DNA from: Oopsacas minuta
Lineage: Eukaryota; Animalia; Porifera
Direction: 5' to 3'
Length of the DNA: 64,000 bases
Assembly: GCA_024704765.1 (NCBI GenBank)
Contig: JAKMXF010000365.1
Coordinates: forward strand, 62,001 to 126,000
Positions 1-64,000 of the stretch are shown here, one piece after another (within the stretch, counting starts at the first letter, position 1; every line of letters starts with the position of its first letter). The notes under the pieces were generated by a model. It was not told the DNA's origin. It made no database searches and saw only the letters and a program-made list of their open reading frames with translations. The translations under genes and the position numbers were made by a program.

Positions 1-154
1 AAGCAAGTATAGATCTCACCTCTGAGAAGAAAAGGTCCTCTAGACAATTGAGACAACAGACACAAGAATCTACGGTTAGTTCCTGTTAATATTTGAGGTG
101 ATAGGTATTTATTTATTCTATTTATAGCGACAGAGTAAGGTACAAGAGAAATAA
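1..154 (+). CDS. 3' end of an unidentified multi-exon gene (last two exons, partial)
   Basis: Open frame ASIDLTSEKKRSSRQLRQQTQEST ends at a GTTAGT donor (75); the AG acceptor at 126-127 continues in frame RQSKVQEK* to 154. No family recognised. Confidence 0.45.
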
Positions 155-701
155 CAGCTGTGAATAAACAATCAGATTCTGTAGATTTATTGTTTATTGT
201 TTTGTTGTTGTTAAGCATTTTTATGATCACAAATATTTTAAATCATTACATACACACACACACATGAAGTCTTTGATTGTAATTATTGTTTGTTTGTTTA
301 TATGTTGTTATTGTTAAGATGTATACATTTCGAAATTAATGTATATTTGTTTGATATCCTAAAGGTGTGAAAATCTCACGTAGACATAAACAACAAATCA
401 TACTCGCTAGCTGCTGTAGTATAGATAGCTATTAATATTCACCCATATCAAGTTTTAAAATATTTGTAATATATTGATGGGTAGCTTGTATTATCACAGC
501 CCCACCGGTTATTCAATCAATTCGTTCGTTAAAACGATAATTTTTTGCTTGGCTTCCTGTTAGGAGGCTTTATAACTACCAGAGGTGTATTGGAATTTGT
601 AATAACGGACACTTATTGTGTGGCTAAACGACTTGCTTTCTTCTTATATCTGGCAAAAAATCAGTTGAGTAGAATATAATAGATTCGGTTAATGAGCTAG
701 A

Positions 702-1034
702 GTTCTTATACTCGGCATGCTCTTATAACCGGTGTTCGTATACCCGGCATGCTCTTATACCCGGCATGCTCTTATAACCGGTGTTCTTATACCCGGCATG
801 CTCTTATAACCGGTGTTCGTATACCCGGCATGCTCTTATAACCGGTGTTCGTATACTCGGCATGCTCTTATAACCGGTGTTCGTATACTCGGCATGCTCT
901 TATAACCGGTGTTCTTATACCCGGCATGCTCTTATAACCGGTGTTCTTATACTCGGCATGCTCTTATAACCGGTGTTCTTATACTCGGCATGCTCTTATA
1001 ACCGGTGTTCTTATACTCGGCATGCTCTTATAAC
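702..1034. repeat. 32-bp minisatellite, about 10 copies
   Basis: Unit ATACYCGGCATGCTCTTATAACCGGTGTTCKT repeated head-to-tail, made of related 17-bp and 15-bp halves; no spacers. Confidence 0.95.
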
Positions 1035-1457
1035 AGGCATCTAGTGTATGACTATCTGCTTGGTTCTGTTTCTGGACAAATGTCCCGATTAATCAGACCA
1101 TCACCATTTTAACATAATATTTATAATAGCTGTTTCCCTAACACAAAACACTATAATAATTACATTTGCATATTATTAATCATATATTTGATAGAAATGA
1201 GCACAAGTACTATCTCCTTACGGATTACTTTCAGGTGCAGGTGTACAGAATAAGACTTTCGTATCCGTTTAATTGCCGTATCAGTCCTACCCATATTTCT
1301 AACTAAATATAGTAGTATTTTCCAAACACAATCTTTTGAGCTAATTTGCTACAGCAAATTAATAATATTTTACCAGCAACACCTCCTTCATATTGTTGAC
1401 ACATTTTGTATACTTTTATATCAACAAATTTATATAAATACGATTAATTATTTTGAA

Positions 1458-1799
1458 ATGGTGTCAGAGTCCTCAATGGCTGAAAATTATTCAAATATTG
1501 TGCCAAATTCCAAATATCCATTTTATTCAGAGGAACAAATTCATGATCTCCCATTCAAGGATCTCATAGCTGGACTCAGGTCCCTAGCAACCGTGGAAGA
1601 GATCGGAATGATTAAAAATATTCGTAAAATCAACAAAAAGAAATTATGGAAAAGAAACAGAGACAAAAATGAGAAATTCGAGGTTATAGATTTGGAGGCA
1701 ATTTTGGAAATTCTTAGAATTGAGAAAAATACTCTAATTTGTTTCCGAACTTGTTTATTAAAAGAGATAAGTGAACTCCAATCCCTAATTAATAGTTAG
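1458..1799 (+). CDS. Small divergent CNC/Maf-like bZIP protein (113 aa, intronless)
   Basis: PFYSEEQIHDLP..IKNIRK..K.....VIDLEAILEILRIEKNTL aligns by eye with the CNC (Nrf2-type) segment PFSVEKIINLP..IRDIRRRGKNK..IVELEQDLDHLKDEKEKL; leucine heptads follow. Confidence 0.6.
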   Translation: MVSESSMAENYSNIVPNSKYPFYSEEQIHDLPFKDLIAGLRSLATVEEIGMIKNIRKINKKKLWKRNRDKNEKFEVIDLEAILEILRIEKNTLICFRTCLLKEISELQSLINS

Positions 1800-1800
1800 T

Positions 1801-1866
<66 letters not shown>
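1801..1866. repeat. (TTG)n microsatellite
   Basis: About 21 perfect TTG units just after the bZIP stop codon. Confidence 0.95.
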
Positions 1867-1869
<3 letters not shown>

Positions 1870-2043
1870 CACATGCTTCACACATATCATGCATCCATCG
1901 CTCTATTTGTTTACCACACGTAATGTAATTAACACTTCATTGTTGTCACCAACAATATTAATATTTGTATCAGCTATTATTCTTGCATATTTTTGTTTAC
2001 TTGAATGTTTGTTGTTTATTGACATAAATTAGCAAATTAAGAA

Positions 2044-2869
2044 ATGCCATTCGGGAAAAAGAAAAAAGCTCCAGCTGGTTAGTTATGTGTTACAACCAAT
2101 AATTTTGAGAGTTTTGTTTACTTAAATAGAAGTGTCTTGTTGTTGTTTATTAAATTTAACAATATTTTGCACCCTTGGGGAGGTAAACAAACAGGAGAGA
2201 GGGGTACAAGTGGATTAATTATAACACCTATCTGAGTGTCAATTAGAGTATAATATTTATTTCTTAATATTATAATGTTTACGCGCGTATTATCATGTTT
2301 ATTTGTTGTTTACTTGTTGTTGTTACCAGGGGGATCCAGTTATCCAAAACAAGCCTCCTATCCAACACAAGCCCCTCTGTACCCACAACAAGCAGAGGTA
2401 CACATGTTACAATAAATATTCATTTGTCATTTATTATTATTATTATTAGGCGCCACCTCCATATCTGCCCCCAGGACAGTACCCCCCTCCCCCTACTCAA
2501 CAGTATGCACCCCAAGCCCCTGGTTACCCGGCAAGCTATCAGGTATGTATAGCATAATATCTATAATTAGTAACAATTATTATTTAATTATATATAGCCT
2601 CCTGTACCTGTTGGACAGTTTGAGGCAGGAGCCAGATTCAAACCAGGAGAGAGTGTATCTGTTCCTGTAAGTTAAAATAAAATTTATCAATAATTCCCGC
2701 CTAATATTTGGTGATTAATTGATCCTCTATTTAGCCCCCTCCCCCAGGGGTAGCTCCTACTATGGTCCAGATGCAAGCAGCTCAAGGAGTACCTGTCCAA
2801 GTCCAGCAGAAGAGCAGTAACTTGTTCAGTGGAGGAGGCGATGGGGGCATAAACTTTGAACTCAATTGA
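2044..2869 (+). CDS. DAZAP2: DAZ-associated protein 2 homolog (5 exons, Pro-rich)
   Basis: Spliced product includes APPPY, FEAGARF, PPPPGVAP, QAAQGVPVQVQQKSSNLFSGGGDGG, matching the DAZAP2 C-terminus (YDAGARF..PPPPG..QG.NV.VTQRKGNFFMGGSDGG). GT-AG introns. Confidence 0.85.
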
Positions 2870-3073
2870 GACCCCTTTCTGAAAATTTTATTATTTGATT
2901 GTTGTTTTTGTTTTGTTAGGCTCTAATTGGATAATTGGTTCCTATATTTATTATTACTCATTACTCTATGAATGTTTTATTTGTATTTGAAACGTTCATA
3001 ATTATCACCTCCAGCCTTTATACACACATTCTAACACCTTATTCCTTTATATGATACCAAAAAGGTTAATCCT

Positions 3074-3372
3074 CTCGCACTAATATTCTATTTCCCGCAC
3101 TAATATTCTATTTCTCGCACTAATATTCTATTTCTCGCACTAATATTCTATTACCCGCACTAATATTCTATTACCCGCACTAATATTCTATTTCCCGCAC
3201 TAATATTCTATTTCTCGCACTAATATTCTATTTCTCGCACTAATATTCTATTTCTCGCACTAATATTCTATTTCCCGCACTAATATTCTATTTCCCGCAC
3301 TAATATTCTATTTCTCGCACTAATATTCTATTTCTCGCACTAATATTCTATTTCCCGCACTAATATTCTATT
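3074..3372. repeat. 20-bp minisatellite, 15 copies
   Basis: Unit CGCACTAATATTCTATTTC[T/C] in tandem, between the 3' ends of DAZAP2 and the sorting nexin. Confidence 0.95.
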
Positions 3373-3534
3373 TTCTGCAAAATTGATAATTAATTATTTG
3401 TCATAGAATTGTTTACAAATGAAAATAACATATTTGTTGTAATAAATGAAAGAAAAACAGAATTCACACAAAAATAAATGAGGGACTATTGAGCTATTTA
3501 TACGTGTCTGTGTGTGAGAGGTGCATTTCATTGG

Positions 3535-6500
3535 TCAGGTAGCCTCCTGCTCTTCATATATAAATTCTATAGACCTATTTCCTATCTCTATGGGACTTTC
3601 CAGTAAAAGTTTCATAGCATACCATTTGCTCTGTTGCTAGGGAAAGTATAAAGTATGTGATTAGCTATTTATCAATTTCAAAGATTTAGTAAATACTGCA
3701 AAATTTGGCAGGTAGGTGTCAAGTGGCATAGCTTATCTCTGAGGAGAGGTGACGAAATGTATTGATTAATCATATTTGAGAATATACCAGTATATGTTAT
3801 AAAAAGGTGTTACTTTATATATATATAAATTTCTAATTACCTTTTGCATTAGCTCATGTTGTGTATTAACAAAATCAATAAGAATATTCTTCAAATCTTT
3901 TTCCTTCAAATAATCAAAATGTATTAATTCCTCAGCTAAATTGTTACACATATTCTCGAGCTCTTCTCTAGCACTCCTGCATTGACTGTTTGCCTGTAAA
4001 CAATGATTGAAAAGTGTCACAAAAGTGGCATAGTTTGTCAGATTAAAATAGTACACCGAGGTGCAAATCTACAGGTCACAATGAACCCTCGGAAAATTTT
4101 CAGCTCTTAATCATAAACGGTGTGGACTGTACAGGGAACACGGAAAATTATGGACCATGGATAACAAGTTATAACAAATTCCCTGATCTCTACTATCCAT
4201 GGTCCATTAGTATGTATATTACCTCTGCCCATTTTTGGCTTAAGCTAGAATTAGCATAAGCTACAGAAGGGGATTGTACTCCGTTATTAGAGCTGGCCCC
4301 AGACTCAGACAATCCTGAGTCATCAAACACACTCAGGTCCTCATTAGAGTCTGTGAGACTATAACAAATAGGTGTAGTATCTCCATGGTTACTGGGTGTG
4401 TAACTGGAATGTTGGTAGTTGGCATTTTCACAGTTTTGTACTTCTTCTTCCCAGAATAGATATTTATCCATACTCTGCTCTATCCTCTCTAATAAACCCT
4501 AGATACAACATCTATAATATCATAGTATATATGTATACATTAATTGTCTTCAGGGGATCATCTGGTACCCCAAGGATCACATATGTACCTATGGGTTCGC
4601 TGGATTAATCATATGAATATATAGGTGTTAATACTATACCTTAGCTGAAGTTATATATTGTATAGTGCTTTGTAGATTTTGTACAAAAGTCCAATCTTCG
4701 ATACTATCCTCTCCCTACAAGATGACGTCATATCCATTACAGAGGTGTCAAAATATTAATATCTAGAATTTCATTACCTCTTGGTTATTCATAGATTTGA
4801 ATATTTTAGAAATATCTTTAATCACAACCTATAATACGAATTCATTGGTCAATTCATATCCACACTTAAATATGTATATTTTGTCACCTTAGTGTATGTG
4901 TCTCTAGGCTCGTTAGCACTCACAGCCTCCAGCCACTTCCCAGCGCCACCTGTATGTGTATGTAAATAGAATACAATAGCAGCTGTTAGTAGTATAAATT
5001 TACCATAATTGAGTTTACGTATTTCTTGGAAGTGATTGAGTAATCCTAACAGATTTCCTTCTAAGCTCTGTAAATAATTCTACAAAAAATATGAATAATC
5101 ACTCTGAGGTGTTATTCATCTTGTTAAATGGGGAGAGGGGTACCTTAGTGTCCGCTAGAGAGGTCTCCTGATCCCCTGCTCGGGTCTGGGGTCTGTACTC
5201 CGGAGGAGTAGAGATCAGTTCTGATCGGCTCTGTCGATAAGAAATTCTTGATAGCCTTATTTTCTAAATTATTAATTTATATAACCAGCAGCTGATTGAA
5301 AGGTGTGAAAATGTTAGCTTTGGGCCATGGGTACCTCAGGGGGACATGTCTACACCCCTAAAGTACCCATGGCCCAAATTTCAGGTCAATCGGACATATT
5401 TATAAGTGTGAATTAATCATATGATGAATACCTCATTAGATCCGAACAGAAATGTGTATAATACAGGATGTGTCCTGAGATTCTAAAAATACATATTAAT
5501 AATTACTATAATATCTATTTATAGTAACATACTTACAATATGAGATGAGAGTCTGTTTAAGAACCTCTGGAATTCTGTTATTGTCTCTACAAATAATTAT
5601 ATACATAACAATAATCAGCTGTTTATTGTTATTAATATGAACTAACCGTATAATGATATATGATGTTGTAGAGGTGGAATTATTCGTTCTGGACAAACAG
5701 CCTATTAATACACATTCCTCAAGGTAACCATGGTAATCATTAAAAATGTAATAACCTGTATAGCAGAGTGTAACCAGTAGAAGTCTCCATGAGACCTGTA
5801 TACTTCTACACAGCTGTGTTTATTATCTGATAACTTCATCTGTAAATATTAAAGAAATTGTAAGAGGTAGGAATTTGAATTTTGGCAGATAAGTGTCAAA
5901 TAGTGTAACTTATAACTGATACAAATATCTAATCGGGACCTTTTAAATTGAGTAAGATAGGTGATGAAACGTATTGACCTATCATATTCCATGGGTAACA
6001 AATACGTAGTGGTTTATATACACATGTTAACACCAATCTGAGCCTGTAACCTGATTGGTCATGAGTTATACACATACCTTGGTTATGACTTTGAATGGAG
6101 CGGTCTCACCAGATAGAGGATTAGATCTTGTTAGTGTTATAGCAAGGGAGTTATCCTGACGGGTAATATCCTCTATCCTACAAATATATACGTGCTAATT
6201 ATTGTAACTATGAATTCTGGAGGTTAAAGGTCCCCTACCCCCCCCCCCTCTCTTATGATCCCCTATACCTCTGTGTCTATATTAGTATAGGTATTATTAT
6301 TATTGTTGTTGTTATTGACACTTATTTTAATTTATTTACCATTTAGAAATGTCTGCCTCTTTTATTGGAGAAGATGTTGAGCATCTCTTAGAATGACTAT
6401 CCATATTTTCAAATCTAACAACAAATATATCATCAAACAAACAAACAAATAAACAAACAAACAAACAAATGAACAAATGAACAAACAAATAAACAAACAA

Positions 6501-7336
6501 ATAAACAAACAATCAAGCAAACAAACAATCAAGCAAACAAACAATCAAACAAACAAACAAATGAACAAATGAACAAACAAACAAACAAACAAACAAATGA
6601 ACAAATGAACAATCAAGCAGACAAATAATCAAGCAAACAAGCAAACAAACAATCAAACAAACAAACAAACAAACAAACAAACAAACAAACAAACAAACAA
6701 ACAAATGAACAAATGAACAATCAAGCAGACAAATAATCAAGCAAACAAGCAGACAAACAATCAAACAAACAAACAAACAAACAAACAAACAAACAAACAA
6801 ACAAACAATAACTCACTCAACAACTTCACCACATAGTTTGCAACTTATCGTTTCTAAGGAATCTCTATCGTTACTAACTGACAGCTAAGAAATGTAAATA
6901 ATAATTAGTAAGCAACAATCTTATTGTTATTTACCTTATGTAAAGAGAATGAAGTGTTGTCAACCTCTTTCTCTATATTTTCCTAATAAACACAAACAAG
7001 AATATATAATAATGATCCCCTAGGAGTCCAAAATGATACTCTTGGGGTCGATTAACTCACCATAACTTCCTCATTATTCAAATCAATTCCTTTATTCTCT
7101 AAAACTTCCGTCAAAGCTTCCAACTTCCTTACAGAATCACATAATTCGTATTTTGCCTAAACCAACGAAATATACATAACTATGGTACATCCTGTGGTTG
7201 CTCGGGACCCGAGGGTATACGTGGTCCCATTATGAGGGGAACCAATATTTACCTGTGCTAAATCTTCATTTAATCTAAGTATAGCAATCTTGCTGTCACT
7301 CAGCTGATTGAGGGCTTCTTCATAGCTACACGACAT
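3535..7336 (-). CDS. PX-BAR sorting nexin with N-terminal coiled-coil extension (multi-exon)
   Basis: Spliced exons give PX motifs (VYRSHGDFYWLHSAIQ, CPERIIPPL, FQRFLNRLSSHI-NLRTHPVLYTFL) and a BAR-type C-terminus (ELIHFDYLKEKDLKNILIDFVNTQ, like SNX4/7/30). ATG at 7336 (MSCSYEEALNQL), TGA at 3535. Confidence 0.75.
4150..4207. mobile_element. Short CCATGG-cored inverted-repeat element (MITE-like); relatives at 5319-5378, 14441-14570, 15804-15921
   Basis: Terminal inverted repeats: ATGGACCATGGATA (14 bp) here, TTTGGGCCATGGGTAC at 5319, AATATGGACCATGG at 14441, TTAGTTATCTAACCATGGATGG (22 bp) at 15804. Confidence 0.6.
6425..6810. repeat. Compound (AAAC)n microsatellite in a sorting nexin intron
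   Basis: AAAC/AATC/AATG variant array; source of the spurious FVCL-repeat ORFs. Confidence 0.95.
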
Positions 7337-7522
7337 ATTACGTCATATATATGGTTGTCATGGTGATGAACAAATATTCAAGTCTATATATCACTTATAG
7401 TAAATCCGCGTATGTGATTGGTTGAATGAATAAACTTCATTTCTTGGAGATTTGTGAATATTTTTGTTAGATTTTTATTTACAAATAATTTTGCTATAGC
7501 CACTGTATCTATAAACAGCTAC

Positions 7523-8779
7523 ATGTCATCACACGAGAGATTCTCCAGCTCAGCCCTGGACCACAGACTCAGAGACTTAACAAACTCCCAACACAGCATC
7601 GAAGCCCTCTCTGTATGGGTGGTTAAACATAGGAAACATGCTAGAACAGCTGTTGAAATATGGTTAAAGGAGATCTGTAAGGCTCGACCCTCAAGAAAAT
7701 TAACTCTATTATTTTTGAGTAATGATATTGTACAGAATTCTAGGAAGAAAGGCACAGAGCTTAACAGAGAGTTCACTAAGGTTATGTATAAAGCTTTACA
7801 GATATCTTATAAGGAAGAGGATCTGCAGCTAACTCAGGGTAGTTATGGTCTCTAGGGGGCAAATGGTCCAATTAGAGAGCCAACTTGGTGTATACATACG
7901 ACAGCAGGGGTCCACAAATGTGTTGAAATTGGTACCTCTGTATTAGATAACATGGCCATATAAGGAAGTAAATAGTTCGAGAATTTTCTTTGAATTAATA
8001 TATTTACTTATTTCTAACTTAACAGGAATTCAACGTTTGGTATCGATATGGGAAGAGAGGTCTACCTTTCCCTCCGATCTCCTACAGAGGTTCAGGTCCT
8101 TGGACAGTCAGTACGCTAAACTAGCCAAGGATCATCCCCCTGCCCCACAGGACACAGGAAGGGGTCTAGATGCCCTCAGACCTACCCGTGAGGCTCCAGA
8201 ATATTCAGAATTAATTTCTGCCCTCCACTCCTCAGAGCATCAGCCCTCTGGTGATGTAAAGTTAGTTCTCATTGTTTTAATAATTAGGTGTTATAATATG
8301 ATTAATCATTTGTAGTACACAGCAGGAGATCAGTAACCTAGTGTCAGTATTCCAGGATAGTCCGGTACTAGCTGAGGTAGGGGATCGGGAAGAGATAGAA
8401 CTTCTGTTGATTAGATTTGATCATACAGCTACACTTATTAAGTCTTATACACAGCAGTTACAGAGAGTAGGTTTATACCTGTTTGTTTGTTTGTTTGTAT
8501 ACTTGTATGTTTGTTGTTTATTAGTTTGTTTACATTATTTAGGAACTCGAGGAGAAACAACAACTCCAAGAAATGCTAATAGCATTCTTATCCACCCAAA
8601 AATTACAATCCGATCACGCTATAGAGAAATTACAAGAACAACAATCTAGACTCGATCACGTATCCATAGTCCATGAAGAATTAGTTTCACATATAGCTAA
8701 TCTCCCAGACCTATCTTTACCCGCTTATAAATCAGGATTAGACCCTCTGCCCTCTGTAGGGGACCTGTTCCAGAACTAA
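7523..8779 (+). CDS. RPRD1B: Regulation of nuclear pre-mRNA domain protein (RPRD1A/B, CID domain), multi-exon
   Basis: N-terminal CID: FSSSALDHRLRDLTNSQHSIEALSVW..KLTLLFLSNDIVQNSRKKG; C-terminus HIANLPDLSLPAY...LPSVGDLF matches RPRD1. The A or B paralog cannot be distinguished. Confidence 0.85.
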
Positions 8780-9249
8780 TTAGGTGTTATAGTTTCATAA
8801 TCCCTTGATGTATATTGTAATGAAATAATTAAATTTGGAGTGTTTGAAACTTGTCAAAAAGTGGCAGTTATTGACAGGTGGGAGGGGTGAGTACACAACT
8901 AAAATGTAAACAAATCAGTTCAAGTCCAGCTGTGTGTATATCTGATTACATAGCTACAAGTAAGCCCTTTGGGAATGTGTATTTATTATACGTAGACCAG
9001 GTATATAATTCTGTAGGTGTAATTTATATCAATTCTTCCCATTTTATGCAATGTCGTCATTTTAAAATTGGTTATGACACAATTACGACACAATTATGAC
9101 ACAATTACTAATTAAATTACCGAATAAGAATACTGCGATTTAATTGGTTAATAATTTTTAATCTAATTAGTGAATAAACGTTCAAATCTGATTGGATAGG
9201 AACATTTGTCACCTTTTCTCAAATAGCTGAGAATATTTTCTAATAATAT

Positions 9250-9549
9250 ATATTTTCCAGAGAGGGTATCAACCATTGCTTGCCTTTTGGTATCAGTTTC
9301 GAAGCCCTCCGACCTCTGGTTCATACTGAACATTCCATTTATACAACTACGTAACTAAGGATAATATGATATACGTATGACAATAGGTTACATTACTAAT
9401 GTCTCCTTAAGCAAATTATCCGTATTTCTTAGGTCAGTGTATTATACACACAAACACATTGTTATGTCATATGATAATTGAATTGTTAATGGCTATTAAG
9501 TGAAAATAGACACATATCTATGTGCGTATTCGTTGCTATGGTGATTTCG

Positions 9550-9583
<34 letters not shown>

Positions 9584-10660
9584 TACCTAGCTTGTACTCC
9601 TCTCTTCTCTCTGATAGATTGTTCCAATTCTTCGAATAATTTTATCTTTTCTTCCTGTAGCTATAAATGGAATGTGATTATATTTTGTCACCTGTAAACC
9701 CTCTAATATGATAGTTTATAATATAATCAGCACTTTCTTAGGTGTGAAAATGTGAATATACACCAATAAGCAAATTTTAAGTTTGTAGCTCTTGCCATTT
9801 CCTCAATTTATTCGAGCAAAATTAGTTTGAAAGTCAAAGTTTGTATTTTTGGCCTAGCAACAGGAAATGGCGGTTGGTATGTGCTCCCATTTGACAGTTT
9901 ATGCTTGCTATATACAGCTGATCCTTATTGGTCTATTACAGACAGTATAAACGTATATTCACATATTATCACCTACTTGGATGATAGTTCTTTCCATCTG
10001 TGATTCTTCCATTATTAGTTTCAATAATTCACTTATCTAAGGTGTATTTATATTCTGCTAAGTTGTCAGGTTATAGAACTGGAACTATGGATATTATGGC
10101 GCCTATAATTATATACAGACAGTAGCCCGCCTAAATCCTACCACCACCTGAGAATTACTGCCACTTATGGCATATATAAAGTGTCCTTTGTCGATATTTA
10201 ATATAATTAATTATTGACACCTTGTGGTGCTACTTGTTATGCAAATATGAACTGACACCTTTGTAAATGGCATAATTTGGTATTTCTACATATAGGAACT
10301 ATACAATAATTAGTTCCTATTGGATATATTTGTGTTTTTATCGTATAACCTCATAACTGATATTATAGTTAGAAAACTTTAGAATTCTGTATGTGGTTAT
10401 TCAGGTGGAATAGTAGAGATTAAGAATGTGGTCAGTGGCTGAATGGCAGCAATCGGAGATATTCTCACAGCTTAATAGTGTCCTTATGGTATGAACTAGT
10501 AACATAATTACCAAACACCCCTGACAATAATTCGGCAGATTTCTAAAGTGTATAACTGGAATTTTCCTTATAAAACCCTCTTGGATAATACAGGTACTCC
10601 GTGGAGGTTTTGGCAAGTAATCAGTCCTCATAGGGAGCTGAGACTGGTACCAAATCAACC
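9250..10660 (-). CDS. Possible multi-exon gene of unknown function (only fragments assembled)
   Basis: Short open segments with AG/GT ends on the minus strand: ISELLKLIMEESQMERTIIQV (~9975-10038), LQEEKIKLFEELEQSIREKRGVQA (~9588-9660), and the ORF at 10401-10658. No full model built. Confidence 0.35.
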
Positions 10661-10761
10661 AGAAAATATTGACACCTCTGAGAGAAAGGGTGATAAATAT
10701 TCTATCTAATCAGTACCCTCATGTATATCCTGATATTCTATTATTAGCAAATTAGCATAAT

Positions 10762-11628
<867 letters not shown>

Positions 11629-11751
11629 TATAGTTCTTGTTTGTTTGTTTACTTGTTTAGATGTTTTAGAATATTAGAAAGTGTTTGTTATTTATTCTAT
11701 CGAATTTGTTAGTAAGTAAACTATAATAATCACTAATACCATGGTAGCATA

Positions 11752-14222
11752 ATGGTATCTAAGGACTATCAAACTGATATGACTGCTGTTTTATCTCCTA
11801 CATTCCAATCCTCCCAACTACACACCCCCAGACACCTCAGCAGGATTACTATAGATGACAACAAGTAATTGTTCTATTATTAGTAGTTTGTTGTTATTTA
11901 CGATATGCATATATCAGGTATCATGGATACAGAACTAAATCAGTTGGGACTCCATCTCCCGCAGACGGTCCTGCTACTCAACTAGATGGGAGTATTTGGG
12001 GAAGGAAACACGGATATGGTGGAATAGGTATGAATACTAATACGGAACCGGGACCTATTTCCTTGAGTACAGAATTCCCACGATCCCATAAACACTTCAC
12101 CAGTGGCATACATCCACACCCACGGTAACTGTCAAAATATCAATATTTATTGTTGTTTATTTGTATTCATATATACATTTTGTTGTTGATTTCAGTACGT
12201 CACAACAAATTTACAGAACTTCTCTTGATTTGGATAATATCAGAAGTCATGATTTTAAGTAAGTCATACATGACATTCCTATTCTGTATACTGGTTGCTA
12301 TGCTGTGTTAATGTCTGTTTGTTTGTAGGACGACAGACAGAAGAGATAGGTATGTGATTATATCTTGTACCCTAGTGGGCTATATTGTACCTAGATTGGA
12401 TCATTTATTGGGTATATTGTGGCGGGAATATTTGTAATTTTCTAACGAAAATATTCACACAAATCTGAAAATGGTGATAAATATGTGTGACCCAATCAGA
12501 TTGGAGGGCTTACCCAGTATATGTACCTTTATGTGTTAGAATAAAAGAACTACAGTCTCCCTTCCCAGCGGAACATCCATTCTACTCTCATACTCCGAGG
12601 TTCTCTATGTTCCCTGGGATACAGCCCTCTAGCTATACCCCTGAGAGTTCCAGACCTAGTTAGTTATGTTTATATATTATTAATCTTATTAATAATAAAC
12701 AAACAAACTAACAAACAAGCAAACAAACAAACAAATGAATAACCAGCTGTTCCCAACCTAGTGTCTACGAATGACAGTAGGGGTCAAACAAGTAACCACA
12801 TAAACAGACAAACGAGTAAACAAACAAACAAACAAATAAATAAATAAACAATCAAACAAACAAACAATCTGTAGGTTCAGCTGGATCTCCGGATAGATTT
12901 ATAAGACGCCTGACATCAGGTCGTCCTCCTAGCGGTAATCCTAACTACAATCAAGCAGGAGCTAGTGTGTATCCTGATCCTAAGATACGCGCTCCTCCTC
13001 CTATAGTCCTAGCTAAGACCAAGGGACAGGGTCTCCGTCAGGAGATGAGTGCTAGTAGGAGAGTTAGATCCGCTGCTGAAAATTGGGAACTAGATGAGGT
13101 GATAAGCCGGTCTGATAATTTGGTATGGGATGTACCCCGCTCCGCTAGACATGAGGTAACTAAACTGCCTCCTATGGGGTGTGAATATGATCCTCTTCCC
13201 TCTAGAAAGTAGTGACGTATCCCTCCCCCAGACTCATATTTGAAGGGCACAAGGATTGGTCCAGACACGAATCAGCTGTTCCTGTTCAGGATATAAAACG
13301 ATTGGTTAGTGCTAGGACCAATCACGTGCTAGAGAATCTACAGAGGTCATATTTACAGACCACTTATCAGAGACAATTCACAGGTGTTGGTCCTCAGGGA
13401 GAGGCTAAATTGGACGACTATGTACCTGGTTACAGACCATACTCTGCGGTATGTGATATCATATATCCGATGTGTATAGGTGTATATTTACACACCTTTC
13501 CTAGGAAAGAGGATCAGCCCTCAGTACCCGTACACAATTGCCCTCTGCTAGCTATTACAGAGCTGTACCATGGGAAGGCAGGCACTCAGCGTCAGCAGCT
13601 CACTTCCTTAGACACAGCCAGACACCTAGGGAAATTGAGAGAGGGGAGACCATCGATGAGACCACAGAGGGAGAACAGAGGTGTGAAGAGGAGAGTAGTA
13701 GTGATGAAGAGGCAGCTGATGAAAAGGTTGGTTACCATGACAACGATTAAGGAATGTATAATATAATTTTTTTAGACATCAAGTCGTAGAGTTAGTTTCA
13801 GAAATCAATCAGCTAACCAATCAGATTCGCTCCAGCTGACTTCCCCCACTCAATTCGAATACCCAGAGGTTATACAACATATCTACGATCCAGAAGAACC
13901 TCTACTAGACACAGAGAGATCTGGAACTATAGATGTGTCAGGTCCTAATTCTCCTATGAGTCTCAAATCTAGTTTGAAAAGGGTACATATCTCAGAGAGG
14001 CCTAGTTCTGCCCCCTCTGATGCTCCCCCCATCGTCCGAACCCCACGAACCATTACGTCATCAAAACGTCTCATGGACGCGTACACATTCAATCGGTCTG
14101 AATTAAGAAAGAACTTTCACTACATTCACCCAGAGGTGTCGCCAGACCTCCGTGAATTGGCCCGTTACCCCTCAGCAAAGAGACATACTATTCATGGAAT
14201 ACATTCCTATTACTTTCATTGA
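11752..14222 (+). CDS. SPMIP4: C7orf31/SPMIP4-like ciliary microtubule inner protein (multi-exon)
   Basis: Matches to C7orf31 motifs as recalled: WGRKHGYGGIGPISL, PFPAEHPFYSH..FSMFP, VLENLQRSYLQTTYQRQFTGVGP..LDDY, and C-terminal DLRE..KRHTIHGIHSYYFH. Confidence 0.75.
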
Positions 14223-14387
14223 TCACTATGACCTTATATGCACATTATCTCTTATATTATTATTGATATTATTATTGATATTATTATGTCTTAAACATTT
14301 TTACCTTTTGTTATTATATACGGAGATTTGTAAACAATTTATTGAGGTGTTTATTGTTTGTTTGTTGTTGTTTATTAGCTGTTGAGT

Positions 14388-17300
14388 ATGCTACATTTCT
14401 CTTCTATCACTTCTCTATCTAACTTAGTAAGTAATTATATAATATGGACCATGGATATTGAAGGATATTTTCTTCTTAAAAACTCAAAAAATGGTGTTAA
14501 AATGGTCGTTTACACCCCTTGAAGATCCATGTAGGGAGAAGTGACTCCTTATGTACCCATGGTCCATATTTTGATCCCATTTATTGGACAGTTTTATGAT
14601 TTATCATATTTAGGTTCCAACAATATTTGGAGATATATCTGGAAATTTTATGTTCTATAGACACAAGCATGCATTCCGATGGAGACCTTTCGTTGCTAGC
14701 TTTCATAATCACAAACATATACAAACAAATATCCAATACACAGTGAGTAAATTATAATAAACAAACAAACAAATAAACAATATTTCTATAGTTTAACGCT
14801 ATTCTCCGCAATATCGGTCTACCCTTAATATCACAAACTCAACTACAGCTGCTTGCAAGATCTCTATCAACCAATCAATTCTCTCGTATACCTCATACTA
14901 CTACATCTAATGATCTTATTGGTCAATACTTTACTAACAGGAGTATGCATACAGATGAGAAGTTAGTTATTAGAGAGCTGGAAGATAAAGCTAATGATTA
15001 TCCTACGGACCCTCTAGCCCAAGAGGCTTACCTCAAGGTAATAACATAGTATCCGACTAAATAGTGGAAAATTCATATAACACCTAACCGCGTTATTACC
15101 GGTATTACTCCGGTTATTACGGACACAATTTGGCTGTCTGTTGGTGTTCGTATTAACGAAGTTAAACTATGTTTGCTTATAAAATTATGTAATAAGCCTA
15201 TTGTTAAACTCTTTAATTTGATTGGGTATGATTCACGGTTGTATTTATTATTAGAGAGTGCTAGAGGTGGACCCCCATTACGTCATGAGGAGATTTGAGA
15301 CAGGAAGGTTTGCTATCAATAATTCTGTCCGCCGGTTATATCAAGAGGCCTTACTTTTAAGCGGGCAAACTAACAATCTAGCCAATAAGAACACAGTCTC
15401 TCCTGTTAACGTCGTTAAAGGTAATTAGCATAGGAAAATCTTAATCTTTTATGGCGACACTTTCACACCTTTTCTCAGAGATTTGTCTATCTTTCAGTTA
15501 GATATTTGTACGTGTTATAAAATACACCTTTTGACACCTACTTACCAAATTTCAAGTTCATATCTCTTCAATAACTGGACCAATAATCCAATTTTGTCCA
15601 ATAGGTACAACCGATAAACCATTGATAGTAGACATAGCTGAAAAGAAGTACAAATGGTTACGTGACGTCAGCAAGATATTACTGTATCTATTTATAGCGA
15701 CATACATACTACACACTATAGACACCAGTTTTAAAGGAGCGCTTCCTAACATGAAAAAGGCTGGATTCGCTCAAGACACAAATGAGAAAAAATACAAGTT
15801 GGTTTAGTTATCTAACCATGGATGGTGGATTTAGTATATCTGCTTGGATGTTGTTCTCCTCTCTTGGTTGGTTGGAGATTTGTATAGGAGCTAAATACGC
15901 CATCCATGGTTAGATAACTAATAAGCATATAGGAGAGGACATGAGGGCAACCCCCCCTTGGAAATATTTCTCCTTTCCTAAAGTGTAATTCAAACGCGCG
16001 CCAAAAATGATATTCAATAAATTATATTTACAGATTTTCAGATATACAAGGTGCTAAGGAAGCTAAAGAGGAACTAATTGAGGTTGTAGAGTTCCTAAAG
16101 ACCCCAGAGAAATTCCAGAGGCTGGGGGCTAAAATGCCAAAAGGTGTCCTCCTAATTGGACAGCCTGGGACAGGAAAGACCCTCTTGGCTCGGGCGGTAG
16201 CGGGTGAGGCTAACGTCCCTTTCTTCTTCACATCAGGATCAGAGTTTGATGAGATGTATGTTGGAGTAGGAGCAGCTAGATTAAGGAATTTATTCCAGAC
16301 TGCTAAGAATAGCAAGCCTTGTGTGGTTAGTTGTTTATTTGTTTGTATTTACTTCCATAATAATAATACAGTCAACTTCGGTTATACCCAACACAGATAT
16401 ATCAAAGTGTTACATTGTATAAATATTGTCCTAAACAAGGTAACGTATATTCCATCGGTTTTATCGAATAATTATTGTGCTCCCTTAAGCTGCTATAACA
16501 GGAATGAATTGTATTTAGTATCACTAATAAGAGACATCTCATTCGTATTGGGTTAACAGCTAGACAAAACACACACAAACTAGACCTAACACTTACATAC
16601 AAATTATAGAATACTTCTAACTACATAACACTTCACAATAGGCCTTTTAAGTTGAGGGACAGGGAATTTTAAAGATTACCAACTGATAACTGTCGTACCT
16701 CTGTCAGTTTTAAAGTTACATGTTCGTTCTTCGGCTCAGTACATAGCCCTGACAATTCTCTATCCCCTCAGTATTGTTTCCCCATAACCATCCCATTTTG
16801 TTTGATAAAGATGCACACACAGATCAAGAGCAGATTTATACAATTGAAACATATAAATAGCTAAAATCACACTGAAACATAACTCAACTAAGATGTACTA
16901 TATTCCAGCTTGGACGGTTATCCTCTTATTAAGTGGAGTATTCGCATTAGGGAACTTGTTGACATACACCATTGGGGTATCACAGGATCACTTTAGACCC
17001 GTGTTCCCCTTTGTCAGTGACACGGGGGCGTATCCTATAGAGAATGGATTCTTTGTTCTGGTATTCGCTATCACTTCGTTATTTGCATTACTTACAATTT
17101 ATATTCGTTTCAAAGATGTTCATATTCATACTGAAGGTGTCTGCTTTAAAGTATGTAACTACATTTTCCTTGTAATAGGAATTATGGCGATATTCTTCCT
17201 TCTGTCTGTCGCAGCATTCGAATTCGATGATTCAAGTCTGTCGAATCGTCTTCACTTTGCTTCAGCTATTCTAACCATTTTCTTGAATTATGTGTATTCG

Positions 17301-20300
17301 TTCGGACAGGCTTTTATTGGTCTGTTACTCCCCCCTATTCGTGTTTGGTGGAAATGGTTAGTATTCGCTATACAGCTGAGCATAACTATTTTCGGTATTA
17401 TTCTGTTTTTGTACTTTTTCGCAACTGCTTTCCTAGAAGCTAATATTTTCTATCTATCCGTGAAACGTAATGTGTCCTCTCTGGGTACAAATGAGGCCCT
17501 CTTGGCTCTCTATTACGAGGGTCTAGCTATCGATTACTCAAGGGCTGTTGTGGAATGGATGATATTCGTTGAGGTGATTGTATTTTTTTTAACTCTTATT
17601 CCTGATTTCCATCGCATCAGAGTTAATCTACAAATTACTCGTCCTTATGACCAAGGAGGTGTGAATACTATTGACAACGAGATGAAGAAAGTTTGAATTG
17701 TTGTTTGTTATTGTTTACTTCTAATTATCTTTAGTATAAGTTTGTTTGTAAACAAGTATAATCATATTATCTAATCAAATTCAATATCTTTTTGTTTGTT
17801 TGTTTATTAAAGAACTGACAAGAGTTACAGATTTGAAATTTGGTAAAAGTATAGAATATGATATAAATATAAATAATATCAAAGAGAAATGTCGAAAACT
17901 CTCTGAGATAGGTGACAAAATATCTATTCATATGGTTCTGTACCTGGTTAAGTAACCGGATTAATCAGTGGCTCTATTAAACAGAGTCTGCTATATTCTT
18001 AACACCTTCAGAGGTTGTTAATTAAATCAGAATATGTACGTACACATGGCATATATCACAGAAATGAGGTGTGATGTAATTAAAATTAAATAGGCTTCAT
18101 CAGAATAATTATTTATACTATTTTGACTGATACATGTTTACAATCGAATCTGCTTAATCGGGTCGAATGGCCTCAGTTCCTGTAACCATATATGAATAGA
18201 TATTTTGTCACCTATCTCAGAGAGTTTTCGACATTTCTCTTTGATATTATTTATATTTATATCATATTCTATACTTTTACCAAATTTCAAATCTGTAACT
18301 CTTGTCAGTTCTTTAATAAACAAACAAACAAAAAGATATTGAATTTGATTAGATAATATGATTATACTTGTTTACAAACAAACTTATACTAAAGATAATT
18401 AGAAGTAAACAATAACAAACAACAATTCAAACTTTCTTCATCTCGTTGTCAATAGTATTCACACCTCCTTGGTCATAAGGACGAGTAATTTGTAGATTAA
18501 CTCTGATGCGATGGAAATCAGGAATAAGAGTCAAAAAAAATACAATCACCTCAACGAATATCATCCATTGCACAACAGCCCTTGAGTAATCGATAGCTAG
18601 ACCCTCGTAATAGAGAGCCAAGAGGGTCTCATTTGTACCCAGAGAGGACACATTACGTCCCACGGATAGATAGAAAATATTAGCTTCAAAGAAAGAGGCT
18701 GCGAAATAGTAGAAAAACAGAATAATACCGAAAATAGTTATGCTCAGCTGTATAGCGAATACTAACCATTTCCACCAAACACGAATAGGGGGGAGTAACA
18801 GACCAATAAAAGCCTGTCCGAACGAATACACATAATTCAAGAAAATGGTTAGAATAGCTGAAGCAAAGTGAAGACGATTCGACAGACTTGAATCATCGAA
18901 TTCGAATGCTGCGACAGACAGAAGGAAGAATATCGCCATAATTCCTATTACAAGGAAAATGTAGTTACATACTTTAAAGCAGACACCTTCAGTATGAATA
19001 TGAACATCTTTGAAACGAATATAAATTGTAAGTAATGCAAATAACGAAGTGATAGCGAATACCAGAACAAAGAATCCATTCTCTATAGGATACGCCCCCG
19101 TGTCACTGATATAGGGGAACACGGGTCTAAAGTGATCCTGTGATACCCCAATGGTGTATGTCAACAAGTTCCCTAATGCGAATACTCCACTTAATAAGAG
19201 GATAACCGTCCAAGCTGGAATATAGTACATCTTAGTTGAGTTATGTTTGTTAAGAAATTCAAAGTATTTATAGAATATATAAGACTATTTATTGAAGTGT
19301 GAAAGTAACAAAAGGTCTTTAATTAGGTTCCTGGTTTTACAGCTATGGTATTTTGTGTAATATACATAGCTGTTAGTTTCAAATTATGGTTCCAATAGCA
19401 TATAATGTTGAATACTATACTTCATGTGATTATATAGACCCACAGATAAATGGGATATCACATACCTTAGTTACCAGATGCTGACTGAAATATTCATCTT
19501 ATATAACCTATATGAATATCAAATAGATTATAATCCTATATTCACACCTAATTATAAATGGCTTCAGTACACATATCTAGTGTTGAGGACACAAACGATG
19601 AGGCTACCTCTTGTAAGAAACTGGCCAATGACTTAGGGTACTTCACAGACCCATTCCTCAAATATTTCTGTAAAGAGTGTCCCAAGCGGTCCCCAGAAAT
19701 TAACCGTGGTTATTATGCTAGATACATTGGAATGCAGGAATGTGTAGATAAATTTATCGGAAAAACTATTGGTCGATCACCACAGATTGTTAATCTAGGC
19801 GCGGGGTTTGACACATTGTTTTGGCGCCTAGCTAGTTGCTATGACAACGAAGATATGCCTGTGGTATTCGAGGTTGATTTACATACAGTGACGTCACGAA
19901 AATGTTTACATATCAAAACGAAGAAGCATCTAATCTCATTGGTTGAAAAGTTTGGTAAGGCAAGCATTGCAAAAGGAGAATTGCATTCTGACAAATATCA
20001 CCTTATCTCATGTGATATACAAAACACCTCTAAAATGGAACTAAGATTAATTAGTTCCGGTTTAGATAAGGATAAGCCTATTCTCTTCTTATGTGAGTGT
20101 TTGTTAGTGTATATTCCATGCATATTTGTACAGGAATTGGTAACCTGGGTAGCTCATAACTTTCACACTTCCCAATTTGTGTCATATGGTCCCGTCAATT
20201 TATCCGACACCTTCGGGGAGGTTATGGAGAACAATTTGAAGAGATCAAGGTGTGATCTATTGGGAGCAGATTTATGCAAGAGTCTAGACACACAACTTGA

Positions 20301-23300
20301 TCTAATAAAGCCATTCCAGAAGAGAGGTGTCGTTACTATGGACAATGTATACAGGAATGTGCAAGATAAGGAGAGGAGAAGAATTGAGAAGATTGAACTC
20401 ATGGATGAGATAGAACCCTTCTATCAACTCCTGTCACATTATTGTGTCACTATAGGTGTTAATGACACCTCTTCTATAGGATTAAGCACTGTATTATGAT
20501 TATTATTCACACGTTATGATTAATCATATTATAACATGTATCAACAAGGAACCTGGACAATTAGGCAATCAGAACTGTTTATCATATACCATCTTGTTTA
20601 CCCAATAAATACAAACAAACAAATATTGTGCAATAATAATATTCACTAATACAATGAATCATAACCTTTAGTATACGTGTTATAATATTGAACTATCTAA
20701 CAACTTTCCTTCGGGTGTACACACCGTTAATAGTGTCACATCTAGGACAATAGTGCTCCACATCCATCATACCACTTATACACAGAGGTATAAGAGATAG
20801 AGGGAGACACAGGACAGGGAAGAGTAGGAGTACGGACATGATTCCTATCACCAGGGCGATAATCCAGCAGTAGAGATAGTTCTGAGACCCCAACCGTTTA
20901 CGCGTATAAGTTACCTACAAATATCCATACAGTAGACCGGTTAATCGGGTTAGAGGCTAGTTTGACCCGATTAACCGGTGACTCTATAAAGCAGATAGAT
21001 ACATTCTATATAGTCAGTAGCGTAACTAGGGAGAAGGAGCTCTTACCTGGTCTGTTTTACATTTGAAACATCTGATTGTTTGAGGATTAGGTCCTCTTAT
21101 ATCTGGAACTGGAACTTCATCAAAAACTGAAGATCTCACATCTTGTAACTACAAGATATAACCATGGATAACATAATTATCTAGCTGTCCCAAACCTGGG
21201 TCCACAGGATCTCACAATTTGTATTACAGTCTATGGGAAACCCTGCAATAATCTATACTTGCTATCCCTGGTCCATACAATACAATAACTTACATTAACT
21301 TCGGAATCAGCATCCACCAGAGGATCCAAGTCTTGATAGAGCTTATGAGTTGGAGTATTCTCCATCGTAGGTCTCTGCATCATAAGAGGAGGAGAATCTG
21401 GGTTTTGTCCCCCATGAAACAACGCTCCGGGCCCCTGACTCCCTTGGAAGGCCTGCTTGACAGCCGGATGGTGTGCTAGATAGGATGGGACCGGATCGTT
21501 GTACACAGGACTTATTTCATTCTGATCTGAGTACATTTGTAGAATTGTTAAAACTCATTTTAGGGTCTCTGATTTGTATTTATACTTTACCGGAGTGCAT
21601 ACTGATAAACCCTCGAATCTTATTGGTTGAGAACTCACGAATTTCGCGGGAATTTACAATTTTATTAATTTCTTATTTTATGGAATTTATTAAATTCTAT
21701 TTTTAGAAATATTATATTTAATTATACAATTATTGAAGGGTGTAAAATTGGATTTTTTGCTCTCCTGGATGGTGCTTATATATTGTACCCCTATTGGATA
21801 AAACATTAAATATTATTATGACGTATTTGACACCTATAACTAAATGACAATATGAATATTTTCGGGGTAGAACCTAGGAAGGAGTTTAGCATCTAATAAG
21901 TAAACAATAACAATAATAAATAGGTAACAAAAGTTTGTCAACAAAAATCTAAAGTAGAATTCATAAACAATTATATAACAGTCACTATGCCACTCTAGAC
22001 ACACCATTCAGGTGGTTGCAGTTAGGACACACATGAGCTGTGTCCATCAATCCTGGAATACACAAGGCGACAAATGCGAATGGCAGGAAAAAGATTGGGA
22101 ACAGGAATATTCCAGAAAGGATCAAAATAACAACAGCTGTAATGCCACACACTATCCAATTCATTGCTCCTATTCTCTTAGTTGTCCTCGTCACCTATAA
22201 ACATACTTTATATCACATTTTCACACCTAATGGAATAGTAATAATATCAAAAAGAGACCCTACCCCTAGGTGCAAGGATAGTCTCATTGGTCGACACATT
22301 ACATTGAAATAATATGGTACCAAATTGACCCATTCGGGGACCCTCCTCTACTTATAATCGTTACATAACAACCGATATACACAATAGGTATTTACCTGTT
22401 CAGTCCTGCAGTTGACACAATTTATCTTCTGAGGAACAGACCCGAATGAGGACACAACAGTTACTACCTTGACAGGTTGAGATTGAGTAGGTGGGGCTTG
22501 TGGTGTCGTATATTGAGCCTACAGTAATTGAGTTAGCATAACACCTAGATGACACATTTTGTGCCGCTAATAATGTGACATAACTTATTGTATAATGACA
22601 CAAAGTTGTCGCTAAGTGGATACCGGTTATAAGGAATACATATTCTAATAACCGGTTTCCACGGGATGGTACTATCCGGTATCTACTGTAATTACCTGTG
22701 GGTACTGTTGAGGAGGGTACCCCTGCTGGGGAGGTGGGTACGGTTGTTGGTACCCCTGTTGGGGGGCAGGAGGATACCCCTGGGCATACCCCTGAGGAGG
22801 GGGAGCATACCCCTGTGCGGGGGGAGCATACCCCTGTGCAGGGGGATTTGGATACATTGGATTTACTGGGGGAGGTGCTCCCACTTTAGTTGGCTCATAG
22901 GGTGGTGGTGGTCCTTGCATAGCTAATATTAGTAAATACAAATTGATATATATATATATTGTCCGTTAGGTGTGAATATGATTATAGAATGTCGGGACCG
23001 AAACCAGAAGACGCGCCCAATAGTCACAAACCAATTGTCTAGAATATAAATATCAAATATCCACACCTCTATGAGAAAAGGTGACAAAACACCACCCAAT
23101 CAGATTTAAGGGTTACTAATAATTTCCTTATCCAAGGCACTATACATGGTAAATTCCTTCATGACACACTGGTTGTCAAGAAGAAGGTCTATTAGGAGAG
23201 GAGAGGAGAGGAGAGGAGAGGAGGGCATTAAAATCTAGGATTATAGATATTTATACTACTTATTGAATGAGCCTATTAGTATAGTATTACACTCTATGGC

Positions 23301-26300
23301 TATGTTATCACTTTCAAAACCTTTAATGTTTTGCGATGGTAATTAGGATATTGTAGTCCTTCATTAGATACCCTCCCTCCCTAAAGGGTGTAGCCAAATA
23401 CCAACAAGGTAACCATGGAAACTGGGACATAACACGTCACAGAAGCCTGTTAGGGGAGTTTATGAATATATTCTTGTATAGAATGCTATGATTCATGGTA
23501 TGTAGTATGTGATTATATGTTATGTCCCCTGTCCAAAGGTGCATTGGTGCCTGTCTCCATGGGACACATCGCCTTCCTTAGGTGTCATATTACTTAATTA
23601 TAAGCACACTTTATTTAACTCACAAAACAAGATAAATAATAAATAGAAATAATAAGCTAATAAAAATAGAAAAAGCTAACACAATAATGATGTGACCTGT
23701 ATAGCTGTCACGTGTTTGTTGATGTTTACAGCTGTTTGTGCACACCGTTAACATGGTTACAGTTAGGGCAAATATGTTCCACATCCTTCAAACCAGGAAT
23801 ACACAAGGCAATGAATGCGAGGGGGATGAGACAGAATGGGATCAATAACTCAGGTCCCAAAATGCATAACACTAATGCAATTATAGCACAGACAAGCCAA
23901 TTCATCGTTCCTACCTTCCTTCTTATTACTGTTGCCTAGAAACGAGTAAAATATGTAAATACTGATATATTATAAGGTGTGAAATCTGGTGAAGGGGACT
24001 CAATAGAGCAATTGGTCTTGAGCCATTGTTAGCGATATTTAACCATATATCACCCTGTATTACATATCCCTACGGTTACCTTGGTTACGTATTACATATG
24101 TGTTCAGGAACTATTCCTCTAATTGGTTCTTTCCTGGATTTTCACGATTTTCTGTAATTTCCATTTTTAAAGTGTAAATAATTTGAATTTTTATTGTTAA
24201 AAATAAATAACAAATCACTGTCTGTCTATGCTTACATTTTACTAAATTCATTTTTGTGGATTATTGAAACTATTTTATTCTACTAATTATCCATTTTAAC
24301 AAAGAGAGGTGTGAACTGCAGAGCGAAAACATTATAATACTATTAATAGCATTAGTTAACACATATTTACCTGCTCGGTTTTGCAGTTTGTGCAACAAAT
24401 TCGCTGAGAAGTATTTCCAAAGTGGGTAGTAATTACCACGTTAGTCACCGCCGGTTGCTGCTGGACAGGGGCTCCCTAAATAACAAATTATGGTGAACAC
24501 ATATTATTAGCTGATTAAAACCGCCAAAACTTACAGGTTGAGGATACGGTTGGGGTACCTGGGCAGGAGGGTATGGTTGTTGTTGAGGGGCACCAGGGGG
24601 ATAGGGCTGTTGTTGAGGGGCACCAGGGGGATAGGGCTGTTGTTGAGGGACACCAGGGGGATAGGGCTGTTGTTGGGGGGCACCAGAGGGATAGGGCTGT
24701 TGGACAGGTGCCGGTGGGTACTGCTCTGCTGGAGTATATTGTGGTGGATTTTCTCCTTGCATATTTTCTTACCTAAAAACGGATAATTTGTTAACCTAGA
24801 TACATGAAAATATGATAATCGCCTCCGATTAGTAGCGACACCTTCAAGGGCACCAAATGTACCCCTAGCAGACCCCCCTGGGTCCAATGTGTCCCTATTT
24901 AGCGGAGTCAACTGTAAGAAAATAACCTTTTAAGAGGAGTTTTCTTTTCTTGAATGAATATTATATCTAATAATTGTGATATTCCACTATTTAAAGAATA
25001 CAAATGCCTAACATTTATCGTATGCTAATTGGAATTAAGCTACGTATGCTATTTCTAGAGGTGGAATATTGGTCGAATACACTCTATACAGTTATAATTG
25101 ATTACTAGTGTTCACACTGCACTATTTTGGCTACAAGTGCATATTTATTGGATACATATGTGGGGCGAGTGTTAACCATGGAAACTGGGACATAGCTTTT
25201 CTTTCAAAGCCGCAGAATAATTCATTGTATGTAGTATTATGTCCTCTGTCCAAGGGTGTTAGAAATTCATCAATGCCCAACTACAATTCGGGGTAAATGG
25301 CATGTTTTTGTGATAAATTTTTTTGAATAAAGTGATATAAAGGCCTATAAATCCTATTTATCCTATTTATACTTCACGAAACGACTAGAGGGATCTCTCA
25401 ACCAATCAGATATCAGTCTATCTCTTCTTCATTCCATTAAGATAGTTGCAATTAGGACACCTGTGTTCTATATCCTTCAGTGACGTAATACATAAGCAAA
25501 TACATGCGAACGGAAAGAGTATTGGTCCAACTCCTAGTAGGCACATAATTAGGATGGTAACCAAGCATATTAGCCAACTTTTTGATCCAACTTTGTATTT
25601 CAGTCTTGTTATCTAAATACAATCATTTAATTATTGAGGAAATGGGATGAGGTACACACTTCAAATTTGGCATGTAGGTGTGAAGTGGTGTAAATATGGA
25701 CATGTATAAATTTCAAAATTAAATCTTGACATTACTCGGAGAAAAGGTGACAAAATGTACTCGCCCAATCAGATTATAGAGGTTACTACTAATGTTATTA
25801 ATTGATAATACAGTAATTTGATTGGTTACCTGTTCCGTATCGCAATTGATACAAGTGATATGAACTGGAACTGTGTCAAATACTGTCACCTTAGTAACCA
25901 TTTTGACTGGTTGTGTCTGTACCGGCTGTTGCATCTAAACGGATAATTATCTTCTTAACAACCATATTTTACTAAGGAATGCGAATAAAAGCATGTAACA
26001 ACGAATTTACTTGTATCACTACTGGAGGAGGTTGTTGTTGTACATAATATCCAGGCGGTTGTTGTTGTTGTTGCTGTTGTTGTTGTTGTTGTTGTTGCTG
26101 TTGTTGTTGTTGTTGATATTGTGGGATTTGTGACTGATAGTCAGGGGCATATGATGAAGGAGGTGGAGGATCACTAAAATCAGTCATAAAATATCCTAAT
26201 CAGATTACAATGGAATGTGTAAGGTAACACCTATAACTACAAACAGAACTATTAGTATTTATCAGCAAATTTCTTGTTTACCTTGAATGTTTGTCTGTTT

Positions 26301-29300
26301 ATTTTGGTTTCATAAGAAATGTGTACAGTATAACAATACCAACATCATTATTTGTAAACAAGACAATAATTAATCATATGGATTTTGTAAATAGTCATAT
26401 TGTGAGTGAACAATTGTATCAGTCTGTGAAGCCATGTTTTATAGTTCTAGTTTAAATTGGAACTATTGAATATTTATATTTATTGTTTGTTAAAATCGTG
26501 GCTCGAATCACACATATAATTACAAATATTAGAAATTTATGCGCGGAATTTATCTGGCGCTGCTATAATATTATAATTGCAACCAAAAATATTCTTATTA
26601 TAGGCGCTAAATATGCAGAATATGGCGCCAGATTTGTGATTTACGCGCCAATAATATATTGGCGCTCAATCCTTTGTCTTCACCTCCAATTTAATTAAGG
26701 AATTTTATTTTTTGTCATATATATGAAAGACAAAACAACAATCTATTAATAGTAAACTAATACGATTAAATTATCGCCTTTTTCACTCCATTTACAAAGC
26801 CACAATTCGGACACACATGGCGCTTGTCCTTTGTGAAGTCCACAAGTAGAACGCACAACACACATGGCAAACACAACAGGAGTCCAAATATGAGGAAAAC
26901 ATATGCCACAATCGCCACTATAATCCATGAGCCAAGTCCAATTTTCGGGTCTACCCTTGTTAACACTTCTTTCTGGCAGTTGGTACATATGATCCTCTCG
27001 GGGACATCACTCCATTTCTTGGGGCCAGGGAGCGTCTGGACACATACCACTGGGGGTCCTGGCGCTGGGACTGGTGGACTGTCATAAGGAGGCGGAAGCT
27101 CTTTTGTGGTTATCAGGGGTTCAAGTTGGGCTGGAGGGTAAGATTGCATTCCGATAGTTCCTTATGGAACATGTTAGAAATTATAATAATAGAATTGATT
27201 TCTAAAATTGTGGTTGAATAGAAATAACATATTTGATGGTTGCATTTTAGAAATTGTGACCACTTGGGTATCGATCCCTTACCGGCGCCCCTTGTGCCAG
27301 AGCTGCAAATGGGTCACATGAAGTGACCCATGACCCATGTGACCCATCGAAGTAGTGACCCATGACCCATTGACCCATGGGTCATGACCCATTTATTATT
27401 TTCTGACCCATTCTGACCCATTCTGACCCATTATGTATTTCATTATTAGGAACAAGTATAATGTAAGTATTTAGTCTAACACAATAATTAAATTGTTTAT
27501 ATATCCTCCCAACACAACAGAGACAGCTTCGATAGTTTCTGGCAACATTGCATTCCGTTGAGATGTTACGATATGCCGAGCATTAAAGGCACTAAAGTGT
27601 CTCTCGCTTTCGGATGAGGATGCCTGAATTACCAATAGTCTCATGGCAATTATTGATAATAATGGAAACCTAAGTTTATTCTGCTTCCACAGATCAAGGA
27701 GATTAAAACTCTTACTTGTAGTATTCCAAACATTTAGTATAATGACCACCTCTATTAACTCTATTTAGAAGGTTTTCTAATTGACAAATAACTCTTTTAA
27801 GCCGACATTGTATATAAATACAATTTTGATGGGTCATGACCCATTAACGCATGACCCATGACCCACTGACCCATCTGACCCATTGACCCATTTGCAGCTC
27901 TGCCTTGTGCCACTTTGTGCTTAATTAAAACATTTTCAAATGTGGCTGTTTTTATATTACAACCAATCAATCATGCAGATAAACAACGTATAACTAATCT
28001 AAACATGTAAACAAATATGCATCAATGGAATGCCTTCTTGACACCGTTAACGAAGCCACAATTCGGACACACGTGCTGCTTGTCTTTCGTAAAGTCCAGG
28101 AGTAGAGCAATTAAGGCAAACGGGACACAAAAGATGAGGCCAAACGCGAGGAGTATCCATGCCACAATTCCCACTGCCACCCACGAACCTAGTCCCACTT
28201 TACTCTCAATTCTTGTCAGGACTTCTTGCTGGCAGTTGACACATTTTATCCTCTCAGAGATCTCACCCCATCTCTTGGGTCCAGTCTGGACACAGACAGG
28301 GGGTGCATCATATGATGGTGGCGCCTCTTTTGTTGCTATGAGGGGATCCTTTTGGACTGGTGGGTATTCCATTCGGTTAGCTATGTTGCTAGCAAATATT
28401 TACTTAACTATGAATTTAATAGTAGAATTATTATCTACTAGTATGGGTGTATTTTAATATTTCAAGATAATACATATAATTAGACGCGTTGCTATAACAA
28501 CAATACAAGAATGTACCTCTCATTTTTACCGGTTTGTGTTTGCCCCCATGAGGGGTAACTTAAGGACCCCTGATTAGTGGCCATTAAGGCTGAATCGAAC
28601 CCTGTTCCCCAAGTCTCTAACGTTATAACAGTCCAAAATTAGTATGATAAATGCACTTCTTGTAAAATGAACTGAAGAGCGGATATTTTGAAGATTTTCT
28701 GAGAATATTTGATAAATTAGAATAAAATAAATTCCTAATTAGGTTATGAATTAATTTTTACCTAAAACTACTGAATTATTGAATTTTATTCATTTTCGCC
28801 ATTTTTGCCTAATTCATTGAAAGGATTCCTTTTATCTTTTCCCATTCAAATGAAAGAAATCCTACCAATGAAATTCTCACTTATATGATATGAAGTCAAT
28901 TTTTGGCGCGTTTGCCCGCAATTACTTTAGTATAAATTGAGAATTTAATAGAATTCAACCACCAATCAGATTCTGTACTTTTCCATAACAGCATGTCATC
29001 TGTACCAACTATTCAAACACAGGAAACATTCTTGGAAAACAGATTGATACATTCCGATACCGATTTTTGGTTGCTAGGCGACGTAGAAGGGCCAGATGAT
29101 GTATTTGAAGATGACCCCTTCGAAAACGGACGAATATTTTTCAGAGTTGATGTACCTATGAGATTCGATTATTTTGCAAAAGAAAAATCTTTCTGGGAAT
29201 CGAGTCAGAGTTATTTCTGGGATTTTATCGGTTATATTTGGCAGAATAAACTTTCCTCAAAAAACACGTGAAAGATATTTTATTTACTTCTTGTTATACA

Positions 29301-31517
29301 CTTTTCCATCAATTTTGACACATTACATAATTTGCAATTATAACACTTTAAAATAGAAAATAATTACTAGAACTATGTCGTATCTTTATCATATGTTGCT
29401 ATCAGTTTACATACCAAAGATGCACCATGAACGTCATTTTCAATAACTGAAACTAGCTAAAGGATGTTGATAGTTCTTTCAATATAACTGAAACTAGCTA
29501 AAGGATGTTGATAGTTTTTTCAATATAACTGAAACTAGCTAAAGGATGTTGATAGTTCTTTCAATAAGTAATCAAATTGATCATAGTTATCCAGAAGATT
29601 CATTATGGAGGGGGGAATTGTAGTAAAATCATAAATTGAAACAAACCAACTTTCTAAGAATGTTTTTATCATATTACTATATGTGAATAGCTGTTAAGAC
29701 TATACAATTAATATCAGAGGATTCTAATTTTAGATATACGATGATTAGGGAAAACTTTGGTATAAATATTATGAAAATATACTTTTGAGTATCAAATAAT
29801 TATTTCTAACATGAATTCCAGAATCCAATCAACTAAACCTCGGCCACATTCCATGCTGTCATTCTCGTCGCTAAGAGGGATAGATGGACCAGATGACGTA
29901 TTTGAGGATTATATTGAGGACACCCAATCATACTTCAGAGTTGATGTGCCACCTGCAACTGATTATACAAAAAATGACCAATCAATATGGGAAGTTACAA
30001 GCACATATTTTTGTAGTTTTCTAGACTCTCTTTGGTGAACTTCACATTCCTAGTAACAATCCTGTTGTTATGTAATTTTTAATTTTATTCTGATAAATAT
30101 ACATTACAATTGCGTTATATTTTTTATAATATTTTAATTCCCGCTCGCGCCCGAAATATCGATTATTGCTATTGCGCGCCTAAAGTTATCTAATTATCCC
30201 GCCAACAAGATCCAATCAAATTCACGCTTTAGAAGTATGCATTGTCTGGAGTTGCATACAGTCAATTCCTGTTATATCTAAGCTCAAGGGACCGCGATAA
30301 TTACTTGGATATAACCGATGGAATGTATGGACTTTGACGGTTTGGGACCATATTTGTACAATTTCACACTTCGATATATCTGAGTTCTATTAACGTGTGA
30401 TGACTGCATATAATTGTGAGGTATTTATGGCTTTCAAAATGTGACAAAACTCAAGATTTACAAGTACTTAAATCCATAGTACCATAGTTAATTATGCCCA
30501 AAAGTTATCTGTACTCTCCTATGGAAAATTCCGTGTTTATCTATTTATAAGACTATCTTGCAAGCCATTTAATAATAATAACAACAAACATAATGAATAC
30601 CAACAGTCAAGCAACCAATCAATTTCCAGAGTTAATCTTGTGGTGTTTGTATTATCACCTCACTTTTCCAAATTTTCCGCTTAAATAATCCTTGCGGCAT
30701 TTTACAGCTGGGACATCTGTGTTTCACATCTTTCCATCTCTTAACAACCAATGGAATTATAGCTAGCGGTAACAGTAAGATTCCGGCGCCTAAAGTGAGA
30801 AGAGTTAATAGGCCTATAATTATTAAAATTATTACACACGAACTTAGTGAGGCCTTCCCGTTGATATAAATTATTTCTGAGATAACTTCGATTTTACACT
30901 CACGACACCTGAATTTTAGAGGGCTAGGGGTCCAGAAGTCCTTCTCCTCTTCCTCCCAAATGGACCAACGTCCCATAGGGGTTGTACTCATGACCTCATG
31001 TGAGGTGTTAAGCGTCACAGGGCTTATGATAACCATTGTGTCACGGTGTAATTTTGGTATCCGCAAATGTTGAGGACGATTTGGTTTAGAATTCATAATT
31101 TTAAATGTGAAATTATTTATTCTGTATTTATAGAAATTACCCGCCACTTTTATGGGGTTTAACAAACGATCTTTTGACGTTTTTCACACAAATTTGCTGA
31201 TTCTTGTATTTTTATGCCTCGTGAAACCTTTAAAACAGTGTCGAATACTCCGCCATTTCTAATTATGTATTTTACGCGGTGAATCTCCAATAAATGAACA
31301 GTAATTGTGATTGAATTTGTTTGTTAATTAGTTTATACTGCAATTCTAATAATAGTAACATTATTTACAGACTTATTTTTTAGTTGTTTACAGAATATTT
31401 ATGCTATAAATATGACTGATATATTCTTGTAAACATTCAATTTTCATTTTATCTAACTTATTTATCTTATTTAATATAGCCAAAATTATTACATTACTTT
31501 TAAGTCAAATTTCATCC

Positions 31518-31567
<50 letters not shown>

Positions 31568-32110
31568 GGTGCATTTTAATTATACGAGACAAACGCTTCT
31601 GTAATTGAGTTGTTTTGAGAAAATTAGCAACTGGATCCAATTTGGTTCCGTATGTAATTGATCCAATTAATTATCATGAGTTGTAATATAATATCATAAC
31701 AGTAAGGTAAACACACCCATAGGGACATCCTCATATTTGATATTTGATTTATTCTATTGAAGAACTGGTAAGAGCTATAAACTTGTAATTGGGGGAGTTC
31801 ATGGAATATGATATATCTAGGAAACTAGCCAAATATTTAAGTGATATTCTAACACCTTTCTGAGATATACAACTAAGTGTCTCGACCAATCAGATTTAGG
31901 TGTTTACCCGGGGTTATATTCTAACTGTTTAATTCTCAACAAAATCAATAATAAACAACAAATAAACAAATAATTAAATTTCCAAACAAGTTTGAATATT
32001 CTATAAATAGTTTTGTGGCTATTTATAGAATTCAGAGAGAGATTCAGCACAATGACTGTCAGCAGTGATTAGCCAATAGAATGGCAACCTTCTGTCGACC
32101 ACTTCCAAGG

Positions 32111-32157
<47 letters not shown>

Positions 32158-35100
32158 AACCATGTGATCACGTGACTATTGGGCTATTGGACCATTGGAC
32201 CATGGGGCAGGGCCCCAAATATTTGAAGACCCAACTTTTCTAACTTTAAGCTAAATAAGAGCAATTTAACATAAAAGTTTAGTGTCAAATCGGATTTGAC
32301 AATTTTAACACCTAATTGTCATATTTCATAAATTAAAATAGATCTGGCGACCATTTGGGTGTTTGTTTTAGTGGCGGGCATCGCAGAGGGCAGAGGGACA
32401 ACTACCTCAGATAATAATGGTTCCTATAACGATAAAACTACACCTTTCAATCAAACTTGAAAGAGAAAATAGAATATTCAAATATTTCTACTTTAAATAT
32501 ATTAACTATATGCCTACTAACAATAGATTTTAAGCGGGAAATATTATGAATAGCATTCCTAATGACTCCTATTGTTGCTATGAATAAAATATTTTTTAAT
32601 ATTCATAACAGATATAGTTCAATCATGTACTTTACAAATCTGTAAATTGCTTATACCCACACCTGTTGCTATGATTTAATTCACAAATCTGTAGTATTAT
32701 TACTTCATCTTATGCAGGTTTACTGATGTGAACTTACAACATTTATGGGGGCAAGGGAGGGAGTCTATCCAATAAACAAGGAAACTGCAGCAGTGTATTG
32801 AAATATGAGATTATTATTAAATTATATTCATTTGAGTAGCCGCGCCAACTGGTGTATATTTAATTAGGAAATATTTGAGTGGTATTTTTAGCGTATGACT
32901 TGCCTGTACCCCCAGAGGGGTCGGATGGATAATGGATAATGGATTTGTATCCATCCTACACTTCTGCCTGTTGTGCCTAATAATCTTATTGGTCCAGGAC
33001 AACCAATGAGATTTGTCGCTACGATTAGGCATATAACTTCTACGTAATACATATACAATATATTTACTAATTTTTATATCATAAATCAGTGCGTATAGAA
33101 AGTGTCAAGTCAAATAAGATATGTTCTAATCACACGAAGCAAGATTCATATCGTAAAATTATTGAATATTCAAATTCGGGTGACACAGCTAAACACAAAC
33201 ACTTTTCCACACCTCACAGTGAAATATATAGTTAATATATTTCCACGTGTTAATTAGATTAGATGATGATGGATATATTTTTAAGCGGGGAATAGATAAT
33301 TAGGCGCTAAATTACTCATAAAGAATTCATAATTTAGCGCGATTAATTATCTATTTCCCCGCTTAAAAATATATCCATCATCATCTAATCTAATTAATAA
33401 TACTTAACACCTAATTTCAAATGCTGGGAGCTAATTAATTATTGATTAGAAATTATCTTAGTTTTTGTTGTAATGAACTTTCGGTTTGAATTACAAATAA
33501 TATTCAACGAATAACAACAGCCACCTCTGCACACCTGTTCTTTTAATGACAATAATCTATTCATTAGTATTGAATAGGAACTAACCATCACAGATAGTAC
33601 CGATTTAATTTATAGTCACAGCTATTGCTAACGTCCATCAGCTAAAAATATATATATAATGCTGGATACTGTATGAATTAAAATAAATTCAGTGAAATGA
33701 AGTCTTTTCAAAATATGTTACCAACACTTTTAGAAGCAAGCGAGCCAGGCCTCGGAGAATTTGATAGGCGAGCTAGCACATCGGCGCCCGAATTGGACAG
33801 ACAGAACTCTCCTGCTTCAAATTATAACCCGCCAAATTATGCGCCACCTGGATTTAGGTCCAATGTCCCTGAAAGGCGACAGAGCTTCGCGGAACCGCCG
33901 GCTTATAAGCCACCTTGTGAAACGCTCCTTCGTAAACGAGCAATGAGTTCGCCTCTTTTCCCTTCCAAATTCAGTCGTGAGGAACCTGACACACACGAAA
34001 CACCTTCCCCCACTATTCTGACACCTCAAGTATTCGGTAAAGAGCCACAAGTTGCATTTTGTGCCACTTGTGAGAGACAACAATTGTCTGTCACTAAAAA
34101 AAAAATAGGCAAAGCTTCAAAATTCACTTTTGGAGTGGTAGCTGCCACTGTCGCTGTCATTTTCGCCCCAGCAACCCCTCTGACATTAGGAATTCTCCTA
34201 AATTCAAATCTGAAAGATACTGTGCACAAATGTCCCAGCTGTAGAGAGCGAATGGGCAAACATAGACAACCAGTTTTCTAAATATAGCACCTATTCCTAA
34301 CTTTTTATTTATGTGAAAATATTTTGATATTTATCAGTCGTCCACAATTAATAAATTTAATTGAATTTACTATTTCTATATTATACTTTCATCTATTTGG
34401 CGCGTAATAAAGGACAATATTTTGGCGCCTATAATTTGTATTAGATAACCCCCCATTTCTAAATTCACGCGCCTAGAATCAAAACACGTAGCTGGCTCAT
34501 TAATGTCAACACCAGGAGGTAGTGACACATGTCCCCAATATGACACTATAAACTGGAACTATACAATTACGTTTCACCTATAGTTCCATATTATTATCTT
34601 TATTAGAACTATCTACACCTGCCATATTCTAAAGTCATTATTCTCCTCACTTCGGTAAAGATATTATAATATAATTAGAATTCCAATCAATTGTTTACAT
34701 AAACCACTTTTGCTTATTTGACTGCCACCAGAGACTATGCTGCCACGTAGAATAGGTGTTAGCTAGTTTCATTATAGCACTTTCATTGATCTAAAATTAG
34801 CATCAAACGATCATTGAACGCACGCTTACGTTTGCGATCTATTTTTGATTATCGAAGGATGATCGGCGATCATTTGATCACATTAGGCACACAGAATTCG
34901 AACATTTGCTAATCTAGTCCCCAAAATGTATGACTGATTTAATGGCTATTATACTGGTAGATTTCTTATCAGTAATGTGTCGACATATACTATGGATAAT
35001 AAGGATATCTACATTCCATAGAATGGTTGCATAGCAACATAAAACTATGCATACTGATATGTTGTTATCTTTCCAAATTTCATTTATTGATTGTAATTAG

Positions 35101-38100
35101 TAAACAAACATTAAACGCTCTAAATACACAAACAAATAATCAAAATTAATCCATTTGTTTCTTAGTTCCATTAATATATCCACAATTTGTACAAATATGA
35201 TTAACATCTTTGAAAGTGTCCATGAAAAGTGCTCCAATCCCACAAGGTACACAAATCCAACAGAAACACAGACACAAACATATAATACAAACAGCAGTCA
35301 TTACCCAATTCAAGTTACCGACCTTCAATTCTGTTTGTGAGATCTAAAAATAGAATAATGATAAACGGATTGTTGGTCACACGGAATGATAAGATACTCT
35401 GCCCCATTGGGAAGTGTCCCTTAACCTCATACGGCCTCAGAAAGGTGTGAAAATATTCATATACGTATATACACACTTACCCCAGCGACTTTACAATTCA
35501 CACAGATAAATTCCTGTGGTAGTTTTCCCCATTCAACATCAGTATTATAATTATAACTCAAACCATTTGATATAATACTACCCCGGGACCTCCCGTTGTT
35601 ACCCAAGGGCTCTTTGGAATGTACCGTATTTGGTTCCATATTTGTTTTTGTTGTTGTTTGTTCAGGTGTTGTTTGTGTAGAATTGTTTTCTGGCATTTTG
35701 TAGAAATCTCAAGCTATATGCAAAACACTCTGCCTATTATAATTAACGTAAAGCTGGCATCTTATTGGTCAATAATCCGCCACGTGTGACCTTTATTGAA
35801 CTCTTTACGCTGATTGGTCATAATATCACGTTATATTTGGTAATGTGTAATTTGAACTAATTATCCATTTATTGTACAATTGGAATTATGTTGATAAAAT
35901 GGCGCTCAATTTATATGTATATGCAGCTGGTATTGCGAACAACCGCGACGATAATTATTTATGAAATGTAGGTGTCAAAATTTATTTATTGTTAAGAATT
36001 CAATTGTATTAAAATCTCATGAAAACTTCTATAAACTTTCCAACCAATGAATTTACAGTTTCAGATAGGCATTATGAACTAATAGAATACCAGACAACTG
36101 AGTAAGCCCTCTAATCTGATAGGTTAAGACATTTGTGAACATACTATAAATACAAATGACGATAATTATCAGCTGTTTTAAAATTAATATGAAAACATTT
36201 CGAGAGACTATATATTTAATCTAACCAATCAGAATCCGTAGTTTAGGCGCCATAATGTGCTCACTATTAAGATTCCTAATTTTGGTAATAAATTCTGTCC
36301 AAAAATTCTTGTAAAATTTAATTAAAAATGGAATTGTCAGGAATGTCCCATTTTCGGATATATTTTAGTGTCATATCCATCGACACAAGTTTCCCACTTT
36401 ATGACAGGTCAGACCGCCACAAAATACGTGTCCCACTATTTGCACCATCAGTTCGGAATTCATAAATCATTTCAATCTAGGTATTTATAGATGAACTTGA
36501 TGCCGTGGGTGGAGCACGGATTGCTACAGATATCCACCCATATGCTCGCATGACACTTAATCAATTGTTAGTAGAGCTAGATGGATACAAGGAAAACGAG
36601 GAAGTTATTGTGATAGGCGCAACTAATTTCCCAGAGTCTTTGGACAAGGCCTTGGTGCGACCAGGGAGATTTGATCTTAAAATTAACGTACCGATGCCAG
36701 ACCTTAAAGCTAGACATGATATCTTAAAGTTATATCTTGACAAGGTGTGTTAACAATCTGTCCCGACACCTTTGTCTATTAAATTTGTTTAATTGGAGGT
36801 ACAATGCATATACCTCCATAGTGCCTCCAATTACTTTTTACTGTACGGGCTATTCATAGGTAAAATGTGATCCAAACTTGGACATAGAACCTCTTGCACG
36901 GAGCACGCTTGGTCTGACGGGGGCGGACCTAGCGAACTTAGTCAATCAGGCTGCTATACAGGGGAGCGTTAGGGGTGCAGAATTTGTTACCCAGGGGGAC
37001 CTAGAGATGGCGGAGGATAAAATTAGGATGGGACCAGAGAGGAGAAGTTTGGAGCTGAGAGAGAAAAACAAGGAGGTGATCGCCTACCACGAGGCTGGAC
37101 ATGCCCTCGTGTCTTTATACACTGAAGGTGAGAATTGGCCCTTTTTTCCTCCCGATGGTTCCTTCATAAGTATTTGAACGCACTGCCATAATTTCCACAT
37201 GACACTAATATGCATGCCACATTAGTTGTTTAGAATTTGAGTCTATACAAGTAATTCATCAAAAGACATTTCTTGCAATATTTAACTATTCTGGGCGCGT
37301 GCCACTTGTGCCACATGTGGTATGGTGTGCAATACCTTTGGCCAGTATCAATGACCTTCTGGGTCAATTACAATATTTCAGGGGTACACTCTTGCACCAT
37401 AATCCTCCCCTAAATCACTTGTCCCAACTCCTCACCACTGTTTACGATCCATTTTCAGGTTCAATGGAGATTCGTAAAGCTACCATTATACCCCGGGGAG
37501 GAGCACTGGGGATGGTCTCCTTCTTCCCAGAACGCGACGAGCTAGGCTACACTAAGAAACAAATGTTGGCACAACTTGATGTCGCTATGGGTGGCAGGGC
37601 AGCTGAACAAATTATATTTGGAGACAAGGAGGTTACGGCTGGGGCTAGTAGTGATATGAAGGGAGCTACTGGATTGGCTATGTCAATGGTTGCTCATTTT
37701 GGAATGAGTGAAAAGGTAATTAATATTTTGTAAACACATAAACAAACAAACAAACTAGTAATATATTTGTAGACCGTAGTTCTCATTATATGACACACTA
37801 ACTAATCTCCCGTTTGGAGTTATAGCTATCCCTTGGGGGTTATATAACATTCCTTGTTGGTATCCCTCTGTTCCTACCGTGTGTAGGAAACTGCCTTCTG
37901 GAGAGAATACCCGAATTGAGTGAGAGTCTTCATCGCTAATAACAAAGTTGTTAAGTGGATCTATACAGAAGAAGATAGGGCCTAACACATCCATTCCTTG
38001 TCCACAGGTAATGAGGGAATGTAGCTTGTCTCCTTCTAGGGTTAGCACGTGCATACAGGGGTTGTTAGATGGACACAGTACGTACACGCGGTCACGTGAC

Positions 38101-39973
38101 ACTTTAACATCAAATGGTTCTCTCATAGACTGATGAGTAATGTTATGGAGATGGTGCAGGTCTGTGTCATGTACGCTGATTCTGTTGTTCTTGCTATCTG
38201 CTATAAACACATGACCGATGGGATCTGTTGTTAGTTGTCTGGGATGGTTGAATTGTCCGTTGTTTGATCCCTCACCTCCTATCTTCCTAACAAGACTCAT
38301 GTCAGTTAATGTGAATTGGTTTACAGTGCTATCTCCCAAGCAGCTGACATACACATTCTCTCCGTATATAGCTATACCCCATGGATGAATCATCTCTCCT
38401 ACGCCCAGCTGATTGAGGTACTCTCCTGTATCAGAGAATATCTCTACTCCGTTATGATTAGCTACGAATATTTGGTGTGTATCTTCATGTATAGCTACAC
38501 CTGATGGGCCAATCAACTCGCCAGGACCAAAACCTTGCTTCCCAGTAGCAACAGTGGACGTTTGGAATTTAGCATAATCTGGTACTCCTACTGGTAACTG
38601 TACAATCTCTCCTAGACGGGAAATGCTCGTTTCTAGGTTACGTGTGTCGCACTGCCACTTTGATTGTGTCTCTATGGGAGCGTTGCTTCGTAGGTCTCTC
38701 AATTTGTCTTCCATTTGTTGGACCATTCTCTCCTGCATGGATTTGAGGGGGTTTTCTTTTAGGGCTCCTTGGAGAAGTGCCTGTGCCTCTGTCAGTTGGG
38801 CAGTCATTTGTTGCCTAGCGATCTCCGCGGCTCTCTTGTCCTCTCGTATGTTACGGACTAGCTCCAGTAGCTGAGCTCTACGGACGTTCAGCAGCCCTAT
38901 GAGACCATCAATTGTGTAGTTGATGTGTGTCTCTATTGGGTCTACGATTTGAGGGGCGATTGGGTAATGTTCTGCCATTTTGTTGATGAACATGTACGAA
39001 TAGTTGATATAGGAATTGGTTGCTAGGGAAATCTAGTGTATATATATGAGATGATATGAGTATATATTGCATAACAAACACGAGGTTATGCAAGTGTATG
39101 TGATTGTGTCTCGTTGCTAGGATACTGTAAGGAATGTGGTTGAAATTTCTTTCTTAGTAAACTTGTTTTTGTATAATTTGCAATTTTTGAATAACAAAAT
39201 ATTGATTTAATATATTATAATGTGTTAGCTCTGCAATTCACACCTTTAGAGATTATGACAACAAATTTGGCATGTATACTCGTAGTGACATATAGTTGTG
39301 TACCTGACATTTGAAATATTTATAATGTGTATATTTTCACACCTTTTGACACTTCTGTATTTTACCCCAATCAGATTGTAGGATATTATAATTAGTCATA
39401 AATACATAAGATTAGTTCTGATGGAATGTTTGTAGTTTAATTAGCTCTGTAATGTATTTGTATTGATTGTAGACTGTAATTCTATTGGACAATACATTAT
39501 ATTGATTATATTACACTGAATACTCATATCATTAATCATATTTTCACACCTTTTGGTGAACATTTCAAAATTATCTTAGAATTAGTTTCCACTTGTTGAA
39601 TAGTTGTAAACAGGGAGGTAGAATTCGATTTTAACATTTTCAAAGGTCTCTCAACTAAATTGAATTTATCTTTTGTGTCCTTCGTGGCTGGTGACACATC
39701 TCCCTATAGGATCCTTACCAATTATCCTATTTCTAATAGTTAGGGCCAATCTACATTGAAAACCCCAGCAAGATTGGAGGAGAACTCCGAAAACTGTTGG
39801 ATACAGAGGTCCGCAGATTGATCGGCGAATCGATGATCCGTGCGAAAGCAATTCTCCACGAACACAGCACAGAACATCAATTCTTAGCGCAAGCACTATT
39901 GAAATATGAAACTTTGGATATCACAGAAATTCAGGAAGTCATTAAAGGAAATACATTAGAGAGGAAGATATAG
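14388..39973 (+). CDS. YME1L1: Mitochondrial i-AAA protease YME1L1; exons about 14388-14426, 14614-14742, 14792-15037, 15255-15420, 15605-15797, 16034-16325, 36481-36744, 36860-37127, 37459-37715, 39740-39973
   Basis: Walker A GQPGTGKT, Walker B VFIDE (joined across a 20-kb intron), [27 protein letters not shown] Zn motif, GGRAAE, C-terminal [10 protein letters not shown]. All junctions GT-AG and in frame. Confidence 0.92.
16893..17696 (+). CDS. DRAM/TMEM150 (Frag1/DRAM/Sfk1) multi-pass membrane protein, copy A, intronless, nested in YME1L1 intron
   Basis: 267 aa with about 6 hydrophobic segments, [19 protein letters not shown], and VVEW motifs typical of the family. Confidence 0.85.
   Translation: MYYIPAWTVILLLSGVFALGNLLTYTIGVSQDHFRPVFPFVSDTGAYPIENGFFVLVFAITSLFALLTIYIRFKDVHIHTEGVCFKVCNYIFLVIGIMAIFFLLSVAAFEFDDSSLSNRLHFASAILTIFLNYVYSFGQAFIGLLLPPIRVWWKWLVFAIQLSITIFGIILFLYFFATAFLEANIFYLSVKRNVSSLGTNEALLALYYEGLAIDYSRAVVEWMIFVEVIVFFLTLIPDFHRIRVNLQITRPYDQGGVNTIDNEMKKV
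18427..19230 (-). CDS. DRAM/TMEM150 family protein, copy B, intronless
   Basis: 267 aa, 10 substitutions relative to copy A; carries the canonical PYISDTG but VVQW. Confidence 0.85.
   Translation of the reverse strand: MYYIPAWTVILLLSGVFALGNLLTYTIGVSQDHFRPVFPYISDTGAYPIENGFFVLVFAITSLFALLTIYIRFKDVHIHTEGVCFKVCNYIFLVIGIMAIFFLLSVAAFEFDDSSLSNRLHFASAILTIFLNYVYSFGQAFIGLLLPPIRVWWKWLVFAIQLSITIFGIILFFYYFAASFFEANIFYLSVGRNVSSLGTNETLLALYYEGLAIDYSRAVVQWMIFVEVIVFFLTLIPDFHRIRVNLQITRPYDQGGVNTIDNEMKKV
19558..20499 (+). CDS. LCMT1: Leucine carboxyl methyltransferase 1 (PP2A methyltransferase), intronless, nested
   Basis: [66 protein letters not shown]...HY motifs. Confidence 0.9.
   Translation: MASVHISSVEDTNDEATSCKKLANDLGYFTDPFLKYFCKECPKRSPEINRGYYARYIGMQECVDKFIGKTIGRSPQIVNLGAGFDTLFWRLASCYDNEDMPVVFEVDLHTVTSRKCLHIKTKKHLISLVEKFGKASIAKGELHSDKYHLISCDIQNTSKMELRLISSGLDKDKPILFLCECLLVYIPCIFVQELVTWVAHNFHTSQFVSYGPVNLSDTFGEVMENNLKRSRCDLLGADLCKSLDTQLDLIKPFQKRGVVTMDNVYRNVQDKERRRIEKIELMDEIEPFYQLLSHYCVTIGVNDTSSIGLSTVL
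20693..21536 (-). CDS. LITAF-domain protein 1 (3 exons)
   Basis: [10 protein letters not shown]|VTYTRKRLG + hydrophobic stretch + DVEHYCPRC (CxxC / HxCxxC zinc knuckles). Confidence 0.85.
20928..21000. mobile_element. Tc1/mariner-type MITE fragment in LITAF-1 intron (family also at 56241-56327, 17957-17994, 18140-18165, 57139-57180)
   Basis: TACAGTAGAC start and internal palindrome ACCGGTTAATCGGGT..ACCCGATTAACCGGT shared with the complete copy at 56241. Confidence 0.55.
21985..22920 (-). CDS. LITAF-domain protein 2 (3 exons), Pro/Gln/Tyr-rich N-terminus
   Basis: MQGPPPPY..; [10 protein letters not shown]|VTRTTKRIG + hydrophobic stretch + DTAHVCPNC. Confidence 0.9.
23367..23580. repeat. Dispersed repeat family; other copies at 55931-55994, 63056-63198 and partial 25168-25260
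   Basis: Shared GATACCCTCCCTCCCT.AGGG(G)TGTAGCCAAATACCAAC.AGGTAACCATGGAAACTGGGACAT; the 23367 and 63056 copies share about 140 bp. Confidence 0.85.
23726..24762 (-). CDS. LITAF-domain protein 3 (3 exons) with 10-aa [10 protein letters not shown] repeats
   Basis: [10 protein letters not shown]|ATVIRRKVG + hydrophobic stretch + DVEHICPNC; 30-bp coding minisatellite at about 24575-24700. Confidence 0.9.
25418..26187 (-). CDS. LITAF-domain protein 4 (3 exons) with a 19-Gln tract
   Basis: [10 protein letters not shown]|ITRLKYKVG + hydrophobic stretch + DIEHRCPNC. Confidence 0.9.
26766..27149 (-). CDS. LITAF-domain protein 5 (intronless)
   Basis: LPPPY; [17 protein letters not shown] + hydrophobic stretch + DKRHVCPNC. 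Confidence 0.9.
   Translation of the reverse strand: MQSYPPAQLEPLITTKELPPPYDSPPVPAPGPPVVCVQTLPGPKKWSDVPERIICTNCQKEVLTRVDPKIGLGSWIIVAIVAYVFLIFGLLLCLPCVLCVLLVDFTKDKRHVCPNCGFVNGVKKAII
27298..27902 (-). mobile_element. Internally deleted hAT transposon (605 bp) retaining a dimerisation-domain remnant
   Basis: 19-bp TIR CAGAGCTGCAAATGGGTCA, exact 8-bp TSD CCTTGTGC (27290-27297 and 27903-27910), subterminal TGACCCA repeats, ORF 27471-27749 with W.Q...FP.LS.IA..LL.I.ASS..SER.FS. Confidence 0.95.
28022..28372 (-). CDS. LITAF-domain protein 6 (intronless, close paralog of LITAF-5)
   Basis: APPSY; [14 protein letters not shown] + hydrophobic stretch + DKQHVCPNC. Confidence 0.9.
   Translation of the reverse strand: MEYPPVQKDPLIATKEAPPSYDAPPVCVQTGPKRWGEISERIKCVNCQQEVLTRIESKVGLGSWVAVGIVAWILLAFGLIFCVPFALIALLLDFTKDKQHVCPNCGFVNGVKKAFH
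28993..29271 (+). CDS. Orphan microprotein A (92 aa) with GPDDVFED motif
   Basis: ATG-initiated ORF with protein-level similarity to the ORF at 29811 despite diverged DNA. Confidence 0.65.
   Translation: MSSVPTIQTQETFLENRLIHSDTDFWLLGDVEGPDDVFEDDPFENGRIFFRVDVPMRFDYFAKEKSFWESSQSYFWDFIGYIWQNKLSSKNT
29438..29567. repeat. 41-bp tandem repeat, 3 copies
   Basis: CTGAAACTAGCTAAAGGATGTTGATAG starts at 29447, 29488 and 29529. Confidence 0.9.
29811..30038 (+). CDS. Orphan microprotein B (75 aa), paralog of A
   Basis: Shares G.(D/E)GPDDVFED...FRVDVP...DY......WE....YF..F....W with ORF 28993. Confidence 0.65.
   Translation: MNSRIQSTKPRPHSMLSFSSLRGIDGPDDVFEDYIEDTQSYFRVDVPPATDYTKNDQSIWEVTSTYFCSFLDSLW
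30259..30406. mobile_element. Tc1/mariner-like MITE remnant related to the 60969-61193 element
   Basis: CAGTC..GACTG ends; internal ATATCTAAGCTCAAGGGACCG.GATAATTACTT.GATAT..CCGATGGAAT...CATATTTGTACAATTTCACACTTCGATATA shared with 61060-61170. Confidence 0.65.
30632..31096 (-). CDS. Divergent LITAF-domain protein 7 (intronless)
   Basis: [16 protein letters not shown] + long hydrophobic stretch + DVKHRCPSC; first ATG at 31096. Confidence 0.8.
   Translation of the reverse strand: MNSKPNRPQHLRIPKLHRDTMVIISPVTLNTSHEVMSTTPMGRWSIWEEEEKDFWTPSPLKFRCRECKIEVISEIIYINGKASLSSCVIILIIIGLLTLLTLGAGILLLPLAIIPLVVKRWKDVKHRCPSCKMPQGLFKRKIWKSEVIIQTPQD
31519..31567. repeat. (CAA)n microsatellite
   Basis: About 16 perfect units. 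Confidence 0.9.
32113..32156. repeat. (GT)n microsatellite
   Basis: About 22 GT units. Confidence 0.9.
33250..33397. repeat. Near-perfect AT-rich palindrome (hairpin), arms about 65 bp
   Basis: TTAATTAGATTAGATGATGATGGATATATTTTTAAGCGGGG... is mirrored by ...CCCCGCTTAAAAATATATCCATCATCATCTAATCTAATTAA. Confidence 0.9.
33697..34281 (+). CDS. Divergent LITAF-domain protein 8 (intronless, opposite strand to the other LITAFs)
   Basis: PPNY and PPAY motifs; [19 protein letters not shown] + hydrophobic stretch + DTVHKCPSC. Confidence 0.85.
   Translation: MKSFQNMLPTLLEASEPGLGEFDRRASTSAPELDRQNSPASNYNPPNYAPPGFRSNVPERRQSFAEPPAYKPPCETLLRKRAMSSPLFPSKFSREEPDTHETPSPTILTPQVFGKEPQVAFCATCERQQLSVTKKKIGKASKFTFGVVAATVAVIFAPATPLTLGILLNSNLKDTVHKCPSCRERMGKHRQPVF
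35146..35696 (-). CDS. LITAF-domain protein 9 (2 exons), Cys-rich hydrophobic segment
   Basis: [10 protein letters not shown]|ISQTELKVG + [18 protein letters not shown] + DVNHICTNC. Confidence 0.85.
37755..38978 (-). CDS. Coiled-coil + NHL-repeat beta-propeller protein 1 (TRIM2/3/71-like, no RING/B-box), intronless, inside YME1L1 intron 37716-39739
   Basis: 407 aa from MAEHYP; NHL repeats PSGVAI, PWGIAI, FNHPRQL, PFDVKV, PQGIAI. Confidence 0.9.
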   Translation of the reverse strand: MAEHYPIAPQIVDPIETHINYTIDGLIGLLNVRRAQLLELVRNIREDKRAAEIARQQMTAQLTEAQALLQGALKENPLKSMQERMVQQMEDKLRDLRSNAPIETQSKWQCDTRNLETSISRLGEIVQLPVGVPDYAKFQTSTVATGKQGFGPGELIGPSGVAIHEDTHQIFVANHNGVEIFSDTGEYLNQLGVGEMIHPWGIAIYGENVYVSCLGDSTVNQFTLTDMSLVRKIGGEGSNNGQFNHPRQLTTDPIGHVFIADSKNNRISVHDTDLHHLHNITHQSMREPFDVKVSRDRVYVLCPSNNPCMHVLTLEGDKLHSLITCGQGMDVLGPIFFCIDPLNNFVISDEDSHSIRVFSPEGSFLHTVGTEGYQQGMLYNPQGIAITPNGRLVSVSYNENYGLQIYY

Positions 39974-40161
39974 ATTTGTTGTTATTTGTTTGTGTTTGAT
40001 TGTAAATCAATATTATGTTGCTATTGACACCTATTTGTTGTTGTTGTTGTTGATTAGCTAGGGGGCCAAGGGACCCAGGTTGAGACTTGGGAATTCTGCT
40101 TTAGACAGTCACTTTCAATTTCATTTTTCTAACTCATTTTTGTATAATTAGCGAATAAACT

Positions 40162-40974
40162 ATGAGAATTCTATTTGTTGTCATATTTGTTGTTTATTGT
40201 TATTGTCAGAGAACAGAAAACACCGACTGCAGTAACACAAAGTAAATCATGTGATTATTATCATTTGTTGTTGTTTACAATTGTATTTATAGATTTGGAT
40301 GTTGTAGCGATGGCAAGACAACAGCTGATGATTCAAAAATGGCAAATTGTCCGAAACCCTTCCATCTGATTGGTGGCTGTAATGGTACACAATTTGGATG
40401 TTGTCCTGATGGAAGTTATGCTAAAGACTTGCAAAAGTCAAATTGTATTATAAAAAATATTAAGTGAGTTATAAATAACAACAAATAAACAAATAAACTC
40501 TAATAAACACAAACAAACAAACAAATAAACACAAATGAACAAACAAATAAACACAAATGAACAAACAAATAAACACTAATAAACAAATATACAAATAAAC
40601 AAACAAACAAATAAACACAAATAAACAAATAAACAAACAAACAAATAAACATAAATAAACAAATAAACAAACATCAATAAACAATATTATTATTATTATT
40701 ATTTAGTGACAATCCAGAAGACAGAAATGTCACAAATAAACCACTTAACACCTCTAGCAGTATAATACTAATCTCTATCGGCTCTGCTCTATTCTCATTT
40801 ATTATTTTCTCAATTATTCTTCTCTTAATTATTTCTGTTATTATTATTGTTTACAGAATGGTTAAACAGAGACAGGCGCGTAGAATGAGGCTAATTTTAG
40901 AATGTGAAGAGCCAGGTGTTGAGATGGGTAGCCCTCTAATGGTGGAAGAATTTGGTGTCAAGTTGTCACTTTAA
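40162..40974 (+). CDS. Small type-I membrane protein: signal peptide, two lagrin-like (agrin/papilin) Cys repeats, TM helix, short tail (3 exons)
   Basis: MRILFVVIFVVYCYC; CSNTKFGCCSDGKTTA..NC and CNGTQFGCCPDGSYA..NC; TM IILISIGSALFSFIIFSIILLLIISVIIIVY; tail ends FGVKLSL*. Introns GT-AG and in frame. Confidence 0.7.
40480..40685. repeat. (AAAC/AAAT)n compound microsatellite in intron
   Basis: Degenerate AAAC array. Confidence 0.9.
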
Positions 40975-43900
40975 CTTGAGTTATATTATTCCTGTTTTCC
41001 TAGTTTATATATTGTTATTTGTGATTATTCATATTCCTGGCTTATACAATTAAAATGATTCACACTCAAATATTTATTTACATAAACAAAATTGTGTTTA
41101 TCACAGCTTTGATATCCTCTCTTAATTAGATTAGAGTTTGGACGCATAAATAAAATTTATATCCCGCGTTTTGGAACATTTCGTGATTGTTATTTCCCGC
41201 CTAAAGTGTCAGGAAGCTGTATTAACCGATTTTATTTGGTTAGATTAATAATCACACCAAATAATAAGATCCTTCCTAAAGCATAATACAGTTCCACTGC
41301 GATTATTCAAACATCCATGGTTCCATTCCACGATGCATAAACGAGTACAACAACCTCAATTATCCGGATACGGACGGTTCTGACCGGTCCCAACCGGCAC
41401 TATATCCCGCCAGAATATGACTTATTTCCCGCTCTATCTAACAGCTGTTATTCTATTTATGATATTTTAATTATAAATATTTCTTCAAAAATACAATCTA
41501 TGAAATACAACAAATATTTTTTGGGTAATTATAATCACAAAGTTTCCCACAATTTCTACTTAACAGCTGATATAATATATTCATAAGCAAGTTGTATATT
41601 TCCAGCTGTACATTCCAATGCACAATCTCGTAACTAACCACCCTATGTAGAATTTATGTTAGCTAAGAATTCGGTTTTACAACATTAGCCATCTGTCTAT
41701 TCGCTAACTATTTTCTAACTGAATTATTACTAAGAATTGTTAAATATCCTGTCTGTAATACGATTTTTAAACAGTTACATTTACGCGCCTATAATTATTA
41801 TTCCCCGCACATACGCGCCTAATTTACAGATTTATTTGATGGTACTCTATTTGATTTTTACGCGCCAAATATGCTTTGAATAGCCAATCATAAAAAGAGT
41901 TATCACTGCTCTTATATGTGTTGAAAATTGGCGGGGCATTTTCCAGCTTCTTCAAAACTCTTCCCTATTATAACAACCATGGATAACAAATAAAATGCAA
42001 ATTTAATGTCAGTGTTTATTAACCAAAATGTGTGAGATATTCATAATCACAAATATGACACATTTGGACACTCTTATTCATTCATTGTACAAATATTCAT
42101 TCCTTAGTTACCAAATTGTCTAAAAATATTCAATTCTATTATTTTAACGATTTTGCTCTGAAAAGATACCAAATTACAAATGAATAACTGAAGGTAATCA
42201 CCTTTCATTGCGTAAATACAAATATGCAAACTTAATTCTGAAAATATTTGTTTACACAAGTTGATTATGTAATTTGAAAATACTTTCATGTAACTATGGA
42301 AAGTTTAAAAATATGCATTGTTGTAAGTGTAATTACAACGCAATTCATACATTATTTGACATATTTATTAACCTCTTCAGTTGCTATGTTATTATTTGTT
42401 TGTTTATCTATTTGTTGACAATTATAAAATTAGTACACGTGTGGAATAAGGTGTGTCTAGGAGCTGTTTATAATATCTAAGCGATTTTTCCCAAACTCTC
42501 CAAGAAGGTGACAAAATATATTGACCTATCAGATTTGAGGGTTTAACCAGTATTTATAGCTCAGATAGTCTATTGGATAAATAGAATTGTTACGGAATGG
42601 TATATTAACATTCTAACACCTATCTGATGTGTGAATTGATTGGTTTAAGCTGAATAGATTGAAGTGTAGTGACATCTTCCTCTAGCAAGCTATATCAGCT
42701 GTTTAGGAAAGATCTACATATCCGTTTAAGGAATATTCTATTGAAGAATCTGTCTGCAATTCATTTACATAATGCTTACGTTTTGAGGTAGAACCTAGCA
42801 ACAGTTGTAACCAATGGAATGCATTGTGCGCGTAATAGCCAGCTGGTATCTATTCAATATTAACATCTGTACTTTATGATAATTCGATTGGAAATGTGAT
42901 TCCACACAAGAGGGTGTGTTAATGGCTATAATTCAATAATTTACACAATTGAACAAGAGCAGATTGTACCTAACTAATTAAATTCCAATAAACCAACCTC
43001 GTAACTATGGTAATTTCTTTGATCACATCATTATATTAATAAGAATATATATACCATCCTTAAGCAGGTGTAATCTAGCCTAATTATATTATTATAATTC
43101 TAACACCTGATATATGAAAATATGAATATTCCAAAATTGAAAATCTCAAATCTGTTTTTGGAACTGTTAAGAGCTACAAACTTGATATTTGGTTGTGTGT
43201 GGAATGTGATAAATATAGGAAAACTTTCTAATATAAAAAAAGCGATATCTCAGAAAATCTCTGAGATCGGTGTCAGATGTATTGACCTATCAGATTTGAG
43301 GTTAATCTCAACCTACCGCCGTATACTAATTTAACACATTCTGTAGACCCCCTGCTGTCGTCAGAGGACAACCAAGGGGTCCATAAACCCGAGGTTAAGA
43401 ATCACTTGGTTGATGTAATGCAAATTTAAATAGTTCCTACTTCCCAGTGTGGTTATTCGCAGGCCGGCAAGCAGGTGAAACTTGCTTGTAACATATTGAT
43501 ATATTACAAATCCAATTAGAATAATAATGTTAAATATTCACATGTTTAACTAATCAAATTCTCTGTAAATTCAATACATATGAATTGGCAACTGCATAGT
43601 TACCCAACCACAAATTGAGAATTGATTTATTCATACAAATGTATTTACCGTAACCAATCAATTTACAGTTCTTTTCGAAATGAATAACATTTGCTTTTAA
43701 CCAATAGAATAACAGCCTACATGTGGTAATTAACCCTTGAATCTGATTGGGCCAGCACATTTGTCACGTTTTCTCAGAGATGTGTCAATATTTCGCTTAG
43801 ATATTTATATATTATTTAATGTATACAACTTTACATACACATGCCATATTTCAAGTTTGTAGCGCTTTTCATTTTCTCAATCAATTCAATAGAAAAAGAA

Positions 43901-44169
43901 GCAAAAATGAGTTTTAAAATTCATAAAATATGTCTAATATTCATTTACTTATGATTACTGATTAACCATATTGTAACACCTGTATAATTCTATTTAATAA
44001 TCATTACTCCTACTTCGTAGGATAAACTACTAATTTTGTTTGTTAATATGACGTAAACAAACAATTGTATATATTTATTGAATATTTAATAAACAAAATA
44101 ACTAAAAATATGTTTAATATATTTGAGTTTAAATCAAAACATCAAAAAAAGTGATTTATGGGTTAATAA

Positions 44170-44908
44170 CTACAAAGTATTTAATATTGGGTATTCCTTG
44201 TCTTCTTGTTGTGTTGCTATGGTAACCGCTGGAGGTATGCCCTTTTCAATCACAGAATTTGAAAGTGTTAAAAATAGATTTCTAATATTTTCATTTGAAA
44301 CTGCGCTTGTTTCTAGAAAATTAATCTTTTCGGCTTCTGCAACTTTCCTGCCCGCTGATTTCTGGACTCTTCTCTCTCCTTCCAAATCGGTTTTATTTCC
44401 AACTAGAAAAATTGAGACTTTGTCCTTGCACCGAGTTCTGACCTGTTGGAGCCAATTATACACATTCCTGAAGGTTATTTCCCTAGTGATATCATACACA
44501 ATTATAACACCTTGTGCTCGACTGTAATATCGTGTTGTCAGCTTATCAAATCTAAAAATAAAGAGAATATAACATATATTCACACCTTCAAATAATGCGA
44601 TAAATAAATTTCAAATTCACGAAAAACGCTAAAATAATAAACAACTATCTTAACATATTTTCACACCTATAAAATCAATATCCTCACCTCTCTTGTCCAG
44701 CTGTATCCCAAATCTGCAATTTCACCCTCAATCCCCTCGCTCTGACTATTTTTAGATTTAAATCCACCCCTATGGTAGCTGTTAAGTCCTCTCCAGGGCT
44801 CTCACCGGACACAAATTGTCGACAAATCGCCGTTTTCCCAACTTTTGCATCTCCAATGACGATAACTTGCATGAGAGTATCGTAATTACGTTCAATTAAT
44901 CTTGCCAT
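44170..44908 (-). CDS. Rab-family small GTPase (2 exons, 44908-44688 and 44551-44170) with no C-terminal Cys
   Basis: GDAKVGKT, TIGVD, WDTAGQER|F, GNKTD, ETSA motifs; subfamily not assignable. Confidence 0.9.
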
Positions 44909-46583
44909 TTATTTGTATTATTATTTTCAATTCAGTTTTATTTGTATTTATACTTAATGTCAGTTTCAATTAGGAAACGATGTATGCTATTTATAGGACA
45001 TTTTATTTATTAGCATATTGTGAGGTACAATTGGGCTCAGAAACTGACCCCCGGGGGCGTGTTCGGGAGTCAAATTCATTCGTAGGGCGCATCGTTTCAA
45101 AAAGTGATTCGGCAACGCCGTAGCTCCGATATTATAACTGGCCATGTGTAGGACATTTGGCCACATTTCCTCTGTCCTGGGGCAGAGTTTCTTATAAAAT
45201 CGCCTCCTTCAATCTGGACTGGGGGAAGAAGGACTGACAGATTCATTTATGGACATATAGAAGCCCAGAAAATACAAAAATAGGTAAAAAATTGAAAAAC
45301 TAGTCAACTTAGCTATGGATAGATTTTAGTATTACGAATTGATAATTGAACCATGGATGATAACAAACATTATATAAATGAGATTACTAGTTTTGCAAGC
45401 CAATAAAATGACTGTTATTGTTGTTGCCTCTGGACTCAGTGGCGGTCCCAAACGGAGCCATGCCCTGGGTTTGAAATCTTGCCATCTTTGCCTCGGGCTA
45501 TGCATAATCATGGGACCGCTCCTGGCACTGTTCCCGAAGTGACTTGCTTAGCGGAATTTCAATAGGCTTAATACAGGGCTCTACTATTTCGGGTCTACAC
45601 AATTTCATAGGAAACTTCATCCAATCAGAATAAAGAGTTTATTGCCTGATTTTATTGGTTATATTAATTTAGGCGCGGATTAGCAAAATTTACGCGCTAA
45701 AAGCTGTTCAATTGAGCAATTGGTAAAGACTGCAATCTAATTGGTTGAACAGGTTTATTCTTATCTATGCCTATTCATTATTTTAGCTTGGAAAATATTC
45801 AATCAGAAATGTGTGCCCACTAAATTAGAGGTGATTATGTCATAATATATACAGATGTGTAATGTAATTAGTATTTGCTGTGTGTTTTAATGTGAGCGCC
45901 AATTCAAATAAAGGATAAGCCATAAAAGGCTGTGTAATTTGTAGGAAGCTTTCCACACAGTTCAAGTCCTTTTGAATTAAAGTCTTTAATATTGTAGTGA
46001 ATATTTTAAAGGTGTTGTTGACCCGATTAACCTGAGTAAATATCACTATTCGTATGGTTCTGTTTCTGGACAAGTGACTCTATTAACTGGTGTCTCCATT
46101 AAGTCTTACTGTAATTGCACACAATAGTTCCATATACAATAATTGTTGATATTAACATTCATTGTTATAATACTATGAATTATGTAATTAATGCAATAAT
46201 ATGGCTAACTATTGAATTATAGCAAAAGTTTAATTAATCCGTAAAGACAATAGGAATATCTTCTGAATAAATACAAGAGAATTTTGTTTACAAATATTGT
46301 AGTTTCGAAAGAATTGATTATCTTGTTAGGCGCGTAACTCCAACACTAACTGTATAATAGGCGCGTAAGTGCGGGGATTTAATTTCTATGCGCTATTTCA
46401 GTATATATCTCACTTGCAGAAAGTCAAATGGCATTAACGATGTGTGCGGCCGTCCGCGCGGCCCTGGGGACTATAAACCCAATTGAAAATGGGTACATAT
46501 GTGCATTTAGGGGTGCAGATGTTATCCCTTGGATTAGGAATTATGTAAAATTAAAATTCTAATAAAAGATTCTAGCTAGCATA

Positions 46584-47156
46584 ATGTCTGGGGACGCCTA
46601 TAGTACTGCACAAGTTAGTAGTCTCAGATTGAAAACTGGGAAAGACAGTAAACTTAAACAAAAGAAGAAAAATAGGGCTAGAGAGGCCCTGGAGACTGCG
46701 GAGGCAACTGTAGCTAGAGAGGGGAACAAAAATCAGCAAGAGGATACTCGGACAGACGCACAAAAGGCATTTGACGTCATCCAGGTATAGTTTTCGTCAA
46801 ATTGGTGAAATTGGATAAAATTATCAGTATAGACAAATTACTTTGGAACCATGGATGTTATATATGCAATGATTTGTGCAGAATCAAATATGTATTGTGT
46901 CCTATTTATCCATGGTACAGTGGAATATCGTTAATACGAACACCAACGGTCAGGCAAAATTTGTTCGATTTATCCGAAGTTTGTATTAACGAGATTCCAC
47001 AGTACTTACATATTTGGGTACTAGGAACGTCGTCAAGCAGAACGAATCTTGAAGAAAGCTGAAAAAACTCACAAACAGAGGGTCGAGGAACTTAACGCAC
47101 AACTCGAGGGCCAAACTGAACACTATGACATTCCAAAAGTCAGCTGGACAAAGTAA
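46584..47156 (+). CDS. FAM32A: FAM32A family protein (2 exons)
   Basis: LRLK..K.KKK; RTDAQKAF..Q|ERRQAERILKKAEKTHKQRVEELN..L...TEHYDIPKVSWTK*. Confidence 0.93.
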
Positions 47157-48000
47157 TAATCACCATGGTTACATACTATACCCTCTGGAATGTTGATATT
47201 CTGAATTTATTCAATATTGTCATTTTTGGTTTGATTAATTATAATATTCACTCAAATTTGTATAATTAAACTGGAAACAAGGAGATATGCTGATAATTGT
47301 GCCACCCAATCAGATTACAGGGATAACCAGTACAGCTGTGATTCTATTGTACTTATTCGTAGTGCCTATCTGAGGCTGTAATTGATTGGTTAATCCACTT
47401 GCTATACTTATGTGGTATATTATAGAGGGCGTGAGACAATCATTGGGACCAATTAGCTCAAAGAGACAAGATAAGTCTCATAGACCTCATCCACTGGGGA
47501 GTGTTCATGGGTCAAATGGCTTATGAATCCACATCCTCATACCATAGGAATTGATATCAACTACGTCACACAGGGTATAATTCCTTATCAAATAAATAAA
47601 GCTCAGATTGCTTTGGGCGGGCATACACTGCATGACGTACACAGTTTATTATTAAATAACCACTTACATACATCTCTACAGCTATAAATCAATGCAATAA
47701 CATTATAGTTAGTCTAGGTTGCCATCCACGTGTGCAATTTAATCAAATGAAGGAGGATAATTAATGGAAGTATAGATTTACATAAACGTGAAAATTGCCA
47801 CGTATACTGTGTCAGGAGGTTAAGACCATGTAAGAGGATGTTTGTCAGTGTCTATCGCATATTTTCCTAAATAAAACTTACCACCACCACAATAACAACA
47901 AACAGTAAACAAAATAGTAAATAATTCATAAAATATACAAACACAATAAATAAACAAATAATACACATAATTAAGCCTAATACCAAATATTTACAAACGG

Positions 48001-48681
48001 AAAATTGATTGGCTAAAATTCATCACCATCATCTAACAATCACAACACTCAGATTCCTTCCTGAGGACATCAACCACCCTGTCTACTAGATCTGCCCCCT
48101 CTGTATAGTGTCCCTTTGCCCAGTTGTTACCTGCACCACTTGGGCATGGATCAGATTATCGGGTCGAAACAGATTCGCCAGGGGACCGCCTCTTATAGTA
48201 TCCATGGTTCCAGGTTCCAAATCAACGAGAAGCGCCCTTGGCACATACTTTCCCCCTTGGGCTTCATTGTAGTACACATTGAGACGTTCTTGTCTCATGG
48301 CAGAAATTTCTGGATCATCATCTGGGATAAATACTCCAGTTGAGTCTATGTTGTGGTCTCTTGCTATTTCCTCCCAAAACTATATGCAAACAACAATAAA
48401 CATATTTGTTTGCTTTTAGTGTCGATATATACTAGAGATTGGAATTTGGCATTTTATGAGTTTTGTGTATCTAGAGCCAGTATTTCACACCTTTCAAATT
48501 TTGCTTGAATTATTCAACTTTACATTTATGCAAGGCACCAAACCCAGGGGGAGCAGGATGTTCCCATGACCCCCATGGGTCTTTCAAGTTATTAAAAGTG
48601 ATAATATACACCAATACAACATACCTTGCTTCCTATCTGGTTGCCACACTGGCCAACTTGCACATGGACTATTTCTCTCAT
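48001..48681 (-). pseudogene. Beta-tubulin pseudogene, head-to-head with the intact gene
   Basis: Exon 1 [19 protein letters not shown]; exon 2 nearly identical to 49891-50230 but with a 1-bp deletion (CCCAAGTGGT vs CCCAAAGTGGT, ~48140) and a deletion that joins ..GATTG directly to the 3' end (TAGATGATGG..AGCCAATCAATTTT). Confidence 0.9.
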
Positions 48682-49547
48682 TTTGTTTTAGTGTTGGAGA
48701 AAATGGATTTGAATTCCAAATATTCTCCATCCTTGGCTTATTTATAACTGGAACTATACCATACAATATAAAAGTGTCATAGAATTAATATTTGGTTTCC
48801 AAATATGTGTAACTATAGAAAATGTACATTATTCGAGCTTCAAAAATTCTTTGAATAGTATTCATCACCTTGGTGATTGTTTTAACTTTGGTATGTGTTC
48901 ATATAATTTCTGTTGTATAATTGGTGGTTAATATCAATTATTCGGTTAATTAGTTCCATATGAAACTAGAGACTTAAATGGGCCAAATACATACCTATCT
49001 TCCGACTGTCGTTGCCATGTTTTGAGAAATTTTCATACAAATTCTCTGATAAATATTCACATTTTCTAGCAGTTTCAGTCCTATCATATTTTAATGAATT
49101 CTAGGATTGCCAGAAATCTTGTTAGATATCTGAATTTAATTTGACAGAAGTTTCTCAAACGGCCGTGTGTTCCATCTCAGCGACACTTTAATGGGATCCG
49201 ACAGCAGGGGCGGCCCCAAGATTTGAATAGCCCAGGGCGAATGAACCGCTTGCACCCCCAGGACCGCCCAACTTGTACACAAAATCTCCTGTCATATCTA
49301 GGTAACGACGAGAGTATGTGTTAGTTATTCATACCATAATATATGATATTAAATTCATGAAGCTTATACAATTCAATTACAATAGCATCGCTATAACTGA
49401 AACCCAATATCCACGTATATTAATTCTATGCCACAAACCTTGTATGCTCTAGTTATAGTTATAGTTCCAGTTTGTATATATAAGCCAGTCTGAAGATGGA
49501 AAGTATATTCAAATTCAAGCTCAACTTCTTCACACGACGTAGCCAAA

Positions 49548-51177
49548 ATGAGGGAAATTATTCACGTGCAAGTTGGACAGTGTGGCAACCAAATTGGAAC
49601 TAAGGTATGCTAGATTTAGTTCATAATTTGTATATTTTAGCCCAATCAGATTGTGGGGTTTATGGAATGATATGGTTTCAAAAATTCATTAAAATTAATT
49701 TGGTAAAATATAAATCGGAACAGACGGTGATTAAGATTTTGTTATTATTAGAAAACATTTCTGTTGTTATTTAATAAATTATCTTAATCTGGAAGGTGTG
49801 AAATACAATATATCTAATCCCCATAAAATATGCATATATGTATATCGACACTAAAAGCAAACAAATATGTTTATTGTTGTTTGCATATAGTTTTGGGAGG
49901 AAATAGCAAGAGACCACAACATAGACTCAACTGGAGTATTTATCCCAGATGATGATCCAGAAATTTCTGCCATGAGACAAGAACGTCTCAATGTGTACTA
50001 CAATGAAGCCCAAGGGGGCAAGTATGTGCCAAGGGCGCTTCTCGTTGATTTGGAACCTGGAACTATGGATACTATAAGAGGCGGTCCCCTGGCGAATCTG
50101 TTTCGACCCGATAATCTGATCCATGCCCAAAGTGGTGCAGGTAACAACTGGGCAAAGGGACACTATACAGAGGGGGCAGATTTAGTGGATAGGGTGGTTG
50201 ATGTCCTCAGGAAGGAATCCGAGGGTTGTGATTGTATGCAAGGGTTCCAATTGACCCATTCACTAGGTGGTGGTACTGGTTCAGGTTTGGGTACTCTACT
50301 CATTTCTAAGATTAAAGAGGAATACCCCGATAGGATAATGATGTCATTCAGTGTCGTGCCATCTCCAAAAGTCTCCGATACTGTTGTTGAGCCATACAAC
50401 GCTGTGTTGTCAACTCATCAGCTGATCGATAACACCGATCAAACATTCTGCATTGACAACGAAGCATTGCATGATATTTGCAAACGAGTTTTGAAACTGG
50501 ACAAAGCAAACTACACTGAATTGAACCATCTTATCTGTTGTGCTATGTCTGGAGTAACCTCGTGTCTCCGTTTCCCTGGACAACTGAACGCTGATCTAAG
50601 GAAGCTGGCTGTTAACATGGTTCCTTTCCCTCGACTACATTTCTTCATGCCAGGATTTGCCCCCTTGGTCTCTTCGGACACCAAAAGCTATCAAGCCCAG
50701 ACCGTCGGAGAACTAACACAACAGATGTTTGACTCAAAACATTGTATGGCAGCATGTGACCCTCGCAACGGGAAATATTTGACAGTGGCAGCAATTTTCC
50801 GCGGTAAGGTTGCCATGAAGGAGGTAGATGACCAGATGGTGTCGATGCAAACCAAAAACAGCGCCTATTTCGTAGAATGGATCCCGTCAAATGTGAAAAC
50901 CGCGGTTTGTGACGTGGCGCCAAAGAACAGCCCAATGTCTGCAACTTCCATGGCCAACACGACCGCATTAAAGACCCTATTCGAACGATTAATCGAGCAG
51001 TTCAATAAAATGTTCAAACGTAAGGCATTCCTCCATTTCTACACTGGAGAAGGGATGGATGAAATGGAATTCACAGAGGCCCAATCAAATGTAAATGACA
51101 TGATCACTGAATACCAGCAGTATGAAGATGCATCACTAGATGATGGAGGTCAAGGAGATGAATTAGGCGATGATTAA
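49548..51177 (+). CDS. TUBB: Divergent beta-tubulin (exons 49548-49604 and 49891-51177)
   Basis: MREI start, [59 protein letters not shown]. Confidence 0.95.
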
Positions 51178-51676
51178 GCCAATCAATTTTCAGAGTGTGT
51201 TTAGTTAGTATTAGGCCTTGATAAGTGTGTGTATGTTTATATTTGTTGAATTATTAGTATGCTGTATTATATTGATTATTACTGAATATGGATAGTGCTA
51301 ATTCTATAAGCGGGGAATTCTACGGAAATTTTCTTGAATATTCAATTATTTTACTAATGTGGAAAGAAATTACGTATTTATCGCTATGTATGAATCGAGT
51401 TTTTGGGTTTCTCAGAAAAATAATAATTGCAAATTTGTGTATTCAACCTTAGAGCATTCTATAATAATCAAATATTATTGATAAGAGTCGTTGGAGGAAT
51501 ATATTGAAACTCGGGATAAAGGAAATTTACATTTGAAATTGCACAAATGAGGATTATCAGGAGATTCGCCGACTCGACTTTCCCCATTTGATAGAAGTTC
51601 TACTGTATTTGATGAATTAATGGGTAGTCTGTATTCCCTTTAAGTTTGTCTCGTTAGTCAGTAAATATATTCTGAA

Positions 51677-52065
51677 ATTCAACTACACAATATATTTACT
51701 AACTAACGGGTGAAGAGTAGTGGCAGACCTCCTTTAACACGCTTAATTAACATATTTAGAAGTTGAATCATTGAAATATTTTCCATGAATTGGACACTTC
51801 GTATTATGATAAAGTCATCAAATAATGATATAATGATAAGTCCCTTGTTGATGAGAAACTTGTTTCAGCTCCACATGGTGTACATCGAAGCATGCGGGCG
51901 GATGGCATTTCATATATCATTATTTGATGACTTTATCATAATACAAAGTGTCCAATTCATTGAAATATTAATGACTCTAATTCTAAATATGTTAATCAAG
52001 GGTGTTAAAGGAGGTCTGTCACTACTATTCACCCGTTAGTTAGTAAATATATTGTGTAGTTGAAT
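51677..52065. mobile_element. Foldback/MITE-like element with about 155-bp inverted arms
   Basis: 51677-51832 is the reverse complement (few mismatches) of 51913-52065. Confidence 0.85.
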
Positions 52066-52282
52066 ATTGACAATATTCACGTGACATGTAAACTTGATGC
52101 TGGTGGTGGAACTGAAACAAGTCTCTCATTAATGGCCAATTTTCATAAGAAATAAACATAACTTTGATGTGCAAATTAATCTTACATGTTATTTAGAATA
52201 TATTGATGTAAATATGTAAACAAATAACAGATAGACAATATTGTATATATTTATGTGTATTATGGTATATGTGTTAAGTGAA

Positions 52283-53180
52283 TTATGTGTTCCACTTCCA
52301 AATAAGTCCAATAGTTTCTGTTAAATTGTTGATTATTCCTGTTTGTGATTTTGGAGGTTCCTTTTTGTTTGTTTCTTGAGTTATCTTTCTGAGTGATGAA
52401 TTGGAATTTGAACTATTCGAATCTAAAAGAAATAAGGTTGGGATGGAAGTAATGAGTGTACTTACTGGGATTGGAGTTTCACACTTCTAAAAAGTGGCGA
52501 TGACCAATATTTTTAGAACTTCGGATTATGACTATATCAACTTGAAAAATATGTTTAGCAGCTATTGCTATTTCTTATTGAACCATGGATGTATTTGACT
52601 GTATGCAAGTTCGACATGGCATTCCACTCATTCATGGTTAAATATCTGACAAGCATATAGGATGGGTTTTGTCATAACAGAGCGCCTCAAAATGATGTCT
52701 GGAACGAAATATGGGTATTCAGTTAGTATGTACTTCGAGTAATTGTTATCATTTGTCTGAACAATATGTAAATTGAATTTCAACACCTTTTTAGAGGCTA
52801 TCCAATTTCTTACCGTTAAAAAAAGAAGAAATATCCTCAACTGATCCACCAATTTTCTTATTGCATTTCCTTCTAATCCCTGTTCCAGAATCAGTTAAAT
52901 CGTTTCTCGTGGTAGCTAGATCCCGCCATTTTTCCAAATGCACTGATCCTTTCACATTCTTTACGAGCTTCACGTTGCCATGGTGAGATAGCAATTTTCT
53001 ATTAAGAAATTTTGGTTTACATTCCGGCGAATAGATACCGTAATTGGTACTATAAATTTGTTCCGGTTTAGATTTTAACTTGGTTCCATAAGGGTCTTCA
53101 TCTGTACTCTCGGTATCACTTATATCCAGAAATGTAACAGATTTTGATTTTGGTAAAGTTGGTCTTCTGCTCGCTACCAC
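52283..53180 (-). CDS. Unknown protein, last two exons (53180-52814 and 52422-52283), with KSVTF motif; 5' end unresolved
   Basis: AG acceptor before 53180, GTAAGA donor at 52813, in-frame acceptor at 52423 leading to ..LIWKWNT*. Confidence 0.5.
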
Positions 53181-54252
53181 CTACGTATAAAGTATAAATT
53201 ACGCGCCACTGGGCGGGGAAATGTTTAAATAGGCGCCAACACCTTTTACAATTTCTCTGGATTTCAGGTATCCCCGAAAATATCCAAAACATTGCAAAAA
53301 TTATTTTCAAATTTCCCCGAAATTGGACAAAAGTGAGACAACTTCAAATCCTAAAAACAGGCGCCACATTATACTCCATCCTAGAGACAACAAAAGGTAA
53401 TTGGAATTTCAAACTAGCTTAATTAAATTATACAGCACAGAGGTAGGAATTTGAAAGGCGGGATTTTCATATATTAGGTCAGATCTGGTTACCAATAGAC
53501 GATAGCACTAACTAGCTGATACCTGAACTCTCCTATATATTCTGAGAATTTAATTCAGTAATTATGTATCGAATATCTCAGGTGTTAAATATTATTATGT
53601 AAAGATTAAATAGCTTATCACCAATCCATAGCAACGGAGTTATTGAACTTTAATCTAGACGAGCCTTTGGTTCGTCGCTTCGTGATGAACTCGGCACATT
53701 GCGCCTCGAGGTATCCAGCATTCTCCAAATTGACGGCTCCTCTTTGAGTATTATAATATGGACAAACGTATATGGCAAATGTATTATTGAATTATTTAGA
53801 TAAAGCCCCCCTTTGAAGTTGTGAGAGCAAGTATCTACGTACATTTTGATATTAGGATAATTTGTTTACTTTATATTCATTAAAACAACAATAAATTTAC
53901 ATATGATTAATCCAAAAGTGTGAAAATCGATATATTTAGAAAAGTTTTAATGAATTCAATTTACTTCCTTGACAACAGACAAACAAACAAACAAACAAAC
54001 AACAATTGTAGGCACGAAGTGTCCGAGTATTTTCCCGTGTAACGTCCAAAAGTACAGGGGAAATTAATATATGAGTCAACTTCAGTTTGGTTATATTGAA
54101 ATTTTTACGAACAGTCAGACGTTTATCTGCCACTTCACCAGTAATGAGGGACACAAAGTGTCGACCTATGTTACCGTCCTAAGAGAGCCACTTTAAGAAA
54201 AAGTGTCGCCTCAGATAAATACGAAACAATATATGATTTAATATTTGTATAA

Positions 54253-55536
54253 CTACACATTACTCATTACATGCTTCAATTCCTCTCCAACACAACAGGC
54301 AACGATAGAAGCATGGTCCAATTTCCCAGTTGCTGATTTAATTTTTTCGTGCAATTCAGGGTTTTTTTCTCTTAAAACGGCGCGTGTAGGGTAATCGCTG
54401 CTTAGAGCTAACTCAAGGGCGCTACGTTTCTCTTGTGTAGCTGAAAGAGCGTAGTTAACCATCGCGACACATAGTTCTTGTGAAGTGGACACAATTCCTT
54501 CCTGTTTGGAGAAATAGTCTTTGACAACTTCCGACATTTTGAGATGAATTTTTTCCACGCGGGTTAGTGATTTTGAGTTTTTGAAAATTTTCTGTAAAAA
54601 TTTTCCATAAGTTAAAGGAATTTCTATTTTAGGCTCAGCGAAGGTGTTAAACCTTGTGTCAAAATTATCTGTTATTCCGTCTGAAACCAGAAATACGATT
54701 TCATTTGGCTGCACGCGGGAGTACGAAATCACGAGGTTGTCCAAATCAGGGTCAATACCAACTTGGGGACCTAAACACCCACCACAATCCGTCACACCTT
54801 CTCTCTCGACACGTGCTTGGAGTGCTCTGATTAGTTTCGTATTCGGATCGTATACGAAAGATGAAGAGTCCCCGAGACTTAGACTCAAAGCTGCCCATTC
54901 TGTGCCATTCTCACTTTTCATGGGACATACTACCGTTATTAGAAGTGTCGTTAAAGTGGCATCATTATCCAAAATAAGTTGTTGAGCTTCAAACATAGCA
55001 TCAATCATTATTTTACAGATTTTATGGGTGCTTCTCATTTCTTGTAATTTCGAGTTTAAATGATCCAACGCAGCTCTTACAGCACTTCTAGCCGCCAGTC
55101 TCGGTTTAACGCCCCATCCGCAGCCGTCTGCCAGTGCCATAAACGAACAGTTCTTTCGTCTGACCACTCCGAAAACGTCCGCAATCGGTTCACCCACTGT
55201 CCTACCCTTTGTCTTGTCCTCTTCATAAAGGGACACCGCTACACCATACGCATTTTGGTTCCATTTTTGGCCCCAGTGTATACCGTTGTGTTCCGTAGGG
55301 GACTTGTGCTTCTTGACGGCGTCTTCTTGCCAAGTTATCCCCGCCTCTGGTCCCGTGTAAGCGGAGATCACTGTCGGTTCGAGGTAGGAAATAAATCGGA
55401 AGGGAATTGGTGCAAATGATGAGAAGTTAACTTCATGACTTTTTGGGAATTTTATAAATTCTGGTTTTATTTGCACGAAATTTGAAGATTTGAAAATATC
55501 TGGAAAAGAATTTGGCGAACCTTTTCTTTCAAGCAT
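54253..55536 (-). CDS. PP2C-like domain protein (Drosophila CG9801-type), intronless
   Basis: AYGVAVSLYE..GEPIAD, LADGCGWG..PRLAA, LGDS, DCGGCLGP..G.DPDLDNL, VSDGITDN, GKLDHAS. Confidence 0.85.
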   Translation of the reverse strand: MLERKGSPNSFPDIFKSSNFVQIKPEFIKFPKSHEVNFSSFAPIPFRFISYLEPTVISAYTGPEAGITWQEDAVKKHKSPTEHNGIHWGQKWNQNAYGVAVSLYEEDKTKGRTVGEPIADVFGVVRRKNCSFMALADGCGWGVKPRLAARSAVRAALDHLNSKLQEMRSTHKICKIMIDAMFEAQQLILDNDATLTTLLITVVCPMKSENGTEWAALSLSLGDSSSFVYDPNTKLIRALQARVEREGVTDCGGCLGPQVGIDPDLDNLVISYSRVQPNEIVFLVSDGITDNFDTRFNTFAEPKIEIPLTYGKFLQKIFKNSKSLTRVEKIHLKMSEVVKDYFSKQEGIVSTSQELCVAMVNYALSATQEKRSALELALSSDYPTRAVLREKNPELHEKIKSATGKLDHASIVACCVGEELKHVMSNV

Positions 55537-56240
55537 TTTGTTTATTCCTTTTAATTAATTCTCTTGTTTATATGCATATATTATTGGTATTTATGCTAAG
55601 CTCTTTAGAAATTGCAATATCAACTTTCAGGATATTTTGTGACCTATTTGAGAAGAAATTGAGTAATGTGTATGCATGAGTTCAAAGCACTGACTGTATC
55701 GAATATACGCATTATGACTTGTAAATGTGGCACAAAGGTGGGACAGTAGACACAATTTGTGAACTCCAACTATTAGTGCACACGTCATTTAGTAGATTAT
55801 TTGATTAATCAGTTTCCAGGGAGAGTTCATTGAAAAACTATGAATTCAAAATTGAAATTCTACGCGTGTTTTGTGGCACAATTGTGCCACTTCTAATGTC
55901 ATTCACAGGTGGCGCAATATTTGTCGCAATGATACCCTCCCTCCCTGAGGGGTGTAGCCAAATACCAACGAGGTAACCATGGAAACTGGGACATGGATCA
56001 AAATAACCTCATTTATATTATACACAATATTTGGCGCTATATTTCAGTACATAAACAGAACGTGATTACAAAAGTATTCGAAAACCTGTCACAATTGCCA
56101 CATTAGTTGCTTAGACTGAAGAATCGATTGCTATATTAACAGAATACTCAACATATTATCCTCGTGTGCTATTATTGTAATAGTGTTTAATACTTTTAAC
56201 AAATCATTAAAGCTCTTAAAGTCATACAATCTTTGACATA

Positions 56241-56327
56241 CATTAGACTCTGCTTAATAGAGTTTAATCTGTATCAGAGACCATTGTGACCCGATTAACC
56301 GGTAGCTCTATTAAGCAGAGTCTACTG
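56241..56327. mobile_element. Tc1/mariner-type MITE with TA flanks
   Basis: 22-bp TIR CA[T/G]TAGACTCTGCTTAATAGAG; TA on both sides. Confidence 0.8.
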
Positions 56328-56360
56328 TAATTTGTTTATTTGTTACTAATTATAGAAATT

Positions 56361-56708
56361 ATGGCAAGCAAACAAACAACAACAATAATAAACTCAGCTT
56401 ACGAATTCTACCAAAAAACACTTAATTCACCTAAATTCATACTAGCGCCAATGGTTGATCAATCTGAACTTCCTTTTCGTATGCTATGTCGTAATTTTGG
56501 CGCACAACTTTGCTTCACTCCCATGTTACACTCAGGAATGTTCTTAAAAGATAAGAATTACCGCGCTAAAAATTTCACAACAGTTCCCAAAGACAGACCA
56601 CTAATTGTACAATTTTGTGCTAATGATCCTGTAATTTTATTGGAGGCTGCACGTCTGGTTGAGGACCGATGTGATGGTGTTGATATCAATCTCGGGTGTC
56701 CACAGACC
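56361..56708 (+). pseudogene. DUS1L: 5' part of tRNA-dihydrouridine synthase DUS1L, cut by a hAT MITE; 3' part not found in the window
   Basis: [49 protein letters not shown], followed directly by transposon sequence and a stop. Confidence 0.7.
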
Positions 56709-57134
56709 CAGTGCCGGATTTAGGTATGTGGGGGACCTGTTCGAGGGCAATTCCCGGGGTGCCTGAAGCCAATTCAAAGCCGTCACGGTTCGACCACCCA
56801 CCTCAATTTAGAATGCTTGTCTTTAAGTATTCAAATTTTTCATATGTAAAATTCGACCCTTCGCCCAGTGGCAGTATGGCAGGACTTGTCATGACCTCTA
56901 ATTATTTAGTAGTACGAAATATATCATGAACATACAATAACTAGAATTACTCTACAAGATTACTTTGCGTGCTTTTCTGGACGGAAAGTCATTAATAATG
57001 TCAGGAAAGTCAAAGGTTTCTAGTATAAAGTTTATATTGATTAAAGTGGAACTACAGCGTGTATAAATTAATTACGTTGAGTTGTGGGGCCCCTGTTCGG
57101 TCGGACACTCTGAACATCCCTAAATCCGGTGCTG
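56709..57134. mobile_element. hAT-type MITE (426 bp)
   Basis: TIRs CAGTGCCGGATTTAGG / CCTAAATCCGGTGCTG; 8-bp flanks CACAGACC and CACAGACT (one mismatch). Confidence 0.75.
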
Positions 57135-57430
57135 CACAGACCTCCGGATTAACCGGTAGCTCAATTAGGTGGAGTCTCTGATGAGATCATATTTCATTAG
57201 CACTTTATGATATCGAATTGTTTTTCAGACAAAATAATAACGTCAATAATAATGGGAGTGATAACTTGTAGATCTACCCTTAGGGATATATCTGATAACA
57301 AATATGTGAACTCTATAAATGCTTTCAATGATATAAATTCGAATTCATTAAATGGACAATACTCAATGATGTGAAGTGTTTGGAGTGATTGCTTGTTGGT
57401 TATTAGATTATTAAGCAAAGGGCAAAGTGT

Positions 57431-60400
57431 TTATGGGCTGAGTGGCTTCATGAAGGCGCGCGTGGGCGCCATTTCAATATCATTCTATAACTATTTCATT
57501 AGTTATACTTACTAATACACTCTTAACAGCTCTGTTCCAATTACTAATAAGCTTTATCTGTACTAAAATTAGAATTATCAAGTTTCTAAATATAGAAATT
57601 TAAGGTACCGAATTTGTCCAATAGAATTACAGTCTACAATCAATACAAATACATTACAGAGCTAATTAAATTACAAACATTCCATCAGAACTAATCTTAT
57701 GTATTTATGACTAATTATAATATCCTACAATCTGATTGGGGTAAAATACAGAAGTGTCTAAAAAGGTGTGAAAATATACGCATTATATATTTTTCAAAGG
57801 TCAGGTGTACAACTAGATGTCACTAGAGTGCACATGCCAAATTAGGTGTCTTAATATCTAAAGGTGTGAATAGCAGAGCTATCACATTATAATATATGAA
57901 ATCAATATTTTGTTATTCAAAAATTGGAAATTATACAAAAACAAGTTTACTGAGAAAGAACTTTCAACCACATTCCTTACAGTATCCTAGCAACGAGACA
58001 CAAACATACACCTGCATAACCTCGTGTTTGTTATGCAATATATACTCATATCATCTCATATATATACACTAGATTTCCCTAGCAACCAATTCCTATATCA
58101 ACTATTCGTACATATTCATCAACAAAATGGCAGAACATTACCCAATCGCCCCTCAAATCGTAGACCCAATAGAGACACACATCAACTACACAATAGATGG
58201 TCTCATCGGGCTACTGAACGTCCGTAGAGCTCAGCTACTGGAGCTAGTCCGTAACATACGAGAGGACAAGAGAGCCACGGAGATCGCTAGGCAACAAATG
58301 ACTGCCCAACTGACAGAGGCACAGGCACTTCTCCAAGGAGCCCTAAGAGAAAACCCCCTCCAATCCATGCAGGGGAGAATGGTCTGGGAAATGGAGGACA
58401 AATTGAGAGACCTGCGAAACAACGTTCCCGTAGAGACACAATTAAAGTGGAAGTGCGACACACGTGACCTAGAAACAAGCATTTCCTGTCTAGGAGAGAT
58501 CGTACAGGTACCAGTAGCAATGCCAGAGTATGAAAAATTCCAAACGTCCACTGTTGCTACTGGGAAGATAGGTAGAGGTCCTGGCGAGTTAACAGGTCCA
58601 TTTGGTGTAGCTATACATGAAGATACACACCAAATATTCGTAGCTAATAGTCACAATAACAGAGTAGAGATATTCTCTGATACAGGAGAGTACCTCAATC
58701 AACTGGGTGTAGGACAGATGTTATATCCATGGGGTATAGCTATACACAGAGAGAATGTGTATGTCAGCTGCTGGGGAGATAGCACTGTAATTCAATTCAC
58801 ACTAACTGACATGAGTCTTGTTAGGAAGATAGGAGGTGAGGGATCAAACAACGGACAATTCAACTGTCCTTGTCAACTAACAACAGATCTCATCGGTCAC
58901 GTGTTTATAGCAGATATCAATAACCACAGAATCAGCGTACATGACACAGACCTGAACCATCTCCGTAACATTACTCATCAGTCTATGACAAAACCATTTG
59001 ATGTTAAAGTGTCACGTGACCGCGTGTACGTACTGTGTCCATCTAACAACCCGTGTATGCATGTGCTAACCCTAGAAGGAGACAAGCTACACTCCCTCAT
59101 TACCTGTGGACAAAGAATGGATGTGTTACGCCCTTTCTTCTTCTGTCTCGATCCACTTAACAACTTTGTTATTAGCGATTACAGATCTCACTCAATTCGG
59201 GTATTCTCTCCAGAAGGCAATCTCCTACACACGATAGGAACAGAGGGACACCAACAAGGAATGTTATATAAACCCCAAGGAGTAGCTATAACTCCAAACG
59301 GGAGATTAGTTAGTGTGTCAGATAATAAGAACTACGGTCTACAAATATATTACTAGTTTGTTTGTTTGTTTGTTTGCTTATTTGTTTATTGATATATTAA
59401 TTCGAATAAATAAACTCTTATATTGATAAGTTATTAAAAGCTACAAACTAGAAATTTGGTAATTAGGTGTGAAGTGGCAGTATTTCTAAGCTGGAATTTA
59501 TTAGTTCTGAATCTGTTCTAAATTTAGAACAGAACTTACCCTGTCACTTTGGAAGAATTTCTTCTTTGGATCTCTGATACAAATATGACTGTCCGAATCA
59601 CTGCTTGGAGTGGAGTACACATGGTTAGAAACGAGAGGACTTATAGGCCTATGAATTGGAACTAATCGCTGGTTAGTTCCAATTACGTGAGGTTGTGGAG
59701 ATTCAATGGGTGTTGACTGTAAGGCTAAAGCAGATTCTATTTCTGTTGATAGAGGTATTAAAGGATTGTTTAGATCTGTCTTAGTTTTGAGATCATGTAA
59801 CTGAAATAAAAGTATTTTAATTATATTTATCAACAATAACAAAACAATAAATTCGTCACATTTCTTGAGTAACACTTAATTGGTAGTTTACGGGCTTTTT
59901 TCCAGCAAATATGGCGCGTATTTTTACAATTTAAGAGCACTAATTAGCGGACTTTTCTGGCGCGTATTTTAGCATAAATGTGATTGTGTAACATTTTAAT
60001 TTCTAAACAACAGAGGTACGCGCTTTCCAGCAAAATATGGCGCGTATTTCTATATTGTGCGTTAATTGGCATGTTTTTCGGGCGCCAAAATGTAAATACC
60101 TGTGACTCTCTATCTCCTAGCAACGCTTTATATTCTTCATTATCTGACTGCAATTGTAAGACATGACTAGCAACCCACGAGTGCGATTCATTAGTTGTAA
60201 ATAGATCCTGCTTAAGTTGATCATTCTCTTCACTGAGTCTTTTCTGGCGTTCTTGCATTTGTTTGACGGCCTTCGTCAATTCTTGAACTTTATCCTCTGA
60301 GAATAAACAATAACATTCAGGTAGTAAACATCAATAAAGGTGTGAAAATTGATTAATCATATGATGAAAACATCCAATGTTCAGTACAACCAATTCAATG

Positions 60401-63400
60401 GTAGTGTTTTACATTGTAAAAGCCTTCAATCTGATTGGTCCGTAACCATGGCTGATAGTATATAAGTATTTGTGATAGAATTAATATATACACATTTTTG
60501 AATAGGAACATGGATAATGGTACTGGAACTATAGCTACTTTTAACCATATATAAATTTAACCAAGAGGCTCATATGTGGGAAATTGACCAAAGAATCGAT
60601 TTTTACATATGGAACTATACCAAATCTATACCAATTAACACATCATGTGGGCCACCTCAGATAGACTGCGATACATATTTTGAGGCCCTGTATACACCAA
60701 AGGCCTATTACATACCGAGTGCACAATTTGCATTTTTCCTCTGTTGAGATTCTGAACTTAAAATATTAATTCTTCTGTTAGCAGAACCAAACTGTTCCAG
60801 ACATTGCTTTATGAGGGCCCGCTCCTTAGTGTTTATTGATATAGCTTCCTGTTTTATGAGGCGGGATTCATCTATCAGCTGTTGATTCTCTTGTTCAAGA
60901 CCCAATCGATAATTAGTCGCAGTTCTATAATATAATAAATTCTATCACAGTCTCTTCTCATTAAATCCAACACGGATAAATCGGAATACCCGCTTATATC
61001 GAAGTGTGAAATTGTACAAATATGTTCTCAAACTGTCCAAGTAACACATATTCCATCGGTAATATCTAAGCTCAAGGGACCGTGATAATTACTTCGATAT
61101 TACCGATGGAATTTATGTTACTTGGACGGTTTGAGACCATATTTGTACAATTTCACACTTCGATATAAGCGGGTATTCCGATATTTCCGTGTTAGATAAA
61201 ACAAGAGTTGATTGTGTATACATATCAACCTTGCACTAAGAAATGTAATTAGGAAGGGTACAATTTTGAGGTGTGAACGCGCACCTTGAGTATGAAAATA
61301 ATATAATCCATAAAGAAAGATAACCAATATCTCAGCCAATCAGATTTCAGGGTTTACAATGCAAATTAGTAACCAAATTGGTTGCTTGGAATGTGATGGA
61401 ATAATCAATTAGCTAAGTGGCTTAATTAACAGACATCGACACAATAAACTTATCGAATTATGGAATAACTTCTGGGATTAGATTGTGTCACAAGAACAGA
61501 GTTCATGGAAGTGAGAATACGACACAAACCACTGAGAATAATTCTATTTTAATAATTGTGTCAGTTCAGCGGTTTTCTATTGAAAATATTCATTCAATAG
61601 AAACTATAAATTCTGTTATATTTGAAACAAATAATATTCACAAATTCACACCAAACAACTAACAAATAATTGACCAAATCATGGCGACACAATTCCCAGA
61701 AACCATCGGAGTGTCACATCTGCCTGAACCACTTCCAGTGCCACATATCGACCCAATAGCCTTAGAAATTAACCAGTCAATCGACAAGTTAATATTCCTC
61801 CTAAATCAGAGACGGGTCCATCTCTTAGCCACATTAAAAGAAAAACGAGAATCAATCATAGCTAATCTGGTGACTCCTGAACAGATGAAGCAACAGCTGG
61901 ATGAGACCCGAGCTCTTATGGAAGGTCGAATGACTCATAATATGCTTCATTCCGTCCAAGAGAGAATAGTCGAAGAGATGGAGGCTAAAATGAAAGAACT
62001 CCACCACAATGCACCACCACCTCGAGAACTGAGGTTCTTGTGTGATACACAAGACCTCGAGGAAAGCATCGCTTGTCTGGGAGAAATAACCCAACATGAG
62101 ATATCTCCTATCCCTCCTCCTATGCTTGAAATCCCAGATTATGCTACATTCCAAAAACCCATTGTTGCTGTTGGGAAATTTGGATCAGGACAGGGAGAGC
62201 TCAAATACCCAGCTGGTATTTCCATCGAGACAGAATCTGGACACATTTATGTGGCAGATGGTGGCAACGAAAGAATCCAAATATTCTCTCAGACAGGAGA
62301 CTATCTAAACGAATTCAGAGATCAACACCTGGAGAGTCCATGGGGTATCCTAATACATGAGGACAACATTTATGTCACAGACATAGGACATCACGCTATC
62401 TTCCTATTCAAGCTACCAGACCTAACTATGATAAAGCGAGTAGGTAAGAGAGGATCTGGTAGTAAACAGTTCAATAATCCTGGACAACCCGCCATCTCTC
62501 TTAACCATCACCTTTATGTACCAGATTGTAACAACAACAGACTACAAATACTAACAACTAATCTGGTATTTAAAGACACGCTAGAACACAAAACCATGAG
62601 CGAACCTGAGGATGTTAAATTCACAAAAAATGAAATATTTGTGTTGAGTAGAAGTGACAATCCGTGTATACACGTGTATACTCTCTCAGGAGAGAAGTCC
62701 CGCTCCTTAGTTACTGGAGGAGGAATAGGAATGAAATTTCAAGGAGCATACTTCTTCTGTTTGGATAGACACAATAACATTGTCATTAGCGACTGCTCTG
62801 CTAACCAAATCAAAGTATTCTCACCAGAAGGAGACCTCCTACACAGGATAGGACAGGAAGGACACAAAGCTGGAATGTTGTTCTCCCCTAGAGGCATAGC
62901 AATACATAACACAAAACTTATTTTTGTATCTAATAACAGAAATTTTCGTTTACAAATATTTTCTTCATAATTCCTGTGCTTAATATTAATAATATTTCTT
63001 AATTAAATTATCCTATAATTAGTTACCTCTAAAATAAGTAGAATAGTAGACCAATGATACCATCCCTCCCTGAGGGGTGTAGCCAAATACCAACGAGGTA
63101 ATCATGGAAACTGGGACATAACACCTCACAGAAGCACGTTAGGGAGTTGGTGAATATATTAATGTATAGAATGCTATGATTCATGGTATGTAGTATGTCA
63201 AAGGTGTTATAATATGAATAATCACAAACTTTTGAAGTTCCACAAGTTGTTTCTCTCTAGCATTATTCCAGTCTAACAGTTGATTGGTCTCATCGTACTC
63301 TTTTATCACTAGTTCCAATTGTTCACGCATTAATGTTAATTCGTGCTCCAACTGATTAGCTCTAATCTCATAGTCAATTTTGTTGTCATGTTCTTGAGAG

Positions 63401-63812
63401 AGACTCTTGTCTAAAGATTGGTTCCTGTTCATTAGTTCTGATACCAGTTGTTTTACTTGTTGATATTCTTCTGTTGATTGTACTAGTTCTACTATGCTGT
63501 CCTATTGGGAAGATAAACAAGTAAACAAGTAAACAAACAAACAAACAAACAAACAAACAAACCAACAAACCAACCAAACAAACAAACAAACAAAACAAAC
63601 AAACAAACAACCTCTACATGACTCATATCGGTCCCCGATTCAATTACTCGAATTCTAACAGATTCTAAAAATTCCATAAAGCTAGATTCCATCTGTTCAC
63701 AGGTGTCAAGTGATTGTCCCTGGCAGTCCACAAGTTTAGAGAGAGAGGTAGAGGTGTGAAGTGGACTGTACTCCAAAACCTCTTCATCCATGGGGAAAGT
63801 TTGTTTGCTCAT
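57431..63812 (-). CDS. Multi-exon coiled-coil protein, family unassigned; exons about 63812-63613, 63510-63230, 60924-60716, 60296-60100, 59800-59540, probable last exon 57484-57431
   Basis: In-frame GT-AG joins (ELQK|TATNY, CALG/E-DKVQEL, RESQ|LHDL) and heptad-rich sequence. The last exon NDIEMAPTRAFMKPLSP* is tentative; the alternative is a stop at 59501. Confidence 0.6.
57615..59372. repeat. About 1.75-kb inverted segmental duplicate of ~37735-39495 (NHL gene plus ~500 bp upstream)
   Basis: Homology begins at TTGTCCAATAGAATTACAG in both copies and ends in the (TTTG)n tract just after the stop codon. Confidence 0.9.
58127..59356 (+). CDS. Coiled-coil + NHL-repeat protein 2 (close paralog of protein 1), intronless
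   Basis: 409 aa, near-identical N-terminus [14 protein letters not shown]; NHL repeats. Confidence 0.9.
   Translation: MAEHYPIAPQIVDPIETHINYTIDGLIGLLNVRRAQLLELVRNIREDKRATEIARQQMTAQLTEAQALLQGALRENPLQSMQGRMVWEMEDKLRDLRNNVPVETQLKWKCDTRDLETSISCLGEIVQVPVAMPEYEKFQTSTVATGKIGRGPGELTGPFGVAIHEDTHQIFVANSHNNRVEIFSDTGEYLNQLGVGQMLYPWGIAIHRENVYVSCWGDSTVIQFTLTDMSLVRKIGGEGSNNGQFNCPCQLTTDLIGHVFIADINNHRISVHDTDLNHLRNITHQSMTKPFDVKVSRDRVYVLCPSNNPCMHVLTLEGDKLHSLITCGQRMDVLRPFFFCLDPLNNFVISDYRSHSIRVFSPEGNLLHTIGTEGHQQGMLYKPQGVAITPNGRLVSVSDNKNYGLQIYY
60969..61193. mobile_element. Palindromic MITE, about 225 bp, arms about 90 bp
   Basis: AACACGG..TCGGAATACCCGCTTATATCGAAGTGTGAAATTGTACAAATATG.. mirrored at the right end. 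Confidence 0.85.
61681..62970 (+). CDS. Coiled-coil + NHL-repeat protein 3 (more divergent), intronless, inside intron 60925-63229 of the coiled-coil gene
   Basis: 429 aa; YPAGISI, SPWGILI, FNNPGQP, EPEDVKF, SPRGIAI NHL repeats. Confidence 0.9.
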   Translation: MATQFPETIGVSHLPEPLPVPHIDPIALEINQSIDKLIFLLNQRRVHLLATLKEKRESIIANLVTPEQMKQQLDETRALMEGRMTHNMLHSVQERIVEEMEAKMKELHHNAPPPRELRFLCDTQDLEESIACLGEITQHEISPIPPPMLEIPDYATFQKPIVAVGKFGSGQGELKYPAGISIETESGHIYVADGGNERIQIFSQTGDYLNEFRDQHLESPWGILIHEDNIYVTDIGHHAIFLFKLPDLTMIKRVGKRGSGSKQFNNPGQPAISLNHHLYVPDCNNNRLQILTTNLVFKDTLEHKTMSEPEDVKFTKNEIFVLSRSDNPCIHVYTLSGEKSRSLVTGGGIGMKFQGAYFFCLDRHNNIVISDCSANQIKVFSPEGDLLHRIGQEGHKAGMLFSPRGIAIHNTKLIFVSNNRNFRLQIFSS

Positions 63813-64000
63813 AGTTGACTAACCATCTATGATTAGTTCAAATAGGTGATAGTTCCATATTCCATATATAATAGAAGTAATTGGAACTATACAATTGTAA
63901 TTAATAAATAATAACAAAAAAATGTGAAAATATGTAAATGAATAATCTATAAAGTGAATATTAGCCTGTTACCAATTCTCTTCGGTTGTGACACATATTG

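What the first reader, a model, noticed from the sequence alone, without database searches (positions are those of the whole stretch)
16326..36480. A 20-kb YME1L1 intron hosting an island of 14 nested genes
In a genome of mostly 50-400 bp introns, the YME1L1 AAA domain is split exactly at KPCV|VFIDELD by a 20,155-bp phase-0 GT-AG intron. The intron contains 2 DRAM/TMEM150 genes, LCMT1, 9 LITAF genes and 2 paralogous microproteins, on both strands. LITAF (ESCRT/NEDD4 adaptors on late endosomes) and DRAM (lysosomal autophagy modulators) both act in endolysosomal membrane quality control. The island may therefore be a co-regulated, expanding membrane-damage or innate-defence module sheltered inside an essential mitochondrial protease gene (inference).
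Basis: partly seen in the sequence, partly recalled or inferred. Interest (0 to 1): 0.82.

Follow-up and report, generated by a model that had tools for sequence, protein, structure and literature searches.

The report
Gene island inside YME1L1 intron
In a glass sponge, the only gene for the mitochondrial protease YME1L1 is interrupted by a real, spliced 20-kb intron holding 14 other genes, a layout that related sponges share; it is a striking example of a gene arrangement already known to be common in glass sponges.

Summary
Exon 6 of a YME1-type AAA protease gene ends at 16325 (…KPCV|gt). Exon 7 starts at 36481 (ag|VFIDELD). An RNA-like run from the same study contains a contig that reads from exon 6 straight into exon 7.

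- **Host gene:** it is single-copy in the 61.46-Mb, 365-contig assembly, which matches Oopsacas minuta. Its other introns are 49-331 nt, plus one of 2,024 nt.
- **Contents:** the 20,155-nt intron holds two DRAM/Frag1 genes (a 99% inverted duplication), the genome's only LCMT1, nine LITAF genes with both zinc knuckles, two small conserved ORFs and a hAT remnant.
- **Relatives:** five related assemblies have the same intron position and phase and largely the same gene order. In one of them the intron measures 25.5-25.7 kb.

Eight of the nine LITAF lineages predate the split from these relatives, so the array is old rather than expanding. DRAM was not found in three relatives' fetched islands. 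LCMT1 has no endolysosomal role. Most nested genes carry their own TATA-like promoter.

Nested genes are published as abundant and conserved in glass sponges. This scan has already confirmed similar arrays on other DNA of this genome. I rate this a new member of a known kind, of modest interest.

The parts
14388..14426 (+). YME1L1 coding exon 1 (ATG at 14388)
   Evidence: An X4 loose end before 14614 maps to 14411-14426, followed by GTAAGT. The block is conserved in L012.
14614..14742 (+). YME1L1 exon 2
   Evidence: The RNA junction 14426|14614 is seen. The donor GTGAGT at 14743 is inferred. The block is conserved in L010 and L012.
14792..15037 (+). YME1L1 exon 3
   Evidence: The RNA junction 15037|15255 is seen. 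The block is conserved.
15255..15420 (+). YME1L1 exon 4
   Evidence: An X4 joint skips 184 nt with GT..AG ends. The sequence was read.
15605..15797 (+). YME1L1 exon 5
   Evidence: An X4 joint and a loose end behind 15797 map to 16034.
16034..16325 (+). YME1L1 exon 6 ('exon A'; Walker A GQPGTGKT; ends ...KPCV)
   Evidence: FtsH_fam positions 161-257. It is unique in the genome; the next best match is 58% identical.
16326..36480 (+). Intron 6: 20,155 nt, GT-AG, phase 0, hosting the island
   Evidence: Searches give the splice sites. Relatives share the position and phase.
16893..17696 (+). DRAM/Frag1 gene a (267 aa, single exon)
   Evidence: Pfam PF10277, E 2.6e-16. The L012 orthologue is 66% identical. 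A TATAAAT lies at -41 and is conserved in L012.
18427..19230 (-). DRAM/Frag1 gene b (267 aa), an inverted copy
   Evidence: Pfam hit. The arms 16875-17933 and 18190-19248 are 99% complementary. In X1 the arm contig has depth 455.8 against 214-290 for the flanking contigs, and a 316-nt unitig bridges the spacer.
19558..20499 (+). LCMT1 (313 aa, single exon)
   Evidence: Pfam LCM, E 3e-20. It is 40-44% identical over its full length to named animal LCMT1. The genome has only one other LCM locus, a 675-aa frame.
20693..21536 (-). LITAF gene 1 (C-terminal exon 20693-20893, knuckle exon about 21044-21094, N-terminal exon to 21536)
   Evidence: Orthologues at 75-87% identity.
21985..22920 (-). LITAF gene 2 (split domain; PPPPY motif in the N-terminal exon)
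   Evidence: Orthologues at 83-86% identity.
23732..24762 (-). LITAF gene 3 (split domain; proline-rich 30-nt repeats in the N-terminal exon)
   Evidence: (family D2). Orthologues at 75-90% identity.
25424..26187 (-). LITAF gene 4 (split domain; polyQ N-terminal exon)
   Evidence: Orthologues at 68-73% identity in L010 and L009; none found in L012.
26766..27149 (-). LITAF gene 5 (127 aa, single exon, PPPY)
   Evidence: Pfam E 6e-16. It is a duplicate of gene 6: 72% nucleotide identity and 68% amino-acid identity.
27471..27749 (-). hAT transposase C-terminal remnant
   Evidence: Pfam Dimer_Tnp_hAT, E 5.5e-16.
28022..28372 (-). LITAF gene 6 (116 aa, single exon, PPSY)
   Evidence: Pfam hit. Orthologues at 78-80% identity in L012, L011 and L018.
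28993..29271 (+). Small ORF 1 (92 aa, no Pfam family)
   Evidence: It is 62% identical in L012 and 59-60% in L014 and L017. The genome has 4 family loci. A TATAAAT lies at -62.
29811..30038 (+). Small ORF 2 (75 aa), a paralogue of ORF 1
   Evidence: It is 49% identical in L012. A TATAAAT lies at -50.
30632..31165 (-). LITAF gene 7 (single exon; likely ATG at 31096)
   Evidence: Pfam hit. Orthologues at 61-69% identity over about 150 aa.
33697..34281 (+). LITAF gene 8 (194 aa, single exon, PPNY and PPAY motifs)
   Evidence: Pfam hit. Orthologues at 56-75% identity in L012, L014, L015 and L018. A TATA-like box is conserved.
35155..35696 (-). LITAF gene 9 (split domain)
   Evidence: Orthologues at 65-84% identity in L014, L015, L017 and L018.
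36481..36744 (+). YME1L1 exon 7 ('exon B'; Walker B VFIDELD and the second region of homology)
   Evidence: FtsH_fam positions 258-345. It is 88-95% identical in relatives.
36860..37127 (+). YME1L1 exon 8 (AAA lid and HEAGHA zinc site)
   Evidence: Pfam AAA_lid_3 and M41. FtsH_fam positions 349-435. The boundaries are inferred.
37459..37715 (+). YME1L1 exon 9 (M41 peptidase core)
   Evidence: The best solved relative is yeast YME1.
37755..38993 (-). 412-aa NHL-repeat ORF nested in the 2,024-nt intron 9
   Evidence: Pfam NHL, E 7.7e-16. It belongs to a single-exon family of more than 100 copies. Intron 9 of L014 and L015 is only about 270-340 nt and lacks it.
39740..39973 (+). YME1L1 exon 10 with the stop codon
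   Evidence: FtsH_fam positions 544-598.

Best explanation
This is a genuine, cis-spliced, 20,155-nt phase-0 intron in the single-copy YME1-type i-AAA protease gene of a glass sponge. The assembly statistics match Oopsacas minuta.

The intron is long because it contains an old block of independent genes:
- LCMT1;
- DRAM, recently duplicated in inverted orientation in this species;
- a nine-member LITAF array;
- two small conserved ORFs.

**How it works.**
- Shown: the mature host RNA joins 16325 to 36481.
- Inferred: RNA polymerase on the host gene reads through the whole block.
- Inferred from TATA-like boxes, several of them conserved in relatives: the nested genes are transcribed from their own promoters.

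The nesting arose in the glass-sponge lineage. It has since been kept by the general stability of gene order in that lineage, with only local turnover: one LITAF duplication, one DRAM duplication, a hAT remnant, and an NHL-family gene added to intron 9. Nothing shows functional coupling between the host and its guests, or among the guests.
For: **The junction and the host gene**
- Splice sites and reading frame fit.
- The two exons abut exactly in homologues.
- An RNA contig bridges the junction. Its 30-nt overhang is unique at 36483.
- Four further host junctions are seen in the same run.
- Exon 6 is unique in the genome, and there are only three M41 loci.
- By arithmetic the ten exons sum to 2,085 nt, or 695 codons, and they tile FtsH_fam from position 161 to 598.

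**Relatives**
- Donor ...TGTGTG|GT is present in L009, L010, L011 and L012.
- Acceptor ag|IFIDELD is present in L014, L015, L017 and L018.
- In ERZ25766962 exon 6 and exon 7 lie 25,736 and 25,510 nt apart on two contigs.
- The order exon 6 > (DRAM) > LCMT1 > LITAF array > small ORFs > LITAF 7, 8, 9 > exon 7 is shared.
- The demosponge Dysidea avara has LCMT1 elsewhere, as a 28-kb gene with introns between an NPC1-type and an ankyrin gene.

**Own promoters**
- TATA[AT]A[AT] lies 36-62 nt upstream of the ATG in 10 of 16 genes tested. These include all five same-strand nested genes.
- The background rate at random window positions is 9% (binomial P about 2e-7).
- The motif is conserved in relatives for DRAM and LITAF 8.

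**Literature**
- Glass sponges have thousands of nested genes, many of them conserved, and extensive microsynteny (PMC10282587).
Against: - The junction rests on one Logan contig from one run. That run's type is not on record, and I inferred that it is RNA from its GT..AG joints and exon-limited depth.
- That run comes from the same sample as the assembly.
- No read data were laid on most nested genes, so their expression was not examined. The DRAM ORFs have contigs in the RNA-like run at 4-7 times the depth of the neighbouring intron contig, but the tool warns that depth is a poor measure.
- The TATA window was chosen after I had seen five examples.
- The relatives are unnamed metagenome-type assemblies. 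I infer that they are glass sponges from 88-100% exon identity and shared gene order.
Confidence: 0.88

Rival explanations
1. One reading: the island is a co-regulated, expanding endolysosomal membrane-quality or innate-defence module (LITAF plus DRAM) that is protected by sitting inside an essential gene.
For: - LITAF genes make up 9 of the 14 guests, and most carry PPxY motifs like LITAF adaptors.
- This locus holds 9 of the 16 LITAF hits in the genome.
- Gene order has been kept in five relatives.
Against: - The array is old. Eight of nine lineages have positional orthologues, and paralogues are only 25-57% alike.
- DRAM was not found in the fetched loci of L009, L010 and L011.
- LCMT1, the constant neighbour, is functionally unrelated.
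- DRAM and LITAF are not linked elsewhere in the genome.
- Microsynteny and nesting are genome-wide features of glass sponges.
- Each gene has its own TATA-like box.
Confidence: 0.08
2. The five same-strand guests (DRAM a, LCMT1, small ORFs 1 and 2, LITAF 8) are made, at least in part, from the host pre-mRNA. This would be operon-like, by spliced-leader trans-splicing and internal polyadenylation. Host and guest expression would then be mechanically coupled.
For: - Leader sequences are reported in A. vastus long reads (PMC10282587).
I did not check that claim here.
- AATAAA/ATTAAA signals follow DRAM a, LCMT1 and LITAF 8 within about 125 nt.
Against: - All five same-strand guests have a TATA-like box 41-62 nt upstream of the ATG, conserved in relatives for two of them.
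- No leader-type loose end at these genes appears among the rows shown, although 258 rows were not shown.
Confidence: 0.1
3. The arrangement is an assembly artefact, or two dead gene halves. On this view the real gene is intact elsewhere or the intron is a scaffolding error.
For: - The public assembly is a hybrid PacBio and Illumina scaffold set.
- It contains a 99% palindrome, which can be an assembly artefact.
Against: - An RNA contig joins the two exons.
- Both exons are unique in the genome.
- Independent assemblies of relatives have the same layout, with 25.5-25.7 kb between the exons.
- DNA-like contigs cross 16325 into the intron (X1 record 2 and X3 record 12).
- In X1 the palindrome arm contig has depth 455.8 against 214-290 for the flanking contigs, and a unitig bridges the spacer.
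Confidence: 0.02

Closest known systems
Nested genes of glass sponges (Francis et al. 2023, Aphrocallistes vastus genome, PMC10282587)
   Same: - Mostly single-exon genes sit inside introns of conserved host genes.
- The arrangement is kept between hexactinellid species.
- Automatic annotation handles it poorly. The O. minuta annotation lists only 83 nested genes, against 2,432 in A. vastus.
   Different: - That paper gives genome-wide counts and a few loci such as glassin. I found no mention in it of LITAF.
- Fourteen genes in one intron, including the genome's only LCMT1, is at the extreme end.
Other nested arrays found by this scan in the same genome (for example about 21 genes in an 18.5-kb spastizin intron, s1-211784)
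   Same: - Same genome and the same kind of giant intron, filled with small, mostly intronless genes.
- Also shared with related assemblies.
   Different: - A different host gene and different guests.
- Here the guests are a mixed set (LCMT1, DRAM, LITAF array, small ORFs), not one family.
Classic multi-gene nesting: human NF1 intron with EVI2A, EVI2B and OMG; Drosophila dunce introns (from my own knowledge, not tested here)
   Same: Several independent genes with their own promoters lie inside one intron of a large host gene, with no functional tie to the host.
   Different: - Those hosts are very long genes in large genomes.
- Here the host is otherwise compact (about 5.4 kb without this intron), in a 61-Mb genome with a mean intron of 341 bp.

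Membership tests
YME1/YME1L1 i-AAA protease (FtsH family, peptidase M41) | One AAA+ module with Walker A, Walker B and the second region of homology | tested here: met
   GQPGTGKT in exon 6. VFIDELD and [19 protein letters not shown] in exon 7. Pfam and PDB AAA matches.
YME1/YME1L1 i-AAA protease (FtsH family, peptidase M41) | C-terminal M41 zinc peptidase domain with an HExxH motif | tested here: met
   HEAGHA in exon 8. PF01434 positions 3-191 are covered by exons 8-10. FtsH_fam is tiled from 161 to 598.
YME1/YME1L1 i-AAA protease (FtsH family, peptidase M41) | Orthology to YME1 rather than to the m-AAA paralogues AFG3L2 and SPG7 | tested here: inconclusive
   For exon 9 the best solved hit is yeast YME1 (E 3.7e-20), against FtsH at 1e-18 and AFG3L2 at 8.8e-13. 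The genome has three M41 loci, the number expected for YME1L1, AFG3L2 and SPG7. No tree was built, because the joined protein was not assembled.
YME1/YME1L1 i-AAA protease (FtsH family, peptidase M41) | Mitochondrial targeting and a single transmembrane segment in the N-terminal region | not tested
   The N-terminal exons 1-5 have no family match. No localisation tool was run.
LCMT1 (PP2A leucine carboxyl methyltransferase) | LCM SAM-methyltransferase domain, and full-length similarity to named LCMT1 rather than to the longer LCMT2/TYW4 | tested here: met
   PF04072, E 3e-20. It is 40-44% identical over 92-99% of its length to many named animal LCMT1 of 305-356 aa. The other LCM locus in the genome is a 675-aa frame.
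LITAF/CDIP1 (zf-LITAF-like) | CxxC ... hydrophobic membrane-inserting stretch ... HxCPxC zinc ribbon | tested here: met
   Nine PF10601 hits over the cut-off. Both knuckles were found for all nine.
LITAF/CDIP1 (zf-LITAF-like) | N-terminal PPxY motifs for NEDD4-type WW domains (typical of LITAF proper) | tested here: met
   PPPY, PPSY, PPQY, PPNY and PPAY motifs in the N-terminal parts of genes 2, 3, 5, 6 and 8 (translations). None is obvious in genes 7 and 9. Binding was not tested.
DRAM/TMEM150 (Frag1/DRAM/Sfk1) | Multi-pass membrane protein matching PF10277 end to end | tested here: met
   PF10277 profile positions 3-219 of 220, E about 1e-16, for both copies. Assignment to DRAM as against TMEM150 was not tested.
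Nested (intronic) gene arrangement | The guest lies wholly inside an intron that the host demonstrably splices out | tested here: met
   The host junction 16325|36481 is seen in an RNA contig. All 14 guests lie between 16893 and 35696.
Nested (intronic) gene arrangement | The guests are expressed as separate transcripts | tested here: inconclusive
   TATA-like boxes are enriched upstream of the guests. The RNA-like run has contigs on the DRAM ORFs. No read data were available for the other guests.

The most novel reading that the evidence does not exclude
Host read-through and guest transcription interfere with each other. On this reading, expression of the mitochondrial protease YME1L1 would be reciprocally coupled to expression of the LITAF/DRAM endolysosomal genes and of LCMT1. 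The long-term retention of this particular set inside this particular intron would then reflect that regulatory coupling and not merely the general stability of gene order.
Probability: 0.06. Interest if true: 0.6.

Novelty: new member of a known kind. Interest (0 to 1): 0.3.

Why it matters
**Annotation.** The published O. minuta annotation mapped its RNA reads with a 5-kb intron limit (PMC10280926) and lists only 83 nested genes (PMC10282587). It therefore probably splits this essential gene in two; I did not check this. The exon model given here repairs it.

**Evolution.** The locus is a clean, datable example of how a compact animal genome tolerates a 20-kb intron full of genes inside a housekeeping gene:
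- the intron's position and phase are kept in five other assemblies;
- eight of nine LITAF lineages are kept one-to-one;
- turnover is limited to a few local duplications and insertions.

**Side result.** The two small ORFs are shown to be conserved genes.

None of this changes what is known about nested genes in general.

Tried and rejected
- **Joined host protein.** Exons were searched one by one, and the length of 695 codons is arithmetic only.
- **Both intron ends in one call.** The junction comes from a loose end on the donor side.
- **Naming the relatives.**
  - A paper search for SRR11455651, SAMN14422900 and BUSC20 found nothing.
  - A BioProject number that I recalled from memory (PRJNA613976) belongs to Vazella pourtalesii metagenomes.
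- **Is the intron position older than glass sponges?** Exon-level ORFs of unknown eukaryotes (P0123, P0136, P0137) read straight through ...PCI[IV]FIDE.... The intron is therefore not universal, but the taxa are unknown, so nothing firm follows.
- **LCMT1 and DRAM as retrogenes.** I considered this because they lack introns while D. avara LCMT1 has them. It is not persuasive, because about 60% of O. minuta transcripts are single-exon anyway.
- **Is the window's NHL ORF the same gene as the 606-690 aa ORF in relatives' islands?** They share only 20-23% identity. They are distant family members, not orthologues.
- **Large representative-protein search and structure tools.** Not used. The families were clear from Pfam, NCBIfam and the word search.

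Full report
**What is there.** On the + strand an open frame ends with ...GQPGTGKT...AKNSKPCV at 16325, followed by GTTAGT. At 36481, directly after ...CAATCTAG, a frame starts with [11 protein letters not shown]....

The two pieces are consecutive parts of one AAA+ module, with no residue missing or repeated:
- In the human YME1L ATPase domain (5ubv), query residues 2-74 of the first piece align to chain residues 28-100, and the second piece starts at residue 102.
- In yeast YME1 (6az0) the figures are 25-97 and 99.
- In the NCBIfam FtsH model the pieces cover profile positions 161-257 and 258-345.

**RNA evidence.** Five public runs hold the stretch around the donor. I laid four of them on 13350-19300.

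Run X4 comes from the same sample as the DNA-like runs. It behaves as RNA:
- It has GT..AG joints that skip 49 and 184 nt.
- Its depth is in the thousands on exons and about 100-160 at the start of the intron.
- Its loose ends map to the next exon: 14426|14614, 15037|15255 and 15797|16034.

X4 also has a 37-nt loose end behind 16327. The 30 nt shown occur once in the window, at 36483-36512, with no mismatch. The 2-nt offset arises because 'GT' is both the start of the intron and the start of exon 7. A transcript contig therefore joins 16325 to 36481.

The O. minuta study deposited RNA-seq, DNA-seq, mate-pair and PacBio data (PMC10280926). This fits X1-X4.

**Host gene.**
- The assembly has 61,460,524 bases in 365 contigs. 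These are the published figures for Oopsacas minuta.
- It holds three M41 peptidase loci.
- Exon 6 occurs once; the next best match is 58% identical. There is no second YME1L1.
- From RNA joints, conservation in relatives and splice consensus, the coding exons are 14388-14426, 14614-14742, 14792-15037, 15255-15420, 15605-15797, 16034-16325, 36481-36744, 36860-37127, 37459-37715 and 39740-39973.
- By arithmetic these sum to 2,085 nt, or 695 codons.
- The other introns are 187, 49, 217, 184, 236, 115, 331 and 2,024 nt. The genome's published mean is 341 bp.
- For exon 9, yeast YME1 is the best solved relative, ahead of FtsH and AFG3L2. YME1-type orthology is likely but not proven.

**Guests in the 20-kb intron.**

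| Guest | Place | Evidence |
|---|---|---|
| Two Frag1/DRAM ORFs, 267 aa each | 16893-17696 (+), 18427-19230 (-) | Pfam |
| LCMT1, 313 aa | 19558-20499 (+) | Pfam LCM |
| Nine LITAF genes | 20693-35696 | 9 of 16 genome-wide domain hits |
| Two small paralogous ORFs | 28993 and 29811 (+) | No Pfam family |
| hAT transposase remnant | 27471-27749 (-) | Pfam |

- **DRAM pair.** The two ORFs lie in 1,059-nt inverted arms that are 99% complementary, 256 nt apart. The duplication is real: in X1 the arm contig has depth 455.8 against 214-290 for the flanking contigs, and one 316-nt unitig runs from one arm through the spacer into the other.
- **LCMT1.** It is 40-44% identical over its full length to named animal LCMT1. 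The only other LCM locus in the genome is a 675-aa frame.
- **LITAF.** A profile built from the four single-exon copies finds the first zinc knuckle of the other five on a small upstream exon. These five are split at the same domain position. All nine therefore look intact. PPxY motifs are present in five of them.
- **Small ORFs.** They belong to a family with four loci in the genome.
- **A fifteenth guest.** A 412-aa NHL-repeat ORF lies backwards in the 2-kb intron 9. It belongs to a single-exon family with more than 100 copies in the genome.

**Relatives.** I used the LCMT1 ORF and the exon 7 ORF as handles and fetched loci from five other assemblies.
- All four loci that hold exon 6 end it with ...TGTGTG|GT.
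- All four loci that hold exon 7 start it with ag|ATnTTCATnGAnGAG, which reads IFIDELD.
- In ERZ25766962 both exons lie on the same contig, 25,736 nt apart. On a second contig of the same assembly they are 25,510 nt apart.
- L012 has this order: exon 6, one DRAM (+), LCMT1 (+), four LITAF (-), small ORF 1 (+), small ORF 2 (+), LITAF 7 (-), LITAF 8 (+), then the end of the contig.
- L014, L017 and L018 show the tail: small ORFs (not matched in L018 at the threshold used), LITAF 7 (-), LITAF 8 (+), LITAF 9 (-), exon 7. L015 shows LITAF 8 (+), LITAF 9 (-), exon 7.
- Positional orthologues of LIT1-4 and LIT7-9 are 55-90% identical. Paralogues inside the window are 25-57% identical. LIT5 and LIT6 (68%) share a single orthologue.
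- The array therefore predates the split of these taxa. Only one LITAF duplication and the DRAM inversion are recent.
- L009, L010 and L011 have a 606-690 aa ORF where this species has DRAM; the L011 copy has a weak NHL match.
- The demosponge Dysidea avara has LCMT1 as a 28-kb gene with introns between an NPC1-type and an ankyrin gene. The nesting is thus not shared with that demosponge.

**How the guests are expressed.** A TATA[AT]A[AT] motif lies 36-62 nt upstream of the start codon in 10 of 16 genes tested. These include all five same-strand guests. The background rate at random window positions is 9%, giving a binomial P of about 2e-7. The window was chosen after I had seen five cases. 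The motif sits at the same offset in relatives for DRAM and LITAF 8. This favours independent promoters over production from the host transcript.

In the RNA-like run the DRAM ORFs carry contigs of depth about 380-710, against 100 for the neighbouring intron contig. The tool warns against reading depth as expression.

**Comparison with what is known.**
- Francis et al. 2023 (PMC10282587) report 2,432 nested genes (12.4% of all genes) in Aphrocallistes vastus, 'many of which are conserved'.
- They report extensive microsynteny between A. vastus and O. minuta.
- They count only 83 nested genes in the O. minuta annotation, for methodological reasons.
- The O. minuta annotation mapped its RNA with a 5-kb maximum intron. 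A 20-kb intron could not have been supported by those alignments.
- This scan has already confirmed similar arrays elsewhere in the genome. One example is about 21 genes in an 18.5-kb spastizin intron.

The reading as a functional module is not supported:
- the array is stable and not expanding;
- DRAM is not a constant member;
- LCMT1 is functionally unrelated;
- DRAM and LITAF are unlinked elsewhere in the genome;
- conservation of gene order is the rule in this group.

This is a large and well-documented new example of a known arrangement. It has practical value for re-annotation.

Noticed in passing
window 37755-38993 (-); also 58112-59353 (+) and 61729-62961 (+): A single-exon gene family encoding about 412 aa with a coiled-coil and NHL repeats has more than 100 copies in the genome (910 first-look candidates), many of them 75-87% identical. 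One copy sits in YME1L1 intron 9, where relatives have only about 300 nt. It looks like a recently spreading family.
   Followed up: partly
window 28993-29271 and 29811-30038 (+); L012:13128-13382 and 14172-14399; L014:162-380 and 1843-2058: The two small ORFs with no Pfam family are conserved in place and orientation in relatives (43-62% identity). They have TATA-like boxes and two further paralogues on contig C335. They are probably real genes of an undescribed small family.
   Followed up: partly
window 15804-15933: A short repeat in YME1L1 intron 5 has very high depth in all runs (4,062 against about 290 in X1) and dozens of divergent loose ends. It is probably a high-copy dispersed element, possibly MITE-like.
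   Followed up: no
window 11883-14222 (+): A conserved multi-exon gene with no Pfam match in its largest exon lies between NACA (10995-11865) and YME1L1. It has an RNA-supported 49-nt intron (13725-13773), and its coding conservation stops just before the stop codon at 14220-14222.
   Followed up: no
run X5 laid on window 13350-16386: A 2024 run from another organism and study holds this locus at 90-95% nucleotide identity, including the first 60 nt of the giant intron. Nothing in it matches the DRAM arms at 90% or more. It may be a close relative that lacks or has diverged in the DRAM pair.
   Followed up: no
L009:3027-9135: In ERZ25072730 the unit made of a 688-aa minus-strand ORF plus LCMT1 is duplicated in tandem, and the first LCMT1 copy is truncated to 130 aa.
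   Followed up: no
L018:7290-7864: The LITAF 8 orthologue in ERZ25072740 aligns as two pieces in different frames that overlap at 7436-7442. This could be a frameshift or a small intron.
   Followed up: no

Follow-up and report, generated by a model that had tools for sequence, protein, structure and literature searches.

A conserved tandem array of nine LITAF-domain genes in the glass sponge Oopsacas minuta

Results

Nine LITAF-type genes lie within 15 kb of the O. minuta genome

Analysis of a 64,000-nt stretch of Oopsacas minuta DNA (referred to as the window, to which all gene coordinates refer) revealed nine LITAF-type genes, g1 to g9, between positions 20693 and 35696, all with open frames and both knuckles intact. 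Eight of them are encoded on the minus strand and one, g8 (33697-34278), on the plus strand. The first-pass annotation of this locus had already described nine genes with a LITAF core, the same strand split and the same span, and our analysis confirmed all three, the ends of the span matching the first and last coding bases. All nine places exceeded the gathering cut-off of the Pfam family PF10601 (zf-LITAF-like, 23.8 bits), with scores of 29.4-58.8 bits by hmmscan, which for the five spliced genes was performed on the last exon of each rather than on the joined model, and of 28.6-59.3 bits in a six-frame scan of the genome. This genome-wide scan, which had been proposed together with the annotation, covered the 61.46-Mb assembly (365 contigs, about 36% GC, in agreement with the genome paper, PMC10280926) and returned the identical nine places at the array among at least 16 PF10601 copies in total. 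Since nine of these 16 matches are found inside 15 kb, the clustering is not due to chance. Elsewhere in the genome, the C333 LITAF copy is a genuine pseudogene with an in-frame TGA, and a paralogue on contig C298 shows 100% identity to an NCBI protein entered as LITAF-like for O. minuta.

The array genes proved to be as strongly diversified as the annotation had stated. Median identity among the paralogues is 35% (range, 26-65%) in the LITAF domain and 18% in the N-terminal tails, while DNA likeness is limited to the coding parts (62-73%). The low identity of the paralogues and the restriction of DNA likeness to coding parts rule out both recent copies and an assembly duplication.

Gene models and splicing

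Several of the genes need splicing that simple ORF calling missed, and curated models are therefore supplied here. Five genes have in common a phase-0 intron that directly follows the first CxxC knuckle, whereas the other four consist of a single exon. In the following, genes are on the minus strand unless stated otherwise. The gene g1 (20696-21536, 188 aa, PF10601 E 2.8e-8 on the last exon) is composed of exons 21536-21294, 21148-21047 and 20914-20696; the public RNA-like run X4 joins 20914 to 21047 over a GT-AG intron, while the junction of exons 1 and 2 is predicted, having been picked by GTAAGT/AG and an open frame. For g2 (21988-22920, 185 aa, E 2.7e-8; exons 22920-22696, 22518-22396 and 22194-21988), both introns, 22195-22395 and 22519-22695, are joined in X4, and this gene displays the highest X4 word depth at the locus; its tail is rich in Pro, Gln and Tyr and carries PPPY at residue 5. 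In g3 (23729-24762, 180 aa, E 9e-7; exons 24762-24535, 24475-24371 and 23935-23729), X4 joints are present at the 435-nt and 59-nt introns, PPQY is found at residue 6, and the tail holds 30-nt repeats, each encoding ten residues (repeat family D3). The model of g4 (25421-26187, 158 aa, E 6e-8) comprises exons 26187-26011, 25934-25830 and 25612-25421, with intron 25613-25829 joined in X4, PPGY at residue 44 and a polyQ run.

Single exons make up g5 (26769-27149, 127 aa, PPPY at residue 19, E 6e-16 over the full domain), g6 (28025-28372, 116 aa, PPSY at residue 18, E 5.8e-16), g7 (30635-31096, 154 aa, E 9.8e-11) and the plus-strand gene g8 (194 aa, PPNY at residue 45 and PPAY at 67, E 5.6e-10). 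The start codon of g7 was picked to agree with its orthologues, and its conserved tail is both basic and acidic; the disordered g8 tail of 121 residues holds both PPxY motifs. Finally, g9 (35149-35696, 137 aa, E 6.5e-8) consists of exons 35696-35481 and 35343-35149, their junction being predicted by GTAAGT/AG at the intron place common to the array genes, and its second knuckle reads HICTNC.

In X4, read depth over g1-g4 is confined to exons, and GT-AG joints occur at six predicted introns of these genes; none of these joints appears in three DNA-like runs from this sample. The four genes examined, g1-g4, are thus transcribed and spliced.

Two other kinds of features lie inside the array. A hAT transposase fragment (27474-27749, minus strand, PF05699 E 5.5e-16), corresponding to the C-terminal dimerisation region, is located between the young duplicates g5 and g6. 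Two small non-LITAF genes of 92 and 75 aa (28993-30035, plus strand) reside between g6 and g7; they have in common GPDDVFE and a C-terminal aromatic stretch, and gave no Pfam match.

The LITAF core is invariant, whereas the tails differ

In each of the nine encoded proteins, 51-58 residues of hydrophobic sequence separate two knuckles, a CxxC on the N-terminal side and an HxCxxC on the C-terminal side. The knuckle positions are invariant in an alignment of 28 sponge sequences, and a conserved Gly, a conserved Pro and a K-D-x-x-H motif align across the genes. The fold was checked on an AlphaFold model of g8, which shows strands at residues 119-122, 127-130 and 132-136, helices at 139-155 and 157-167 and strands at 174-178 and 185-189, with a pLDDT of 81-90 in the domain and of 45-63 in the tail, indicating that the latter is disordered. 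This layout of three strands, a helical hairpin, two strands and a disordered tail fits the NMR-based description of human LITAF (PMC5142333). A sequence search for a solved LITAF structure found none.

Six tails carry PPxY (g2, g3, g4, g5, g6 and g8, the last with two motifs) and three lack it (g1, g7 and g9), while the P[ST]AP motif for TSG101/ESCRT-I is found in none of the nine. Tail identity between orthologues reaches 56-74%, in contrast to the median of 18% between paralogues. When the g8 tail alone was compared with 1.84 billion representative proteins, a single cluster matched, composed of its own orthologues.

As a partner for the PPxY motifs, we looked for HECT ubiquitin ligases with WW domains. 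No WW domain was found in the five top-ranking HECT genes (RCC1-HECT, HECW-like and three others), which at first suggested a sponge without NEDD4-type ligases. This was overturned by a lax scan, in which WW exons were found to adjoin HECT exons in one gene (G000:C88, about 649.9-654.2 kb), its WW domains being interrupted by introns.

The row of genes is conserved in related sponges

The array was compared with those of three relatives, species B, C and D (ENA assemblies ERZ25071281, ERZ25069837 and ERZ20067936), which are presumably glass sponges, judging by their similarity. In ERZ25071281 and ERZ25069837, the same row is found in the same order between LCMT1 and an FtsH-type protease, with 9 and 10 genes, respectively, and ERZ20067936 keeps the g7-g8-g9 half of it. 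Seven paralogue lineages have 1:1 orthologues; those listed as 1:1 and in order in O. minuta, species B and species C are g1, g2, g6, g7, g8 and g9. In the phylogeny, likewise proposed with the annotation, orthologue pairs are recovered with 89-100% support. Orthologues of g1 are present in species B and C, that of g2 in species B is 71% identical, those of g6 in species B and C are 70% identical, g7 and g9 each have orthologues in species B, C and D, and g8 has five, with 56-73% identity. The gene g5 clusters with g6 and with the g6-like gene that species B has in a single copy (support 98/96), and the g5/g6 split, seen only in O. minuta, is later than the species split (93/77). At least seven paralogue lineages therefore split before several glass-sponge species diverged, and for these sponges the array is ancestral. 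Copies were not seen to be gained and lost rapidly among O. minuta, species B and species C, except in the g3 group and at the g5/g6 split. The domain tree is unrooted, as word-indexed homologue searches, with 3-6 hits each, brought in no named outgroup such as human or demosponge. It does not resolve its deep branches and therefore shows neither descent of the nine from a single ancestor in place nor a specific orthologue of vertebrate LITAF/CDIP1 among them.

A further locus (L008, ERZ26869290) at first gave the impression of four LITAF genes interspersed with small genes. Because these copies do not differ and are arranged in mirror-inverted order, we treated it as a fold-back assembly and left it out of all counts.

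The array genes are under purifying selection

The ratio dN/dS was determined by the Nei-Gojobori method. Between O. minuta and species B, dS is saturated and dN of the array genes amounts to 0.18-0.27, matching that of the housekeeping neighbours (LCMT1, 0.18; DRAM, 0.30). Between species B and species C, where dS equals 0.5-0.9, overall dN/dS ranges from 0.07 to 0.17, with 0.10 for g6, 0.07 for g7, 0.08 for g8, 0.07 for g9 and 0.12-0.17 for g3. The positive selection for which the annotation had proposed a test was thus not detected, no raised dN/dS being found between these two species by this method. The non-LITAF pair between g6 and g7 keeps its position and orientation in species B and C, with a dN/dS of 0.15 between these two species.

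The g3/g4 subfamily is still turning over

Only the g3/g4 subfamily turns over, having been duplicated independently in each of the three species: the g3 group comprises g3 and its offshoot g4 in O. minuta, three co-orthologues in species B and four in species C. The gene g4 has no counterpart in species B or C, is 49% identical to g3 and sits on a long terminal branch (1.08); it evolves fast and represents a branch of the g3 group specific to O. minuta. Among young copies of the subfamily, nonsynonymous and synonymous changes stand at 42:20, versus 42:57 between species (Fisher p 0.002), and in young g3 copies the changes fall mostly in the membrane-anchor segment. The dN/dS of young g3 copies is 0.4-1.3; as the pairs differ at only 10-24 places, this ratio is indistinguishable from relaxed constraint.

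Discussion

Taken together, we consider it probable that the nine genes of the locus are functional members of the LITAF/CDIP1 family, arranged in a tandem array that is ancient and conserved, and that they encode subfunctionalised monotopic endomembrane adaptors. Since strong purifying selection has maintained the lineages and each retains a conserved tail of its own, the proteins are best read as adaptors that have divided their work. By analogy with the known members of the family, we infer how the proteins are placed in the membrane and where in the cell they lie, that they bind zinc and recruit ligases, and that they divide labour in this way. Each protein would consist of a disordered N-terminal tail followed by a C-terminal LITAF domain, the latter being a putative zinc ribbon (CxxC ... 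HxCxxC) interrupted by a hydrophobic helical hairpin. In human LITAF, the hairpin serves as an anchor in one leaflet of endosomal or lysosomal membranes, and the family faces the cytosol (PMC5142333). The sponge proteins would likewise sit on internal membranes, with the tail as a docking site. The PPxY motifs of the six tails may recruit HECT ubiquitin ligases with WW domains, of which the C88 gene would be a candidate, and a ligase so recruited would mark cargo in the membrane and sort it. The nine adaptors might then differ in partners, cargoes or compartments. Continued duplication and change, mainly in the anchor, is confined to the g3/g4 subfamily.

The likeness to human LITAF (SIMPLE) and CDIP1 extends to a domain in which an in-plane hydrophobic anchor, preceded by three strands and followed by two, separates CxxC from HxCxxC, and to a disordered Pro-rich tail preceding a C-terminal LITAF domain, with PPxY in the six genes. 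However, the human genes are two and dispersed, whereas the sponge genes are nine and clustered; the hydrophobic segments of the sponge proteins are longer and of variable length, all copies are devoid of P(S/T)AP, and three of PPxY. P(S/T)AP is a feature of human LITAF and not a trait of the Pfam family. The recruitment of NEDD4-type ligases and ESCRT, which the first-pass annotation gave for LITAF proteins, is plausible in part: the PPxY motifs, of a kind bound by the WW domains of such ligases, would allow the former in six proteins, but as g1, g7 and g9 contain no PPxY and none of the nine P(S/T)AP, the docking model as it stands cannot cover the whole array. A use of PPxY comparable to the one proposed here is made by Ndfip1/2 and the arrestin-related trafficking adaptors, which bring WW-HECT (NEDD4-type) ligases to cargo and whose families share out cargo by means of different tails, although their folds and membrane anchors are unrelated to those of LITAF proteins.

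The annotation had taken a clustered and diversified set to suggest an immune- or stress-related repertoire. On such a reading, the copies would have diversified to answer microbes, LPS or membrane damage and would be switched on by challenge. LPS does induce LITAF transcripts in vertebrates and bivalves, a filter-feeding mussel has many of them (PMC3308963), and the independent duplications of the g3 group, with their excess of nonsynonymous changes mostly in the anchor segment, would fit such a role. On the other hand, a relaxed ratio is expected in young duplicates without any immune role, the tails are conserved between orthologues, and the seven lineages stand 1:1 in order, with a dN/dS of 0.07-0.16 where dS is unsaturated and with dN like that of the housekeeping neighbours. 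Since related glass sponges keep the same row, the array represents an old conserved expansion and not a fast-changing immune arsenal, and we regard an inducible repertoire as unlikely. An arms race in which the extra copies are escape variants or decoys for a toxin seems very improbable. A pore-forming toxin of Bacillus cereus is reported to use LITAF and CDIP1 as receptors on the host (PMC13524335), and young g3 copies vary chiefly in their membrane segment; yet all lineages show strong purifying selection and long-term orthology, and no surface-exposed variable region is evident in a family whose published topology faces the cytosol.

That the genes are redundant or decaying duplicates, or an artefact of assembly, is scarcely credible. 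The hAT fragment between g5 and g6 and the C333 pseudogene might point this way, but the nine frames are open with intact knuckles, g1-g4 are spliced in RNA-like data, the paralogues are too dissimilar (at most 65% identical), and orthologous arrays exist in three other assemblies. The annotation had itself named decay of the copies and an ordinary ancestral array as findings that would speak against its reading; no copy in the array is decaying, while its ancestral state in these sponges is what we observed.

The evolutionary pattern of the array thus points to housekeeping membrane traffic, and 'LITAF' together with 'tandem array' should not be read as immunity. A more elaborate form of the adaptor reading, which we consider decidedly doubtful, is a glass-sponge endomembrane sorting module in which a fixed LITAF core with private, conserved tails, the pair of conserved small genes embedded after g6 and the duplicating, anchor-varying g3/g4 subfamily act together, and which could be tuned to the unusual syncytial tissue of glass sponges or to contact with microbes.

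Lineage-specific expansions of LITAF-domain genes in other animals were noted by Ho et al. 2016 (PMC5142333), and 24 LITAF-domain transcript fragments are known from Mytilus edulis (PMC3308963), so expansion as such is not new and the sponge array adds another case. As in those animals, there are many paralogues in one lineage and the layout of tail and domain is kept; what differs is that the sponge set is one physical array whose age, synteny, introns and constraint are documented. We found no direct report of LITAF in sponges or of tandem LITAF arrays in the literature, and the O. minuta genome paper (PMC10280926) does not mention LITAF. The adaptor array favoured here offers a clean, dated example of a small adaptor family expanding and dividing labour in an early-branching animal, with seven lineages long fixed beside one subfamily still turning over. 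Its practical value is modest: the tails are natural variants with which to test what LITAF-type anchors recruit, and the array can serve as a marker locus for the comparison of glass-sponge genomes. Outside the window, the C298 paralogue is the most consensus-like sponge LITAF copy, and it has a close relative in Vazella pourtalesii.

The LITAF-domain array and other copies in the genome

Stop-to-stop reading of window 20000-36500 revealed nine C-terminal HxCxxC knuckles, each with a hydrophobic stretch and a CxxC upstream. The tandem array of nine LITAF-domain genes that the first-pass annotation had described at 20693-35696 (g1-g9; g8 on the plus strand, the other eight on the minus strand) was borne out, since all nine loci exceeded the gathering cut-off of the PF10601 zf-LITAF-like profile in hmmscan (29-59 bits vs. 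23.8) and the predicted proteins, of 116-194 amino acids, all retain both knuckles unbroken. Four of the genes (g5, g6, g7 and g8) are single-exon, while g1-g4 have three coding exons each and g9 has two. Common to the five spliced genes is a phase-0 intron that lies a few codons past the first CxxC knuckle and in g1-g4 comes after (T/K)(D/E)Q codons, and all junctions in the O. minuta array models are GT-AG. In a relative (sp. B), the g9 domain intron (L001 3393-3475) has an apparent GC start (GCGAGT) rather than GT.

The genome-wide profile search, also proposed in that annotation, was run in all six frames over the entire assembly (61,460,524 bases, 365 contigs, about 36% GC) and gave 16 PF10601 matches, nine of them inside the array's 15 kb. 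Outside it, there are three copies on contig C298, a tandem pair on C303 and one copy on C66. A single-exon C298 gene encoding 118 amino acids had the top score (81.7 bits), and two C298 genes also have the family's phase-0 intron. The C298 protein matches the NCBI entry LITAF-like [Oopsacas minuta] at 100% identity, and its counterpart in the glass sponge Vazella pourtalesii (83% identity) was the only named close relative recovered in sequence searches, in which single exons or single-exon genes served as queries. The O. minuta genome paper (PMC10280926) does not mention LITAF. A pseudogene of the C66 gene lies on C333 (L005 3015-3317, minus strand) with one in-frame TGA, in the hydrophobic segment.

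Transcription and splicing of g1-g4

Four public runs from one sample, their type unrecorded, were compared with window 20650-26649 (6,000 nt). Three of them covered exons and spacers evenly and contained no joints, and thus behave as DNA. In the fourth, X4, which we took to be RNA, word depth was 10^3-10^5 in exons vs. tens to hundreds in spacers; contig depth in this run cannot serve to rank genes. Its contigs skip precisely the predicted introns, with ends CT..AC (GT..AG on the minus strand), namely 20915-21046 in g1, 22195-22395 and 22519-22695 in g2, 23936-24370 and a 59-nt intron at 24476-24534 in g3, and 25613-25829 in g4. The exon depth and the intron-skipping contigs indicate that g1-g4 are transcribed, with splicing as in the gene models. 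The g3 tail, i.e., the disordered N-terminal part of the protein, is built of 30-nt repeats (coding length-variant region, 24472-24536), and in two DNA-like runs the g4 polyQ tract (26006-26160) differs by a deletion of 3 nt and an insertion of TTC. At 23233-23540 (g2-g3 spacer) and 21199-21238 (first intron of g1), word depth in the DNA-like runs rose to between 4 and >100 times the local level, with breaks in the contigs; these are probably high-copy dispersed repeats.

Age and constraint of the array

Contigs of relatives were fetched by exact-protein look-ups from three ENA assemblies, ERZ25071281 (sp. B), ERZ25069837 (sp. C) and ERZ20067936 (sp. D). The O. minuta order is DRAM, LCMT1, g1 to g6, two small genes, g7, g8, g9 and an FtsH-type protease. 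In sp. B (L001, L007), DRAM, LCMT1, g1 and g2 are followed by three g3-like genes, among which a ZBED/hAT-type transposon lies, and the right part reads NHL-repeat gene, one g6-like gene, one small gene, g7, g8, g9 and the protease. Between the same flanks, sp. C (L009, L018) has g1, g2, four g3-like genes, one g6-like gene, two small genes, g7, g8 and g9. From the more distant sp. D, one half of the locus (L011) was covered, with g7, g8, g9 and the protease. Another locus, L008 (ERZ26869290, 8.9 kb), was set aside, as its g6-like gene and small gene lie in identical mirror-inverted copies, a likely fold-back artefact of assembly.

A maximum-likelihood tree of 28 LITAF-domain sequences (83 columns) supported orthologue pairs for g2 (89/85), g7 (100/100), g8 (100/100) and g9 (100/97), and grouped g5 and g6 with sp. 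B g6 (98/96), their split being later than that of O. minuta and sp. B (93/77). These supported pairs imply that at least seven paralogue lineages (g1, g2, g3, g5/6, g7, g8, g9) predate the species splits. At the deep nodes, no supported clade united the array against the other genomic copies, and the placement of g7 inside g1 was dismissed as a long-branch effect.

Synonymous sites are saturated between O. minuta and sp. B (dS >1.1 or undefined), with dN of 0.18-0.27 for the LITAF genes and 0.18 and 0.30 for the neighbours LCMT1 and DRAM. In the comparison of sp. B with sp. C (dS 0.5-0.9), dN/dS was 0.10 for g6, 0.07 for g7, 0.08 for g8, 0.07 for g9 and 0.12-0.17 for the g3 group. Tail identity was 56-74% among orthologues vs. 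a median of 18% among paralogues, the g8 tail being as conserved as its domain, and DNA similarity between paralogues (62-73%) is confined to coding sequence. The array is real, old, constrained and, for g1-g4, expressed.

The first-pass annotation had read the clustered, diversified set as a possible immune or stress repertoire, a reading to which this evolutionary pattern lends no support, apart from a modest turnover of the g3 group. There, dS was 0.03-0.16 among the copies of one species (sp. B or sp. C) and 0.7-1.2 across the two; the copies of each species therefore either arose or were homogenised independently. In turn, g4 is an O. minuta offshoot of the group, on a long branch. The ratio of nonsynonymous to synonymous codon changes was 42:20 within species vs. 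42:57 between them (Fisher p 0.002, the pairs being not fully independent), and the sp. C changes fall mostly from the first knuckle to the end of the hydrophobic anchor. The pattern fits relaxed constraint after duplication and falls short of proof of positive selection. Multiple large lineage-specific LITAF-domain expansions, in which the tail-plus-domain layout is kept, have been described in animals (Ho et al., PMC5142333), and a mussel transcriptome holds 24 LITAF fragments (PMC3308963); the sponge array is therefore a further case of known expansions, new and well resolved.

A fragment of a hAT dimerisation domain (27474-27749, minus strand) separates the young duplicates g5 and g6, and in sp. 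B an apparently intact ZBED/hAT-type transposase (L007 11228-13014) is located amid the triplicated g3 genes, so that both lineage-specific duplications adjoin hAT-family elements.

Domain fold, tails and putative partners

An AlphaFold model of g8, with 23 single-exon family members as alignment input, gave a confidently modelled domain (pLDDT 81-90) in which three strands are followed by a hydrophobic hairpin of two helices and then by two strands; the roughly 110-residue tail in front of it is disordered. Among 1.84 billion representatives, this tail alone matched only its own orthologue cluster, so that the g8 tail, at least, is private to the group. PPxY is present in g2, g3, g4, g5, g6 and, in two copies, in g8; P(S/T)AP occurs in none of the nine proteins, and g1, g7 and g9 have neither motif. 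In the genome, WW matches number at least 22 and HECT genes are numerous; those HECT genes that scored best have no WW. In one multi-exon gene, on the minus strand of C88 at about 649.9-654.2 kb, WW and HECT exons are neighbours, hence the partner class exists in the genome. We infer that the array proteins may be membrane-anchored adaptors with divided labour, their zinc binding, topology, location and ligase recruitment all being putative. A HECT ligase of about 1,160 amino acids, encoded by a single exon and with a HECW_N domain, was also found (L014, C321:68000-72000, ORF 229-3711, minus strand); WW and C2 domains were undetected in it, unlike in HECW1/2 of other animals.

Small genes and repeats within the array

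The two small genes between g6 and g7 (28993-29268 and 29811-30035, both plus strand; 92 and 75 amino acids) are head-to-head with g6 and have GPDDVFE, YFRVDVP and an aromatic C-terminus in common. They gave no Pfam match, and their counterparts lie at the corresponding position in both sp. B (L007 19512-19769) and sp. C (L009 5563-5820, 6866-7123), with a dN/dS of 0.15 between these species. In the gap separating the small genes, at 29443-29566, a 41-nt unit is present in three tandem copies (98-100% identical), and a perfect inverted repeat of 43 nt, its loop 62 nt long (33250-33292/33355-33397), precedes the g8 start codon by about 300 nt.
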